From positions 1-54,965 of the IMG/VR virus record IMGVR_UViG_3300044613_005025: a stretch of DNA of 54,965 bases; one strand, written 5' to 3'. Position numbers and translations under genes: made by a program. The notes below the pieces were generated by a model. That model was not told the origin of the DNA and ran no database searches. It worked only from the letters and a program-made list of their open reading frames with translations. Origin of the DNA: a virus. Taxonomy: Duplodnaviria; Caudoviricetes. Every line of letters begins with the position of its first letter. The stretch's first letter is position 1. Shown piece after piece: positions 1 through 54,965 of the stretch.

Positions 1-1290
1 ATGCCGGCGGTCCGTGACTGGGAGGACACGATCAGGGCGGTGGTGTCTCACGCCCTGTCTCAGAAGGGCTGCCGTCGTGGCTGGACGGTGCTCAATCACC
101 GTGGTCATGCGCGCCTGAACATCGCTGCTGGGGCTGGACGGGGCAGGCGCCGGCAGGTGCTTCTTCCCATTCCGTGGGAGTGCGACCAGATCGACCACAT
201 CCGCGATGCGGTGGTTCAGGTCTATGAGGAGTTCCAGCAGGGCATCGAGCCCGATGCCTGCGTGGCACGCATGCCCCGTGCCGATGGATCGAGGGCAGCA
301 GAGGGGGAGCCCGGTTCAGGCCGCGGTACTCAGACAGGGCACCCCGGCAGGCCCAGGCACAGGGGAATGGCGGCAGTGCTTGCCCCGGGGGACTGGGAAG
401 GGCTGATCGCTGCCTTTCGGGAGCACAAGCTGATCAGTGGTGAGATCAAGCCATCGACCTGGCATCGGGTCTACCGGCACCACATGAACCACGTGCTCGG
501 TGCGGTGGCTGTGCCCGCCCCGCCGCAGAACGCCAAGCAGCTGCTGGAGACCCTGGCCCGGATCTGGGCGGACAAGCCGGGTGGACGCACCCGCCAGATC
601 CAGATTCAGTTGACTGCCGCCCTGCTGCGTTGGGCCGTGGCGGAGCGGCGGCTGGGCGAGGACTGGAAGCCGCCTCAGGATCTGGCGGTGTTCGTGGGCC
701 GATCGCGTGCGGCGAAAGCGATCACGACGCCCCTGGAGGTGGAGCACATTCTTGCGTTGGTGCGGGCCATCCCGGACGCCCGCTGGCGCTTTGCCTTTCA
801 GCTGATGGCGGCCTACGGACTGCGCCCGGAGGAGCTCCAACATCTGCAGATCCGCCAGGGTCGGCTCTGGTGCACGTATGAGAAGGTCGCCTCCCGCGGC
901 AAGACCCGGCCAAGGGTGTTGCGCCCGCTGCCCTGTGATGACTGGGCAGACGGCTGGCGCATCGAGGAGCGTTTCCCAACCCAGGAGTTACCGCCCATGC
1001 AGCCTGGTCTGGGTGGGGGCTACATGGGTCACTACCTGATGAATCGACCGCTTTGGAAGGAGCTACGGCGTGAGTACGAGGCCAAGGGCGAGAAGCTGGT
1101 GCCCTACTCCTGCCGCCATGGCTACGCACACCGGGCCCACGTGATCTGCGACCTGCCGCCCAAGGTGGTGGCCGCGGCGATGGGGCACAGCGTGCAGACC
1201 CACCTGGCGGCCTACAGCCGCTGGTGCGGGGATGACGTGGTGGATGACGCCTTTGCAAGGGCGGAACAACGACTAGGCCGCCCCGGTTGA
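1..1290 (+). CDS. int: Tyrosine recombinase / integrase
   Basis: YGLRPEEL (catalytic R), YSCRHGYAH (HxxR-equivalent box), MGHSVQTHLAAY (H and catalytic Y). Confidence 0.9.
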   Translation: MPAVRDWEDTIRAVVSHALSQKGCRRGWTVLNHRGHARLNIAAGAGRGRRRQVLLPIPWECDQIDHIRDAVVQVYEEFQQGIEPDACVARMPRADGSRAAEGEPGSGRGTQTGHPGRPRHRGMAAVLAPGDWEGLIAAFREHKLISGEIKPSTWHRVYRHHMNHVLGAVAVPAPPQNAKQLLETLARIWADKPGGRTRQIQIQLTAALLRWAVAERRLGEDWKPPQDLAVFVGRSRAAKAITTPLEVEHILALVRAIPDARWRFAFQLMAAYGLRPEELQHLQIRQGRLWCTYEKVASRGKTRPRVLRPLPCDDWADGWRIEERFPTQELPPMQPGLGGGYMGHYLMNRPLWKELRREYEAKGEKLVPYSCRHGYAHRAHVICDLPPKVVAAAMGHSVQTHLAAYSRWCGDDVVDDAFARAEQRLGRPG

Positions 1291-1346
1291 GAGTCATCAG
1301 AGGGAGTATCGTTTTTTACAGTGAGTTTCTCTGGCCAAGACGCGAA

Positions 1347-2447
1347 CTAAAACTTTCCCCCGAACAAAAGAGACTTTACAAGTAGTGGTAGCGCACGCGG
1401 GGAAATATAGCCCCTACAATGTTTCAAGATTTCTGCTCTTGTGCCAGGTGGTATTGCCTTAATCTCCTCAAGCAAAGCGGATGGATCAGAGGCCAGGCTG
1501 TTGACTCTGTCAAGCAGCAGTTTGTAATAATCGGGTGGTGTAAAAGATATTAGACTGTCCTCTTCTAAGTCATTTATATAATCATCAAGTATTGCGCATT
1601 CTCCCTGTTGATTCTTAGAAGAAGTCAGTTCTTCAGGCTCTTGAACGTTAGGCTGACATTCGAGCGTGGGCTGACTGCTGTTACGCTCGATGAGGGAAGA
1701 TAGCGCTTCGCCAACCCTCTGAAGCGAAAATATGCCAGAGCCATCTTCATGACTTGCGAAAGAACACATGTAGCAATCTATGCAAGCGCCTTTGATCCTC
1801 GAAGCAAAATTAAGCATCAACTCCTCCACATCTCTGTAGTCTTCGTCACTCTCGATCAAGTCAACCTTGTTGATCAAAAGAAGAGTTGGGATTCCAGAAG
1901 AGGAGACTTTTTGGATTACCTCTCTTTCAATATGAGCCAAAGGCTTCACCGCCGAAGAAATATGTATGTACACCAGTCGCTCGTCTTCAGGAAGTTGCTT
2001 TCGTACTACTGAGTGAATCCCATTATCAGGAATACTGCGTAGCTCAGCTTGTCCAAGCTCAGCGGCAAAGGTGACAGAACCAACAAATCCGAATGAAACC
2101 ATTACTTCTAGTGATGCATGCTCACCGTCAGATACCTTCATCAAGATGTTCTTGCTCACCTCACCCGCTGCAAGTGCAATCAAGTGACGCGACTCAAAAT
2201 CATTAGTGGAAATTGTTATCTCATGCTGAGCAGACCCGATGCTTTTCAACCGCAGAACTGGAGCCAACTGGCTGCCTTCTGGATCGCCGAACGAATAATT
2301 GAGATAAGCTCGATTAGCCTCCGATTGCCTTCCTCGTACTCCTCTTGGAAAAGGAGTACTTGGAAGCCCACTGACGAGATGATTTAGCAGCGTAGTTTTT
2401 CCAGATGATCTCTCGCCACCAATTATGATATTGAGAAATCTTGTCAT
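1347..2447 (-). CDS. Dynamin/TRAFAC-like GTPase-domain protein, degenerate partner
   Basis: G1 GERSSGKT, G4 NKVD, no clear G3 DxxG; start overlaps the stop of the upstream dynamin; AT-rich. Confidence 0.65.
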   Translation of the reverse strand: MTRFLNIIIGGERSSGKTTLLNHLVSGLPSTPFPRGVRGRQSEANRAYLNYSFGDPEGSQLAPVLRLKSIGSAQHEITISTNDFESRHLIALAAGEVSKNILMKVSDGEHASLEVMVSFGFVGSVTFAAELGQAELRSIPDNGIHSVVRKQLPEDERLVYIHISSAVKPLAHIEREVIQKVSSSGIPTLLLINKVDLIESDEDYRDVEELMLNFASRIKGACIDCYMCSFASHEDGSGIFSLQRVGEALSSLIERNSSQPTLECQPNVQEPEELTSSKNQQGECAILDDYINDLEEDSLISFTPPDYYKLLLDRVNSLASDPSALLEEIKAIPPGTRAEILKHCRGYISPRALPLLVKSLLFGGKF

Positions 2448-4444
2448 AACTGGACATAGTCGTTAATGCTTGTTGTATTGCTCTTGATTTCATCTAGCAG
2501 AGCGTAGGACTTCTTGATTTGTTCCCACACTTTGGAGCTATTTTCTTCGATGTTTCGAACTATCTCACTCTGCTGGTCTTGGACGTCTTGTATCTCGGAC
2601 ACAATCTGAAGCCGTACTGACTGGCCAGATTCTGCAAACTTTTCAGAAACTTGCTTCTTGATGTCAAGTCTTTTGATGCTTAACTCTTCAAGGATTTTGG
2701 GAAACATCTTCTCTCCTATAGATTTTCTCATCTTGTCTGCAAAGCCATCTACTTGGTTTGCAATATGAAAGTATTCTTGCATCACATAATAAACAATTGC
2801 AATCGGCCACGCGAATATCCCTAAAACGACTGTTATGACAACTTGAATGATAAATCTCGTCAAGAAAGACTGCCAGTTGCCGTTTCCCAGAATAGAGCCC
2901 GAGACTTGTGAAGGATCAAGCATTAAAACGCCGATAAATGCTTGAGTGATACGATTGATATCTGCTTCAGTATCGGCATTTCGGACACCTGCGAATAGCG
3001 CTTTAATTGATTCAAGGTCGACTGATATCTCCTTAATGCCTTGATCTACGCTATTTCTAACTTTCGTGACGGCAGCTTGTATTCTTAAGTCACTAGGCAA
3101 ACGCTCTGCCCAATCAAGAAGAATGCGATTTATATAGATCTCGATACCTTTCTGTATCTCTTTTTCGATGTGGGCTTTATCGTTGCCTTTGCCTTGCAGG
3201 AATCCCCAGAGCCTTTCAAAAGGCGCCTTGAAGCCATCCCAAGCACTTACGCCGGTTAGGGGTAGGCCTTGGATTGACTCCTCTCCCCATTTGCTTTGTC
3301 TTTCCTTGATAAACTGTTCAAGGTTCTCATAAGTGGCATCGGCAATGATAATTCCGGCTTCAGTAAATAATTCTTCTATCTGCCTGGCCTTGTCCTTTAA
3401 ATTTTCTAGCCTGACTTGGCTTTCTGCTTTTCTGGCTTTCAAGTCCTCCAGTGAAGAGCTTGCAGCCGCTTTCCAGTCGTTAACAAGTCTTTCATGTTCA
3501 TTGAGAAAGTCATTGGATGCAGTCTGCAGTCTTTTTAATGCAATGCGCTCCCGACCAGAGGATGAAAGAAATATAGACAAGTCATTTAACAGCTCATAAA
3601 CCCCACTGATTCTGAAAAGATCTTCGGATCCGGACGTTCTGGAGCGAAGCGCTGTTCTGGCATCGACAAAGTAAATACGATTTTGCTGCTCGCGGCCGAG
3701 TGTCTCATTACTGATCTCTCTTAGGCGCGCGTGGAATAAACTTTTGATCTCATCGATTTCGTCGTCATCAACAAGATTAATTTTATTCACTACAATAAAA
3801 ACACCTTCGGGACCAAAGTTCGAAAAGAGGTCTTTGGCCCATCTCACCTCTTCGATGCTGAGTGGCTGAGTGGCATCAAGTACTAATATCGCGCCAGTAG
3901 AAAACTTAAAAAAGTCTTGAGTTGCCTTTGTTCTGACAGGGTTTTCAGCAAGCCCAGGTGAGTCTACGAGAATCACCCCATCTCTGCATAAGTCTAGGTC
4001 TACGGGGATATCCGCATATAAAATGTCGCGAAAGCGATCCTCAGCATGCGATCCATGATCGGCAATGTCAAGCATGAACTCTGATTGGAACTCAGTAAGA
4101 CCAAGTGACTTCTGCTTGCCATCTGCGTAGTACACGGTCACGCCGCTATCAGGGGATCCGTGAAAGATTCTTGTGATAACTGCGGTTGCTGGCGCTTGTT
4201 TTGCGGGTAAGATCTTTTCTCCAAGAAAGGAATTAAGCAGCGTGCTCTTACCGTTCTTGAATTCCCCCAAGACGATCAGCTGGAAGATACCTTTTGAGAG
4301 TTCACTGTGTTGGCCTGACAATATCTTGCCTGCGTTGCTCGAGCCCGCAGAAGCTAGCGACCTGAGATCATCCCCTTTCTCTAGCGAACTCTTGACGATG
4401 TCTAGTGCGCTATGCAGGGTTGGTGCTACTTTGCGTTGCTCCAT
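2444..4444 (-). CDS. Bacterial dynamin-like protein (BDLP/LeoA/CrfC-like)
   Basis: G1 GEFKNGKS, G2 PAT, G3 DSPG, G4 NKIN, long helical stalk and hydrophobic paddle FIIQVVITVVLGIFAWPIAIVYY. Confidence 0.9.
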   Translation of the reverse strand: MEQRKVAPTLHSALDIVKSSLEKGDDLRSLASAGSSNAGKILSGQHSELSKGIFQLIVLGEFKNGKSTLLNSFLGEKILPAKQAPATAVITRIFHGSPDSGVTVYYADGKQKSLGLTEFQSEFMLDIADHGSHAEDRFRDILYADIPVDLDLCRDGVILVDSPGLAENPVRTKATQDFFKFSTGAILVLDATQPLSIEEVRWAKDLFSNFGPEGVFIVVNKINLVDDDEIDEIKSLFHARLREISNETLGREQQNRIYFVDARTALRSRTSGSEDLFRISGVYELLNDLSIFLSSSGRERIALKRLQTASNDFLNEHERLVNDWKAAASSSLEDLKARKAESQVRLENLKDKARQIEELFTEAGIIIADATYENLEQFIKERQSKWGEESIQGLPLTGVSAWDGFKAPFERLWGFLQGKGNDKAHIEKEIQKGIEIYINRILLDWAERLPSDLRIQAAVTKVRNSVDQGIKEISVDLESIKALFAGVRNADTEADINRITQAFIGVLMLDPSQVSGSILGNGNWQSFLTRFIIQVVITVVLGIFAWPIAIVYYVMQEYFHIANQVDGFADKMRKSIGEKMFPKILEELSIKRLDIKKQVSEKFAESGQSVRLQIVSEIQDVQDQQSEIVRNIEENSSKVWEQIKKSYALLDEIKSNTTSINDYVQL

Positions 4445-4600
4445 GACATTTTTATAATCCCGCTCGATTATTATACAGCATCAACTCCCTATGCGTCTGC
4501 GAGGACGGCAACGTTTATCTTTCCCTTCCTGAACGCGGCTCTGCTCATAAGGTTTTTGCATGCCATCGCATATCAAAATCATCCAGGCTCCACAAGATCT

Positions 4601-4840
4601 CTATAAGTTGCGTTTGCTCCACCCGGTGATGGTGGCCTCCACGTTCTCCAGGTGCCACTGCAGTGGCCCCCGACCCTGGGTGCAGCCCCAGCGGCGGTAG
4701 TGCTTGCCTGGGGTGAGCACCCCCCGCAGCCGCAGCTGGCGGAGGGTTTCCCGGCTCATCCCCAGAGCAGCGCAGGCTTCTGCCGTCGTCACCCAGACCT
4801 GGTGACGTCCAGATGCGGGTTGCGTCGACTGCTTCTCCAT
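4601..4840 (-). CDS. Excisionase-like HTH DNA-binding protein (79 aa)
   Basis: WVTTAEACAALGMSRETLRQLR winged-HTH pattern; ATG overlaps the upstream TGA. Confidence 0.75.
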   Translation of the reverse strand: MEKQSTQPASGRHQVWVTTAEACAALGMSRETLRQLRLRGVLTPGKHYRRWGCTQGRGPLQWHLENVEATITGWSKRNL

Positions 4841-5613
4841 CAGGCCAGCTCCTGCAGCACGCTGACCACATCGGGATTCCAGAGGATCTGGTAGCCGCTG
4901 TGGCCATGCCGGCAGTAGGGCATGGCCTCTGCCCACTCCTGACCCCGCGTCGTCAGCTCCCACTCGTCGCGGGCATTGCGGGTCTGAAGCCCGCATGCCG
5001 CCAGGTGCTGGTTCATCACCCGGCCCGACATGCCCACCTTTCGACCCAGCTGAGAGGCATTCAGCGAACAGATGGGCTCTTCGGCAGCAGGCAACGCACG
5101 GCGCAGGCTTTTCACCGCCAGGCCAGTGTTTTCCTGGATGCAGTTGAGGGTGGCAGCCATAGCGATCCCGGCCTTCACGCCAGGGAGCCGTGCAATGGCT
5201 TGACCGATCAGCAGAAGAGCGCCGACGCTGTCCTGCTTCTCTGAGGGCAAGGATGCCGGAGTAGGGAGGGCCCCTGGGACGGTGTAGCTCCCGGTCTGAC
5301 GAATTGCCGGCAGCACCTCGTGAGTGACCCAGCGCTTGAACCGGTGAGCCTCTTTCTTGCGGCTACCCAGCACCAGGTTGTACATCCCTGGCTCATTCAC
5401 GATCGTCATGACCTGCTCGCCCCCAGGGGTGTGAATTGAACTCACACCCTTCTCGTCGTCATCAAGCCGCTCCAAGGCTTTGCGGTCGAGGCCGAGCGAG
5501 GCAAGCAGATCAGCCGCCACGAACCAAGGATCACCCAGCTCATCGCTGATGAGGCGGATCTGGCGTCCCTCGTACTCAAAGGGCACGAGGGACGAAGTGT
5601 TGTTGTTGTTCAT
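4840..5613 (-). CDS. BRO-N family phage antirepressor
   Basis: FEYEGRQIR...PWFVAADL...IVNEPGMYNLVLGSRK..A.RFKRWVTHEVLPAIRQTGSY. Confidence 0.9.
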   Translation of the reverse strand: MNNNNTSSLVPFEYEGRQIRLISDELGDPWFVAADLLASLGLDRKALERLDDDEKGVSSIHTPGGEQVMTIVNEPGMYNLVLGSRKKEAHRFKRWVTHEVLPAIRQTGSYTVPGALPTPASLPSEKQDSVGALLLIGQAIARLPGVKAGIAMAATLNCIQENTGLAVKSLRRALPAAEEPICSLNASQLGRKVGMSGRVMNQHLAACGLQTRNARDEWELTTRGQEWAEAMPYCRHGHSGYQILWNPDVVSVLQELA

Positions 5614-5906
5614 TGGTCTGAAATCGGTAAGGCGGTGACGGGCCTGTTGAGGGCCGAGTTGGGATCGGGATCGAGTCGGAAGTGGTTGGTGACGGTGGCC
5701 GGGGACAACCGCGGCGTCACGGGCCCGGCGATCACAAGCAGCAAGGTGCTCAGCTGAAATGCCAGCCCCAGCAGCACCAAGCCACGCAGGCAAGCCAGGC
5801 TGGAGGCCGTGACCATGACGGTGGTGGGCCGCCGGGTGCGGCAGAAGGCAGGCAACTGGGGACGGGGCCCGGCGGCCCCGTTGTTGCGGACGTATGGCGA
5901 GGCCAT
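5610..5906 (-). CDS. Hypothetical small membrane protein
   Basis: Overlaps both neighbours in the operon; one hydrophobic segment; start uncertain. Confidence 0.45.
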   Translation of the reverse strand: MASPYVRNNGAAGPRPQLPAFCRTRRPTTVMVTASSLACLRGLVLLGLAFQLSTLLLVIAGPVTPRLSPATVTNHFRLDPDPNSALNRPVTALPISDQ

Positions 5907-6499
5907 CAGAAGGGGGCCTCGTCGTCGTCATCCACGCCCCAACCAGTAGTGCCTCCAGCTTCTGCGGCGCTACCTGTGGTGTATCCATCGACCTCCTCGA
6001 AGCCGTCGGTGGGGTCAACCTGCTCGTAAGGCACGAATTCCACGACCTGGACGGCGCGGGGTTGGAACGTCATGCCGCAGCCGTTCTCCCCGTCCCAGTC
6101 GTAGATGTCGAAGGCGACGATCACCTTCGAGCCGTTGCCGATGGCAGACCCATCCCAGGGCTGCTTTTTGGCATCAACGATGCGGGGCCCCTCAGAGAGA
6201 GACCCGTCGCGCCGCTGAAACTGCGGCACCTTGAAGCGCACCACGGTGATTTCACTGGGCTGCTCCCTGTCGGGCTTCCAGGGGAAGCCTTTCTCAGCGC
6301 GGCGCTTGCGGCTTCCGTGGAGGGCGATGAACTGGTCTTCCATCGCCAGCAGGAAGGACTGGGCCTTCTCGTCGCTGTTGGGCAGCAGCAGGTCGGCCGT
6401 CCAGGCCTTGGGCTTGCTCTTGTCGAGCTGGTGCCTTGGGGTGATCAGGTGGGCCCAGCGCACTTCGGCGAGGGGTGTGCGGAAGATGTCCTTAGCCAT
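5906..6499 (-). CDS. ssb: Single-stranded DNA-binding protein, T7 gp2.5-like
   Basis: TP...RWAHL start, IGNGSKV and AVQVVEFVPY motifs, acidic tail ending DDDDEAPF. Confidence 0.8.
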   Translation of the reverse strand: MAKDIFRTPLAEVRWAHLITPRHQLDKSKPKAWTADLLLPNSDEKAQSFLLAMEDQFIALHGSRKRRAEKGFPWKPDREQPSEITVVRFKVPQFQRRDGSLSEGPRIVDAKKQPWDGSAIGNGSKVIVAFDIYDWDGENGCGMTFQPRAVQVVEFVPYEQVDPTDGFEEVDGYTTGSAAEAGGTTGWGVDDDDEAPF

Positions 6500-6728
6500 G
6501 GGTTGAATCGGGTTGAACAGTGGAAACGGGCTGTTGATCGAACGGGGGAAGGGGCGGCAGGCCAAAGCGCTCGCGCAGCAGGTGATGCACCGCACCGCTG
6601 GCCGAGAGGTTGTGGCGCTCCATCACCTCTCGGACTCGCAAGTAGACGTCAGTGCGCACCTGGGTCTGGATGAAATGGCGACCGGCCTGGGAGCGGGGCT
6701 GCTCGCCGTAACGACGAAGGCCTTTCAT
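6492..6728 (-). CDS. Small ribbon-helix-helix-like DNA-binding protein
   Basis: FIQTQV strand followed by two helices (NLSASGAVHHLL); overlaps neighbours. Confidence 0.5.
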   Translation of the reverse strand: MKGLRRYGEQPRSQAGRHFIQTQVRTDVYLRVREVMERHNLSASGAVHHLLRERFGLPPLPPFDQQPVSTVQPDSTHG

Positions 6729-7450
6729 GGCTCCACCGGCGCCGCGACGCCATCGAGGCCTTGTTCTTCGCACTCCTCAAGGAAGTGATCGATGAAGGCG
6801 GCGTGCTGGTGCTGGGTGATGCGATCGCCGATGGAACGGGCATTGCGCGGCACCTGGAAGTGCTCGCGGAAGGCCTTGGTCAGCGCCTGGCGAGCGGCCT
6901 GGGGCAGGGCGAGGATTCGCTGGTGGGTGGCTTCGATCTCCTGGGGCGTGAGCGGCTCCAGAGCGACATCGAGGTCAACCCCTGGAGCCGCGTCTTCCTC
7001 TTTGCTGGACTCAGGCCCAGCCGGTGCATCGAGAGCCCCGACGGTTGCGAGGTTCTTCGCTTCGTTGTTCTCAGCCTCTACAGGCCGAGCCTGCTTGGCC
7101 AAAGGAATGCCCAGCAGCATGGCCAGCATCCAGCCAGCGGCCTGGAGTAAGTCGTCGACCGCGTCGGCCCACTCCTCGCTGGCGACCTCAGCACCGCCGG
7201 CGTGCATCACGGTGACGCGCAGCTTGTGGCGGCCTCGGACATCGACCAGCTGAGCACTGAAGGCAATGCCGGAGGAGAAAGCTGGCTTGGCTGCTTCGAC
7301 CACGGCAGCCAGATCAAGGGATGGAACGGCCTGCACCTGCTCCTGAAAGGAGGCCAGGGCGGCGGTGAGCGCGCGCTCGGCGCTGCCCTTTTCACTGAGC
7401 AGCTCGAGAGCGTCGGGTGACACGCCTGCGCGTGCGTGGGATTGCGTCAT
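6725..7450 (-). CDS. ERF-like single-strand annealing protein (divergent)
   Basis: ALASFQ...L..VVEAAKP...GIAFSAQ...VTVMHAGG resembles the ERF core; C-terminal domain shared with the Rad52 protein at 51613. Confidence 0.5.
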   Translation of the reverse strand: MTQSHARAGVSPDALELLSEKGSAERALTAALASFQEQVQAVPSLDLAAVVEAAKPAFSSGIAFSAQLVDVRGRHKLRVTVMHAGGAEVASEEWADAVDDLLQAAGWMLAMLLGIPLAKQARPVEAENNEAKNLATVGALDAPAGPESSKEEDAAPGVDLDVALEPLTPQEIEATHQRILALPQAARQALTKAFREHFQVPRNARSIGDRITQHQHAAFIDHFLEECEEQGLDGVAAPVEP

Positions 7451-7571
7451 GGCAACTGAGAGCCGGGCTTGTGCCCGCTGGCCTGAGCTTAGCGGCTAGC
7501 TAATGCTAGGTGCAACCCTTGATTTTCCTCAGGGTTGTCCGGGCCGGTGTTGCCTCTGCCTAGGTGAGTTC

Positions 7572-8273
7572 CTAGGCGGACAGCGCCGTCTGCTCCCAGG
7601 CGCTGATCCACTGTTCAGGCAGGAACTCTTCACCATCCACCCAGAGCTGCGCCAGCTCAACCGAGCTGTAGTCGTCGATGGCCAGCACCTCTGAGAAACG
7701 CTTCTGGTGCTCCTTCGGCGCACTCTTGACCAGCTGCTCTAGGGCCTGGCTGACATCGAGGCCGCCCTCCTTGATCACGCGGCGCACGTGCTGCCGCCAC
7801 TTCTGACAGACCTCCTCGGCTCGCTTCGACGTCAGGGTCGGTGCCGGAGCGCTCTGATAAGCCTTGGGCACCGGCACATAGCCGATGTAGCAGCTCCAGA
7901 AATCCACCGCATCCCAGAGCTTGCCGTCATCGCCGCGCAGGGGCTCGGCGTCCCTCAGCTGGTCCTTGAGGCGCTGGGTTGTGACCCCGGCCAGTTTCTT
8001 GGCCCCGTCATCGAGGCGGCGGTTGATCTCCTCCAACTGGAAGAAAGCCTTCTGGCGCAGCTCACCGGCCTTGCCCTGCTCGATCACCGAGAGGTTGCCG
8101 TAGGAGATCACCTCAAACTCGGCTTCCGTGCCCCATTCGCAGGCGGTGTACTGGGTCCAGCCATTACGGCGGCGCCAGTTGAGCAGCATCTTCCCGAAGG
8201 CTTTGCGGGACTCGTCCTGCCAGTCCAGGACGGCCTGGTAGGTGCGCTTGACGGGCTGTTTTGCTTGTGCCAT
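7572..8273 (-). CDS. XRE-family HTH regulator (candidate repressor)
   Basis: FGKMLLNWRRRNGWTQ...ISYGNLSVIEQGK. Confidence 0.75.
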   Translation of the reverse strand: MAQAKQPVKRTYQAVLDWQDESRKAFGKMLLNWRRRNGWTQYTACEWGTEAEFEVISYGNLSVIEQGKAGELRQKAFFQLEEINRRLDDGAKKLAGVTTQRLKDQLRDAEPLRGDDGKLWDAVDFWSCYIGYVPVPKAYQSAPAPTLTSKRAEEVCQKWRQHVRRVIKEGGLDVSQALEQLVKSAPKEHQKRFSEVLAIDDYSSVELAQLWVDGEEFLPEQWISAWEQTALSA

Positions 8274-8492
8274 AGCCCGATCCTAAGCACTGCTTGGCAC
8301 TGCTAGCCATAGCTTGTTACAGCTTGGAAGGCTGGTCTCGGTCGTTTCCTGGCTCGGCCAAGAGCTGCTTGACCTGTTGGCCGGTGAGAACACGCCCCGT
8401 TTGGGATTGGAAGCGAAGGGCCAGCGTGTACGGGTGGATGCCGGGATGGCGACGGGCCAAGGCCTCCAGCTGCCGGCGCAACTCGGGTCGGT

Positions 8493-8870
8493 TCATGCGC
8501 CTTGCCCTCCCGGGGGACTGAGGTCCAGAACCGTCCGCGCCTCCTCGATCGAACGGCAGACAGCCCCCAAACCACCCAGCTGCTGCACCAGCTGCAGAAA
8601 GGCCCGCTGCTCAGTGCTGACGGTTCCGCTCTCTGTCTTGACCTCCAGGGCAACGAATTGGGCGAGCCGCTGGCCGACCATCTCTGGAGTGACCTCCAGG
8701 GAGCGCAGCCCGATCAGGTCGCTGCTGCCCTTGCACAGCCCGAAGCGCACAAACCGCCCCTGCTGATCCACCAGGGCACCGGTGTTGTTGCGCCAGAGCC
8801 GCACCGTCCCGCGGCCGCAGGCCAGGCGGATGCGCTGCTGGATCTCGTGTTCGCTTGGGGAGGATGCCAT
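8493..8870 (-). CDS. VRR-NUC domain nuclease
   Basis: SEHEIQ, GSSDLIG, ALEVKT..G.VS.EQ..F motifs; AGGAGG RBS. Confidence 0.85.
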   Translation of the reverse strand: MASSPSEHEIQQRIRLACGRGTVRLWRNNTGALVDQQGRFVRFGLCKGSSDLIGLRSLEVTPEMVGQRLAQFVALEVKTESGTVSTEQRAFLQLVQQLGGLGAVCRSIEEARTVLDLSPPGGQGA

Positions 8871-8891
8871 GCCTCCTGTTGCCGGGCCGGG

Positions 8892-10313
8892 CTATCGCTG
8901 TTGGCGTGCAGCCCACACATGCCTGGCCCAGCCCGGCTTGTAGCCACGTTCCTGCTCCCTCTGCAGCAGGTCCTCGAAGGTCCGGCAGCCGGCTGCCGGG
9001 TGCGTGCGCCGGGGCCTCTGCTGCTGGTTGGGTTTGGGCCGGTGGCGGGCTGCGCCCGTGACTTCAACCAGTTCGCCCTCCAGTTGTCGGATCCCGCGCC
9101 GCTGCTCATCGCGTTCCTCGGTCAGGAACAGGTGGCCGCAGTCCGGGCACACCTGCGCAGTACTGGGACAACTGCAGAAGCAGACCGAGCAGTCCTTGAT
9201 CGGAATCGAGACGCCCTCGCGCCGGCGCCGACCGGCCAGGTTCCATTCGCGCTCATCGGTCGGCAGGCCGTGGTGATGGGCATTGCCGACGTGGTCGAGG
9301 ATCACCGCCACCTGCTTCCCAGGTGCGGGACGGAGGGCCCGGCCGACCATCTGCAGATAGAGCGACAAGGAAGCTGTGGGGCGCATCAGGATTGCGCCGC
9401 CGACTGAGGGGATGTCGGTGCCCTCGGAAATGATCATGCAGCTACTGAGCACTTCCACCTCGCCGGTACCGAGCCCGGCGATCAGGCGTTTGCGCTCCTC
9501 GGCCGGCGTGCCGCCGCTCACTGCCGCGGCCCGGATTCCTGCAGCGCGAAAGGCGCCGGCCATCTGCTCGGCGTGCTCGATCGTGCAGCAAAAAACAATG
9601 GCCGTGCCCGGGTGCAGCCGGCGGCGGTAGTGAGACACTGCATCGCCAATGGCGGCCCGGTCCCCAAAAGCCTGGGCCGCTTGCTCCAGGTCGTACTCGC
9701 CCATGCGGCGCCTGAGTTTGCTGTTCCTGGCCCCTGGCCAGGAGAAGACCTTCGGCCTGGCCAGCCAGCCCTGCTCCACCAGCCAGGCCGCTGAGGGCCC
9801 CAGCACCAGGGCCTCGAAATAGCCCCCGGCCTCCACGCCGAGTCCCTTGCCATCGAGACGCTCTGGAGTGGCGGTCTTGCCGATCAGGTGGGCGCCCGGC
9901 CAGGCCTCGATGATCCGGCCCCAGACGTTGCCGGCGACCAGGTGGTGGGCCTCGTCCTGAATGATCAGATCCGGCGGCGGGAGACGTTCGAGCCGCCGGG
10001 CCACGGTCTGCACCGAACCCACGGCCACCTGCCGGCCCTGCAGCGCGTGGCCGGGGGCGATCACGTCGGGTTCCAGCCCCCAGTCCCGCACAGTGCCGGT
10101 GAGCTGCTCGATCAGCTCAGCCCGGTGGGCCAGCACCAGCACCCGCCGGCCCTTGCCGGCCGCGCCCTGGACGATGGCACCGATGGTCTGGCCCTTGCCC
10201 GCGCCGGTGGGCATGACCGCACAGACCCGCCTGTGGCGCTTGAGGGCAGCGCGGAGATCGGCCAGCAGCTGCTGCTGGTAGTCGCGCAGGACGATCGGGG
10301 CCATCAGGATCAC
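8892..10313 (-). CDS. DEAD/DEAH-box SF2 helicase (RadD/YejH-like) with C-terminal zinc finger
   Basis: LRDYQ, PTGAGK, DEAHH, TATPER, QMVGRALR, CxxC...CxxC. Confidence 0.9.
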   Translation of the reverse strand: MILMAPIVLRDYQQQLLADLRAALKRHRRVCAVMPTGAGKGQTIGAIVQGAAGKGRRVLVLAHRAELIEQLTGTVRDWGLEPDVIAPGHALQGRQVAVGSVQTVARRLERLPPPDLIIQDEAHHLVAGNVWGRIIEAWPGAHLIGKTATPERLDGKGLGVEAGGYFEALVLGPSAAWLVEQGWLARPKVFSWPGARNSKLRRRMGEYDLEQAAQAFGDRAAIGDAVSHYRRRLHPGTAIVFCCTIEHAEQMAGAFRAAGIRAAAVSGGTPAEERKRLIAGLGTGEVEVLSSCMIISEGTDIPSVGGAILMRPTASLSLYLQMVGRALRPAPGKQVAVILDHVGNAHHHGLPTDEREWNLAGRRRREGVSIPIKDCSVCFCSCPSTAQVCPDCGHLFLTEERDEQRRGIRQLEGELVEVTGAARHRPKPNQQQRPRRTHPAAGCRTFEDLLQREQERGYKPGWARHVWAARQQR

Positions 10314-10410
10314 AGGTGATCAGGGCAGTGGCTAGCCGCTGGCCTTTCCTGGCTCAGCCTAGCGAGAGCTGGCCCAGGGTATTAGGCTGTAGTTCACGAG
10401 CGGAGTTCCC

Positions 10411-10614
10411 ATGTCCGACTACGCCCTGCCGGTGAGCGTCTCGATCACCCAAGAGCAGCTGGCCTGGCTTGATGCACGCCGTCGGCACGGCTCCCTGAGT
10501 CGCTCGGCAGCGCTGCGCCAGGTGCTCGACGCGGTGATCCACCGTGATGTCCTGGTGCCCGCACCTGATTGCGGCTCTACGGGGAACCAGGCGGTCGCCA
10601 GCCAGGGCTGGTGA
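10411..10614 (+). CDS. CopG/RHH family regulator
   Basis: VSVSIT..QLAWLD.....LSRSAALRQVL; GGAG RBS; divergent from the helicase operon. Confidence 0.75.
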   Translation: MSDYALPVSVSITQEQLAWLDARRRHGSLSRSAALRQVLDAVIHRDVLVPAPDCGSTGNQAVASQGW

Positions 10615-10624
10615 GCGAGATCCC

Positions 10625-13255
10625 ATGGCCGATGCCATTGCTGCGGCCCGGGGCCGCTGGCCGGAGATTCTTGGTGCCCTGGCAGGGCTGAACGACGCGG
10701 AGCTGAGCGATCGTCATCAGCCCTGCCCGCTCTGCGGCGGAACAGACCGGTACCGCTTCGACGACAAGGACGGCAGCGGCTCCTGGTTCTGTAACCAGTG
10801 CGGCGGGAAGGACCAGCGCGGTGGTGCGGGCTCCGGCATCGACCTGCTCATGCGCCGGCAGGGCTGGAGCTTTGTGGAGGCCGCCCGGCAGGTGGAGGCT
10901 TTCCTTGGCCTTGTGCCTGATGGGCAGGATGCCAATTCCGACAGGGGCACTAGCCGAAACGGCAAGCCCTGGCACATGCCCGAGAAGCCGCCCGCCGATG
11001 CGCCGCCGCCGCCGTTGAACCGCGGGGCCACCGCTCAGTGGGCCTACCGCAATGGCGCTGGGGAGGTGCTGTTCTGGATCCAGCGGATCCGGCTGCGCAG
11101 CGGCGGTAAGGCCTTCCTGCATCGCGTCTGGCTTGATGGGGACTGGCATCGCCCCAGCCGCCGCGACGCCTTCACCTGCGACTGGCCCACCCCCAGGCCG
11201 CTTTACGGACTTCCAGATCTGCTGCAGCGCCCCGAATCCCCGGTGCTGGTGGTGGAAGGGGAGGGCACCGCCGATGCAGCCGCCCGCCTGTTCCCGCAGC
11301 ACGCGGTGCTGACTTGGCCCAACGGATCGAAGGCGATCGCCAAGGCGGACTGGACGCCGCTCGCCGGCCGTTCGGTGACGCTTTGGCCGGATGCTGATGC
11401 CGCGGGGCTGGAAGCCATGCAAAGCCTGGCCGCTCTGCTGCATCCCCTCGACTGCCAGCTGCAAGTGGTGGCCCTGCCGCCGGACCTGCCGCAGGGCTGG
11501 GACCTGGCCGATGCCGACTGGACGCCTCGGCAGGCCGCACGGCAGCTGGCGAAAGCAGCCCAGCCATGGACACCCTCAGAGATGGGTGCCGATGGCAGCG
11601 GTGATGGAGCTGCGCCACCGCCTGCCCCTGCAGCGGCTGCAGCCCCCATGCCGGCAGCACCCTTTCTTTGCCTGGGGTACGACGCCGACGCGAATTTCTA
11701 CCAACCTTCCAGCACCGGGCAGGTGATCCGGCTGCCCCGCGGCTGCCACACAGCGACTCACCTTGTCGCCCTGGCACCGCTGGAGTACTGGGAGAGCCTC
11801 TACCCCAGCCGCACCGGTGTGAACTGGCCGGCGGCAGCCAGCGATCTGCACAAGAGCTCCGCCGCGATGGGGATCTTTGCGGTGGAGCGCATTCGCGGCC
11901 GCGGGGCCTGGTGGGATGAGGGCCGCACCGTGCTGCACCTCGGCGACCGCCTGATCACCCCCGACGGGGAGCACCCGATCACCAAGCCATTCCGCTCGCG
12001 GCACATCTACCAGCGCCTCGAACGCCAGGAGGGGCCCTGCGGCGTCAAACCCCTGACCGTGGAGGAAGCGGCGGTGATCGTCAGCATCGCCAATCGCTTC
12101 CGCTGGGAGATGCCCGCCTCCGGCACCCTGCTGCAGGGCTGGGTGGTGCTGGCGCCGATCTGCGGAGCCCTGCGCTGGCGGCCCCACCTCTGGCTCACCG
12201 CCGGTGCCGGCTCGGGCAAGAGCCAGATCCTCGATCGCTTTGTGGTGCCGCTGCTCGGCGACTTGCGCCTGTCGGTGTCGGGCGCCACGACAGAGGCCGG
12301 TTTGCGCCAGACCATCTGCTCGGACGCGGTGCCGGTGGTCTTCGATGAGGCGGAGAGCAACGAGAAGGGCGACCAGCAGCGGATGCAGGCGATCTTGTCG
12401 CTGGCGCGGGTGGCCAGCAGCGAGAGCAGCGCCGAGATGCTCAAGGGTTCCCCCAGTGGCGATGTGAGCCGCTACCGGGTGCGCTCGATGTTCCTGATGT
12501 CATCCATCGCCACCGCCCTCAAACAGGGGGCGGACAAGAGCCGCTTCGCGCAGCTCACCCTGCGCAGCCCCACCGAGATGGGCCAGGAGGAGCGCGAGGC
12601 CCACTGGCAGAGCCTCGATCGGGATCTCGAGCGCTACATCACTCCGCAGCTGGCCCGGCGCTTGATCGCCCGGACGGTGTCACTGATCCCGGTGATTCGC
12701 CAATCCGTGGTCGTCTTCTCGGCGGCTGCCGCCCGCCACTTCGACTCCCAGCGCCTGGGGGATCAGTACGGCACCTTGATGGCCGGCGCCTGGTCGCTGC
12801 TCAGCGACGCGGTTCCCAGCCAGAAGGAGGCCGAAGAGTGCATTGAGGTCCACAACTGGGACAGCTACAGCCAGAGCACGGAAGTCCCCGACGAGGCCCG
12901 CTGCATCCAGACAATCCTGCAGCGGCAGGTGCGGGTGGAGACCGACGACAAGCCCGTCACCCGCACCATCGGTGAACTGGTGGAGCTGGTCGCCTGCCAC
13001 AGCAGCTGCATCGACGTGAGCCCTGGCCTGGCGGCCCAAACTCTGGGCCGCCATGGCCTGCGGGTGGATCAGGACCGCCTGCTGGTGAGCAATACCGCCA
13101 AGGCCATCGAGCACTTCCTGGCTGATACCGCCTGGCAGAACAGCTGGTCGGTGGTGCTGCTGCGCCTGAGCGGTGCGCAACGCGCCGGACCGGTGCGTTT
13201 CTGTGGCGCCGGCATGGTCAGCCGTGCCGTCGCCATTCCCCTGACCGTGTTGTAA
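10625..13255 (+). CDS. P4-alpha-like primase-helicase (Zn ribbon + TOPRIM + P-loop domain)
   Basis: HQPCPLCGGTDRYRFDD...WFCNQCG, VVEGE and WPDAD TOPRIM motifs, GWDLAD, GAGSGKS Walker A, VVFDEAE Walker B. Confidence 0.9.
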   Translation: MADAIAAARGRWPEILGALAGLNDAELSDRHQPCPLCGGTDRYRFDDKDGSGSWFCNQCGGKDQRGGAGSGIDLLMRRQGWSFVEAARQVEAFLGLVPDGQDANSDRGTSRNGKPWHMPEKPPADAPPPPLNRGATAQWAYRNGAGEVLFWIQRIRLRSGGKAFLHRVWLDGDWHRPSRRDAFTCDWPTPRPLYGLPDLLQRPESPVLVVEGEGTADAAARLFPQHAVLTWPNGSKAIAKADWTPLAGRSVTLWPDADAAGLEAMQSLAALLHPLDCQLQVVALPPDLPQGWDLADADWTPRQAARQLAKAAQPWTPSEMGADGSGDGAAPPPAPAAAAAPMPAAPFLCLGYDADANFYQPSSTGQVIRLPRGCHTATHLVALAPLEYWESLYPSRTGVNWPAAASDLHKSSAAMGIFAVERIRGRGAWWDEGRTVLHLGDRLITPDGEHPITKPFRSRHIYQRLERQEGPCGVKPLTVEEAAVIVSIANRFRWEMPASGTLLQGWVVLAPICGALRWRPHLWLTAGAGSGKSQILDRFVVPLLGDLRLSVSGATTEAGLRQTICSDAVPVVFDEAESNEKGDQQRMQAILSLARVASSESSAEMLKGSPSGDVSRYRVRSMFLMSSIATALKQGADKSRFAQLTLRSPTEMGQEEREAHWQSLDRDLERYITPQLARRLIARTVSLIPVIRQSVVVFSAAAARHFDSQRLGDQYGTLMAGAWSLLSDAVPSQKEAEECIEVHNWDSYSQSTEVPDEARCIQTILQRQVRVETDDKPVTRTIGELVELVACHSSCIDVSPGLAAQTLGRHGLRVDQDRLLVSNTAKAIEHFLADTAWQNSWSVVLLRLSGAQRAGPVRFCGAGMVSRAVAIPLTVL

Positions 13256-13530
13256 CCAGCAGCCGTTACAAAACGGCCAGACATAACAGCAGCGGTAACG
13301 CCCAGATCGCCTGCTCCGCAAACGATCTGGGCCTCCGTAACGATGTAACGCTCCAGGGAGCACATAGAGCCCCCTATGAATTCAAAGACAAATGCACACC
13401 TGCTCAACCAGACACTGCTGCTTGCTAATGCCTCTATATCTGAAAAAGGGTTACATCGTTACAGGCACCGCCAGAAGCCTCTGCCAGCAGACGATCTCGG
13501 CTGTGACGCCCACCGTCACACCGCGTCACA
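13251..13530. other. Putative replication origin (iterons)
   Basis: Cluster of GTAAC/GTTAC/GTGAC/GTCAC pentamers; perfect 13-bp inverted repeat GTAACGATGTAAC (13337-13349) / GTTACATCGTTAC (13450-13462) around an AT-richer core, directly after the primase. Confidence 0.65.
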
Positions 13531-13542
13531 ACTGAAACGGCC

Positions 13543-14235
13543 ATGCACAGCACCACATCCACCTGGCTTGAGCCCATCCCCGGCCTTTGGCGGGATGAGG
13601 CAGCGCATCGGTACTGGCTGGGCAATCACGTGTTTCCGGTGTCGATCACCGGCGTGCTGGCCCATGGCCTCAGCGAGACCGCCAAACGCGCGATCGAGGC
13701 CAAGCGCCCCATCTGGGAGCCCCGCGGCACCACCGTGCACGCGGCCCTGGAGCGCTACAGCCAGGCTCGCTTCCTGGTGGGCAAGAGCGCAGCCGAGGCC
13801 CTGCTGGAAGCCGAGACCCTGCCGGGCCATCACCAGTACCGGGACTGGATCCTGCCGCTGCTGCAGCTGCCGCTCTGGGACGAAGTGGAGGTGATCGCCA
13901 GCGAGCGGCTCACTTGCTGCCTGGTCCGAAACGTCGCCGGGGCCTTCGATGGGGCCTATGTCTCACCGGCCCTGAGCGAGCGGTGGGGAAGGGAGGTGCG
14001 GGTGCTGTACGACCTCAAGACCATCTCGGCCCACGGCAGGCCCTATTCCACCGCCGCGCAGCTGGGCGGCTACATGGTGCTGGAGGCCGCCCAGGGGAAC
14101 CACTACGAGCTGGGGCAGACGATCTGGAGTAAGCCCGGCGAGGCGTTCACCAGCACCTTCTACAGCCGTGAGCAGTGCCTGAGCGCCTGGGCCGGCGCCT
14201 GGAGCCGCTACTGCCTGGCCCATCGACCCTTCTGA
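13543..14235 (+). CDS. PD-(D/E)XK exonuclease-like protein
   Basis: SITGVL, RGTTVH, AGAFDG, LYDLKT, QLGGY motifs. Confidence 0.75.
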   Translation: MHSTTSTWLEPIPGLWRDEAAHRYWLGNHVFPVSITGVLAHGLSETAKRAIEAKRPIWEPRGTTVHAALERYSQARFLVGKSAAEALLEAETLPGHHQYRDWILPLLQLPLWDEVEVIASERLTCCLVRNVAGAFDGAYVSPALSERWGREVRVLYDLKTISAHGRPYSTAAQLGGYMVLEAAQGNHYELGQTIWSKPGEAFTSTFYSREQCLSAWAGAWSRYCLAHRPF

Positions 14236-14338
14236 GCACCAGGACCACTACAAGCAGGCCTGGCAGGTTGGCCAGCATTCCATAGCCGCTAGATTGAGCT
14301 GGCTCGGATTTATCCGGGCCATGTTCTGGTGATGCTCG

Positions 14339-14707
14339 ATGGCGGATCTCCTGCTCGCTGCTGCTCCTCCCGCGCCGGTCCTGACTGCTGCGGGGGAGGT
14401 TGATCTCGACGCCCTGCTGGACGCTGTCACCGCGATCAAAGCCCAGCAGAAGGAGCTGGAGCAGCAGCTTGAGCCGCTGCTGGAGGCCCTCAACACGGCG
14501 ATGGCCACCGGCCAGGTGGATCCCTCCTTCTCCCACAACGACTGGGCCTTCTGCCACAGCCCTGGCCGGCTGACGTACGACTTCCCGGTGGCGGTGCAGC
14601 AGATCGAGCAGCAGCTCAAGGCCGCCAAAGAATCCGCGATCCAGCTGGGCAGCGCCAAGGAGAAGCGCGGCAACCCCTTCTGGACCATCCGCCCCCCGAA
14701 GACCTAG
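14339..14707 (+). CDS. Hypothetical coiled-coil phage protein
   Basis: 122-aa ORF with host-like codon usage in the operon. Confidence 0.65.
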   Translation: MADLLLAAAPPAPVLTAAGEVDLDALLDAVTAIKAQQKELEQQLEPLLEALNTAMATGQVDPSFSHNDWAFCHSPGRLTYDFPVAVQQIEQQLKAAKESAIQLGSAKEKRGNPFWTIRPPKT

Positions 14708-14726
14708 CCCCTGCCGTGCTGAGCTG

Positions 14727-15248
14727 ATGTCGCTGCGCACTCCCAATCAGGCCGCTGCTGATCCCGTGGAGGACCTGCGCTTCGCACCGGCTGAGCAGGA
14801 CTCCGATGGAGAAGCGGTGTGGGAACCGGTGGCGGTGGACCCGAGCCGGCCGATCAGCCAGACCAACCCGCCACGGCGTTCACCCCATCACGCCCAGACC
14901 CCCAGGGCCACTGCCGGGGAGGTGGAGCGGCGCATTGCAGAAGCGCAGCTCTGGATCGCGCAGCGGCTTCCTTTGGTGGAAATCAGGGCGAAAGCGGGCG
15001 AAAGCTGGGGGGTGAACAACATCAAAACGATCAATCGCTACCTCGACCTCGCCCGCGAGCGGATGGTGGAGGAGCTGATCACCGACCGCCGCCGCCACCA
15101 GGCCGAGCAGATCTTTGCGCTGAACGAGTGCGCCCGCCGGGCGATGGATGCCGAGCAGTTTTCAGCCGCCGTTGGCGCATTCCGGGTGATCGCCGAGATC
15201 GGCGGCCTGCTGCGGGCACCGATCAAGCCCCCGGAACCAAGGCCATGA
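14727..15248 (+). CDS. Probable terminase small subunit
   Basis: HTH-like segment (WGV...TINRYL) plus helical tail; stop overlaps the TerL start (ATGA). Confidence 0.55.
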   Translation: MSLRTPNQAAADPVEDLRFAPAEQDSDGEAVWEPVAVDPSRPISQTNPPRRSPHHAQTPRATAGEVERRIAEAQLWIAQRLPLVEIRAKAGESWGVNNIKTINRYLDLARERMVEELITDRRRHQAEQIFALNECARRAMDAEQFSAAVGAFRVIAEIGGLLRAPIKPPEPRP

Positions 15249-16888
15249 AGGCGAGCACCACCGCCACCGTGATGCCAGCACCCGTGCTCACGCTCCAGGC
15301 CCCTGCAGAAGGCGGCCTGCTGCTGCCGGAGCTCGACCCCTGGGGTGACGGCGGCCTGCTGCACCTGCCCAGCACCAGCCCTGCTGAACACCTGGAGCCC
15401 CAGCTGCTGCGGGCCTTCATTGCCGAGGCCTACCCCCGCTACGGCTTCCACCGCTGGGCCGAGGTGCTGATCGAGCTGCTGCAGGCCGTTGCCGATGGTC
15501 AGCTCAGCCGGCTGATCGTCACCTGCCCCCCGCGGCTGGGGAAATCGCTGCTGGTCTCCAAGCTGTTCCCGGCCTACTTCCTGCAGCGCTACCCGCACCT
15601 GTTCGCGGCGATTGCGTCTTATTCGGCTGAGCTGGCCTACGCCCACTCCCGTGAGGCGCGCCACTTCTACCGGGTGACCGGCCATCTGCTGGCCCGTGAC
15701 TCGGCGGCTGTTGGCAACTGGCTGACCCGCCAGCGGGGCGGCTGCATTGCTGCCGGTGTGGATGGCCCGTTCACGGGCAAGGGCTACAGCCTGGGGATCA
15801 TCGACGACCCTTACAAGGGCCCCGGTGATGCGGCATCACCAGCGCTGCGGCAGAAGCTGATCGACTGGCTGCGCTCGGTCTGGCTCACCCGCGCCGAACC
15901 GTCGAGCGTGCTGGGCCCTGATCGCAGCGAGCAGCCGAACATCTCCGCCCAGGTGGTGGTGCTCACCCGCTGGGACCACCAGGACGTGATCGGCTGGCTG
16001 CTGGAGCAGGAGCTGGGGGAGGCGCCGCAGCACTGGACCGTGCTGGATCTGCCGGCCATCGCCGAGGACCCGGCCGATCGCCCAAAGCTGCCGCCCACCT
16101 GCACCCTGATCCCCGACTGGCGCCAACCGGGTGAGGCGCTGTGTCCAGAGCGCTTCCCGCTGCAGGAACTGCTCAAAATTCGCGTCCGCCTCGGTGCCTA
16201 CTGGTGGGCGGCGCTGTATCAGCAGCGGCCCAGCCCGGCGTCGGGCTCGATCTTCCTGCGGCAGTGGATCCGGCCGCCCTTCCCCCGTGAAGACGGCCTC
16301 CAGCGGCAGTACGCCCTGCTGGCCCTCTCCTGTGACCTGAGCTTCAAGGGGGAGGCGGAGAGTGACTACTGCGGCTTCTGTCTGGCTGGTCTGCTGGCAC
16401 CACCGCCCCGGACGGTCAACCCCCGATCGGGTGAACCTGACGGCTCGCCGCCATCAGCCGCCCTGGAGATCGAGGTGCTCTGGGCGGCCCGCCACCGCTT
16501 TGGCCTGCCGGAGGTGATCCGCTTCCTGCTGGGCTGCCTGGAGGCCCTGGAGCAGCAGGGCCTCAGGCCCAATGCCGTTTTGATCGAGGACGCCGCCAAC
16601 GGCCCGGCCGTGCTGCAGACGCTGCGGCGCCGCGTGCCGGGGATGCTGCCGATCACCGCCCGGGGCAGCAAGGAAACCCGCGCCCATGCCGTCGCCCCAT
16701 TGGTGGAGGCCGGACAGGTCCGCTTCCACCACCGCGCCCAGCCGCTGATAGAGGAAGCGATCCGCTTTCCCAAGGGCAGCAAGGACCTGGTGGATGCCTT
16801 CTGCCACGGCGCCCTGTGGCTGGAAGGCCGCTACTGGAAGGCCCAAGGCATCCAGCCGGTGGTGACGCCGCTGCTGGTGAGCCGGTGA
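15245..16888 (+). CDS. terL: Terminase large subunit
   Basis: PPRLGKS, IIDDPYKG, TRW, ALYQQRP, IEDAANG, DLVDA. Confidence 0.93.
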   Translation: MKASTTATVMPAPVLTLQAPAEGGLLLPELDPWGDGGLLHLPSTSPAEHLEPQLLRAFIAEAYPRYGFHRWAEVLIELLQAVADGQLSRLIVTCPPRLGKSLLVSKLFPAYFLQRYPHLFAAIASYSAELAYAHSREARHFYRVTGHLLARDSAAVGNWLTRQRGGCIAAGVDGPFTGKGYSLGIIDDPYKGPGDAASPALRQKLIDWLRSVWLTRAEPSSVLGPDRSEQPNISAQVVVLTRWDHQDVIGWLLEQELGEAPQHWTVLDLPAIAEDPADRPKLPPTCTLIPDWRQPGEALCPERFPLQELLKIRVRLGAYWWAALYQQRPSPASGSIFLRQWIRPPFPREDGLQRQYALLALSCDLSFKGEAESDYCGFCLAGLLAPPPRTVNPRSGEPDGSPPSAALEIEVLWAARHRFGLPEVIRFLLGCLEALEQQGLRPNAVLIEDAANGPAVLQTLRRRVPGMLPITARGSKETRAHAVAPLVEAGQVRFHHRAQPLIEEAIRFPKGSKDLVDAFCHGALWLEGRYWKAQGIQPVVTPLLVSR

Positions 16889-16904
16889 GGGAGGAGAGGA
16901 AGCG

Positions 16905-17594
16905 ATGACGGGTGCAGACCTGGAAGCCCCAGATCAGACGCCACCGAAGGTTCTCGAGCCTGTGCCTGGGCAGCCGGTGGTATTTCAGCTGTCGCTGCCG
17001 ATCACGGTGGTGCTGGTGGGGTCTCCCACCGGTGCTGCTCGAATGCTGCGCCAACGGCGCTACCGCCGGCCGGCCTGTTGTGCGCGAGCGGGGCAGCTGG
17101 AGATCCAATGGGCAGAGCCTGCTCGGCATGCGCCAAGGGCTTCGGCCTGGCAGGCCCCGCACTGCCGGGCGAGGCGTCAACGGCCCGTGAGACCCCATGC
17201 CGCTGCCGATGCCCTGGCCTTGGAGCACATGGACCTGGCGGAGAAGATCGCTGGCAACTTCGCCCGGCGCACCGTCCACCCCAAGGAGGATCTGCTGCAG
17301 CTGGCGATGATCGGGTTGATCAAGGCGGCGCGGCGGTATGACCCTTCACGGGGTCCGTTTCGGCCCTACGGGCGCACCTATGCGAATGGGGAGATAACGC
17401 ACTTTCTGCGGGACAACGGGTTCCTGCTCAAGGTGCCTCCGACTTGGCGAGAGATCCATGCGCGGGGGCAGCGGTTGCTTACCTCAGGAGTTGATGTGGC
17501 GATGATGCTGGAAACATTGGAGATCAGCCGCGAGCAGTGGATTCAAATTGCTGATGCTTGCTCAGTTCGGGTGGTCGCTTTTCCTGTTGGTTGA
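16905..17594 (+). CDS. Sigma-70 family factor (SigF/SigB-like region 2, region-3-like helix, no region 4)
   Basis: EDLLQLAMIGLIKAARRYDPSRG.F..Y....NGEI.HFLRD; ends soon after; GGAG RBS. Confidence 0.85.
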   Translation: MTGADLEAPDQTPPKVLEPVPGQPVVFQLSLPITVVLVGSPTGAARMLRQRRYRRPACCARAGQLEIQWAEPARHAPRASAWQAPHCRARRQRPVRPHAAADALALEHMDLAEKIAGNFARRTVHPKEDLLQLAMIGLIKAARRYDPSRGPFRPYGRTYANGEITHFLRDNGFLLKVPPTWREIHARGQRLLTSGVDVAMMLETLEISREQWIQIADACSVRVVAFPVG

Positions 17595-17648
17595 ACGCGA
17601 GCCATCAGCCGCGCGAGGTAAGGCGGTGACTGCATGGCCTTGTTCGCC
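17590..17648 (-). other. attC-like recombination site (59 bp)
   Basis: Minus strand GGCGAAC-AAGGC-CATGCAGT...GCTGATG-GCTCGC-GTTCAAC: R''/L''/L'/R' with 5- and 6-nt spacers and an extra base in L''; begins 2 nt after the methyltransferase stop. Confidence 0.75.
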
Positions 17649-17650
17649 TT

Positions 17651-18419
17651 TTACTCCGTCTTTCTAGCGACATACACACCGTAGCTGACGTAAGCCTTGT
17701 ATTTCTCATAGAGGTCAATTTCCCGTTGTTCCGCGAATACAATCTTTCGTGCTTCTTCACTGTTCCCGTTCCGGTTCAGGAAGCCCTCGAACCTGGCCTG
17801 CATGGGTTGGCAATACTCACTTAGCCAACAATCTTCAGGTAACACGAAGTACCCAATGGGCGAATAGCCGTGTTTCTCTAGAACCCTGATCTTGGCCGAA
17901 GCCACATCGATTTCGGTATACTCGCTATTCCAGTGGTTCTGGAGTTCCGCTGGTCGAGAGTCTGGGAGCCATGTGATCTCGGAAGCGACCAAAAGCCCCC
18001 CGCTTTTCAGGAAGCGTCGCCACTCAGCAACGCCCTTTTCAAATCCCATGTTGTAAATGGCACCCTCGGACCAGATGACGTCAAATTCTTCGTTGGTGAA
18101 TGGCAGGTTGTCCATGGAGCATGCAAGCGTCGATATCCGGTCTGCAAGACCCGCTTTTTCGGCCCTTTCATTCAGCTCGTCCAGGAAGTCCTGAATGAAG
18201 TCCACCGCCGTGATGTAAGCATTCAAGAGCCGGACAAGGAGAACGGCGGATGCCCCCGTGCCACACCCGATATCCGCAACCTTTCAGCGGCGCTGCTCGG
18301 TCGACCATGGCCAGATTGAGTGCCTGTTCCGTCTCGACGTCCCCACCCGTTCCCTGCCGAGAACCTTGCTTGTGCAGGTCGATCAAGAGTCTGTAATCAT
18401 CCATAGCGATATCTTGCAT
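17651..18419 (-). pseudogene. Class I SAM-dependent methyltransferase, frameshifted
   Basis: N-terminal part (RQGTGGDVETEQAL...PLK) continues into VADIGCGTG...FDVIWSEGAIY in another frame; one extra base near 18281-18284. Confidence 0.85.
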
Positions 18420-18424
18420 TGTCA

Positions 18425-18510
18425 GGCTGACGCCGCAGATCTGAAGCGGGAAGAGACTTGAAAGAAAGCAAAGCAGCCACGCTCCCGTCTTCTGTATCTA
18501 GATGTCAGGA
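18425..18510 (-). other. attC-like site with GAC/GTC cores (86 bp)
   Basis: Minus strand TCCTGAC-ATCTA-GATACAGA-AGACGGGA...TCCCGCT-TCAGATC-TGCGGC-GTCAGCC; both extrahelical positions present; ends 5 nt before the methyltransferase ATG. Confidence 0.6.
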
Positions 18511-18722
18511 TAATATTGAGACTTGATTGCAATCAATAATTAGAATAAAATGTGACGCCTAAGATCCCCTCAAGACGGAGAGAGCGACAAGAAATATGCG
18601 ATTATAAGCACAAAGAACGTCTCTGTAGGCACAGGAGAATTGCGTGGGCATTGGACAACGCAATCCGAATTCTTATAATCAAGATGCGGCGGTCATAAAG
18701 ACGAGATTGCGGGGGAATGAGT

Positions 18723-19160
18723 TCAGACGCAACTGCTTTCACCTTGGCATTTCTTGCCGTCACAGCAGCATCCCCTAGTGCACTGCTGTGGTTGCGTACA
18801 CTGAGAAGGACATGCAAGCAAGCTCGTATATGGAATAGCTGGAACAATATCTTTGCCAACTTCTAAAACACGAGCAAGAACAACTCTTGTACCATTCTTA
18901 ATCCTCACTGCGACGTGTTCGCCTGGCACTTGAGAATTCTGCTCTTCAATAGCTGAAATGGACACAATACCCGATTCAGGAATTGCAAAAGCTTGTCCAT
19001 TTTGATCCATAAGATGAATTTCAGCATCCCCTCTGCTCACAAGACCTCCTGTAAGAGTTACCCCGCCAGCGAAATCGGACTGAGCAAGTGCCGCCTCTGT
19101 AATGCTAGAAAAATTCTTTAAGTCGAGCGTCCCAATAAAATCCTGGACCGAGCCTGTCAT
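18723..19160 (-). CDS. Hypothetical protein with Cys-rich C-terminus
   Basis: 145-aa AT-rich ORF ending CPSQCTQPQQCTRGCCCDGKKCQGESSCV. Confidence 0.65.
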   Translation of the reverse strand: MTGSVQDFIGTLDLKNFSSITEAALAQSDFAGGVTLTGGLVSRGDAEIHLMDQNGQAFAIPESGIVSISAIEEQNSQVPGEHVAVRIKNGTRVVLARVLEVGKDIVPAIPYTSLLACPSQCTQPQQCTRGCCCDGKKCQGESSCV

Positions 19161-19273
19161 TCGAGCTTGCCTTTATATTAAATCTCAACGTAAAATCAAA
19201 AAGCCCTGGCAAAGTGTCACCGTCACAGATCTTAATAAGAGTAGCGATATGGCTGAATACAGTGCGCTTAATT

Positions 19274-19324
19274 CTCCGACGCACTACAGGCTGTATCTCA
19301 GGCGCCTGCATGCGGTGGTCTGAA
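19274..19324 (-). other. Degenerate attC-like site
   Basis: Minus strand TTCAGAC-CACCG-CATGCAGG...GCCTG-TAGTGC-GTCGGAG; right arm appears about 3 nt short. Confidence 0.35.
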
Positions 19325-19509
19325 ATTGGAACGGTGAGCCCCTCTGCAACTTGTCATGATTTATATCTGAGTGTGGTTGTGCGGAACAAACCTCCTTGCG
19401 GTGGAATGGCTCTCACTCGTATCTGCCCCCTAAACGGATTCTAATAAGTTTTATCACAGATGCTCCGCCACCCGGCCGGAAAGATGATTGATTAACATGC
19501 TAAATACGA

Positions 19510-19863
19510 TTGCCAATGGGTAGTTCAGCCAAGGTACTTGCCTGTAAAGCATTCAAGGAAAAGCTTGCTAAAGGATTAGAAGATTTAGATTCATCTTGCT
19601 CATTCCTGAATGCCATTGATGCCACCACTTGGTCGATATTTATGTCTAACCTGCAATACAATGGGAACCAGCTAGTGCATGCAGATTGCACCCGCCTAGC
19701 CGAGAAACTTGACAGGGATCAGATTGCAGAAGTGCTTGCAAACTTTGGAGTGTCTGATGAACAGTTTGCTTCGTGGTACAATCACGCATGTATTCTGTTT
19801 GAGTGCGAAACCATTCCAGGTGTCTATTGCGATGCTCAAGGGTGCCGTTTGCCTGAATCATGA
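19510..19863 (+). CDS. Hypothetical protein with four C-terminal cysteines
   Basis: 117-aa AT-rich ORF ending HACILFECETIPGVYCDAQGC; start uncertain. Confidence 0.5.
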   Translation: MPMGSSAKVLACKAFKEKLAKGLEDLDSSCSFLNAIDATTWSIFMSNLQYNGNQLVHADCTRLAEKLDRDQIAEVLANFGVSDEQFASWYNHACILFECETIPGVYCDAQGCRLPES

Positions 19864-19884
19864 GTCAATGCATGGTCAATCAGT

Positions 19885-19920
19885 AACTGTGTTGAATTCG
19901 ACAACTGTGTTGAATTCGAC
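19885..19920. repeat. 18-bp tandem duplication
   Basis: AACTGTGTTGAATTCGAC twice, exact. Confidence 0.9.
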
Positions 19921-20152
19921 TCTTGCGGAGCCTTGCGTCTTGTCTTCACTAAACCATATCTTTACAGATCGGCTTCCTGGAATCTCCAAGAAGTAGAAGC
20001 CTACTCCTAAGCATTAAGTCAAGGCTATTCAGTCAGAGCACTCATTTTGCCCCTAGGGAATTTTAGAAGGGTTGCCTTGGCCGAAATTCTCGTTGGCTGC
20101 CGGCGCACCCAATCACGGCCTCTGGCAATGGCTTTGCCCCCACCAGCAGCCA

Positions 20153-21730
20153 ATGCCCACCACCCGCCGCCGCTGGACAACTACCCCCAGCAGCCCCTCC
20201 TCCCCACCAGCGCTGCAGCCCCAAGCACCGGCTGAGCCCCCCTGGCTGGAGCACCCCACCCTCTCCGGCCTGAGGGACCGCCTGCAGCTGGTCTACGACT
20301 GCTGGACCCTGCTGGATCTACCTGACGGCACCAGCCGCCGGCCGGTGCATCTGCCTCGGGGGATAGAAGAGCCCGAAACCTGCTACATCAAGCGGCTGGA
20401 AGCCGCCCGGCCCACAGGCTTCTACCGCGATGCCCTGCGCACCTATGCCGGGATGCTGTCGCGCCTGGCCTGGCAGGAGCTCCCCGACTCCCTGACCCGA
20501 GTGGCCACTGATGTCGATGGCCAGGGCACCGACTTGGGGGTGTTCCTGTTTCTGGCCGACCTGCTCACCCTGCGGGATGGCGGCTGCCTGATCCTGCAGC
20601 TGCCGCCCCAGCACCGCTGGCCCTCAGAAGGGGATCGGCTGGAGGCCCTCGCCAAGGGCGATCGACTCTCCTTCCCCCGCCTGCAGCTGGTGCCCCGGGG
20701 TGACCTGCTGAATTGGCGCCTGCCCACTGATGCCGCCACAGCTGCTCCGGCATCGGGCCCAGTGGAGATCGTCTGGCGAGAGCCTCGCCGCCAGGCCCTG
20801 CCGCCCCGCTTCTCCAGCGGCAATGCAGGCGTGCCCACGGTGGTGATCGACGCCCATGGCGGACTGGTGCCCGATCCACAGGTCTGGCTGTACCGCAGCC
20901 TGTCGGTCACCGATGACGGCCTGGTGCTGCGCAGCTGGCAGGCCAACCCCAACCCCGGTGCCGTCGATGGCTACGACGTGGTGCCGGTGGGTGAGCCTGA
21001 GCGGATGCCCCAGCGCTTTGACCTGCCGGCCCTCTGGTACTCGGTGGATGGCAGCGCCTTTGGCGAGGGCGATCTGCCCCACCTGGGCCTGGCGCACCAG
21101 TACCTCAACCACTACCGCTGTCGCAGCGAATACGAGGACCTCTTGTCGCGCACCGCCCTGCCGGTGGGTGTGCGCACCGGCCTGGTGGATGCCTACGGCT
21201 TCCGCCGCAGCGACGGTGCCCTGGGCACGGGTCCCGCCACCGGTGGAGCAGAGGGCCAGCGCCCCCAGCGGCTGGTGCTCTCCACCTCTTCGTTCATGGA
21301 CCTGCCCGAGGGCGCCACGTTCCAGTGGGTGGAGATCGAGGCCCGCTCGCTGGCGGAGCACCGGGCCTACTTGCAGCAGCTGGAGGAGGCCATGCGCCGC
21401 GATGCCCTGATCCCGGCCGGCGGCCATGGCCCGGCCCGCACCGAGCTCGAGATTTCCCTGACTGCCGGCCAGAGCTTTGCGGTGCTGCAGTCGCTGGCGG
21501 GCCAGAAGCGCTCGATGCTCAGCACCCTGCTGCAGCAATGGACCCGGCTCACCGGCGAGAAGCTCTCCGATGAACCGGCTTGCACGGTGGAGATCTGCCC
21601 GCTGGTCCCTCCGCAGCCAGCCCGCAAACCCGAGCCTTCAGTGCAGGAGTGGCTGCTGCTGCATGAGCGCGGGGTGATCGATGCGGCGGAGCTGCGGCAG
21701 CAGCTGGGGCTGGCGATCCCTGGCGACTGA
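20153..21730 (+). CDS. Portal protein (DUF4055-like)
   Basis: HLPRGIEEPETCY.KRL, DVDGQGTDL, LAHQYLNHY..RSEY, F.WVE motifs; position after the terminase. Confidence 0.8.
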   Translation: MPTTRRRWTTTPSSPSSPPALQPQAPAEPPWLEHPTLSGLRDRLQLVYDCWTLLDLPDGTSRRPVHLPRGIEEPETCYIKRLEAARPTGFYRDALRTYAGMLSRLAWQELPDSLTRVATDVDGQGTDLGVFLFLADLLTLRDGGCLILQLPPQHRWPSEGDRLEALAKGDRLSFPRLQLVPRGDLLNWRLPTDAATAAPASGPVEIVWREPRRQALPPRFSSGNAGVPTVVIDAHGGLVPDPQVWLYRSLSVTDDGLVLRSWQANPNPGAVDGYDVVPVGEPERMPQRFDLPALWYSVDGSAFGEGDLPHLGLAHQYLNHYRCRSEYEDLLSRTALPVGVRTGLVDAYGFRRSDGALGTGPATGGAEGQRPQRLVLSTSSFMDLPEGATFQWVEIEARSLAEHRAYLQQLEEAMRRDALIPAGGHGPARTELEISLTAGQSFAVLQSLAGQKRSMLSTLLQQWTRLTGEKLSDEPACTVEICPLVPPQPARKPEPSVQEWLLLHERGVIDAAELRQQLGLAIPGD

Positions 21731-21746
21731 ACTGGCAAGGGTGGAC

Positions 21747-22244
21747 ATGACCCAGTCCTCCCCACCCACCTGCAGCTGGCGCCCCGGTGACAGCGAGACG
21801 CTGCGCATCGCCCTGTCTATCCCCGTCACCAGTGCTGCCCTGGCGGCGCTGAACCGAGAGATGTCCCAGCTGCAGACCCACTACCCCACCGGGGTGTGCA
21901 CGGCCCAGCGGCACCTCGACGCCATCGCCGAGCTGGATCAGCAGCTGGCGGCCCTGACGCCAGCCGATCTGAACACCCCGGTGCGCAGCAGCCGCAAGGG
22001 CGTGGCCGGTGGCGTGGTGCCCAACCCGCTGCCGCTGAGCAAGTTGGCGGTAGTCGAGTACGCCACCGAGCTGCTGCTGGAGGAAACCGAAAGCCAGTGG
22101 GATCCCAATGCCCCGTCACCAGCGGTGGTGCTTGGGAGGCAGCGCAGCCAGCGCATCGGCCAGCTGGCGCTGCTGTTGCCAAGACTGCAGAACTGGCGCC
22201 AGTGCAACCCCGACCCCTTCCGGGGATCACTGGTTCGGGGCTGA
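21747..22244 (+). CDS. Hypothetical virion protein (possible head completion/adaptor)
   Basis: 165-aa mostly helical ORF directly after the portal; function inferred from position only. Confidence 0.55.
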   Translation: MTQSSPPTCSWRPGDSETLRIALSIPVTSAALAALNREMSQLQTHYPTGVCTAQRHLDAIAELDQQLAALTPADLNTPVRSSRKGVAGGVVPNPLPLSKLAVVEYATELLLEETESQWDPNAPSPAVVLGRQRSQRIGQLALLLPRLQNWRQCNPDPFRGSLVRG

Positions 22245-22247
22245 GGA

Positions 22248-23417
22248 ATGGAACAACCTCTGTCGCCGCTGAACCAAGGCCTCAACCCCCTACGCGCTGC
22301 TCCGCTGTGGGGGCAAATGGTTGCGTTGCCTACAGCCACCCTGGCGATCGACAGCCGGCTGGCCCAGCCTGTATCTGCTCCCCTGTGGATGGCGCTGCAG
22401 CCCTACGCCAACGCTCGCCTCTGCCTCTTTGAAGTCGACCGGCCCGAAAGCCGCAACCCCGTGCCGATTCGCCGGCACGTGATCGACTGCTTTCTGGAGC
22501 AGAGCGGCATCGTGAGCGGCTACAACGACACCGCCCTCACCGACCCGGGCGACGTGCTGCTGCGGGGCTACCTCTGCCGGGCGGCGATCCTGCCGGTGAG
22601 CACCAACAACACCTTCGACTGGCTGGCGGCCGAGCTGGACTGGGCCACCCCCGGCTTCCGCGAGGAGGCACCACTGCCCTGGGATCCAACGCTGCTGGGC
22701 ACGGTGCAGGCCCCCTGCCAGGGGGTGATGTGGCTGGGGGATCTGGCGTTGCTGCAACCGGAGGGGCGACTGCCATCAGGAGGGCGGGCCCAGTTCGCCG
22801 GCTGCCAGGTGATGCACTTCGGGGCGGATTACGGCCCCGGCGGTATCGGGCTGCTGCTGCAGCCGCTGCTGGGGGAAGCGACCCAGCTGGTGCTCAGGCC
22901 CCACAGCGTGCTGGTGCTCCGCACTGGGGACACGTTGAACCTGATCGCCGAGGGCTACGGCACCACCGTGGCCACCCTGCGGCGGATCAACCCCCAGCTG
23001 GAGAGCACCCAGACGATCACTGCCGTCGAGGGTGATTCGCTGGCTGTGCTGGCCGGGCGGCATGGAACCACGGAAAGCAAGCTGCGCAGCCTCAACCCGG
23101 TGCTGCAGCAGAGCGAGACCTACATCACCTCCGAAGGCGACACGCTCAGCAGCGTGGCGACCGAGCAGAACTTCAGCCTCTCTCTGCTGCGCCAGTTCAA
23201 CCCGGAGCTGAGCAGCTGGCCCAGCGAGGAACCGCTGCCGGCTGGCACCGCCCTGCAGCTGCCCGTCTACCGCTCCACCACTTCCATCCCGGCGGGGATG
23301 CAGTTGCTGGTACCTGGCTACACGCCCTCGACGCCGCTGCCGACGGGGGAGTGGATCTACCTGCCGGCCCGGCGCTCTGCTCCCGTGCTGGATGAGCTGC
23401 CTGAGCAGGGCTTTTGA
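22248..23417 (+). CDS. LysM-repeat protein
   Basis: Three LysM repeats: GDTLNLIAEGYGTT..TLRRINP, GDSLAVLAGRHGTT..KLRSLNP, GDTLSSVA....LLRQFNP. Confidence 0.85.
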   Translation: MEQPLSPLNQGLNPLRAAPLWGQMVALPTATLAIDSRLAQPVSAPLWMALQPYANARLCLFEVDRPESRNPVPIRRHVIDCFLEQSGIVSGYNDTALTDPGDVLLRGYLCRAAILPVSTNNTFDWLAAELDWATPGFREEAPLPWDPTLLGTVQAPCQGVMWLGDLALLQPEGRLPSGGRAQFAGCQVMHFGADYGPGGIGLLLQPLLGEATQLVLRPHSVLVLRTGDTLNLIAEGYGTTVATLRRINPQLESTQTITAVEGDSLAVLAGRHGTTESKLRSLNPVLQQSETYITSEGDTLSSVATEQNFSLSLLRQFNPELSSWPSEEPLPAGTALQLPVYRSTTSIPAGMQLLVPGYTPSTPLPTGEWIYLPARRSAPVLDELPEQGF

Positions 23418-23483
23418 GGAGCTGGCAACAGGGAGAGCGAGCGCAGCCCGGACGGGGCGCCCGCAGCACCACAGCCGTGATGG

Positions 23484-24440
23484 GTGATGCCCTCTTCCTT
23501 CTTCTCTGACTTCAGCCGCACCAGCAGCGGCACCAAACCAGACCTTATTGCTCCTGCCGCTCCGTGGCAGGTCTACCGCCAGCACCAGCAGCAGCCCAAC
23601 CAGGGCCCTGCTGGTTCCACTGCTGCACCAGCCGCTGACCTCGCCCCTCTCGACGAGGACGATGACGATGCCAGCAGCCTGGACGGCGGCTCCGGTGACG
23701 ACAGCTTTGACGCTGCGTCGACCCTCGACTCCAGCCCCGGCAGCGGCGACCACGACGATCCCCCCGCTGCCGCCACCAGCACTGCTGATCCCCTGCGCGC
23801 CGAGCGCCGCCGCAGCAACCAGCTCGAAAAAGAACTGCGCAAGGCCCGAGCCCAGCTGTCGCGCTTCTCCGAGATCAACCCGGACGAGTACGCCCGCCTG
23901 CAGGACGCAGAGCGCAAGCGCGAGGAGTTCGAACGCCAGGTGGGCGAGCGCGAGCGTCAGCTCAATGAGGCCAACCTGCGCCGCGTGCGCAGCGTCGAAA
24001 AGGAACGGGACGAGGCCCGCTGTCAGGTGCAGAACCTGCGCAAGGAGCGCTTGATGGAGCGCCTCTTCTCAGAAGCAGAAGGCCGTGTGGGCGGTGATGA
24101 ACGGGGGACGTTCTTTGACACCTTCGTGACGCTGTGCGGCGGCCACTTCCAGCTGGGGGAGGTGGACGGCCGCGAGCGGCTGCTGCCGGTAGACGGCAAG
24201 GGCCAACCCCTCACCGCCGATGGCGTGGCCCTGAGCGATGGCGACTACATGGAGGAGTTGCGCCGCCACCCGGTGTACAGCTTCCTGTTCCAGCAGCGCA
24301 GCGGCCTCTATTCGGCTGCTGTGCCTGAAACGGGCCATGAGCACGGTGGAGCGGTGAATCTGCAGACCCTGAGTACGGCCGAGCTGTATCTGGAGGCGGT
24401 GAAGGGCACCACTCCCAGGGCGGCTGCACCGCGGCGCTGA
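23484..24440 (+). CDS. Probable capsid scaffolding protein
   Basis: Acidic disordered N-terminus, long coiled coil, typical size; inferred. Confidence 0.6.
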   Translation: MMPSSFFSDFSRTSSGTKPDLIAPAAPWQVYRQHQQQPNQGPAGSTAAPAADLAPLDEDDDDASSLDGGSGDDSFDAASTLDSSPGSGDHDDPPAAATSTADPLRAERRRSNQLEKELRKARAQLSRFSEINPDEYARLQDAERKREEFERQVGERERQLNEANLRRVRSVEKERDEARCQVQNLRKERLMERLFSEAEGRVGGDERGTFFDTFVTLCGGHFQLGEVDGRERLLPVDGKGQPLTADGVALSDGDYMEELRRHPVYSFLFQQRSGLYSAAVPETGHEHGGAVNLQTLSTAELYLEAVKGTTPRAAAPRR

Positions 24441-24460
24441 TCACCGAAGGAGCTGAGGGA

Positions 24461-24748
24461 ATGGCCTGGTATCTGGTGTTCTGGCGCCACCGATCCACCG
24501 CCACGGTGGTGCCGGCCGCCAGCGCCAGCCAGGCCCGCTCTCGCGCCCAGCGCAAGCAGAAGAAGGGCTATGGGTCGACCGTCGCAGCCCGCCGCGCCAA
24601 TTCAGAGGACTCTCGTCTGATTCGCCGCGGCGTCTGGGTGCGGCGGCGGCGCGATGGCAGCACCCCCCAGTTCGGCAGTACTCGATCCAAAGCCAGGGCC
24701 AGGCGGCAGCACAGCCGCTATCGGCGGTGGCTAGGTGCACGTGGTTAA
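24461..24748 (+). CDS. Small, very Arg-rich basic protein
   Basis: 95 aa, AAGGAG/GAGGGG RBS, almost no acidic residues. Confidence 0.65.
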   Translation: MAWYLVFWRHRSTATVVPAASASQARSRAQRKQKKGYGSTVAARRANSEDSRLIRRGVWVRRRRDGSTPQFGSTRSKARARRQHSRYRRWLGARG

Positions 24749-24871
24749 CCCAGCCATCAATCAGCAGGACGTCATGCAGCAAGCCGATCTGTAACAGCAG
24801 TGGAATGGCTCTGGCACCGGCAGCGCTGCTCCGCTTTGCTGCGGCCCAGCGCTTCCTGCCGCTGTCCCGCC

Positions 24872-25066
24872 ATGCCCATGTCCGCCGCCCCAGAGGCCAG
24901 CGACTACGTGCTTCTTCATCGGGATACCGGCTCAGCGCTCTACACAACCCGCGCGACGGAGCAGGAAATCCATCGCGCCAATTCCAGCCTCAGCAGAGCC
25001 GGCCAGCGTTCGCGGTTTGTGGCCGCCAGATATCTCATGCACCACAACCCAGGCCAGGAGAGCTGA
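24872..25066 (+). CDS. Hypothetical protein
   Basis: 64-aa ORF (DYVLLHRDTG..LYTTRAT..EI..AN). Confidence 0.5.
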   Translation: MPMSAAPEASDYVLLHRDTGSALYTTRATEQEIHRANSSLSRAGQRSRFVAARYLMHHNPGQES

Positions 25067-25180
25067 GGACAGCGGCGGCTGCCTGCTCTTCCACTCGCCT
25101 GCTCACGGGTTCCATGAGCTTTCCCTGCATGAGGATGAAGGCCCGGCCACCAACCGGCAGCCGGGCCTGAACCCCCAGGC

Positions 25181-25399
25181 TCAGCAGACCGAGACGGTGC
25201 AGCCGGGGGTGCCCTGCAGCTTGCGGGCAAAGGCGAATGCCTTCTCAGCGGGGATCAGCCGCATCTTTTTGACGGGTTTGCCGCGACGGCCCAAGAACTC
25301 GACCTCACAGGGAGTGGTGCCGAGCTTCTGGACGCCGGGCTGATAGCGGTGAACCACAAGCAGGCGGACTTCGCAGACGGGGCCTTGGGGAATGGCCAT
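25181..25399 (-). CDS. Hypothetical 72-aa protein (apparent paralog of 48899-49111)
   Basis: VRLLVVH...VEFLGRRG...IPAEKAFAFA; preceded by a hairpin element. Confidence 0.65.
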   Translation of the reverse strand: MAIPQGPVCEVRLLVVHRYQPGVQKLGTTPCEVEFLGRRGKPVKKMRLIPAEKAFAFARKLQGTPGCTVSVC

Positions 25400-25445
25400 G
25401 GCTGGGATGGAGCGGAGAACACCGACCAGACGCCCCGCAGGTGAG

Positions 25446-25494
25446 CACTGGCCAGGGGCGAGCACCGCGAGCCTTGCGTCAGCCCTGACCAGTG
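25446..25494. repeat. Dispersed hairpin element, copy 1
   Basis: CACTGGCCAGGG...GCGTCAG-CCCTGACCAGTG. Confidence 0.6.
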
Positions 25495-25673
25495 GGAGCC
25501 GCAGGGGCATGCTGCGGAGGGGTTTCGCGCCGCCCGGCCAGCCAGCCCCCAGTGGCAACGGTGCAAGTGCCGTGCTGGACTCCCACCGCGCCCGAGCAGT
25601 GGAGCTGCTCCACCAACCCTGGGATCGAGGGACAGGCAAGGGGGCCGCAGCTGCAGCCCCCAACCCATGGCGC

Positions 25674-25997
25674 TCAGACCATCTGCAGCTTCTGCTCAGA
25701 CAGTGACTGGCGCTGGAGCTCGAGCTCACAGCGCTGCATCAGCTCTTGCTGGGCCAAGAGCCGCTCATCCAGCTCATCAATGCGTGCCAGACACTGCTGG
25801 ATTGCCGGGATCACCTCCTCCTCCAGCAGAGTGATCTCCTCTTCTCCATAGGGCTGCTCGATCCAGGTGCGGCGCAGCGGCAGCCCACGACGACGCAGCA
25901 GGATCTCCTCCACCGAGCGCAGCGTGGATTCGAGCAGCAGGAATGGATCTTCCTCAGACCGGCAGAACGGTGAGGCAGCAGATGAGAGCGTGGCCAT
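25674..25997 (-). CDS. Hypothetical helical protein
   Basis: 107-aa ORF with host-like codon usage. Confidence 0.65.
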   Translation of the reverse strand: MATLSSAASPFCRSEEDPFLLLESTLRSVEEILLRRRGLPLRRTWIEQPYGEEEITLLEEEVIPAIQQCLARIDELDERLLAQQELMQRCELELQRQSLSEQKLQMV

Positions 25998-26111
25998 GGT
26001 GATCGGCGCCAAGAGCGGCGCAGCGACGGGACCGATCCCAGAGGAGGCCCGACGTCAGGCGGGCCTCAGACTGGAGAGGCCCGGAGCAAGCCCTCCTCCC
26101 GCTCCCAGGCG

Positions 26112-26378
26112 TTACCGGTCCATCCGCGACAGTGCTGCTCCACCCAGCAGCGCCAGTAGCAACTTGAGGGTGGAGTCAAAGCCGCCCTGCAACTGCTCCA
26201 GCGTGCCGGGGCAGATCTGGCCGATCGATCGCCCCTCCAACGCCCGCTGGCCGCAGACCCCAGCGGCGAGGGAATAGATCAGCAGCTGGGTGCCGATCAC
26301 CACCGCCAGGATCTTGAAGACGAACCGCTCACGGTCGAACGGTGGCTTTGGCGGTCGGGGTACTGGGTTGGCTTGCAT
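26112..26378 (-). CDS. Two-TM holin-like membrane protein
   Basis: Two hydrophobic segments, GGAGGAG RBS, directly downstream of the YkuD gene. Confidence 0.55.
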   Translation of the reverse strand: MQANPVPRPPKPPFDRERFVFKILAVVIGTQLLIYSLAAGVCGQRALEGRSIGQICPGTLEQLQGGFDSTLKLLLALLGGAALSRMDR

Positions 26379-26430
26379 CGCTGCTCCTCCCTTGATCAGG
26401 CCCCAGCTGCTGGCAGCACCAGCTCCGGCG

Positions 26431-27174
26431 TCACTTTTTTTCCTGGAACACCCCCACGTACACCGTGCCCTGGCGGTACAGCGGCAGCACCTTGTCGCGC
26501 AGGTCAGCGTTGTGCAGGCGGAGGCAACCCAAGGTGGGATGCAGAGGCTGCTGCGGTGCCCAGGCCATCGGCCAGCCGCAGGCCGAGCCGCCGCCGTGGA
26601 GCATGATCCCGGCCCGGCCGACGGCCACCTCCTGGCCCTCCAGTTCCTCCATGTCAAAGGAGTACCAGCCGTAGGCCATGGCTGTGTCGGAGCAGGGCGG
26701 GTTGGGGTTCTGCTCGTAGTCCGCGTAGAGCTGCCCCAGTCGGTAGAGCCCCGGCGGGGTGTCGGTGCTGTTCTGGGTCCAGTCGGTGTCGCTCCCCTGG
26801 CCGCGGGCCAGGCAGGGGATCTTCCAGAGGAGCTGGCCGCTGTGGTCGTAGGCCTCCATGTCCTCATCCCGGTCGTTCACCAGCAGGTAGGAATCCCCGG
26901 GCTGGACGGGTGCTGCCAGCTGCGGGCCGGCCATGCCGGCTTCCTCTGAACCACGGGGATCGAGGCCGCCGCTGGGGACTGCTGGTGCCGGGGGCGCAGC
27001 GGGTTTCTGGCTGAAAGTGAGCGCCCAGGGGGCCTGTTCATCGAGGACGGCCTCGCTGCCGGGCAGTGCAGCGATCGCGGCATGGAGGGTCCAGACGCCG
27101 GAGACCTGCTGGGGTTCACCGCGGAAGGCTTCAAAGCGGTCCAGGAACCGCTCGGGGGTCATGGGGCTGGCCAT
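26431..27174 (-). CDS. L,D-transpeptidase (YkuD) domain protein, candidate endolysin
   Basis: DTPPGLY, IMLHGGG...TLGCLRL catalytic His/Cys motif. Confidence 0.85.
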   Translation of the reverse strand: MASPMTPERFLDRFEAFRGEPQQVSGVWTLHAAIAALPGSEAVLDEQAPWALTFSQKPAAPPAPAVPSGGLDPRGSEEAGMAGPQLAAPVQPGDSYLLVNDRDEDMEAYDHSGQLLWKIPCLARGQGSDTDWTQNSTDTPPGLYRLGQLYADYEQNPNPPCSDTAMAYGWYSFDMEELEGQEVAVGRAGIMLHGGGSACGWPMAWAPQQPLHPTLGCLRLHNADLRDKVLPLYRQGTVYVGVFQEKK

Positions 27175-27270
27175 GGGTGTGGTGCTGCTGAGCCCTGTTG
27201 CCAGTCCCGGCTTGGGGCCGCCGGCTGCGGGCACAAAGAGAGCGCCCCAGCCGCAGCCGGGGCCGCCCCC

Positions 27271-27471
27271 TTAGAAGGGCAGCTCGCTCTCGGGGCACCA
27301 GACGGGCACCGAAGCTGGCGTGGCCACCTGGCGATCGAAGAGCAGATCAGCGCAGAGCCGCTCAAGCCGCTCAAGAGGAGCCGGGCGGTGGGCCGATGCC
27401 TCCTCGCACAGGCACTCCAGGGTGCGGGAGCTCAGGAGCTGGAAGGCGCGGATCCGGGATGCGGAAGCCAT
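27271..27471 (-). CDS. Hypothetical 66-aa protein
   Basis: Ends ELPF; preceded by the same leader and hairpin as other minus-strand genes. Confidence 0.5.
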   Translation of the reverse strand: MASASRIRAFQLLSSRTLECLCEEASAHRPAPLERLERLCADLLFDRQVATPASVPVWCPESELPF

Positions 27472-27500
27472 GGCAGGCGTAGCGGAGACCCCGAAGCAGG

Positions 27501-27597
27501 CCGGGCGGGGTCAAGGGGCAGCCCCCTCTGCAATGCGGAGCGCAGCGAAGCCAACGCACCAGTCCGGCTGACTCGCGCAGCCCTTGAGGCCGCCCGG
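27501..27597. repeat. Dispersed hairpin element, copy 2
   Basis: CCGGGCGG-GG-TCAAGGG...GACTCGCGCAG-CCCTTGA-GG-CCGCCCGG. Confidence 0.65.
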
Positions 27598-27726
27598 ACC
27601 ATGAGGAGGGCTGCGCGTAGCCGATCCACCAGGAGCTGGGCCACCACGGTTCTTTCTCCTCGGTGGTTGGGGCGTGGGGACACCTGGCAACAGCTGCTGT
27701 TGTCACTGGGGCCAGGCCCCGGGAGC

Positions 27727-28638
27727 GTGCCCTTGGGCCTGACCTTGATCGAGGCGCAGAAATACGCCCGCCGTGCGGAGCAGCTGGCGGTGCTCAAGAC
27801 CTTTGCGGAGGGGGAGCTGCTGCGCCGCCTGCCCTTCCGCAACCTCGTGGGGGGCTCGTTGAGCTTTCCGGCGGAAACCAAGCTGCCCCGCGTGGGTTTC
27901 CGCGCGGTGAACGAGGGCTATCGCCAGAGCTATGGGGTGATCAATTCCGATTCGGAGTTCGTCCACCTCTTTGGTGGCGACCTGGATGTGGACCGCTCGA
28001 TCGTGGACCTGCAGGGCCCTGAGGCTCGTGCTGCCCAGACCGAGATGAAGGTGCGCTCCATGCGGCTCACCCTGGAGGCCGCCATCATCAACGGGGATGA
28101 CACCTTCGATCCGCGGGCGTTCAACGGGCTGAGTAAGCGCCTGGTGCCGGGTGAGGACCAGACGATCGACAACGGCGGCAATACCCTCAACCTGCTGGCG
28201 CTTGAGGCGTTGACCGACAGCGTGATCGGCTACGGCGGCGACAAGGTGCTGATCGCCAGCAAGGCCGCCCGGCGCCAGATCAGCACCGCCTCCCGCCAGG
28301 CCGGTGGGGATCTGTATGAGGTGATTGACGGACGCCACTATTTCGAGGGGGTGGAGATCCTGCTGGTGGAGGAGGACGCCGAGGGCAACGCCGTGCTCGG
28401 TTACGACGAACCGGGAGACACCACCTCCATCTACTGCTGCGTGCTGGGTGATGCGGCGGTGTGCGGCCTGCAGGGGCCGTTCGAGGGGCGGTATGGGATC
28501 TCAGTGCGGGACTTCGGGGAGGTGCATGACGCGCCGGTGTTTCGCACGCGAGTGGATTGGTACGTGGGTTTTGCCGTCTGCAACCGCAAGGCCGCTGCGC
28601 GGCTTTACAACGTGGCGCCCATGCCGCTGGTGGTCTGA
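27727..28638 (+). CDS. Major capsid protein
   Basis: LTLIEAQK, LPF, LPRVGFRAVNEGY, GGDLDVD, INGD....FNGL, RTRVDWYVG.....AAARL; GGGAG RBS before GTG. Confidence 0.88.
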   Translation: MPLGLTLIEAQKYARRAEQLAVLKTFAEGELLRRLPFRNLVGGSLSFPAETKLPRVGFRAVNEGYRQSYGVINSDSEFVHLFGGDLDVDRSIVDLQGPEARAAQTEMKVRSMRLTLEAAIINGDDTFDPRAFNGLSKRLVPGEDQTIDNGGNTLNLLALEALTDSVIGYGGDKVLIASKAARRQISTASRQAGGDLYEVIDGRHYFEGVEILLVEEDAEGNAVLGYDEPGDTTSIYCCVLGDAAVCGLQGPFEGRYGISVRDFGEVHDAPVFRTRVDWYVGFAVCNRKAAARLYNVAPMPLVV

Positions 28639-28695
28639 GACCGCCCCTGACCAGAAGAACCCCTCACGCCAACACCCCCAACCAGGAGACCCCTG

Positions 28696-29130
28696 ATGAC
28701 CTCTCAAGCCACCCGGCTGCTCGACGCCCAGACGGTGCTCGTCGGCTGGATCAACCACTCCGCCACCGACTGCTACGAGCACATCCGCAGCAGCGGTGAT
28801 GTGGTGAACCTCGGCACCGATCTCGATGCCTGCTCCTCCTTTGTGCTGGTGGCCTCCCACCCCGGCCACAGCGAGGCGGTGACCGTGACCATCGAGCTGG
28901 CGCCCCTACTGGATGACGGCAGCGCCGGCACCTGGATCACCGCCTCTGCCGTGGCCATCCCTGCCGCTGGCGGGAAGGTGGAGGCCACGATCAGCGGCGC
29001 GTCGCTGCTGCTCAACCCTGCCGACAGCGAGCTGATCAGCCCGCCCTGCCTGCGGCTGGCGCGGGCCAGCGTTTCTCCCGCCACCCCGGCGGGGATGTGC
29101 GTGGCCCTGACGGCCACCCAGGGACTGTGA
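28696..29130 (+). CDS. Possible capsid decoration/cement protein
   Basis: 144-aa beta-rich ORF right after the MCP; AGGAG RBS. Confidence 0.55.
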   Translation: MTSQATRLLDAQTVLVGWINHSATDCYEHIRSSGDVVNLGTDLDACSSFVLVASHPGHSEAVTVTIELAPLLDDGSAGTWITASAVAIPAAGGKVEATISGASLLLNPADSELISPPCLRLARASVSPATPAGMCVALTATQGL

Positions 29131-29140
29131 GGTGCCGGCC

Positions 29141-29734
29141 ATGAACAACCCCCTTGAGTCCACTGGCGCCGCCGCCGGTGTTGCCGATGCCGGTGTCGCT
29201 GGTGCCGGTGCCCCCGTGCTGCCGTTGCAGCTGCTCCAGCCCCTCGATGCCTCCCATCCGCTCAGCAGCCCCACCAGCCTTGGCGGTCCTGAGCAGCGGC
29301 TCATCGTCAGCCCCGATCCCAGGGTGGGGGTGGAGCTGGATCTGCGGCCCACCCGCCTGCTGATCAGCAGGGACGGGCAGACCCGCTCGATCTGGCCGGT
29401 GCATCTAGCCGGTTGGCAGGCCCTGGGCTGGCAGCTGCTCACGCCCGCCGAGGCGACAGAGGTGATGCAAGACCCTGCCCCTGCCGCGATCGAGCCTCCC
29501 CCTGCGGCTGAGAGCCTGCCAACACCTGGAGAAGCCCTGCTGGCGGGGGAGGAGCCCAACTTCCAGGCGATGACCAAGGCGGAGATCACCGCGTTCTGCG
29601 CGCAGACCTTTGGCGTCAGCGTCGATGGGGCGATGACCAAGGCCGAACTGGTGGCCACCGCCACCGGCCTGCACCAGGAGGCAGCGGTTGGCGAGCACCC
29701 TGCCGATGGGGAGTTCCCCGATGACCTCCTCTGA
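29141..29734 (+). CDS. Hypothetical protein with C-terminal HeH/Rho-N-like motif
   Basis: MTKAEITAFCAQTFGVSVDGAMTKAELV. Confidence 0.6.
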   Translation: MNNPLESTGAAAGVADAGVAGAGAPVLPLQLLQPLDASHPLSSPTSLGGPEQRLIVSPDPRVGVELDLRPTRLLISRDGQTRSIWPVHLAGWQALGWQLLTPAEATEVMQDPAPAAIEPPPAAESLPTPGEALLAGEEPNFQAMTKAEITAFCAQTFGVSVDGAMTKAELVATATGLHQEAAVGEHPADGEFPDDLL

Positions 29735-29942
29735 TCCCGCTGCCCCCAGTCCCACTGGCAGCGAGCGGCCGGAGGGGGTGATCTTCCTGGGGGAATCGCA
29801 GTGGGTGTTCGGCAACCGCCCCCTGCCTCCCTCCGGCCCGATCACCGTTCTGCTGGCCAGCCCGCCGCTGCGCACCACCACTGCTGGCAATGGGGTGGTG
29901 TCGATCTCCTTCGACATGCGGCTGCTGGCTGCTCTGCCTTGA
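29721..29942 (+). CDS. Small structural protein ending FDMRLLAALP
   Basis: 73 aa, overlaps the upstream gene; C-terminus resembles that of the next gene. Confidence 0.55.
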   Translation: MTSSDPAAPSPTGSERPEGVIFLGESQWVFGNRPLPPSGPITVLLASPPLRTTTAGNGVVSISFDMRLLAALP

Positions 29943-29991
29943 ACCTTGCCGCCACAACCGCTGCTGCAACTCTCTTCACCCCCTGAACCCC

Positions 29992-30714
29992 ATGGCCACC
30001 GCCCCCACCCGCACCCCGATCACCAGCACCACCACCAGCGACAGCCCCGCTCCCGCTGAGGCTCCAGCCAGCCGCACGCTGGCCAGCGACCTGCTGATTG
30101 TTCAGCGGGGCGCCATTCCTTACAAGGCCACCGCCGAGCAGCTCAAGGGCTACATGCTCACCCCGGCCACCGCGGCGGCGATCGGTGCGATCAAGCCCGG
30201 CACCAACCTCTCTGTGGATGCCGACGGCACCCTCCATGCCTCCATTCCCGGCGCCCTGCAGTACCAGGGCGCGATCGATCCCACCAGCGCAGAGGCCCCG
30301 GCCGATGCTGCGGTGGGGGATGTGTACCTGGCCAGCACCTCCGGTGAGGCCCTCGAGAGCTGGAGCGGCATCGCGGGCCAGCAGGTGGCCCAGGGGGACC
30401 TGCTGCTGTTTGACGGCAGCAGCTGGAGTGCCAACGCAGCCCTGGGCCCCGATGGCGCTGGCGTGATTCGCATCCAGGTGAGCGCACCGCTGGCCATCGA
30501 TGAAAGCGATCCGGCCCAGCCCTTGCTCAGCGTTGATCCCGCCACCACGGCTGCTGCCGGTGTGTTGCGCCTGGCCAGCGGCGAGGACCTCAGTGCCGGC
30601 ACCGAGGGCGCGGCCGTGGATGCCGCTGCCCTGAAGGCGGCGATGGAGACGGCCCAGCCTGCGGGGGACTACATGCCGCTGGACATCAGCAGCCTGCCTG
30701 CCCTGCCCGCCTGA
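29992..30714 (+). CDS. Fibre-like structural protein
   Basis: PATAAAIGAIKPGTNLSVDADGTL and ATTAAAGVLRLA fibre repeats; YQG..D and GDLLLFDGSSW motifs. Confidence 0.7.
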   Translation: MATAPTRTPITSTTTSDSPAPAEAPASRTLASDLLIVQRGAIPYKATAEQLKGYMLTPATAAAIGAIKPGTNLSVDADGTLHASIPGALQYQGAIDPTSAEAPADAAVGDVYLASTSGEALESWSGIAGQQVAQGDLLLFDGSSWSANAALGPDGAGVIRIQVSAPLAIDESDPAQPLLSVDPATTAAAGVLRLASGEDLSAGTEGAAVDAAALKAAMETAQPAGDYMPLDISSLPALPA

Positions 30715-30751
30715 GCCCCCGCCTCCTTTCCAACCGCCTGCTGTTGCTGAC

Positions 30752-31795
30752 GTGATCCAGCCCACCGACCTGTTCGCTGTTCAGCGCGATGGCACCACCT
30801 GTCGTGCCGCCGCCGCTGATCTGCTGGCCCTGCTCCAGGCCGGGCCAGCCTCCCGTACGGCAGGCAGGCTGTGGGACCTGGTCAGCACCCCTGCAGATCA
30901 GGACTGGCGATCGGTCTGCTGGGCACCTGAGCTGCGGCGGTTGGTGGCCGTTTCTATCGATGGCAGCCAGCGGGTGATGACCTCAGAGGACGGCCGGCAC
31001 TGGAGCAGCCGCCCCACGCCCAGCGACAACAACACCTGGATTGGTGTCTGCTGGAGTCCGGAGCGGCTGTTGTTTGTGGCGGTGGCCTCCGGCGGCACCA
31101 GCAACCAGGCGGTGATGACTTCCCCGGATGGGATCACCTGGACAGCCCGCAGCGTGCCCGTGGCCAACAGCTGGGTGGCCATCTGCTGGAGCCCCGATCG
31201 GCTGTTGTTTGTGGCGGTGGCCTTTGGTGGCACCGCCAACCAGGTGATGACCTCCCCGGATGGGATCACCTGGACGGCACGCAACGCAGCGGCCAGCCTG
31301 GTGTGGCGTGGGGTGTGCTGGGCGGCTGAGCTGGGTCTGTTCGTGGCGGTGGCCACCACCAGCAATGGCACCAACCAGGCGGTGATGACCTCCCCGGATG
31401 GCATCACCTGGACGCTGCGCACCACCCCGGCGGATAACACCTGGCGCAGTCTCTGCTGGGCCCATGAACTCGGCCTGCTGGTGGCAGTGGGCCAGAGCGG
31501 CACCGGCAACCGGGTGATGACCTCCCCAGATGGCATCACCTGGACGCTGCGCAGCACGCCAGCGGATCTGGACTGGCGGGCGATCTGCTGGGCAGCCGAG
31601 CTCAACCTCCTGGTGGCCGTTGCCGGCACCGGCAGCGGAAACCGGGTGATGACCTCAGCCAACGGCCTGAGCTGGACCTTGCGCGCCAGCGCCGCTGACC
31701 TGCAGTGGAGCGGCCTCTGCTGGGCCCCGGAGCTGGGCCAGCTGGTGGCCGTGGCCCAGAACGGCACCGGCAGCCGTGTGATGGTCAGCGCCTGA
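30752..31795 (+). CDS. Seven-repeat beta-propeller (BNR/Asp-box-like), candidate receptor-binding protein
   Basis: Seven repeats of about 44 aa: W..vCW.pEl.L.VAVA......VMTSPDGITWT. Confidence 0.8.
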   Translation: MIQPTDLFAVQRDGTTCRAAAADLLALLQAGPASRTAGRLWDLVSTPADQDWRSVCWAPELRRLVAVSIDGSQRVMTSEDGRHWSSRPTPSDNNTWIGVCWSPERLLFVAVASGGTSNQAVMTSPDGITWTARSVPVANSWVAICWSPDRLLFVAVAFGGTANQVMTSPDGITWTARNAAASLVWRGVCWAAELGLFVAVATTSNGTNQAVMTSPDGITWTLRTTPADNTWRSLCWAHELGLLVAVGQSGTGNRVMTSPDGITWTLRSTPADLDWRAICWAAELNLLVAVAGTGSGNRVMTSANGLSWTLRASAADLQWSGLCWAPELGQLVAVAQNGTGSRVMVSA

Positions 31796-31903
31796 TCAGC
31801 CCTCAGCACCATCAGGAGCGGAACCCGGGAGCTTTTGCTCCCCCGATTGGGTGACCATGAGCTTCCCTGATCGGGCGACTCCGTGATCCCCTGGTCGGGT
31901 GAT

Positions 31904-31933
31904 GAGCTTCTCCCCCAGCTGGGGGAGAAGCTC
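31904..31933. repeat. Perfect 30-bp palindrome between convergent genes
   Basis: GAGCTTCTCCCCCAG-CTGGGGGAGAAGCTC. Confidence 0.85.
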
Positions 31934-32062
31934 CAGAGCGCTTCTTCTGCTTTCCGCCGCCGCCTGAGCCCGGCTTCGCTGGGTGCGCCCGGGTTCACGT
32001 AGATCATCAAGGCGGCCGGCTCTCTCTACAACGCTCCCGAGCCCAGGGCCTGGCTCAGGGTG

Positions 32063-32326
32063 TCAAAGCCTTTGGCACCGATTATCGGAACACCCCCCGC
32101 TGGCCGGGAGCCAAGGCCACCTGGTTGTTTGCGGCCGCGATCTGCATGCGGAGGGGAAAAACAAGGCGCGAGCCGTGCTGCGCGACCGGCAGGCATTCAC
32201 CTGGCGGGGGGCCTGGATCCAGTTCGGCAGCTCACAGGCACCGACGAACGCGGTGGAGAAGATGATCTGACCGGTGAGCAGACCGTTTGACGCGGCCGCT
32301 CCGAGCAGCCGCAGCAGGGGGTTCAT
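32063..32326 (-). CDS. Small membrane protein, possibly degenerate
   Basis: GQIIFSTAFVGAC-x14-C pattern like 26112-26378. Confidence 0.45.
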   Translation of the reverse strand: MNPLLRLLGAAASNGLLTGQIIFSTAFVGACELPNWIQAPRQVNACRSRSTARALFFPSACRSRPQTTRWPWLPASGGCSDNRCQRL

Positions 32327-32411
32327 GAAGGCAGAGGGCGGCGGGTCCTCTGGCTCTTGCCACGGCGATGGCCAGGAGCCCATGGGGGCCTCAGCCCGCC
32401 CCCACCAGCTG

Positions 32412-32993
32412 CTAGCGCAGGCCGGCCAGGGCCTCCTTCTGGGCCCGCTGCACCGCCATCGGACTGATCTGCAAGTGCGCCGCGGCGGCCCGGAGGGAGA
32501 GGCCCACGAGGATGGTGAGCCGCAGGGCCATGGCCTGGGCTGCGGGCAGCTGCTCCACCAGGCGCTCCAGCGCCAGCCCATCTGCAGCACTGCCGCCAGC
32601 GCACTCGGGCTCGGGGGAGGCCAACTGATCCAGCAGGGAGTGCTCACCTGCAGCGGGGGCATCGAGGCTGGCGTGGCCGAGCGGGCATGCGCCCTTCTCG
32701 TGCTCCCGGCGGGAGATGCGCACCAGCCGCACCCGATCGCGCAGGTGGTGCTGCAGGGCGCCCTGGATGCAGCGGCGCAGATAGGGCGCAGCGGGCTCGC
32801 CGGAGCGGCAGCGGGGAGCAGAGCGGACCAGGGACTCGCGGGCCACCTGGATCAGATCCTCCCGCTCCACCAGCGGGAACAGGCGCCGGGCAGCCGCGCC
32901 GGCAATGGCATCAGCGAGGGGCAGGTGTTCCAGCACCAGGGCATCACGGGCACGCAGGGCCGAGCGGCTGAGGGAGGAAGCGGGGGAAGCCAT
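32412..32993 (-). CDS. Second sigma-70 family factor (regions 2 and 4)
   Basis: RDALVLEHLPLA..IA, EDLIQVA, GALQHHLRD, SLDAP, LP......L.L....GLSL...A..L.IS...V.R. Confidence 0.85.
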   Translation of the reverse strand: MASPASSLSRSALRARDALVLEHLPLADAIAGAAARRLFPLVEREDLIQVARESLVRSAPRCRSGEPAAPYLRRCIQGALQHHLRDRVRLVRISRREHEKGACPLGHASLDAPAAGEHSLLDQLASPEPECAGGSAADGLALERLVEQLPAAQAMALRLTILVGLSLRAAAAHLQISPMAVQRAQKEALAGLR

Positions 32994-33036
32994 CGGCAGG
33001 ACGGCGGAGAACCCCACCCCCAGCGGCCGGCCGCAG

Positions 33037-33089
33037 CGCCGTGGCAAGGACGCCCCGCAGGGGCGCATGGCCTGATCCTTGACGCGGCG
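33037..33089. repeat. Dispersed hairpin element, copy 3
   Basis: CGCCGTGGCAAGGA...TCCTTGACGCGGCG with inner CGCCCC-GCA-GGGGCG. Confidence 0.65.
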
Positions 33090-33366
33090 TGAGGACTGGC
33101 CGAGGGATGCGGTGGGTGTGCGCCTGGCCAATGGCGCCCTTGCGCTCTTCAGACCGAGGGGAAGCTGCCATCCATGGCAGTGCAGTTCCGGCACACCTCA
33201 ACCGATGGCAATGAATACAGCGTTGTCAGCTGAGGTCATGTCCCGACCAATCCAGGGCCAACCCCCGGGGACACCAGATACGGGGTACTCCTGGGTTCCA
33301 TACACCGTGGGCAGTGTGAGCAACCTGTGGTTGCCGCTAACATGGAACGACCATGCTTGGCAAGAG

Positions 33367-34182
33367 ATGCAAAATCCTGAAACACACCCAGCCCTCTCCC
33401 CCTCGGATGACGCGACGATGGTCGCCCGCACCTGGAATGGGACCCCAATCCCCAGGCGCACAACTGATGGCTACGTGAATGCCACAACGATGTGCAAGGC
33501 CAACAGCAAGAGGTGGAACAACTACTTTGAAACCGATCGGGCCTCGTCTTACATTGAGACTCTTTCTTCCGTTACTGGGATCCCAGTAACGGGTTCTGGT
33601 GGTCTGGTGCAGACCAGGCAGGGGGGCTCAGACCAAGGGACTTGGATTCACCCGCGAGTTGCAATTGACCTGGCACGCTGGATTAGCCCAGGCTTCGCTG
33701 TCTGGATGGACGGCTGGTTCCTAGAAGAACTCGAGCGATCCGCCAAAGCTGAAACCGCCGGGGCAAGGGCTGCCGTCTTGGCGCCAGCTGAGATGCTGAG
33801 CTTGATGGAACGGAGCCTTGCGCTGATGGAGCGCGCAGGTGGGCTTGATGAGCGGGACCAAATGCTGTTTAGGGATATGGCCCGCACCAACCTCCTGATG
33901 GCGAGCGGTGGCGGGACTGCAGAGCTTCCTTCCTACGCCGAGCAGGAAATGGCGCTCTCAGATGCATGGATTGAAGCTTTTGGCACACCCCTGCCAAGAG
34001 GGATAGACACCGCTGTGGGGAAAGCCGTTGCCAGGATCTACCGAGAAGAGCATGGGCAAGATCCCCCAAAGAGGACGCAGTACGTAGATGGAGCGCCAAG
34101 GAAAGTCAACAGCTACCGAAGAGAGTGGCTCCTGAAAGCTGTTCTGAAAGTTCGAGATCAAGTTATGGCCTTGCTTTCTTGA
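33367..34182 (+). CDS. KilA-N domain DNA-binding protein
   Basis: DGYVNATTMCKA..K.W..YF, QGTWIHPRVAIDLARWISP.FAVW. Confidence 0.9.
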   Translation: MQNPETHPALSPSDDATMVARTWNGTPIPRRTTDGYVNATTMCKANSKRWNNYFETDRASSYIETLSSVTGIPVTGSGGLVQTRQGGSDQGTWIHPRVAIDLARWISPGFAVWMDGWFLEELERSAKAETAGARAAVLAPAEMLSLMERSLALMERAGGLDERDQMLFRDMARTNLLMASGGGTAELPSYAEQEMALSDAWIEAFGTPLPRGIDTAVGKAVARIYREEHGQDPPKRTQYVDGAPRKVNSYRREWLLKAVLKVRDQVMALLS

Positions 34183-34273
34183 TCTGTCGCTTTCCTGCCG
34201 CGGATCTTTTTCGGCAGCTCAATGAAGCTGGTGCCACAGGGCTCCTCGCCCACAAAGGCCAGTGATCAAACCA

Positions 34274-34330
34274 GCACCTCCAAGGGGTTGGCGCCCAGTG
34301 CAGCGACCCGCGTCAGCCCATGCACGGTGC
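34274..34330. repeat. Dispersed hairpin element, copy 4 (degenerate)
   Basis: GCAGCGACCCGCGTCAGCCC (34300-34319) matches 49175-49194 at 18/20. Confidence 0.55.
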
Positions 34331-34635
34331 GGGAGTGAGGCAGCCCAGGGACCGTCTCGCCAAGTCGGAGCTGGGCTGTCTCCGCTGTCCTCAACGCCTG
34401 GTCCGCCCGTCTGGCAAGCACGTAGCGCCCCGGATGGGCGACCCCGTCACTGGCTGCGACCTCTTGGCACCCTTTAATGGAGGGACCCGTCTCTGGGCTC
34501 TTGCTGGACCGCTTGCTGACAAAAAGCTCGCAGCACCCTTCATCCGGGGTTGTGAAGCACCTTCTTTAGCCAGTCCAATGCAAGTTTTGCATAAAAACCG
34601 GCTCTCGCCCACCCGCTGCTCGTGCTTGAGACCGT

Positions 34636-37600
34636 ATGCCGCTTCGTGACCTCTGCACCCCACGCCCGTCAGTCTTCGCGGCGGACCGTCGCGCAACGGT
34701 GCTCAGCCTCGACACCTTCCTCAAGGGCGAGGTGGACGGCGGGGGGTTCTTTGAAGAGAACTACTTCACCAGCGGGATGCTCACCCTGGTGGATCGGGCC
34801 TTCCGCCATCTGAGTGGGTCAGGAGCTGGCTCTTCGGTGTTTCAGCTCTCCCAGGCGATGGGGGGAGGCAAGACCCACAGCATGATTTCCATGGGTCTGC
34901 TGGCCCGGGATCCCAACCTCCGCCAGGAGGTGTTTGCCCAGGTTGAAGGCGGCAACCCAGCCCCAAACCTTGGGGGCTGCCAGGTGGTGGGTTTCAACGG
35001 CCGCAGCACCGATGCTGATGGGGGGATTTGGGGTTCGATCGCAGATCAGCTGGGCAGAGCCGAGCAGTTCGCCAAGTACGTCTCACCTCTGCTGCGTGCT
35101 CCGGGCCCTGAAGCATGGAAGGAGCTGCTGGGCGAGCAACCGCTGGTGATTTTCCTGGACGAGCTGCCGCCGTATCTCGAATACGCGGTGGCGGTGCCGG
35201 TAGGCAACGGTAACCTGGCCACGGTGACGACAGCGGCGCTGGCGAACCTGTTCGTGGCCGTCACAGAGATGCCCAACGTCTGCCTGGTGCTCTCTGATCT
35301 GGGCGGCACAAACTACTCCGGTGGTCAGGACAACATCAACCAGGCGGTTGAAAGGGCGATTCAGCAGCTGAGCGGGGAGTCGAGGCGGATTGCGGTGCCG
35401 ATCACGCCCGTGAACCCCAATGGCGATGAGCTGTATCACATCCTGCGCAAACGCCTTTTCGCCCAGGTGGCTCCTGCAAACGCCATTGATGGCGTGGCCG
35501 GCTCCTACCGGGAAGCGCTGCGCGACGCGGTGAACATGGGGCTCACGACCACCACCCCGGAATCCCTATACACCCGGATTCAGGACTCCTACCCCTTCCA
35601 TCCCGACCTGCGGGAGCTGGTGGGCAAGTTCAAGGAGAACGAGGGTTTCCAGCAAACCCGGGGCGTGATCCGGTTGATGCAGATGGTCGTTTCCGACCTC
35701 TGGAATTCTGGCAAGGCCGGCGGCCTCGACCTGATCCACCCCTACGACCTCGACCTCAACCAAGACGAGCTCGCCTCTGAGGTGCGCACGATCAACCCCA
35801 GCCTCAGCGAGGCGATCGCCCACGACATCGCCCATGGCGGCGATGCCGAGGTAGAGGTGATCGATGAGGCCAACGGCAACACCGATGCCTCCGATGCCGC
35901 CCGGCTGATCCTGGTGGCCTCTCTCTCCACCACCCCTGGCGCGATCCATGGGATGCGGGAGTACCAACTGGTGGACTGCCTACAGCGCCCCGGCCGCGAC
36001 CTGTCTGCGTTCAAGACCAACGTTCTCGACAAGCTGGCGACGCGGGCCTGGTACCTGCACAACTCGCCCGACGGGCGGCTGTTCTTCAAGAACCAGCAGA
36101 ACCTGGCGGCCAAGCTGCGCTCTACGGCCCAGTCGCTCCACAACGAAACCGTGGAGCGGATGCTGCGGGAGCACCTGGATGACTACTTCACGCCCAGCCT
36201 GCGCGACTGCTTCCAGGTGGTGAAGGTGCTGCCTCCACCCGATGAGGTTCAGCTCGATCAGGAGAAGACCACCCTGGTGATCACCCGCCCCGGCGGCCAG
36301 GCCAATGGGCTGCCGGTGTCGCAGGACTGGCAGGACTGGTGGCAGCAGCAACCGTTCAAGAACCGGGTGCTGTTCCTGAGCGGCTCCAAGGACACCTACA
36401 TGAAGATCCTCGATGCCGCCCGCCAGTCACGGGCTCTGGTGAGCATCGAAGACGACCTCAAAGGCGAGAACACCCCGCCTGACGATCCGCAGTGGCGGGC
36501 GCTCGACAGCCTGCGGGACCGGATCGGCCTCCAGTTCACATCCGCTCTCAAAGAGACGTTTGATCAGATCGTCTACCCGTCGGTGAACTCCGCTCTGCGG
36601 GGCAGCGCCATTGATCTGGCCTTTGCCGGCAACACCAACGGCGAGGCCACGATCAAACAGACCCTGATCACCGTTCGCAAGTTCACGACTGAGATCAGCG
36701 AGGACTCGTTCCGCAGCTACGCGGAAGCCAAGCTCTTTGGCTCCGCCGACAGCGCCGTGGTGCTTTGGGCCGATGTGAAGCGCGCCGCAGCGACCCGCAC
36801 CGATTGGCCGCTGCACAAGCCTTCAGCGCTGGATGACCTGAAAGCCGACGCGATCCAACGCGATCGCTGGCGGCCTGAGGGCAACTACGTGCGCAAAGGT
36901 CCCTTCCCGCCGCCGACGCCCAGCATCGAGATCCGAGAAGGCGCCCGAGATGAAGAGGGCGATGGCCGCACCTATCTGCAACTGGTGCCGCTGCATTGCG
37001 ACAGCATCGTGTTCGAAAGCGGTGAGAGCGAGCCCACCACCGCTTCATCACCCGTGCCTTCCGCGGCGAAGTTTGAGGCCAAGGGCCTGCAATACAAGTT
37101 CCTGGCTTTCGACAGCGAGAACCCGGAGCGGCAAAGCGAGGTGAAGACCTGGACAGCAACCCTGCGACTCAAGAAGCAGCTGCATGACCGCGGCGATCAC
37201 TACGAGGTGGAGCTGCTGGCCTTTCCGCGGGTCAATGGCGTGAGCATCCACTACACAACGGATGGCTCCTCGCCGATCGGCACCAATGCGGCGGTGTATG
37301 ACGGACCGATTCGGGTGCCGGACAACTGCCGCAAGGTCTGCGCTGTGGCCCAGGCCCCGGCCTACTCGCTGACCTCCCAGGGGATCGTGCAGGAGATCCC
37401 CAAGCGAGGGGAGGAGGCCCGCACCATCGACGCCACACGGCCGGCGCGGTGGCAGAAGGTGTGCAAGCTCGACGACTCAGGCGCGGTGTGGGACCTGATC
37501 ACCCGGCTGGAGCAGAACCCAGGCGTGCTGGCCTACGACGTGCAGCTCTCAGCCCAGAGCAGTGATGGCGAGCAGATCGTGGACTACAGCGGCTCGTTGG

Positions 37601-37779
37601 CCAACGGCTACGGCGGCACCGACCTGAAGACGGTGGCTGGCAAGCTCCAGGACATCGTGCAGGACGGGACGCTGCGGATGGAGATCGGCGAGCTGGGCTT
37701 CCCCACGGGCCAGTCCCTGATCGACTGGCTGAACGTGGTGAAGGAGCCGTTCAACCTCAGCTACGTGAGCCAGGACTGA
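34636..37779 (+). CDS. DUF499 AAA+ ATPase of restriction-like anti-phage system
   Basis: MGGGKTH Walker A, IFLDEL Walker B, ILRKRLF, SYPFHP, FQQTRGVIRL; C-terminal IHYTTDGS FN3-like module. Confidence 0.9.
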   Translation: MPLRDLCTPRPSVFAADRRATVLSLDTFLKGEVDGGGFFEENYFTSGMLTLVDRAFRHLSGSGAGSSVFQLSQAMGGGKTHSMISMGLLARDPNLRQEVFAQVEGGNPAPNLGGCQVVGFNGRSTDADGGIWGSIADQLGRAEQFAKYVSPLLRAPGPEAWKELLGEQPLVIFLDELPPYLEYAVAVPVGNGNLATVTTAALANLFVAVTEMPNVCLVLSDLGGTNYSGGQDNINQAVERAIQQLSGESRRIAVPITPVNPNGDELYHILRKRLFAQVAPANAIDGVAGSYREALRDAVNMGLTTTTPESLYTRIQDSYPFHPDLRELVGKFKENEGFQQTRGVIRLMQMVVSDLWNSGKAGGLDLIHPYDLDLNQDELASEVRTINPSLSEAIAHDIAHGGDAEVEVIDEANGNTDASDAARLILVASLSTTPGAIHGMREYQLVDCLQRPGRDLSAFKTNVLDKLATRAWYLHNSPDGRLFFKNQQNLAAKLRSTAQSLHNETVERMLREHLDDYFTPSLRDCFQVVKVLPPPDEVQLDQEKTTLVITRPGGQANGLPVSQDWQDWWQQQPFKNRVLFLSGSKDTYMKILDAARQSRALVSIEDDLKGENTPPDDPQWRALDSLRDRIGLQFTSALKETFDQIVYPSVNSALRGSAIDLAFAGNTNGEATIKQTLITVRKFTTEISEDSFRSYAEAKLFGSADSAVVLWADVKRAAATRTDWPLHKPSALDDLKADAIQRDRWRPEGNYVRKGPFPPPTPSIEIREGARDEEGDGRTYLQLVPLHCDSIVFESGESEPTTASSPVPSAAKFEAKGLQYKFLAFDSENPERQSEVKTWTATLRLKKQLHDRGDHYEVELLAFPRVNGVSIHYTTDGSSPIGTNAAVYDGPIRVPDNCRKVCAVAQAPAYSLTSQGIVQEIPKRGEEARTIDATRPARWQKVCKLDDSGAVWDLITRLEQNPGVLAYDVQLSAQSSDGEQIVDYSGSLANGYGGTDLKTVAGKLQDIVQDGTLRMEIGELGFPTGQSLIDWLNVVKEPFNLSYVSQD

Positions 37780-37782
37780 GCC

Positions 37783-38406
37783 ATGGCCAGAACCCCCGTG
37801 GCCACACGCAAGAGCATCGGCCTGGGCTTTGTGCCGGAGGAGAGCCGCCATGGCTTTCTGATCCACATCCCCAAGGGCACCGCCAAAGGCGACCTGATCT
37901 CGATCAGCGAGTACCGCGGCGATCGCTTCAGCGGAGCGGAGGTGACCTCCTTGCCGGCTCCCCCACCGTCGGACCCTGCCCTGCGGGTGTCGCTAGACCG
38001 AGGACGCTGGGCGGCACTTGCTCCGGCGTTCTGGGAGGAAGCCAATCGGAGGCTGCGGGCCAATGGCCTGGCAACCGCCAAGCTCACCAAGAGCCCCACC
38101 AAGCCAATCCCCGTGCATCCATCACTGGGGAAGGAACTGTGCGTGCTGTGCTGGGCGGTGGAAGAAGCCTCGATCGACGACATCCCCAATGCCCTGCGCA
38201 ACTGGGAGGCCCTGGCCCCGGAAGAGCGCTGGTGGCTCTACACGATGACGGTGGCCACAACAGGCCAGGCGATGAAGAAGGGCGTGGGATGGCGTAAGGC
38301 CCTCCGCGCCGCCATCGCCGACAACCCCTTCGTGAAGGGCGAGGGAATGCCACCCAAAGCCCGTCGTGAATTACTTGGCCACTCCCAACTAGCGCTCGAG
38401 ATCTGA
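37783..38406 (+). CDS. DUF3780 protein of restriction-like anti-phage system
   Basis: LGKELCVLCWAVE, NW..L.PEERWWLYTMT, GWRKALR. Confidence 0.88.
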   Translation: MARTPVATRKSIGLGFVPEESRHGFLIHIPKGTAKGDLISISEYRGDRFSGAEVTSLPAPPPSDPALRVSLDRGRWAALAPAFWEEANRRLRANGLATAKLTKSPTKPIPVHPSLGKELCVLCWAVEEASIDDIPNALRNWEALAPEERWWLYTMTVATTGQAMKKGVGWRKALRAAIADNPFVKGEGMPPKARRELLGHSQLALEI

Positions 38407-38407
38407 G

Positions 38408-41400
38408 ATGCAAAAAGCCTTCATCGAAACCCAATTCCCAATTGCCCGGCTCTCAGCAGAGTCGTACAAGGAGAGGAAGGCTGGATCAAGTCAAACGCTG
38501 ACTGGACTGGGCAAGTGGTGGGGGCGGAAACCGCTGATCTTGGTGCGCGCCTGCATCCTTGGGATGCTGATGCCGGCATCAAACGATCCGAAGAAAGATC
38601 GAGAGATTTTCCTCAAGATCCTCACCATGGACGACGAGGGCACATGGAACCGGCAGAAGGGTGAAATTCCTGTAAAAGCTTGGCGGGAAGCTGCTCCAGC
38701 CGCAATTCAGGATAAATACTTTGGGGCCAGTGGCTGGCAACGCGGAATTAGTGCAGAGGAAAAAGAGTTTGTCTTAGCCGAAATCTTTGAAGAACTTAGC
38801 TCCAACCAACGCAAACGCCTTGATGATCAACGTAAGCGACCAATCGCTGATCGCTCCACGTTTGACGGGTTGCCCTATGCCGAACGCATCGCTGAGTGTG
38901 AACGTCCCGAGAATGTGGCAGGCCCATCGTTGCAGGCCTGGGATCAGATTAATGCCCACCTCAGCACAACGGCTGCCAATCTCCCAGAGCTGATCGAACA
39001 ACTTGGCCAGCGCTGTTTTGGCCACACACCTCGCGTGGGCGATGCCTTCTGTGGTGGTGGATCGATCCCGTTTGAAGCGGCCCGCATCGGATGTGAAGCA
39101 TTTGGTTCAGACCTCAACCCCGTGGCGGGCTTGCTCACTTGGGCAAGTCTTAATTTACTGGGCGGATGCAAGAAAGTTCAAGACGAAGTGAGCCAAGTAC
39201 AAGAGTCCGTTTTCCGCGCCGTAGACAAACAGATCACGGACTGGGGGATTGAGCACAACGAGGCGGACGAAAGGGCAGAGGCCTTTCTCTACTGCGTAGA
39301 AGTGAAGCCTGAAGGCTGCGCCTACTACATCCCGCTAGCACCGAGCTGGGTGATTTCAGAGAAATATCGCATTGTAGCTACTTGGAATAAGTTGGAAGCG
39401 TCTGATCGGCTTGAGCCAACAGTTTTAGCCGTGAGTGAATCCGCATTGAAGCTCTACAAAGCCAAAAAGGGAGCAACAGTGGTGGATAGCCGCGTGATCG
39501 ATCCCTTTGATCCCAGCCGATCGTGGTCGATCGAAGCCTTGCGTGGGCCTGAAGGCCTGCGGCATTGGAGTAACGACGATTTAGTTCCGAGACCTGGCGA
39601 TGTGTTCCAGGAAAGGCTCTACTGCATTCGCTGGATCAACAGCCGCGGCGAACGCCGTTATGCAGCTCCCAATGCCAGTGATCTAGAGCGAGAAGCAAAG
39701 GTGCTTACGCTTCTTCAAGAGCGCTTTTCAGCCTGGCAGAGAGATGGCTTCATCCCATCTAAAGCAATCGTTAGTGGTTACAATACTGATCAACCAATCC
39801 GTGAGCGGGGCTGGACTCGTTGGCATCACCTATTTACGCCAAGACAGTTATTAATGCTGGGAGTTGCATTCCACGAGTTTTGGTCCAGAAGTGCGAACAA
39901 AGAGCTTGCAGTTTATTCACTAATCAGCATGGGATCACTATCTGATTTCAATGCTAAACTCTGCGTCTGGCAAAGTGGAATGGCAAAAAGTGGCGGGATT
40001 GGAGCTTTTGTCAATACATTCTTGAACCAGGCCCTGAATTGCCCGATGAATTACGGCTCAAGAGCAGGGTCCAGCTTCGAAGGCTGCTTTGGAAGAAAAT
40101 TAAAATTCATCCCGCAGTGCAGCAAGACAGGCAAGGTCGATTCAATAGACGCTCGAGACATCAGAGAGACATGCGACTTCTGGATCACTGATCCACCTTA
40201 TGCAGACGCAGTTAATTACCACGAACTTGCCGACTTCTTTTTATCGTGGTACGAAAAGCATTTAGCAAAAACTTTTCCCGAATGGACGGCTGATGCTCGA
40301 GCAGAACTCGCTGTAAGAGGTGACGGTGGTGAGTTCCGCCGATCAATGGTGGAGATCTATGGCAACCTTGCCAAGCACATGCCAGACACCGGCATGCAGT
40401 TAGTGACGTTCACCCACCAGAATCCGGCCGTATGGGCTGATCTTGGCATGATTCTTTGGGCGGCAGGTCTCAAGGCTACTGCTGCGTGGACCATTAGCAC
40501 TGAGACTGAAGCTGCTGGGATTAAGAAAGGAAATTACGTGCAGGGAACCGTCTGCCTTGTTCTACGCAAGCGAACAGCTGAAGGGCCTGGCTTCCTCTTC
40601 GATATTTATCCTCTCGTAGAAGATGAAGTCCGCTATCAAATCGCTTCCATGCATGCACTCGATGAATATGGCGAGCCCAATTTTAATGATTCTGACTACC
40701 AGTTGGCCGCCTACGCAGCTGCATTGAAAGTATTGACCCAGTATTCGACACTCGATGGAAGGAATGTTGCCGACGAAGTCTTTGCTGTTCGCTCCAAGAA
40801 CGAGAAAAGCGACTTCGAGCAAGTCATCGAGCGTGCCATCACCATTGCCTGCGACGCCCTCATCCCGAAAGGTCTCAGCGACTCCTGGCGCGATCTCAAC
40901 CTGATCGAGCGGTACTACCTCCGCGCTGTCGACATCGAATCCCGTGGAGAGCGCCGCAAGGGCATGTACGAAGAACTCGCCCGTGGATTTGGTGTCACCG
41001 ACATCAAGCCCCTGCTCAAGAGCGACAAGGCCAACGGCACCCGCGTGCATACCCCTTCCGGGTTTGGCACCAGCCTTCTGGCCCCCATCGACGGAGCAGT
41101 TGCAACGGCTGCTGCCCTGCCCCGCCGAGGCCGCGCGAGCAGCAGCGGCCCCCATCCCTTTGCTGCAACTCCACTCCGCCACCTGCTGTTCGCCGTCTGC
41201 GAAACCGCCGCAGCGGACAACGATCCCAACCAAGGGCGCCAGTACCTGCGAGACACCTTCGGGCAGACCTACTGGGGTCGCAGGGAAGCGATGGTGCGCC
41301 TGCTGGATTGGCTCGCCGCCCTCGGCAACTCAGAGGACACCGCTGATTGGGCCAAAGACTCAGAAGCCGCTCGCATCCTGGCCGGCCGCCTGAGGAACGA

Positions 41401-41410
41401 TGACGCCTGA
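38408..41410 (+). CDS. DUF1156 adenine DNA methyltransferase
   Basis: FIE..FP, KWWGRKPL, DAFCGGGSIPFEA, TDPPY. Confidence 0.92.
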   Translation: MQKAFIETQFPIARLSAESYKERKAGSSQTLTGLGKWWGRKPLILVRACILGMLMPASNDPKKDREIFLKILTMDDEGTWNRQKGEIPVKAWREAAPAAIQDKYFGASGWQRGISAEEKEFVLAEIFEELSSNQRKRLDDQRKRPIADRSTFDGLPYAERIAECERPENVAGPSLQAWDQINAHLSTTAANLPELIEQLGQRCFGHTPRVGDAFCGGGSIPFEAARIGCEAFGSDLNPVAGLLTWASLNLLGGCKKVQDEVSQVQESVFRAVDKQITDWGIEHNEADERAEAFLYCVEVKPEGCAYYIPLAPSWVISEKYRIVATWNKLEASDRLEPTVLAVSESALKLYKAKKGATVVDSRVIDPFDPSRSWSIEALRGPEGLRHWSNDDLVPRPGDVFQERLYCIRWINSRGERRYAAPNASDLEREAKVLTLLQERFSAWQRDGFIPSKAIVSGYNTDQPIRERGWTRWHHLFTPRQLLMLGVAFHEFWSRSANKELAVYSLISMGSLSDFNAKLCVWQSGMAKSGGIGAFVNTFLNQALNCPMNYGSRAGSSFEGCFGRKLKFIPQCSKTGKVDSIDARDIRETCDFWITDPPYADAVNYHELADFFLSWYEKHLAKTFPEWTADARAELAVRGDGGEFRRSMVEIYGNLAKHMPDTGMQLVTFTHQNPAVWADLGMILWAAGLKATAAWTISTETEAAGIKKGNYVQGTVCLVLRKRTAEGPGFLFDIYPLVEDEVRYQIASMHALDEYGEPNFNDSDYQLAAYAAALKVLTQYSTLDGRNVADEVFAVRSKNEKSDFEQVIERAITIACDALIPKGLSDSWRDLNLIERYYLRAVDIESRGERRKGMYEELARGFGVTDIKPLLKSDKANGTRVHTPSGFGTSLLAPIDGAVATAAALPRRGRASSSGPHPFAATPLRHLLFAVCETAAADNDPNQGRQYLRDTFGQTYWGRREAMVRLLDWLAALGNSEDTADWAKDSEAARILAGRLRNDDA

Positions 41411-44208
41411 TGCTCAAGCACCACTCCAGTCGCCGTAGCCGGCTCGATCAAGGCGTTCTCAACGAACGCCTGCAAGGGGCGATGAGCTACGACCGCATCG
41501 CGGGTTACTTTCGCTCCAGCCTGTTGGAGATCGCCGGTGAAGCGATCACTGGGGTGAGCGGCAAGGTGCGGATCATCTGCAACTCCGACCTGGATCCGGA
41601 TGACCTGGCCACCGCCACTGCAGCTCAGGCCGCTCTGCGCCGCAGTTGGTGCGCCGGCCAACCCGAGTTGGCGCCTCCAAATGCCCTACCCCGCTACAAG
41701 GAGCTCTACGACGCCCTACTGAGCGACAAGATCGAGATCCGAGTGTTGCCCGACACGGCATTCGGGTTGATCCACGGCAAGGCCGGCGTGATTCGTTACG
41801 CCAACGGAAGCAGCACCGCCTTTCTGGGCAGCGTCAACGAGAGCGCCAGTGCCTGGAAGCTCAACTACGAGCTGCTCTGGGAAAGCGATGAGCCAGACAC
41901 CATCGCCTGGGTGCAGGAGGAGTTCGACGCCCTCTGGAACGATCACCGAGCCCGTGATCTGGCCGACTGCCCGTTCATCCAGAACGACGTGCAGCGGATC
42001 ATCCACCGCCAGGTGGTGGAACCCGAGGCGCTGCAGAAAGTCGATGTGATGGAAGCCGCCGCTGCGGCTGCGGTGGAAACCCCGATCTACCGGCGGGAGC
42101 AGGGGCTCTGGCCCCATCAGAAGTACTTCGCCAGCCTGGCCTTGGAGCGCCATCGCCTCGGCGGTGCTCGACTGGTGCTGGCCGATCAGGTTGGCCTGGG
42201 CAAGACCATCCAGCTGGCCATGGCCGCCCTGCTGATGGGTCTGGAAGACCCAGAGGGTGGCCCGATCCTGGTGCTGGCACCCAAGCCCCTGCTGCAGCAA
42301 TGGCGTGATGAGCTGATGGAGCTCTTGCAGCTGCCATCGGCCTATTGGAACGGCCGCAGCTGGGTGGATGAAAACGATGTGGAACACCCCTCAGAAGGGG
42401 TGATGTCGCTGAGCAAATGCCCGCGCCGCATCGGCCTGGTGTCGCAGGGCCTGATCGTGCGCGGGATGCCGCAGGCGATCCGCCAGCTGCTGAACCAGCG
42501 CTACACCTGCGTGATCGTCGACGAGGCCCACCGGGCGCGGCGCCGCAATCGACCCAAGATGGATGCCGGCCAACCAGAGGTGGATGAGAAGGCAGAGCCC
42601 AACAAGCTGATGAGCTTCCTCTGCCAGATCGGCGAGAAGACCAAGAGCATGCTGCTCGCCACTGCCACCCCGGTACAGTTGCATCCGGTGGAGGCATGGG
42701 ACCTGCTCTCGATCCTCTCCAACGGCAACGAGGGAGTGCTTGGCGGAATCACCAAGACCAGCCGCTGGTTCAGTGCCTTTCGCACCATCCAGGTCGCCAC
42801 CGGCGAGCAAACCGTGCCTGCCGACGACGAGGTGGAAGGTTGGGAGTTCGTGCGCGACCCCCTGCCAGCTTCCACAGAAGACCCCGCCATCGAAAAGATC
42901 CGGCGGCAACTGCGGGCTCCAGAGAAGAAGTGGCAGTTCACCCCTGAAACGCTCGACCGGTTGCCCAATGCTATTCGCCGCGTTCAGCTGAAGAACAAGC
43001 TGCTGCCGGAGTACGGAGAGCGCTTCAACCCGCTCTTGCGCTGCATCGTTCGCCGCACCCGCAGCTACCTGGAGCAGGAGATCAACCCCGCTACCGGCAG
43101 CTACTACCTCCCCAAGGTGGAGGTGAAGCTCTTCGGGGAGGATGACAACGACGCCATCAACCTCGGCGGCTACCTCAAGGAAGCGTACGAGGAAGCCGAA
43201 AAATTCAGTGAGCTGCTGCAGAAGCGGATGCGCGGGGCTGGGTTCTTCAAGACCCTGCTGCTGCGCCGCCTGGGCAGCTCCATGGAGGCCGGCCGCAACA
43301 CCGTTGGCAAGTTGCTGAACATCTCCCCAGACACCGGCGACGACGAAGACGAGGACGACGCCGATGAAGACCTCTTCGGCAATGAGGGGCAGCCGCAGGG
43401 CTACAGCGAGTTCCGCAACTTCTCCACCGACGAGATCACGTCCCTGGAGCGCTGCCTGAACCTGCTCAAGCAAGGCGGCAACCGCGATCCCAAGCTCGAA
43501 GCCATCCTTGGCTACTTGCTCGGCACCAACCCCAATACAATCCAGCGCTGGGTGGATCGGGGTTGCATTCTCTTCTCGCAGTACTACGACACGGTGCGCT
43601 GGGTAGGTGAGCAGCTCGCCAAACACCCCGACATCCCCAGCGATCTGACCATCGGCCTCTATGCCGGCAGCAACCGCTCCGGGTTCTGGCTGGGCGGACG
43701 CTTCCAACGCTGCGACCGGACCCTGCTCAAAGACCGGGTGCGCAAGGGCGAGATCAAACTGCTGCTCGGTACAGATGCCGCCTCCGAGGGCCTCAACCTG
43801 CAGCGGCTCGGCACGCTGATCAACATCGACCTTCCCTGGAACCCAACTCGTCTGGAGCAACGCAAAGGCCGCATTCAACGCATCGGCCAAGCCCGCAACC
43901 AAGTGTGGATCGCCAACCTGCGCTACCGCGACTCCGTGGAAGACAAGGTGCACCGCGTGCTGGCTGAACGCCTGCAGGCCATCCACGAACTCTTCGGCCA
44001 GATCCCCGACACCCTCGAAGACGTTTGGGTCAAGGTGGCCCTCAACGACGAAGCCGAGATCGCCGAACTGATCGATCAGACCACTGCCACCCGCAACCCC
44101 TTCGACAAGAAGTACAGCAAGGTAGAAGATGCAGCTTGGGAGACCTGCGCATCAGTACTGAATCCGATCAGTGTGCGGGAGCTGATGGAGACTGGGTGGC
44201 AGAAATAA
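41410..44208 (+). CDS. PLD-nuclease + SNF2 helicase anti-phage protein
   Basis: IAGYF, HGKAG...GSVNES PLD motif, LADQVGLGKT, DEAH, TATP, SEGLNLQ, WNPTRLEQRKGRIQRIGQ. Confidence 0.92.
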   Translation: MLKHHSSRRSRLDQGVLNERLQGAMSYDRIAGYFRSSLLEIAGEAITGVSGKVRIICNSDLDPDDLATATAAQAALRRSWCAGQPELAPPNALPRYKELYDALLSDKIEIRVLPDTAFGLIHGKAGVIRYANGSSTAFLGSVNESASAWKLNYELLWESDEPDTIAWVQEEFDALWNDHRARDLADCPFIQNDVQRIIHRQVVEPEALQKVDVMEAAAAAAVETPIYRREQGLWPHQKYFASLALERHRLGGARLVLADQVGLGKTIQLAMAALLMGLEDPEGGPILVLAPKPLLQQWRDELMELLQLPSAYWNGRSWVDENDVEHPSEGVMSLSKCPRRIGLVSQGLIVRGMPQAIRQLLNQRYTCVIVDEAHRARRRNRPKMDAGQPEVDEKAEPNKLMSFLCQIGEKTKSMLLATATPVQLHPVEAWDLLSILSNGNEGVLGGITKTSRWFSAFRTIQVATGEQTVPADDEVEGWEFVRDPLPASTEDPAIEKIRRQLRAPEKKWQFTPETLDRLPNAIRRVQLKNKLLPEYGERFNPLLRCIVRRTRSYLEQEINPATGSYYLPKVEVKLFGEDDNDAINLGGYLKEAYEEAEKFSELLQKRMRGAGFFKTLLLRRLGSSMEAGRNTVGKLLNISPDTGDDEDEDDADEDLFGNEGQPQGYSEFRNFSTDEITSLERCLNLLKQGGNRDPKLEAILGYLLGTNPNTIQRWVDRGCILFSQYYDTVRWVGEQLAKHPDIPSDLTIGLYAGSNRSGFWLGGRFQRCDRTLLKDRVRKGEIKLLLGTDAASEGLNLQRLGTLINIDLPWNPTRLEQRKGRIQRIGQARNQVWIANLRYRDSVEDKVHRVLAERLQAIHELFGQIPDTLEDVWVKVALNDEAEIAELIDQTTATRNPFDKKYSKVEDAAWETCASVLNPISVRELMETGWQK

Positions 44209-44218
44209 ATGAGGTTAT

Positions 44219-44722
44219 TTACTTTTTGCTTGGTGGAGTTACGGCCTCACTTGGCACTGCTCGGTCAACAAGCCCCATGGGATTTGCTTGGCGCAGCCCG
44301 ATATACATAAGCCCAGCAAGAGGGAGCCATACCACAGACGCGGCAATCCCAGAGCCAACGCTCGATAAAAATGCTTTGAATCCCGTGAGAGACGAGACCT
44401 TTGAATGGATTAAGCCGATGTGCTCAGCCTCGATAGCCTTTCGAATCTCAGGCTCGGCTTTTTTCACCTCTTGTTGTCGGTATTTTTCGACTGATCTCAA
44501 TGCCTGAAGCCGAAAAAGCTGAATCTTTTCAGGCGTGGAGTGATCGCGCGACCAATTGAGGATCTCTTTTTCAGTCGCCTCTTTGCCGTTGTGCTGCTTA
44601 TAGGCCTGGAGATACGCAACTTTGGCCCTTTTGTACAAGGCGTAAGCAATTAGGCCCGGAAGATCTTCATCGTCTCCATTGACGTATTGATTATATGCAT
44701 AACTAAAAGTTCGCTGAGCCAT
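44219..44722 (-). CDS. Hypothetical protein with C-terminal TM helix
   Basis: GLIAYALYK motif; hydrophobic segment SSVGSGIAASVVWLPLAGLMYIGL; AT-rich. Confidence 0.7.
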   Translation of the reverse strand: MAQRTFSYAYNQYVNGDDEDLPGLIAYALYKRAKVAYLQAYKQHNGKEATEKEILNWSRDHSTPEKIQLFRLQALRSVEKYRQQEVKKAEPEIRKAIEAEHIGLIHSKVSSLTGFKAFLSSVGSGIAASVVWLPLAGLMYIGLRQANPMGLVDRAVPSEAVTPPSKK

Positions 44723-45112
44723 CGACGGAATGAGGATGCGCCTATGGATTTCTGCGTTGATCAGACTGAGAAGTAACGACTCCTTCTCTAACTGCCTGCC
44801 GAAATGCTTCGCGCAGACCTTCGGCAACTTGCTCATCGGTCTGGGCCTGGGGCTTCCAGTCGCTTGGGGCCTGAGGTGGCTTGGTGACGGTGGCCATTGG
44901 TGGTGGTGTGTGGTGTGTGGTGGCTTCCCCAGCGCCAAGGGCAGGCCCAGGCCGGGACTGGTGCTGTTTTGGAGGTTGAACCAAGCTGCTAGCTGTCCGT
45001 CAATCCTGGCAGTTCACAGAGTGGATGGGTGTGCAGCCTGGAGACCGTGACAAACCTGTGGCTGAGGGAGGCAGGCCGCTGTCCCCAGCATGGATATGAC
45101 TGCCCCATTGGT

Positions 45113-46225
45113 TCATGGCTGCCTGCCTCCTTCTTTATCCAACCGCACCGCCTCCTGATACTCCGCCTCGATCCCCAGCCCTGAGTCCTCGTCAGGGGTC
45201 AGCCGCTTCATGCCCACGTGGATCAGGCAGGCCAGGGCCAGATCGCTCCAGCTGCCGGGCAGGTTCTTGAGGCTGCGGCCGGTGCCGGGCTCATTGATCT
45301 GCAGCCCGCCCTGGCCCACGGCCGCCACCTCGCTGAGCACGGCAATGAAGCGCTGCTGGTCCATCCCATCGAACAGCTGGAGGGCCTGGAGGCAGTAGCT
45401 CACGGCGTCCTGCCGCAACCCCTCGGGCTGATCGGCACGCAGATCGCGGGCGGCGATGCTGCCCCGCAGCTCCTTGGCCTTGTTTGCCAGCTCGCCGTAG
45501 GGCTGGGCTTCGATCACCTGCAGCAGCAGCCGATCGGCCTCATCGCGGTGCTCCTCTGGATCGAGCTCCAGCAGCGCCTGGGCCAGGTTGAAGGTGGTGA
45601 TCAGATCGTCTGGCGCCACCTGCAGGGCCTGGCGGAACCGCGCCACACCGGCGGCAAAGGCCCCAGCAATCACCAGCAGGCTGCCCAGGCTGCGCAGGGC
45701 AAAGCTGTTCTGCGGCTCCAGCTCGATCGCCGATTCCAGGGACTGGCGAGCTTCTGCCTTGTCGCCCAGCCGCATTGCGGCCAGGGCCAGAGCCACCTGG
45801 GCATTCGCCTGGGCGTGGGCATCACCGGCGTTGGCCACCACCGCCCGGCGCAGCAGCAGGCGGGCCTCCTCCGGCTTGCCCTCTTCGCTGGCGAGCACGC
45901 CGAGGTTGTATAGGGCTTCGGGGTGCTCGGGCTGCAGCTGCAGCAGGGTTTCCAGCAGCGGCCAGGCTTCATCGAACCGGCGCTGCTGCAGCAGTGGACC
46001 GATGGAGGCCATCGCCGGGGCCTCAGGCGCCGTGGCCTCCCAGGCCACCTCGATCCGGCCGGCGGCGAACACCACCGACAGCTGCCCGCCCATGGAGGCA
46101 TAGGACTTCTGGAAGTAGTCGGTCACCGCCCGGTGAAAGGCCTCGGTGCCGGGGGTGCGGCTCCCTTCTGGCAGCAGCGAGGCATCAAAGCCGGCCTCCT
46201 CGATCGAAAACGCAGTGCCTTCCAT
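45113..46225 (-). CDS. Tetratricopeptide repeat protein
   Basis: Several TPR units (PEHPEALYNLG, PQNSFALRSLG, PDDLITTFNLA). Confidence 0.88.
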   Translation of the reverse strand: MEGTAFSIEEAGFDASLLPEGSRTPGTEAFHRAVTDYFQKSYASMGGQLSVVFAAGRIEVAWEATAPEAPAMASIGPLLQQRRFDEAWPLLETLLQLQPEHPEALYNLGVLASEEGKPEEARLLLRRAVVANAGDAHAQANAQVALALAAMRLGDKAEARQSLESAIELEPQNSFALRSLGSLLVIAGAFAAGVARFRQALQVAPDDLITTFNLAQALLELDPEEHRDEADRLLLQVIEAQPYGELANKAKELRGSIAARDLRADQPEGLRQDAVSYCLQALQLFDGMDQQRFIAVLSEVAAVGQGGLQINEPGTGRSLKNLPGSWSDLALACLIHVGMKRLTPDEDSGLGIEAEYQEAVRLDKEGGRQP

Positions 46226-47356
46226 CACGGCGTCTTCCAGACGTACCAGCGGCTCAGGCCCAGCTTCTCGGCCCAACCATCCACGATCTCCCGGTCGGGA
46301 TCCGCCGTGGTGGGCTCGGCGCGGGTGATGGCGATCAGCTCCGCTGAGCTGGTGCGCACCACCGACTAGGAGGAAGTATGGCCGGATGCTGGCGTTCGCC
46401 ACGCCCTGTCTTCCGATTCAACATTCCAGTCATAGCAAGGAGTCTACCCGATCTTCAGCGTTTGGTGAAGGAGCAGCGTCCCAGGCTCTAGCGGATCTGC
46501 GCTTCCCAACTCGCCCTCATCTTTACAAGGGGAGGGCGGCTGGTTGCCACACGAAGGGGAAGGTCCTACTTTGGGAGGGTTCAACGCACCTGCGTCCAAG
46601 CCATGAACGGCACCTAGCACAGCCATACCTCCAGATTCCGTTGCGCTTTGTCGCTCTCGCAACGGGGGATCGGTGTGTCTTGTCTGGGTCAAAAACTATT
46701 GGAAGCCAAGTCAAAACTTGGTTTTCCCAGCAGCTAACCAGGCTTGTTGAATGGCCAGGAAGTAGCTACTGGCCGGTGCCTCAAGCCCTTTTTACCTCTG
46801 TACTTGGTGTGCCAGAGTGGCTTGAACCTTGGCCTCATAGTAGGTCTTTGTTGGTATCTCTGATCATCGGTATCTCTCTTTTTGGAAAATTCCGATCCGA
46901 TCGAGAAAAGAAGGAGGCAGCTGATTTACGCCGCGCAGAGGCAGACCGAAGCCATAGAAAGCTCCAACAGACAGCTCTCAGAGCAGCTATCAGAGTTGCG
47001 GAGGCTGAGATCAGAGCTGCAGAGGCAGAAATTGCGGCTCTTGAAACGGAAGCGGGGGGAGGGGGATGAAAGCTCAGCCTTGCCACTGTCCACAACCGAA
47101 GAACCATGGAGTGCTGAGCCTTGATCTGCTTGGTCAAGCTGGGAAAGGACTACCAGTTGAAGCGCCACTCCGCCTCGGGCGGCAAGGGCGGCCGGCAGTG
47201 AGGCCACTGGTGCTCTCTAGTGCCGTTGGCGAGTGTGGTGGCCGCACCGATGGAGTGGGTGGAGCCGTTGCTGATGGGGTGAAGGCCAGGGCCGACGTCC
47301 CTCCCTGGCGTAAGGCCAGGAGCGTCGCCGGAGTTAGCACAGCGATCCCACCATCG

Positions 47357-47734
47357 ATGAGCGCCAAAGGCCCCGCTGCCCGCTCCACACGCGAGCCCTA
47401 CTTCTATCGGCTCAAGGCCGTGGTCAAGGTGGTTGATAGCGGCACGATCGACCTGGTCCTTGATCTGCGCTTCTCGCTCACCCTCCGTCCGCGGATGCGG
47501 CTCATTGTTATCGACGCACAGGAGATCCGCAGCAAGGATCCTGCTGAGAAGGCCAGGGTTCAGGAGATCCTCGCATTCGTGAACCAGATGTTCCAGCAGC
47601 CAGGCCAGGTTCTCGTGGGCAGCACCAAGGAGGAGAAGTACGGGCGGATGCTGGCCAATTGCTATCGAGAAGGCGTCCCGATCCTCTGCAGCGAACTGCT
47701 GGCCAGGGGCCTGGCAAAGGCCAATTTGCCCTGA
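47357..47734 (+). pseudogene. Thermonuclease (SNase) homolog with degenerate active site
   Basis: VVKVVDSGTID (canonical DGDT), RLIVIDAQE (canonical RL.GIDTPE), KYGRMLA, L..GLA; frame intact. Confidence 0.6.
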
Positions 47735-47786
47735 ACTATCGGCATCGCCTGGTCGGGCCGCAACCCTTCCTGGTCGACTCCGAGCA

Positions 47787-48833
47787 ATGACCGATTCACA
47801 CGGATACGAGCGAGCGGCTGCCAGGAACCGTGCCGCTGCAGGGGCGATGAGCCGGCTGACGCCTGAATCGATCCGCGCCTCTCAGGCCGAACTGCCGCCG
47901 ATCGGCACGGTGATCACCGAGCTGCGCCGCCAGGACCCCTACATCCAGCAGGAGCAGCACCGCTACCGCTCACCGCGGGGCTTCCAGAGCTGGGCCAACC
48001 ACCTGGCCTACGCCGCTCTGATCGAGGCAGGGCTGGAGGTAATGGATGAGCTGAACGACCCGATCGGGTTCTGGGCTGCCACCACATGCCGCTGGGCCCG
48101 GATCGTGGAGGCGCCGCCACGCTTCCTGGCGCCGGAACTGGCCGAGGCCTTCCGCCGCACCCCCTCTCCCCGCCTGGATGAGGACTTCCCGCAGGTGCTG
48201 CCCTGCTTCCGGCTGATGCTCCCCGATGGCGCCCTGTTCACCGAGGACAAGGTGCCGATCCCGGTGGTGATCGTGGCCGACCTGCGGGCGATGGCCGACT
48301 GGCTTCCGCCTGAGGCCAAGCGGATCGGTGGCATCAGCTGCGTGGGCCTGGCCCTCGATGGCAGCAGCTACCTCACCCGCCACTCCTTTGAGCAGATCGG
48401 CGAGCGCAACCCTACCGTGGACGACCTCAGCCATCCGGCCTGGCATTGGGACGAGCAGGCGGTGCAGAGCACCAACCAGCGGATGGAGGGCTTGGCGATC
48501 AATGCCCTGCTGGTGCAGCTCTACCAGCCGGACCTGCTCTCCACCGCCCCTGCCGCCAAGGTGCGCAGCGGCAAGGGCTTCGCCGGTGGAGGCGATCCCG
48601 ACGGCACGGTGAGCCCGCAGGGCCCGGTGTGGATCGGCAAGGACTTCCGGCTCGATCGCACCCCCAGGGCCGCAACACCTGGCTCCCCTGCCGGCAGCGG
48701 TGGCAGCGGCACCACCCGCAGGCCCCACTGGCGCCGGGGCCACTGGCACACCGTTCTGCATGGCGAGAAACGCCAGAGCCGTCGGATGCAGTGGTTCCAG
48801 CCGGTGTATGTGGGGCTCAGCAGCGCAGATTGA
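47787..48833 (+). CDS. Hypothetical phage-type protein with C-terminal PHWRRGHW motif
   Basis: 348-aa ORF ending RRPHWRRGHWHTV..G......WFQPVYVG. Confidence 0.8.
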   Translation: MTDSHGYERAAARNRAAAGAMSRLTPESIRASQAELPPIGTVITELRRQDPYIQQEQHRYRSPRGFQSWANHLAYAALIEAGLEVMDELNDPIGFWAATTCRWARIVEAPPRFLAPELAEAFRRTPSPRLDEDFPQVLPCFRLMLPDGALFTEDKVPIPVVIVADLRAMADWLPPEAKRIGGISCVGLALDGSSYLTRHSFEQIGERNPTVDDLSHPAWHWDEQAVQSTNQRMEGLAINALLVQLYQPDLLSTAPAAKVRSGKGFAGGGDPDGTVSPQGPVWIGKDFRLDRTPRAATPGSPAGSGGSGTTRRPHWRRGHWHTVLHGEKRQSRRMQWFQPVYVGLSSAD

Positions 48834-48898
48834 CCCGGGCGCGAACTACGCCCCCACCGGAGAAAGCCGGAGGCGGGGCCGCCCCCGGCCAGGGGAGC

Positions 48899-49111
48899 TC
48901 AGAGCACCCGCACCTCTGCTTGAGGCGCGAGCACCCGCTGCTGATTGGAGGCCAGGATCAGCGCCTCTTCGAGGGGCACGTAGTGCGGCTCAGCAGAGAT
49001 GTGCCCCTCGCGATCGAGGAAGAGAACCCTGAGGAGCCGGCCAGTGGCATCAAGCAGATGCACCGAGACGATGCGGATCGGGAAGGTGCGGCTGAGAGGA
49101 TTGGCGGCCAT
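48899..49111 (-). CDS. Hypothetical 70-aa protein (apparent paralog of 25181-25399)
   Basis: IRIVSVH...VLFLDREG...VPLEEALILA; preceded by a hairpin element. Confidence 0.65.
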   Translation of the reverse strand: MAANPLSRTFPIRIVSVHLLDATGRLLRVLFLDREGHISAEPHYVPLEEALILASNQQRVLAPQAEVRVL

Positions 49112-49141
49112 GGCTGGGCTGGCGAACGACACCGCCGTCAA

Positions 49142-49217
49142 GCCCCGGCGCCGCCAGCACTGCGCAAGGATCGCGCAGCGACTCGCGTCAGTCCTTGCGC
49201 AGCGCGCAAGCCGGGGC
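49142..49217. repeat. Dispersed hairpin element, copy 5
   Basis: GCCCCGGC...CTGCGCAAGGA-TCGC-GCA-GCGA-CTCGCGTCAG-TCCTTGCGCAG...GCCGGGGC. Confidence 0.7.
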
Positions 49218-49558
49218 AGACCGGGTGGCGTGATCGCCAGGCACCCAGCAGTGCCACCCGCAAGTAGTCGGAGGGCAGGGTGCCCATGTCGGTTCCACCC
49301 CTGGAGGCTAGAAGCGGCCTCTATTAGTCGCATCCGACCACATCAGCTGCAGCGCGAATAGCCGAAGCCCAGCGATTACCACCTAAACGGAAGGGGGCCT
49401 CAACGCACGAACCCACCCCAACAGCGAACAACTGGAAAAAATGTCAGCATGTGCTGACATCTGCGCTAAGACAGTAACTCCTCAGATCGCTTGTAGCGCA
49501 AGGATTCCAGAATCTAAAACCTGAAGAAATCTGGAAGCTTGCTTGATGGGGTCGTAGC

Positions 49559-49612
49559 TTACTAGTTCTCTGTGCATCATGCGGACTCGCATGGAGCACA
49601 GAGAACTAGTAA
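49559..49612. repeat. Long inverted repeat (54 nt)
   Basis: TTACTAGTTCTCTGTGC-AT-CATGCG-GACT-CGCATG-GA-GCACAGAGAACTAGTAA. Confidence 0.85.
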
Positions 49613-49808
49613 AAATCAATGCTTCCGCTGCAATTCTTAACCGATTGTGTTGGTCACATCGTGGCGGGTCAGTTAATTTGTTCCTATCGGCCGTGACGCC
49701 ATCTGTGGTGTCTGCTTAGGGGAAGCCCCCAGATGCAGCGCACCCAGGGGCTCTTAAGCCGACGTGCTGTTAGCGCAGCACGCCATCAGACAACCCGAAG
49801 GAGTCATC

Positions 49809-50945
49809 TTGACTGAAATTACCGCGCCACAGAGCGTGCAGCCACACTGCGCGCGTCTTGTTAACAGGCCAGAACAGGCCCTGGATGCAGTCCACCGCAG
49901 CTCCAAAAAGCCCAGGGGACTGGATCACCTCAAGGAAATTCAGCCCCCAGCTGAAGCCAACGCCTACGCGGCGCAACTGCGCAAGGTCCGCTACGGGCCA
50001 GCGACACTGGACGCCTTCCTGATGCCGGATGGCAGCTTCCGCTTCTCGATGCGGAGCGCCGCGGCCTCGGTGCACATGCTCTCCAACTCCCAGGCTCAAC
50101 GCACGATCGAGCGCGTTGTTCAGGGGAACATGCCTGAACCAGGGCCTGCACAGATCCCTGTGATCGCAGGTGATCCGGCGGTCCGCACGCCCTGCCCAGG
50201 GCCTCTGCTGCTGGATGTGCCCTTTGCGGGGCCCGCAGGTTATGCGACGACCATGGACCACCAGACGCTCATCCGCTTCTGGGGGGAGCTCAGCCGGACG
50301 TCGCGGACCTATGGCCCAGCGGCTGTGCGCATGCTTGAGATCGGCGCTGAGGTTTCACTGATCGCGCTGTGCCAGCAGGCCTTCGGGATCGTGGACCACC
50401 GCTCGGTAGAAGAGCGGCTGCTGGAAGCCTGGATCGACCTCGGTACAGAGCGCCCTGAACCGCTGTTTGATGCTCAGTTCCGGCAGTTCTACGAATCGGT
50501 CGTTGGTCATCGCTGGGGGTCTCCCGCTACCGCAAGCTGCCTCGCTGATCTCGTGTATCACCGCATCCCGCCTCAGGTTTATCAGGCCCTGAAGGACATC
50601 AACCCGGTGACGCGGCCGATCCTGATCAACAGCAAAGGCGAGCAGGTTGGATTCCGGGAGCGACCCATGCACACCCTGATCAGTGATTTTGCGTTTGCTC
50701 GGGCGATCAAGCCGATCGTGGAGGCGGCAAAGGTGCTTCTGGCCATCACGCCAAAGGGGCAGTTCCGGGAAGTGTTGAGGGTCTTGGACTCGACAAATCA
50801 GCGGTACAAATTCCGCGGCCGGAAAGCTCTCTGCGGCGCGACCAATCAGCCCCGACTAGCTCCTGCCCCCGCGAAGTGGCCCCATCAGCGTGGTGGGGGA
50901 CGCGCCAAGCAGATGCCGTTGCTTGGTGATCAGTCATGTCCCTAA
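49809..50945 (+). CDS. P63C-domain phage regulatory protein
   Basis: LDAFLMPDGSFRFS N-terminal motif; DLVYHRIPPQVYQALKDINP...G.R....H; GAAGGAG RBS before TTG. Confidence 0.7.
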   Translation: MTEITAPQSVQPHCARLVNRPEQALDAVHRSSKKPRGLDHLKEIQPPAEANAYAAQLRKVRYGPATLDAFLMPDGSFRFSMRSAAASVHMLSNSQAQRTIERVVQGNMPEPGPAQIPVIAGDPAVRTPCPGPLLLDVPFAGPAGYATTMDHQTLIRFWGELSRTSRTYGPAAVRMLEIGAEVSLIALCQQAFGIVDHRSVEERLLEAWIDLGTERPEPLFDAQFRQFYESVVGHRWGSPATASCLADLVYHRIPPQVYQALKDINPVTRPILINSKGEQVGFRERPMHTLISDFAFARAIKPIVEAAKVLLAITPKGQFREVLRVLDSTNQRYKFRGRKALCGATNQPRLAPAPAKWPHQRGGGRAKQMPLLGDQSCP

Positions 50946-51062
50946 AGGCCACATCTTCAGCGACTGGAAAGCTGCAACTCCATCTGTTCCCTGCTGGAGA
51001 TCAGTGCTCAGGCCCTGCCGCCCCTGCGATCGCAATGACCACAGTTAAAGCCCATGTTCGTA

Positions 51063-51533
51063 ATGACCAATTCCCTGCCCATGACGGGCGTCCTGCATCA
51101 GATCAACTGGTATGGAACATCTCCTTACGGGGTTCCGTTTGCTGTCGTCAGCATTATCGACGCAGCCAACAACGTCCACCGAGCGCTGGTCTGCAGCCAG
51201 CGCTTTGGTGACCTGTCACGCCTCTCTGAGTTTGAGGGCTTACGCGTGAATCTGGTGGCAACTCCAAATGGGCTACAGCTCAAGTCGATTGCCGAGCAGA
51301 TCCCACCTGAGCTGCAACTGGAAGAGGATGGGCACTTGGAGGCGATGCATGAATCCGGTGATGCACCGGTTGATGCAGCCAACCAGATCCATGTTTGTGG
51401 CACTTCGCTCGACGCTGTCGATCCGACAGCGGAGACGATCCCCTTGAACAAGCTGCAGGAGGTGGTAGCGACCGTGGCCAAGCTGGCCCGTGATCTGCGG
51501 CTCCCTACCTGCGTGTGGATCCACCTTCCGTAG
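51063..51533 (+). CDS. Hypothetical protein
   Basis: 156-aa ORF followed by a terminator. Confidence 0.6.
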   Translation: MTNSLPMTGVLHQINWYGTSPYGVPFAVVSIIDAANNVHRALVCSQRFGDLSRLSEFEGLRVNLVATPNGLQLKSIAEQIPPELQLEEDGHLEAMHESGDAPVDAANQIHVCGTSLDAVDPTAETIPLNKLQEVVATVAKLARDLRLPTCVWIHLP

Positions 51534-51561
51534 GGCGAGCTGATCCAGCCCATCACGTCTG

Positions 51562-51587
51562 CCCCCGCCTTTTGGCGGGGGTTTTTT
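51562..51587 (+). terminator. Rho-independent terminator
   Basis: CCCCCGCC-TTTT-GGCGGGGG-TTTTTT. Confidence 0.85.
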
Positions 51588-51612
51588 GATGTCGTGGGCC
51601 GGCCTGCGAATC

Positions 51613-52461
51613 TCAGGCCGCATCAGCAGACACCAGTTGAACTCGGCTGGGCTGGTGCTGCACCAGGAAGGCTTCGATCCAATCGTGATGACACCGCTGG
51701 CAGATCCGATCAGCAATCGATGGGGCATCGGGCGGCACCTGGAAGCGCTTGCGGAACGCCTTGGTGAAGCCCTCCAGGGCGGGCCGGGGCAGAGAGCGGA
51801 TGATGCTGTGGAGCTGGTGGATCGTGGCGCTATCCAGCGGTGCCAGGGCTGGATCGTCCGGCTCAGCATCACGGGGCTCAACTACCGGACCCCGCTGTGG
51901 CTGGCTGGGCTGCTGGTGGCCATGTCCCGTCCCTGGGCTGGGGACAGGAGCGAGATCCCGATGCCCAGGGCAGACCTGTTCCTCGCCGCCGGTCGACGAT
52001 GTCACCCCACGCTGGAGACGGTCATAAAGAGCCAGGCCAAACGGATTCCCGAAGGTCATCAGGGCCCGCTTCATGGCATCGGTCTCGGCTTCCTTGATAG
52101 CCGATTCATGGGCCTGGCCCAGGTCGATGTCGATGCCGTGGCCGGCTCCGCTTCCTTCACGGATCAGAGGCCCCGCGTCGGTGGCACCCACCGTGATACG
52201 GACGCGGGCGGTATAGGTGACGCTCCAGCCAGAGCGACCATCACGGCCAATCGAGCGCTCGCTCTGGTTGACGCAATCCACGGCGATGGTTTCGCGCTGC
52301 CAGCCGTCAAAGCCAAAGATGCGGTTGGCTTCGGCGATGGCTTGCCATCCCTCGAGGTAGCTGACCTTGGCGCGGCCCTGATCGCGCTGCTTGACCTTGG
52401 AGCGATCGAGCGGGGCCGAGAGAGCAGCGATCTGCTCAGGCGAGAAGACGGCGGTTGCCAT
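51613..52461 (-). CDS. Rad52/Rad22 (Sak-like) single-strand annealing protein
   Basis: SYLEGWQAIAEANRIFGFDGW, REGSGAG, A.KEAETDAMKRAL.TFGNPFGLALY. Confidence 0.92.
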   Translation of the reverse strand: MATAVFSPEQIAALSAPLDRSKVKQRDQGRAKVSYLEGWQAIAEANRIFGFDGWQRETIAVDCVNQSERSIGRDGRSGWSVTYTARVRITVGATDAGPLIREGSGAGHGIDIDLGQAHESAIKEAETDAMKRALMTFGNPFGLALYDRLQRGVTSSTGGEEQVCPGHRDLAPVPSPGTGHGHQQPSQPQRGPVVEPRDAEPDDPALAPLDSATIHQLHSIIRSLPRPALEGFTKAFRKRFQVPPDAPSIADRICQRCHHDWIEAFLVQHQPSRVQLVSADAA

Positions 52462-52565
52462 TGCTGGTTCTGGGTATGAGGAAGGTTGGAGATCGGGAGG
52501 GGAGGACAGGGGCCCGCTGCAGGAGCGGGCCGATTGAGGAGGGGCGATGCCCCCTCTGGCAGCCG

Positions 52566-53186
52566 TCAGTGGATGCGCCAGGAACGGCGGGAAAGGAGCT
52601 GAGCACCGCTGATCTGGCGGCCCGCCTTCAGGGCCTCTTTGATGGCGGCTCTGTCGGGCTTCCTGGTGGTCGTGACCATGAGCCACTCAGGATCGAGGGC
52701 CTCCTCGTCATCAATCACCACGGCCGAGGATTTGCGGCTGCTGAGCTCGTGATTGGGGAACGAGAAGCGGGTGGCTGCCGGCTGCAGCTGGGTGAGGACA
52801 AAGATCAGCGACTCCTCAAGGGCATCGGCTCGGCCTGCATCGGAGCGGGCCAGATCGTTGAGACGCTTGGCCTGCTGCTGCCGGTAGGCGGCTTGACCGC
52901 GCAGGTGCTCGATCACCCAGCAGGTGGCATCGGCCTTGGCGGCAAGGGCGGCCTTGTTGCCCTCCTCGGCCAGCAGGGCAGCCTCCAGCTCAGCGAGGGC
53001 CTGGGCGCGGGCGTCGTCGTCATCGGTTTCGAGCTGCTCGGCGAGCTGGCCGATGGCGGTGGTGAGCTCCTGGGCCTCGATGCCCAGCTGCCAGAGGGAG
53101 CCTGATCGCTGCAGGGAGCAGGACGGGCCGGCGGCCTGAGGGAGAGCCGGGGCGAGAGGAGCGACGGGGGCGGTGAGAACGGCCAT
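52566..53186 (-). CDS. Siphovirus Gp157 family protein
   Basis: Coiled coil plus RKS..V.I.DE..L..EW......PDR.AIKEALKAG.QI.GA.L. Confidence 0.88.
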   Translation of the reverse strand: MAVLTAPVAPLAPALPQAAGPSCSLQRSGSLWQLGIEAQELTTAIGQLAEQLETDDDDARAQALAELEAALLAEEGNKAALAAKADATCWVIEHLRGQAAYRQQQAKRLNDLARSDAGRADALEESLIFVLTQLQPAATRFSFPNHELSSRKSSAVVIDDEEALDPEWLMVTTTRKPDRAAIKEALKAGRQISGAQLLSRRSWRIH

Positions 53187-53237
53187 GGGGATGGGAATGT
53201 GAGAAGTGAACGAGAAGAACGCGGCGGCGAATGCCGC

Positions 53238-53759
53238 TCAGGCAGCGAGGGGCTCGGAAGAGAACGGCGGCGGCACTTCCATCACCACCACCGGCACCGG
53301 CGAACGGGAGGAGCAACGGCGGGCTTGCTGCACCAGCGAGGCCGTGCCTGCCCCACCGGGGAAGGCGATCACCAGCACCGAAGCGCTGAACGCTGGGGAG
53401 GTGTGGGCCTGGGCCTCCACCAGGGCCTGCTCCAGCAGGAGGCGATTGCGGATCGGACCGGCAGCCCGGCCATGGCGGCGCCAATCAGCGGCGAGGGCCT
53501 GGACCTGCCAGCCGAGCTGCTGGGCGGCACGGCCGATGGCGCGATCAGCGCCACGGGCCCCGCCATGGAGCAGCCGATGGACAGGCCGGCCGGCACTGCG
53601 ATGGAGGAGAGCCGCGGCGATGCGCTCCTGAGGCCAGGAGAGATCGCGACCACCAGCCGCGACGATGACGACCGAGCGATGGGCCAGTACCGGCGGCAGC
53701 AGAAGACCGGGAAGCGGCAATGCAGCGGCCTGGGCCACTGCAGCAGAGGACAAGCTCAT
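53238..53759 (-). CDS. SLOG superfamily (DUF2493/YspA-like) protein
   Basis: GGRD, HGGARGAD, ADW..HG.AAGPIRN, AFPGG.GT. Confidence 0.88.
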   Translation of the reverse strand: MSLSSAAVAQAAALPLPGLLLPPVLAHRSVVIVAAGGRDLSWPQERIAAALLHRSAGRPVHRLLHGGARGADRAIGRAAQQLGWQVQALAADWRRHGRAAGPIRNRLLLEQALVEAQAHTSPAFSASVLVIAFPGGAGTASLVQQARRCSSRSPVPVVVMEVPPPFSSEPLAA

Positions 53760-54380
53760 GGGCTACAGAGCAAACGAACGGGGCAAGTTGTCCGAGGATT
53801 TCGTTGCCGCAGGCGATGGGCTCGTGGCCTTTGGCGCAGCCCTTATTCTACCAGTACAAACGCACTGAGCCGTGGGCAGAGCGGCTGCGGGGCAATGGAT
53901 CTACGCAAAGCAAAGCAATGCGCTGATGGATCGGAAAGCTGATAAGCAGACACGCCAGATTCGGCACTGAATGCCCAGCCGGCCGCGCAGCCGCGCGAGG
54001 AAAACTGGGCTTCACCTCAGCCCAATCGATGCGGGTGAGGGCCGCGCCACCGCAGCCGCGGGAGGACAGCCCTGCCTGCCACCCCAACACCGGCCCCGGA
54101 GCGGAGGGCGGCGGCGGCTGGCCGATGCACGCCACGGCGCAGCCGTGGCACGCTGAAGGACGGCCGCCGCCGACTGGAGCCCTGCGGTGACCCCCAGAGA
54201 AATGCGACATCGCCGTCCAGAGTCTCTGAAGTTTGACAAACAGAGAGGACTGCACCTCCCCTGAATAACGCGCCCGTCGGCCAGCAGCGTGTCTCACGCG
54301 TCCCACTGCTGTATCAGTCGCTATGTGTGCGGTGTACTGGCTCCGCGGTTCTCCAGGTCGCCTGGCTGCTTTCAAGGGCA

Positions 54381-54403
54381 AAACATCTCACCAAACATCT
54401 CAC
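54381..54403. promoter_or_regulatory. Candidate integrase arm-type sites
   Basis: Direct repeat AAACATCTCAC twice, about 60 bp from the att core; related TCTCAC/GTGAGA near 54290 and 54441. Confidence 0.55.
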
Positions 54404-54461
54404 ATGGGGCTTTTCCGCTATTGAGAAGACTGCTCTAGCAGTGAGACTGGGCGATTTATGG

Positions 54462-54508
<47 letters not shown>

Positions 54509-54692
54509 TCTTGATCACCCCCATGCCTGGCCACAGTTCCAGGGGATCCCTTGCTGCTCTATGGGTGTGCAATCTGCTGGGTATGGCTGATGCTGATGCT
54601 GTGCTCGGCTGTCTTGCTCAGGGAACAAGGCTGAAAAAAAGCCCGCAGATCGATAGATCTGCGGGCCATGAGAAAGGAATTAGGAAAAAGCT

Positions 54693-54965
54693 TCAGAAAA
54701 GACCCAAGGTCAGGGATTTGTCGATGGGCAAGGCTGCACCGATGCCGAGATAGATGGTGAAGAAGGTGCCAAACAAGAACACCGCCATGGCCACGGGGCG
54801 ACGGAAGGGGTTCTGAAACTTGTTGAAGCTCTCGATAAAGGGAACCATCATCAGGCCCAGGGGCACCATGGTTTGCAGAGCGATACCGAGAAGCTTGTTG
54901 GGCACCACCCGAAGAATCTGAAACACGGGATAGAGGTACCACTCAGGAAGAATTTCCAATGGGGT
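54693..54965 (-). CDS. petD: Cytochrome b6f subunit IV, 3' part (host gene, truncated by window edge)
   Basis: [19 protein letters not shown]...[10 protein letters not shown]...LTLGLF. Confidence 0.97.

Follow-up and report, generated by a model that had tools for sequence, protein, structure and literature searches.

Capsid-forming PICIs (cf-PICIs) are among the closest described systems to the locus analysed here; in the available text of two preprints, they encode heads and packaging functions and no tails, and their tail-less capsids are released and join phage tails (bioRxiv 10.1101/2022.09.08.507074; 10.1101/2025.02.11.637232). In the marine Synechococcus RS9917, islands of ~42 and 65 kb lie beside tRNA genes and carry a terminase, an integrase, a sigma factor and P-SS2-like structural genes; the available portion of their description treats them as degraded prophages or prophage relics (Sullivan et al. 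2009, PMC2784084). The I55 family of Pseudomonas, according to the available part of its description, consists of tmRNA-linked jumbo-phage satellites that measure 20-70 kb and carry defence cargo along with an integrase (PMC12772148).

Here we analyse a window of 54,965 nucleotides, which is an entire public record, holding a 54-kb mobile element whose host is a freshwater picocyanobacterium. We put at about even the chances that it belongs to a widespread family of large (~50-60 kb) phage-derived elements of freshwater picocyanobacteria that make their own head and borrow a tail. It is most likely a large, independently evolved, tail-borrowing counterpart of the cf-PICIs. No published description of such an element was found in the literature searched.

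Like the cf-PICIs, as far as the available preprint text describes them, the element encodes an integrase, a replication function, TerS/TerL, a portal and a capsid protein of its own and has no genes for a tail. However, it is three to four times the size of the 15.4-kb cf-PICI prototype, has a scaffold protein where cf-PICIs have a head-maturation protease, and lacks both an HNH gene beside the terminase and recognisable connector genes. Unlike them, it also carries two sigma factors, Rad52, Gam, SSB, fibre and propeller genes and a large defence cargo, and its host is a cyanobacterium. In the collection searched, the nearest phage relatives of its capsid are cyanosiphoviruses, which points to an origin independent of the cf-PICIs. 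These phages, P-SS2, S-CBS2 and S-CRES, have capsids 37-41% identical to that of the element (PSS2 and S-CBS2 at 39-41%, the nearest among the matches listed). As in the element, a scaffold gene lies just 5' of the capsid gene, and their structural genes include one that is sigma/RNAP-like. However, they are 72-107 kb in size and have long structural/tail genes upstream of scaffold and capsid, which the element lacks. The RS9917 islands, as far as they are described, resemble the element in gene content and may belong to its family, which is conserved, selected and multi-copy. The I55 elements, in the text available, are likewise large, with an integrase and defence cargo; the family studied here, by contrast, appears to build its own head.

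Extent of the element and integration site

The window is one integrated element, delimited by the following features:

1..1290 (+): tyrosine integrase, left end (phrog_1 integrase E 2.8e-16; weak Pfam Phage_integrase match)
54462..54510 (+): attR core, a 49-nt copy of the tRNA-Gly(TCC) 3' end, matching inside intact tRNA genes

The attR site proposed in the preliminary description is real: 54462-54510 is identical to the 3' 49 nt of tRNA-Gly(TCC), and was found at 95-100% identity within intact tRNA-Gly(TCC) genes at the four host-genome loci fetched, one of which adjoins the integrase of a sister element. In the sister element G003:C47, ~125 nt separate the integrase from an intact tRNA-Gly(TCC). 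An attL site and an intact tRNA-Gly gene are expected immediately to the left of position 1, a region for which a circular relative, G006, was used as proxy.

Replication and recombination arms

An early arm at 4840..14235 and a right arm at 45113..54381, both of mixed strand, were annotated with Pfam and PHROGs:

4840-6018 (-): Bro-N/Ant
5906-6595 (-): Gp2.5-like SSB
6725-7450 and 7572-8273 (-): two conserved unknowns
8493-8870 (-): endonuclease
8892-10313 (-): helicase
10544-13255 (+): primase
13543-14235 (+): PD-(D/E)XK-like
45113-46402 (-): TPR protein
47066-47734 (+): nuclease
47787-48833 and 49764-50945 (+): conserved unknowns
51613-52686 (-): Rad52
52566-53186 (-): Gam/Gp157-like
53238-53759 (-): SLOG protein
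53848-54381 (-): unknown

The early arm, which carries replication and recombination genes, is syntenic in G006, and window positions 47846-54199 are 86% identical in the sister element G003:C41.

Packaging, head and appendage genes

14727..15248 (+): TerS candidate, by position and size; directly upstream of TerL; coding by GC3
14819..16888 (+; ORF): TerL (phrog_38 E 1.4e-75; Terminase_6C)
16905..17594 (+): sigma-70 family factor 1, between TerL and portal (Sigma70_r2 E 6.6e-12; phrog_351)
20072..21730 (+): portal (DUF4055 E 1.1e-9; phrog_145 E 9.1e-18; dN/dS 0.125)
21747..22244 (+): 165-aa helical protein after the portal (AF2 mean pLDDT 75; dN/dS 0.20)
22248..23417 (+): LysM protein, a 217-aa N-terminal domain, then LysM repeats (LysM E 1.9e-16; dN/dS 0.156)
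23484..24440 (+): scaffolding protein (phrog_206 E 1.5e-11)
25181..27234 (-): block of two small proteins and a YkuD-like protein (GC3 frames; dN/dS 0.19-0.36)
27733..28638 (+): major capsid protein (MCP), HK97 type (phrog_212 E 1.5e-53; Pfam GP7)
28696..29130 (+): 144-aa conserved protein, directly after the capsid gene (dN/dS 0.22)
29132..29734 (+): 200-aa variable protein, N-terminal LLIsRDG motif and two C-terminal MTKAE repeats (dN/dS 0.46)
29992..30714 (+): fibre-like protein, N-terminal DLLxVQRG motif and repeated PAT-AAxG segments by alignment
30752..31795 (+): beta-propeller protein, 132-nt tandem repeats, weak WD40/propeller Pfam matches (dN/dS 0.45)
32412..33194 (-): sigma-70 family factor 2, after the propeller in most relatives (phrog_351 E 5.4e-10)
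33079..34182 (+; ORF): KilA-N domain protein (KilA-N E 6.7e-21), true start probably later than 33079

Pfam and PHROGs recovered the TerL, portal, LysM, scaffold and MCP genes at or near the positions first proposed for them. In the case of TerS, position and size fit the original call but no terminase family was matched, the sole PHROGs match being phrog_34910, of unknown function (E 0.0026); the candidate is 92% identical in G006, where it also lies beside TerL. Since the coding frame switches at ~15.1 kb, TerL probably starts near 15.2 kb, downstream of the TerS candidate. A box, TGGCAACAG, is found at 23423, 53 nt upstream of the scaffold gene. The MCP gene starts with TTG at 27733, and its product is 95-98% identical in most of 55 genome loci. 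Between scaffold and capsid lie three conserved minus-strand genes, in a block syntenic in relatives: the two small proteins (within 25181-25729 and 25674-26012) and an L,D-transpeptidase-fold protein at 26431-27234 (YkuD E 8.1e-5, 23.7 bits vs cut-off 23.4), a possible wall enzyme.

Search for tail and neck genes

The preliminary description had recognised neither tail genes nor an unassigned ORF long enough to encode a tape measure, and both observations hold. Firstly, scans against PHROGs (41 + 22 + 32 ORFs, 95 in all) and Pfam (49 + 23, 72 in all) detected no tail, nozzle, tail-hub or ejection-protein family in the window, and no head-tail connector family was recognised there by sequence; the sole "tail" row at E <= 0.001, the baseplate hub phrog_46 (E 8.4e-6), is located on the LysM repeats. 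Secondly, all ORFs of at least 600 aa are otherwise assigned (dynamin-like GTPase, primase, TerL, DUF499, methyltransferase and PLD-helicase). Thirdly, no tail genes were found in the complete circular relative used as proxy for the sequence preceding position 1, and no tail operon was found in relatives down to ~62% capsid identity, 13 of whose long ORFs were scanned. Only in a clade at 41-45% capsid identity (8/8 loci) is the capsid gene preceded by long tail-like ORFs.

A usable fold model was obtained for one hypothetical protein only, the 165-aa protein. Its best structural match is 8keg_A, the gp5-neck fibre complex of the Anabaena myophage A-1(L), with a Z of 8.9, which is below the range trustworthy for helical models (rmsd 3.9, 108 residues aligned; next match Z 6.4). 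According to the available text on that complex, gp5 sits on the portal, anchors the neck fibres and links to the tail-docking connector (PDB 8KEG; PMC10966104). The match is suggestive, and only suggestive, of a candidate head-to-tail (neck) adaptor. However, the two proteins share no sequence similarity (hhalign against the gp5 sequence gave no match), the gp5 gene of A-1(L) lies 3' of that for the capsid whereas the 165-aa gene precedes the scaffold gene, and no gp7-like connector or terminator was recognised in the element. Foldseek against the PDB found nothing, and the protein family (97 representatives) has no Pfam match.

The LysM protein (389 aa) could be modelled confidently only at residues ~220-375; its 217-aa N-terminal domain was found in 88 proteins, all of this element family. 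Four plus-strand genes follow the MCP gene. The first product, the 144-aa protein, lies 3' of the capsid gene in all relatives retaining the module and may be either a decoration/cement protein or a head-tail connector; it had no match in Pfam or the PDB, and a language-model lead to Bbp16 (score 0.93) appeared in just 21% of the members of one cluster. The variable protein shows 42-61% identity among relatives, and in the family alignment its LLIsRDG motif resembles motifs in the next two proteins, fibre and propeller. The fibre-like protein matches no Pfam or PHROGs family. The propeller, with ~7 blades of 44 aa carrying SxDGxxW-type motifs and just ~52% identity to most relatives, is likely to be a receptor-binding module.

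Conservation of the tail-less layout

Capsid, 144-aa protein, variable protein, fibre and propeller occur in the same tail-less order at 19 of the 23 picocyanobacterial loci inspected, most of which also retain portal, adaptor-like protein, LysM protein and scaffold upstream. At two of the 23 loci the capsid gene lacks its neighbours, so some copies decay. A second clade (~62% capsid identity) has the same tail-less gene order, and portal, adaptor-like protein, LysM protein, scaffold, capsid and 144-aa protein are retained at 11/14 IMG/VR loci (60-74% capsid identity). Between two and four copies were present in each of the five host genomes searched; these lie at different places and differ within genomes (integrase identity 63-95%). 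Purifying selection acts on every gene of the module, with a dN/dS of 0.029 for the capsid (dS 0.40, 26 loci) and 0.12-0.46 for the others. The 49,900-bp record G006 has a 99-bp terminal repeat and assembles as a circle in the order right arm, integrase, replication genes, TerS and, wrapping, TerL; its only extra content is McrBC plus a type I restriction system, it has no tail module, and CheckV puts its completeness at 65%. With its gene order conserved, several copies per genome, a circular relative and purifying selection, the tail-less window is not a one-off deletion.

Members of the family occur in 18 lake or freshwater DNA runs. Activity is hinted at by contigs that cover the packaging and head genes and come from three metatranscriptome libraries, where DNA carry-over is possible. 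In one genome, two copies lie 56,093 bp apart with identical mapped gene matches. A circular assembly could alternatively arise from tandem integrated copies.

Possible modes of spread

Of the preliminary interpretation, a cf-PICI-like satellite or a tail-less particle entering by means of its LysM protein and fibres, one part stands: the element belongs to a family of capsid-forming elements that is conserved, under selection and devoid of tail genes; it is not a single deleted prophage. Since dozens of related genomes share its tail-less layout, the element probably spreads via the tails of other phages. The integrase would excise it from tRNA-Gly, and its primase, helicase, SSB, Rad52 and Gam would replicate it. 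One or both sigma factors may turn on the late genes through the conserved box, after which TerS/TerL would pack the DNA via the portal into heads of scaffold and capsid protein, with the 165-aa protein perhaps forming a neck ring. We infer that the injection tail would come from a co-infecting or co-resident tailed cyanophage, as in capsid-forming PICIs, and would be joined inside the cell or after release of the tail-less heads. Against this reading stand the size of the element and its full replication and recombination set, with which a helper is apparently needed for nothing but the tail. Fibres and propeller, moreover, resemble a host-recognition apparatus of its own, something for which a pure tail-borrower would have less use; also counted against tail borrowing is that the six conserved proteins without an assigned fold could jointly make a short tail.

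It is possible, though appreciably less probable than tail borrowing, that the element is an autonomous virus that needs no helper and has an unrecognised minimal entry apparatus. This could be a short tail like that of a podovirus, or a portal vertex lacking a tail, fitted with neck fibres and a pilot protein that binds peptidoglycan, the candidate entry proteins being the adaptor-like, LysM, 144-aa, variable, fibre and propeller proteins. Integrase, replication, recombination, sigma, packaging, head and possibly wall-enzyme functions are all encoded, as are those six structural-region proteins, yet nozzle, tail-hub and ejection-protein families were not detected, and, at 389 aa, the largest structural protein without an assignment is modelled with confidence in its LysM part only. 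Three consecutive proteins have a common N-terminal anchor-like motif, and their fibre/propeller domains evolve fast, like receptor-binding proteins. A genome of ~50-55 kb suits the head type of the 50-107 kb phage relatives; however, the nearest of these by capsid, among the matches listed, are long-tailed siphoviruses, and to our knowledge all characterised phages of bacteria with an HK97-portal-terminase set are tailed. No siphoviral tail genes were seen in the five carrier genomes (tape-measure PF10145 0/5; Sipho_tail PF05709 0/5), a result that speaks for tail borrowing as well as for autonomy; sheath PF04984 scored above cut-off in one of them.

We consider improbable a domesticated, gene transfer agent-like host particle system, or a capsid serving a purpose other than spread of the element. 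Such a system would fit the very high conservation of the capsid protein from genus to genus, a defence cargo that benefits the host, and the fibre-like appendages encoded. However, an integrase, an att site, replication genes and a TerS candidate all belong to the element itself, a circular form exists, and several differing copies per genome lie at different places, with the divergent integrases noted above and an att core in the window that is unmatched in G006; this is a misfit with a vertically inherited, single-locus host system. Least probable, and already disfavoured, is a decaying cyanosiphovirus prophage that has lost its tail module, a reading that draws on the capsid similarity, the lone capsid genes, the CheckV value and the relic or degraded status given to comparable RS9917 islands in the available text (PMC2784084), but that is opposed by the same tail-less order in two clades, strong purifying selection on every module gene at dS ~0.4, two or more copies in each genome searched, the circular unit genome without a tail module and the recurrence of the family in freshwater DNA and RNA libraries.

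Cargo

1347..4444 (-): two dynamin-like GTPase genes, low-GC cargo (Dynamin_N E 2.2e-19; GC 0.44-0.47)
17600..20000: low-GC cargo slot, sigma to portal (GC 0.48-0.55)
17651-18226 (-): methyltransferase in that slot (Methyltransf_11)
34636..44208 (+): defence cargo, DUF499 ATPase, DUF3780, DUF1156 methyltransferase and PLD-helicase

Window positions 1291-4615, which include the dynamin-like genes, have no match in the five host genomes, and matches begin again at 4616. The sigma-to-portal distance is variable among relatives. The defence genes were identified with PADLOC (DUF499 E 1.3e-179, DUF3780 E 7.5e-36, DUF1156 methyltransferase E 1.3e-249, PLD-helicase E 4.3e-233), and it is this slot that holds the McrBC and type I restriction system in the circular relative.

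The analyses establish a family of capsid-forming elements that has no tail genes and is conserved, under selection, multi-copy and excisable.

Boundaries and gene content of the element

The record is a whole IMG/VR provirus of 54,965 bases, which starts at position 1 and can be read only rightward from there. A 49-nt segment at 54462-54510 was found in five picocyanobacterial genomes with 95-100% identity, and each of the four loci retrieved has it within an intact tRNA-Gly(TCC) gene; in one locus that gene is about 125 nt away from the integrase of a sister element, on its outer side. Based on the placement of this tRNA gene and the integrase, we infer that attR corresponds to 54462-54510, that attL lies just to the left of the record, and that the element thus fills the window, the last 450 bases of which are host DNA. 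A direct-repeat search for att sites within the window gave no clean pair because attL is outside the record. The GC content is high (about 0.65-0.70, with three low-GC islands) and fills raw ORF lists with spurious frames; genes were therefore picked by third-position GC and family matches.

Gene content of the window, from left to right
1-1290: tyrosine integrase (phrog_1, E 2.8e-16)
Left arm, in order: two dynamin-like GTPases (cargo), Bro-N/Ant, Gp2.5-like SSB, endonuclease, helicase, primase, PD-(D/E)XK-like protein
Packaging and head module, first part: TerS candidate (by position), TerL, sigma factor, low-GC cargo slot, portal
21747-22244 (+): 165-aa protein
22248-23417: LysM protein, followed by the scaffold gene
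26431-27234: YkuD-like enzyme, one of three minus-strand genes, followed by the capsid gene
28696-29130 (+): 144-aa protein
29132-29734 (+): variable protein (200 aa)
29992-30714 (+): fibre-like protein
30752-31795 (+): beta-propeller protein, followed by sigma factor 2 on the opposite strand
Right side: KilA-N, four-gene defence system, TPR protein, nuclease, two conserved unknowns
54462-54510: attR, beside a minus-strand set of Rad52, Gam-like and SLOG genes

Cargo occupies at least three slots: one behind the integrase (1347-4444), one between the first sigma gene and the portal gene (17600-20000), and one behind KilA-N (34636-44208). The third holds a defence system composed of DUF499, DUF3780, a DUF1156 methyltransferase and a PLD-helicase (PADLOC E-values down to 1e-249) in the window, whereas a circular relative (G006, an IMG/VR record of 49,900 bp) has McrBC and type I restriction genes there. 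The DUF499 system is also present, with 69-94% protein identity, in one of 14 loci whose capsid protein is 60-74% identical to that of the window, and cargo therefore moves between clades. In relatives, cargo lies at 1082-15636 (L076) and 13791-20571 (L095). A 106-nt stretch occurs twice in the window, at 6811-6916 and 51696-51801 (75% identical), in the 3' parts of an unknown gene (6725-7450) and the Rad52 gene, the products of which apparently have a C-terminal tail in common; the repeat also occurs at other places in host genomes.

Absence of recognisable tail genes

The preliminary description reported a complete head and packaging module without a recognisable tail, and our scans bear this out: no tail families were found in the window's ORFs with PHROGs (95 ORFs; 41 + 22 + 32) or Pfam (72 ORFs; 49 + 23). 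The sole PHROGs match of category 'tail' at E <= 0.001, phrog_46, was placed on the LysM repeats, and all ORFs of at least 600 aa have other assignments. These scans found neither form of the tail module of a complete temperate phage, be it one of tube, tape measure and baseplate or one of adaptor, nozzle and fibres; fold-level tests covered one protein, and a very divergent short tail may be present. In the case of the proposed TerS, the candidate does sit before TerL, and this position is the basis of its identity.

Tail genes to the left of position 1 had also been envisaged. Judged from the circular relative, which joins the right arm to the integrase, there are probably none. This record is classed by IMG/VR as having direct terminal repeats, and a repeat of 99 bp was confirmed. 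Its gene order runs from TerL through sigma-2, a 16-kb minus-strand block of McrBC and type I restriction-modification genes, a conserved unknown plus Rad52, and the integrase, and continues with KilA-N, Ant, helicase, primase and TerS, wrapping to TerL; no tail genes were found in its cargo region. The circular map therefore represents the arrangement expected of an excised or packaged form, and a whole unit without tail genes. The circle could instead stem from the assembly of tandem integrated copies, as one genome contains a pair spaced by 56,093 bp. That pair (L010 and L011, on one contig of a Vulcanococcus MAG), whose mapped gene matches are identical in position and identity, reflects either tandem elements or an assembly effect. 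The CheckV completeness of the circular record is only 65%, which fits a genome short of about a third compared with its phage relatives. Altogether, the eight close IMG/VR relatives comprise one record with terminal repeats, four linear fragments and three proviruses.

Conservation of the layout among relatives

A capsid protein search of contigs from one genome per species gave 55 loci in about 42 assemblies (counted by accession prefix), most of them 95-98% identical, and the same search of IMG/VR gave eight loci. Nearly all of the 55 are labelled Vulcanococcus, Cyanobium, Synechococcus or Prochlorococcaceae, and the few in MAGs labelled as other phyla are probably due to mis-binning. Element contigs occur in MAGs labelled Bradyrhizobium, Luteolibacter, Brocadiia or Pseudanabaena (L019, L023, L024, L031, L033, L040 and L043), labels that are most likely binning errors; one off-label MAG contains six loci of the element.

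The order capsid, 144-aa, variable, fibre and propeller protein is kept in 19 of the 23 mapped loci, and the upstream portal, 165-aa, LysM, scaffold and minus-strand genes, together with the downstream sigma gene, are also kept in most of them. The other four are two distant relatives with different genes after the 144-aa gene and two loci with a lone capsid gene. In the latter (L036 and L041) the capsid gene is 96% identical and lacks neighbouring module genes; they are probably remnants. The replication-to-terminase region was found at two to four sites in every one of the five genomes searched. The layout is not the product of a one-off deletion.

From the 499 relatives found by an IMG/VR profile search, the best 80 were retained, and their loci of at least 17 kb were examined. 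Within this set, 14 loci encode a capsid protein 60-74% identical to that of the window, and 11 of these retain the portal, 165-aa, LysM, scaffold, capsid and 144-aa genes; the 144-aa gene is followed by other mid-sized ORFs and the same small minus-strand gene or the sigma gene. Thirteen long ORFs from seven of the 14 loci were scanned, yielding one weak 'tail protein' match (E 3.6e-5) over 54 residues of an ORF located where the fibre gene would be; in one locus, the large ORFs upstream encode a helicase and a protease-like protein. In contrast, ORFs of 736-1582 aa precede the capsid gene in all eight loci whose capsid protein is 41-45% identical, which is the layout of phages P-SS2 and S-CBS2, and one of four such ORFs scanned matches baseplate and virion-structural PHROGs. 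The layout without a tail is thus both old and stable; tails occur only in the next group, which is far more distant. The close relatives show no tail operon of the kind that would have marked the element as a deleted prophage; a long tail-like layout appears, among the best 80 of 499, only at 41-45% capsid identity.

One carrier genome, a Cyanobium (G003:C47, 165013-265827), has att copies about 100 kb apart and a terminase-capsid distance of 56 kb, compared with 11 kb in the window; its element is composite or contains a very large insertion.

Selection and a shared putative promoter box

Pairwise dN/dS (Nei-Gojobori; each locus against the window)
Capsid protein: 26 loci, 0.029 (dN 0.012, dS 0.40)
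Portal: 8 loci, 0.125
LysM protein: 17 loci, 0.156
Scaffold: 27 loci, 0.166
YkuD-like: 34 loci, 0.187
165-aa protein: 14 loci, 0.20
144-aa protein: 37 loci, 0.22
Fibre: 17 loci, 0.29
Small minus-strand gene: 32 loci, 0.36
Propeller: 26 loci, 0.45
Variable protein: 32 loci, 0.46

All module genes are constrained, and the fastest are the outermost candidates for host contact. Decay of the element, or its domestication by the host, fits poorly.

Exact copies of the box TGGCAAYAG were searched for in the window and compared with 200 shuffles: there are four, against 1.04 expected, a count reached in 2 of the 200 shuffles. The box TGGCAACAG is located at 23423-23431, 27685-27693 and 27195-27203 (minus strand), upstream of the scaffold, capsid and YkuD-like genes, respectively. 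Its distance to the gene start is 53 nt for scaffold and 40 nt for capsid, and 28 of 28 relatives have it ahead of the capsid gene. The third copy closely precedes an ATG within the YkuD-like ORF as listed, and this ATG is probably the true start. As a motif, the box fits a promoter that would be read by the element's own sigma factor or factors.

Proteins of the head region

The 165-aa protein, whose true start is 21747, belongs to a family of 97 representative clusters without a Pfam match, and a Protein Atlas search gave no usable match. Its AF2 model (pLDDT 75, 38-row alignment) matched nothing in the PDB at E <= 0.001 with Foldseek or at Z >= 5 in a second structural search, and its best BFVD match is an unnamed protein (E 1.9e-3). 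With an exhaustive aligner the top match was 8KEG chain A (Z 8.9, rmsd 3.9, 108 residues aligned; next Z 6.4), although for helical models a Z below about 13 can arise by chance. 8KEG is the gp5-neck fibre complex of the Anabaena myophage A-1(L), in which gp5 sits on the portal, anchors the neck fibres and hooks the tail-docking connector (PMC10966104); chain A is presumably gp5 because it is helical. Comparison of the 165-aa family with A-1(L) gp5 by hhalign showed no sequence similarity. The model offers a lead that the protein may be a gp5-like neck adaptor. A complex prediction of three 165-aa chains with three fibre N-termini scored 0.01 ('no answer') and is uninformative either way.

In the AF2 model of the LysM protein (16-row alignment) only the LysM repeats fold; residues 1-217 have pLDDT <50, and homologues of this N-domain are confined to the present element family (88 proteins). 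For the 144-aa protein, Protein Atlas gave a weak language-model lead to Bbp16, a member of the BPP-1 cement protein family, and hhalign gave no match of its family to A-1(L) gp7 or gp6; by position it could be a cement protein or equally a connector. No meaningful match came from profile searches of PDB sequences with the propeller or with the families of the 165-aa and 144-aa proteins, and four family HMMs had no significant match among the ORFs of P-SS2, S-CBS2 and Paenibacillus phage Unity.

The variable, fibre and propeller genes are consecutive (29132-31795), and their products combine a common short N-terminal motif with unrelated C-terminal domains: LLIxRDG (LLIsRDG) precedes repeated MTKAE helices in the variable protein, DLLxVQRG (DLLIVQRG) precedes fibre repeats, and DLLAITR or DLFAVQRDG precedes the propeller. 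These sequences suggest three appendages that may dock at one kind of site. The YkuD-like protein retains an HGGG...GC(L)R catalytic-type motif; no other gene of the element is a candidate for a wall enzyme. In place of the YkuD-like protein, the distant relative L050 carries a PHROG endolysin, encoded downstream on the minus strand.

Comparison with known systems and possible routes of transfer

Capsid-forming PICIs (cf-PICIs) are described as satellites that build their own heads and release tail-less capsids, which are joined to phage tails (bioRxiv 10.1101/2022.09.08.507074; 10.1101/2025.02.11.637232). Like these, the window has its own capsid, portal and TerL genes (phrog_212, phrog_145 and phrog_38) and lacks tail genes. 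For head-tail connector genes, sequence searches gave no family and fold searches one adaptor candidate (Z 8.9), and the 144-aa protein may be another. On the other hand, the element has a scaffold gene (phrog_206) in place of the head-maturation protease, has no HNH match beside the terminase, whose TerS is assigned by position, and combines an integrase and a primase with no AlpA among ORFs of at least 60 aa; at 54.5 kb it also exceeds the cf-PICI size of about 15 kb. The earlier proposal of a cf-PICI-like satellite fits the own head and missing tail, but the element departs from cf-PICIs in size, protease, HNH and alpA. Given also that the head is related to cyanosiphovirus heads, the element would be an independent, much larger analogue rather than a member.

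By this analogy, the closest that is documented, DNA would enter a new cell via borrowed phage tails. The sheath family PF04984 was above cut-off in one of five carrier genomes, and PF10145 (tape measure) and PF05709 (Sipho_tail) in none of the five; divergent cyanophage tails may escape these families. The principal alternative is an autonomous virion with a small entry apparatus made of the six unassigned proteins (165-aa, LysM, 144-aa, variable, fibre and propeller). We consider it unlikely that the element represents an HK97-type bacterial virus lineage without a tail, in which a portal-vertex adaptor ring with neck fibres (fibre and propeller) would adsorb, and a packaged LysM protein, together with the YkuD-like wall enzyme, would open the thick cyanobacterial wall to let DNA in; if so, the portal-terminase virus realm would have a member in bacteria that is autonomous and tail-less. 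A gene transfer agent, as a host-controlled vertical locus without integration or replication, differs from the element, which has an integrase, an att site, a primase and a helicase; the five genomes searched each contain two to four differing copies at different places.

If borrowed tails are indeed used, tail piracy would reach a further phylum, genomes three to four times larger, and elements self-sufficient except for the tail. If particles are made, the elements would be a major, so far overlooked means of gene transfer in freshwater Cyanobium, Vulcanococcus and Synechococcus, and would carry along swappable defence systems of 10-15 kb.

Unicellular picocyanobacteria are said to carry prophages only rarely (PMC6157547), and phage-like islands of these bacteria have been dismissed as relics (PMC2784084). 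Our results suggest that many such 'relic' islands may be working capsid-forming elements. Literature searches listed no paper that describes the family, although supplementary gene tables could hold relevant annotations; the 'relic prophage' islands of RS9917 (PMC2784084), likened here by their description, come nearest. Two other candidates are of different kinds: the WH8016 'relic prophage' island, as described, has a T7-like polymerase (Flores-Uribe et al., bioRxiv 10.1101/325100), and a sponge-symbiont prophage has P2-like tails (PMC12284385).

Occurrence in hosts and the environment

The family is spread over about 42 species-level assemblies and many lake metagenomes. In 18 lake or freshwater DNA runs, 0.38-0.90 of the head region's sampled words were present, and in six RNA runs 0.05-0.14. 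Contigs of three of the six RNA runs covered 28, 24 and 27 of 30 bins, including the terminase, portal, scaffold, capsid and 144-aa genes, with no contig over the cargo at 18.6-19.9 kb; as these are assembled contigs, the coverage proves neither transcription nor its level. By record names, the cultured carriers are Vulcanococcus limneticus LL, Synechococcus sp. WH 5701, Cyanobium sp. FGCU6 and Synechococcus sp. HJ21-Hayes.
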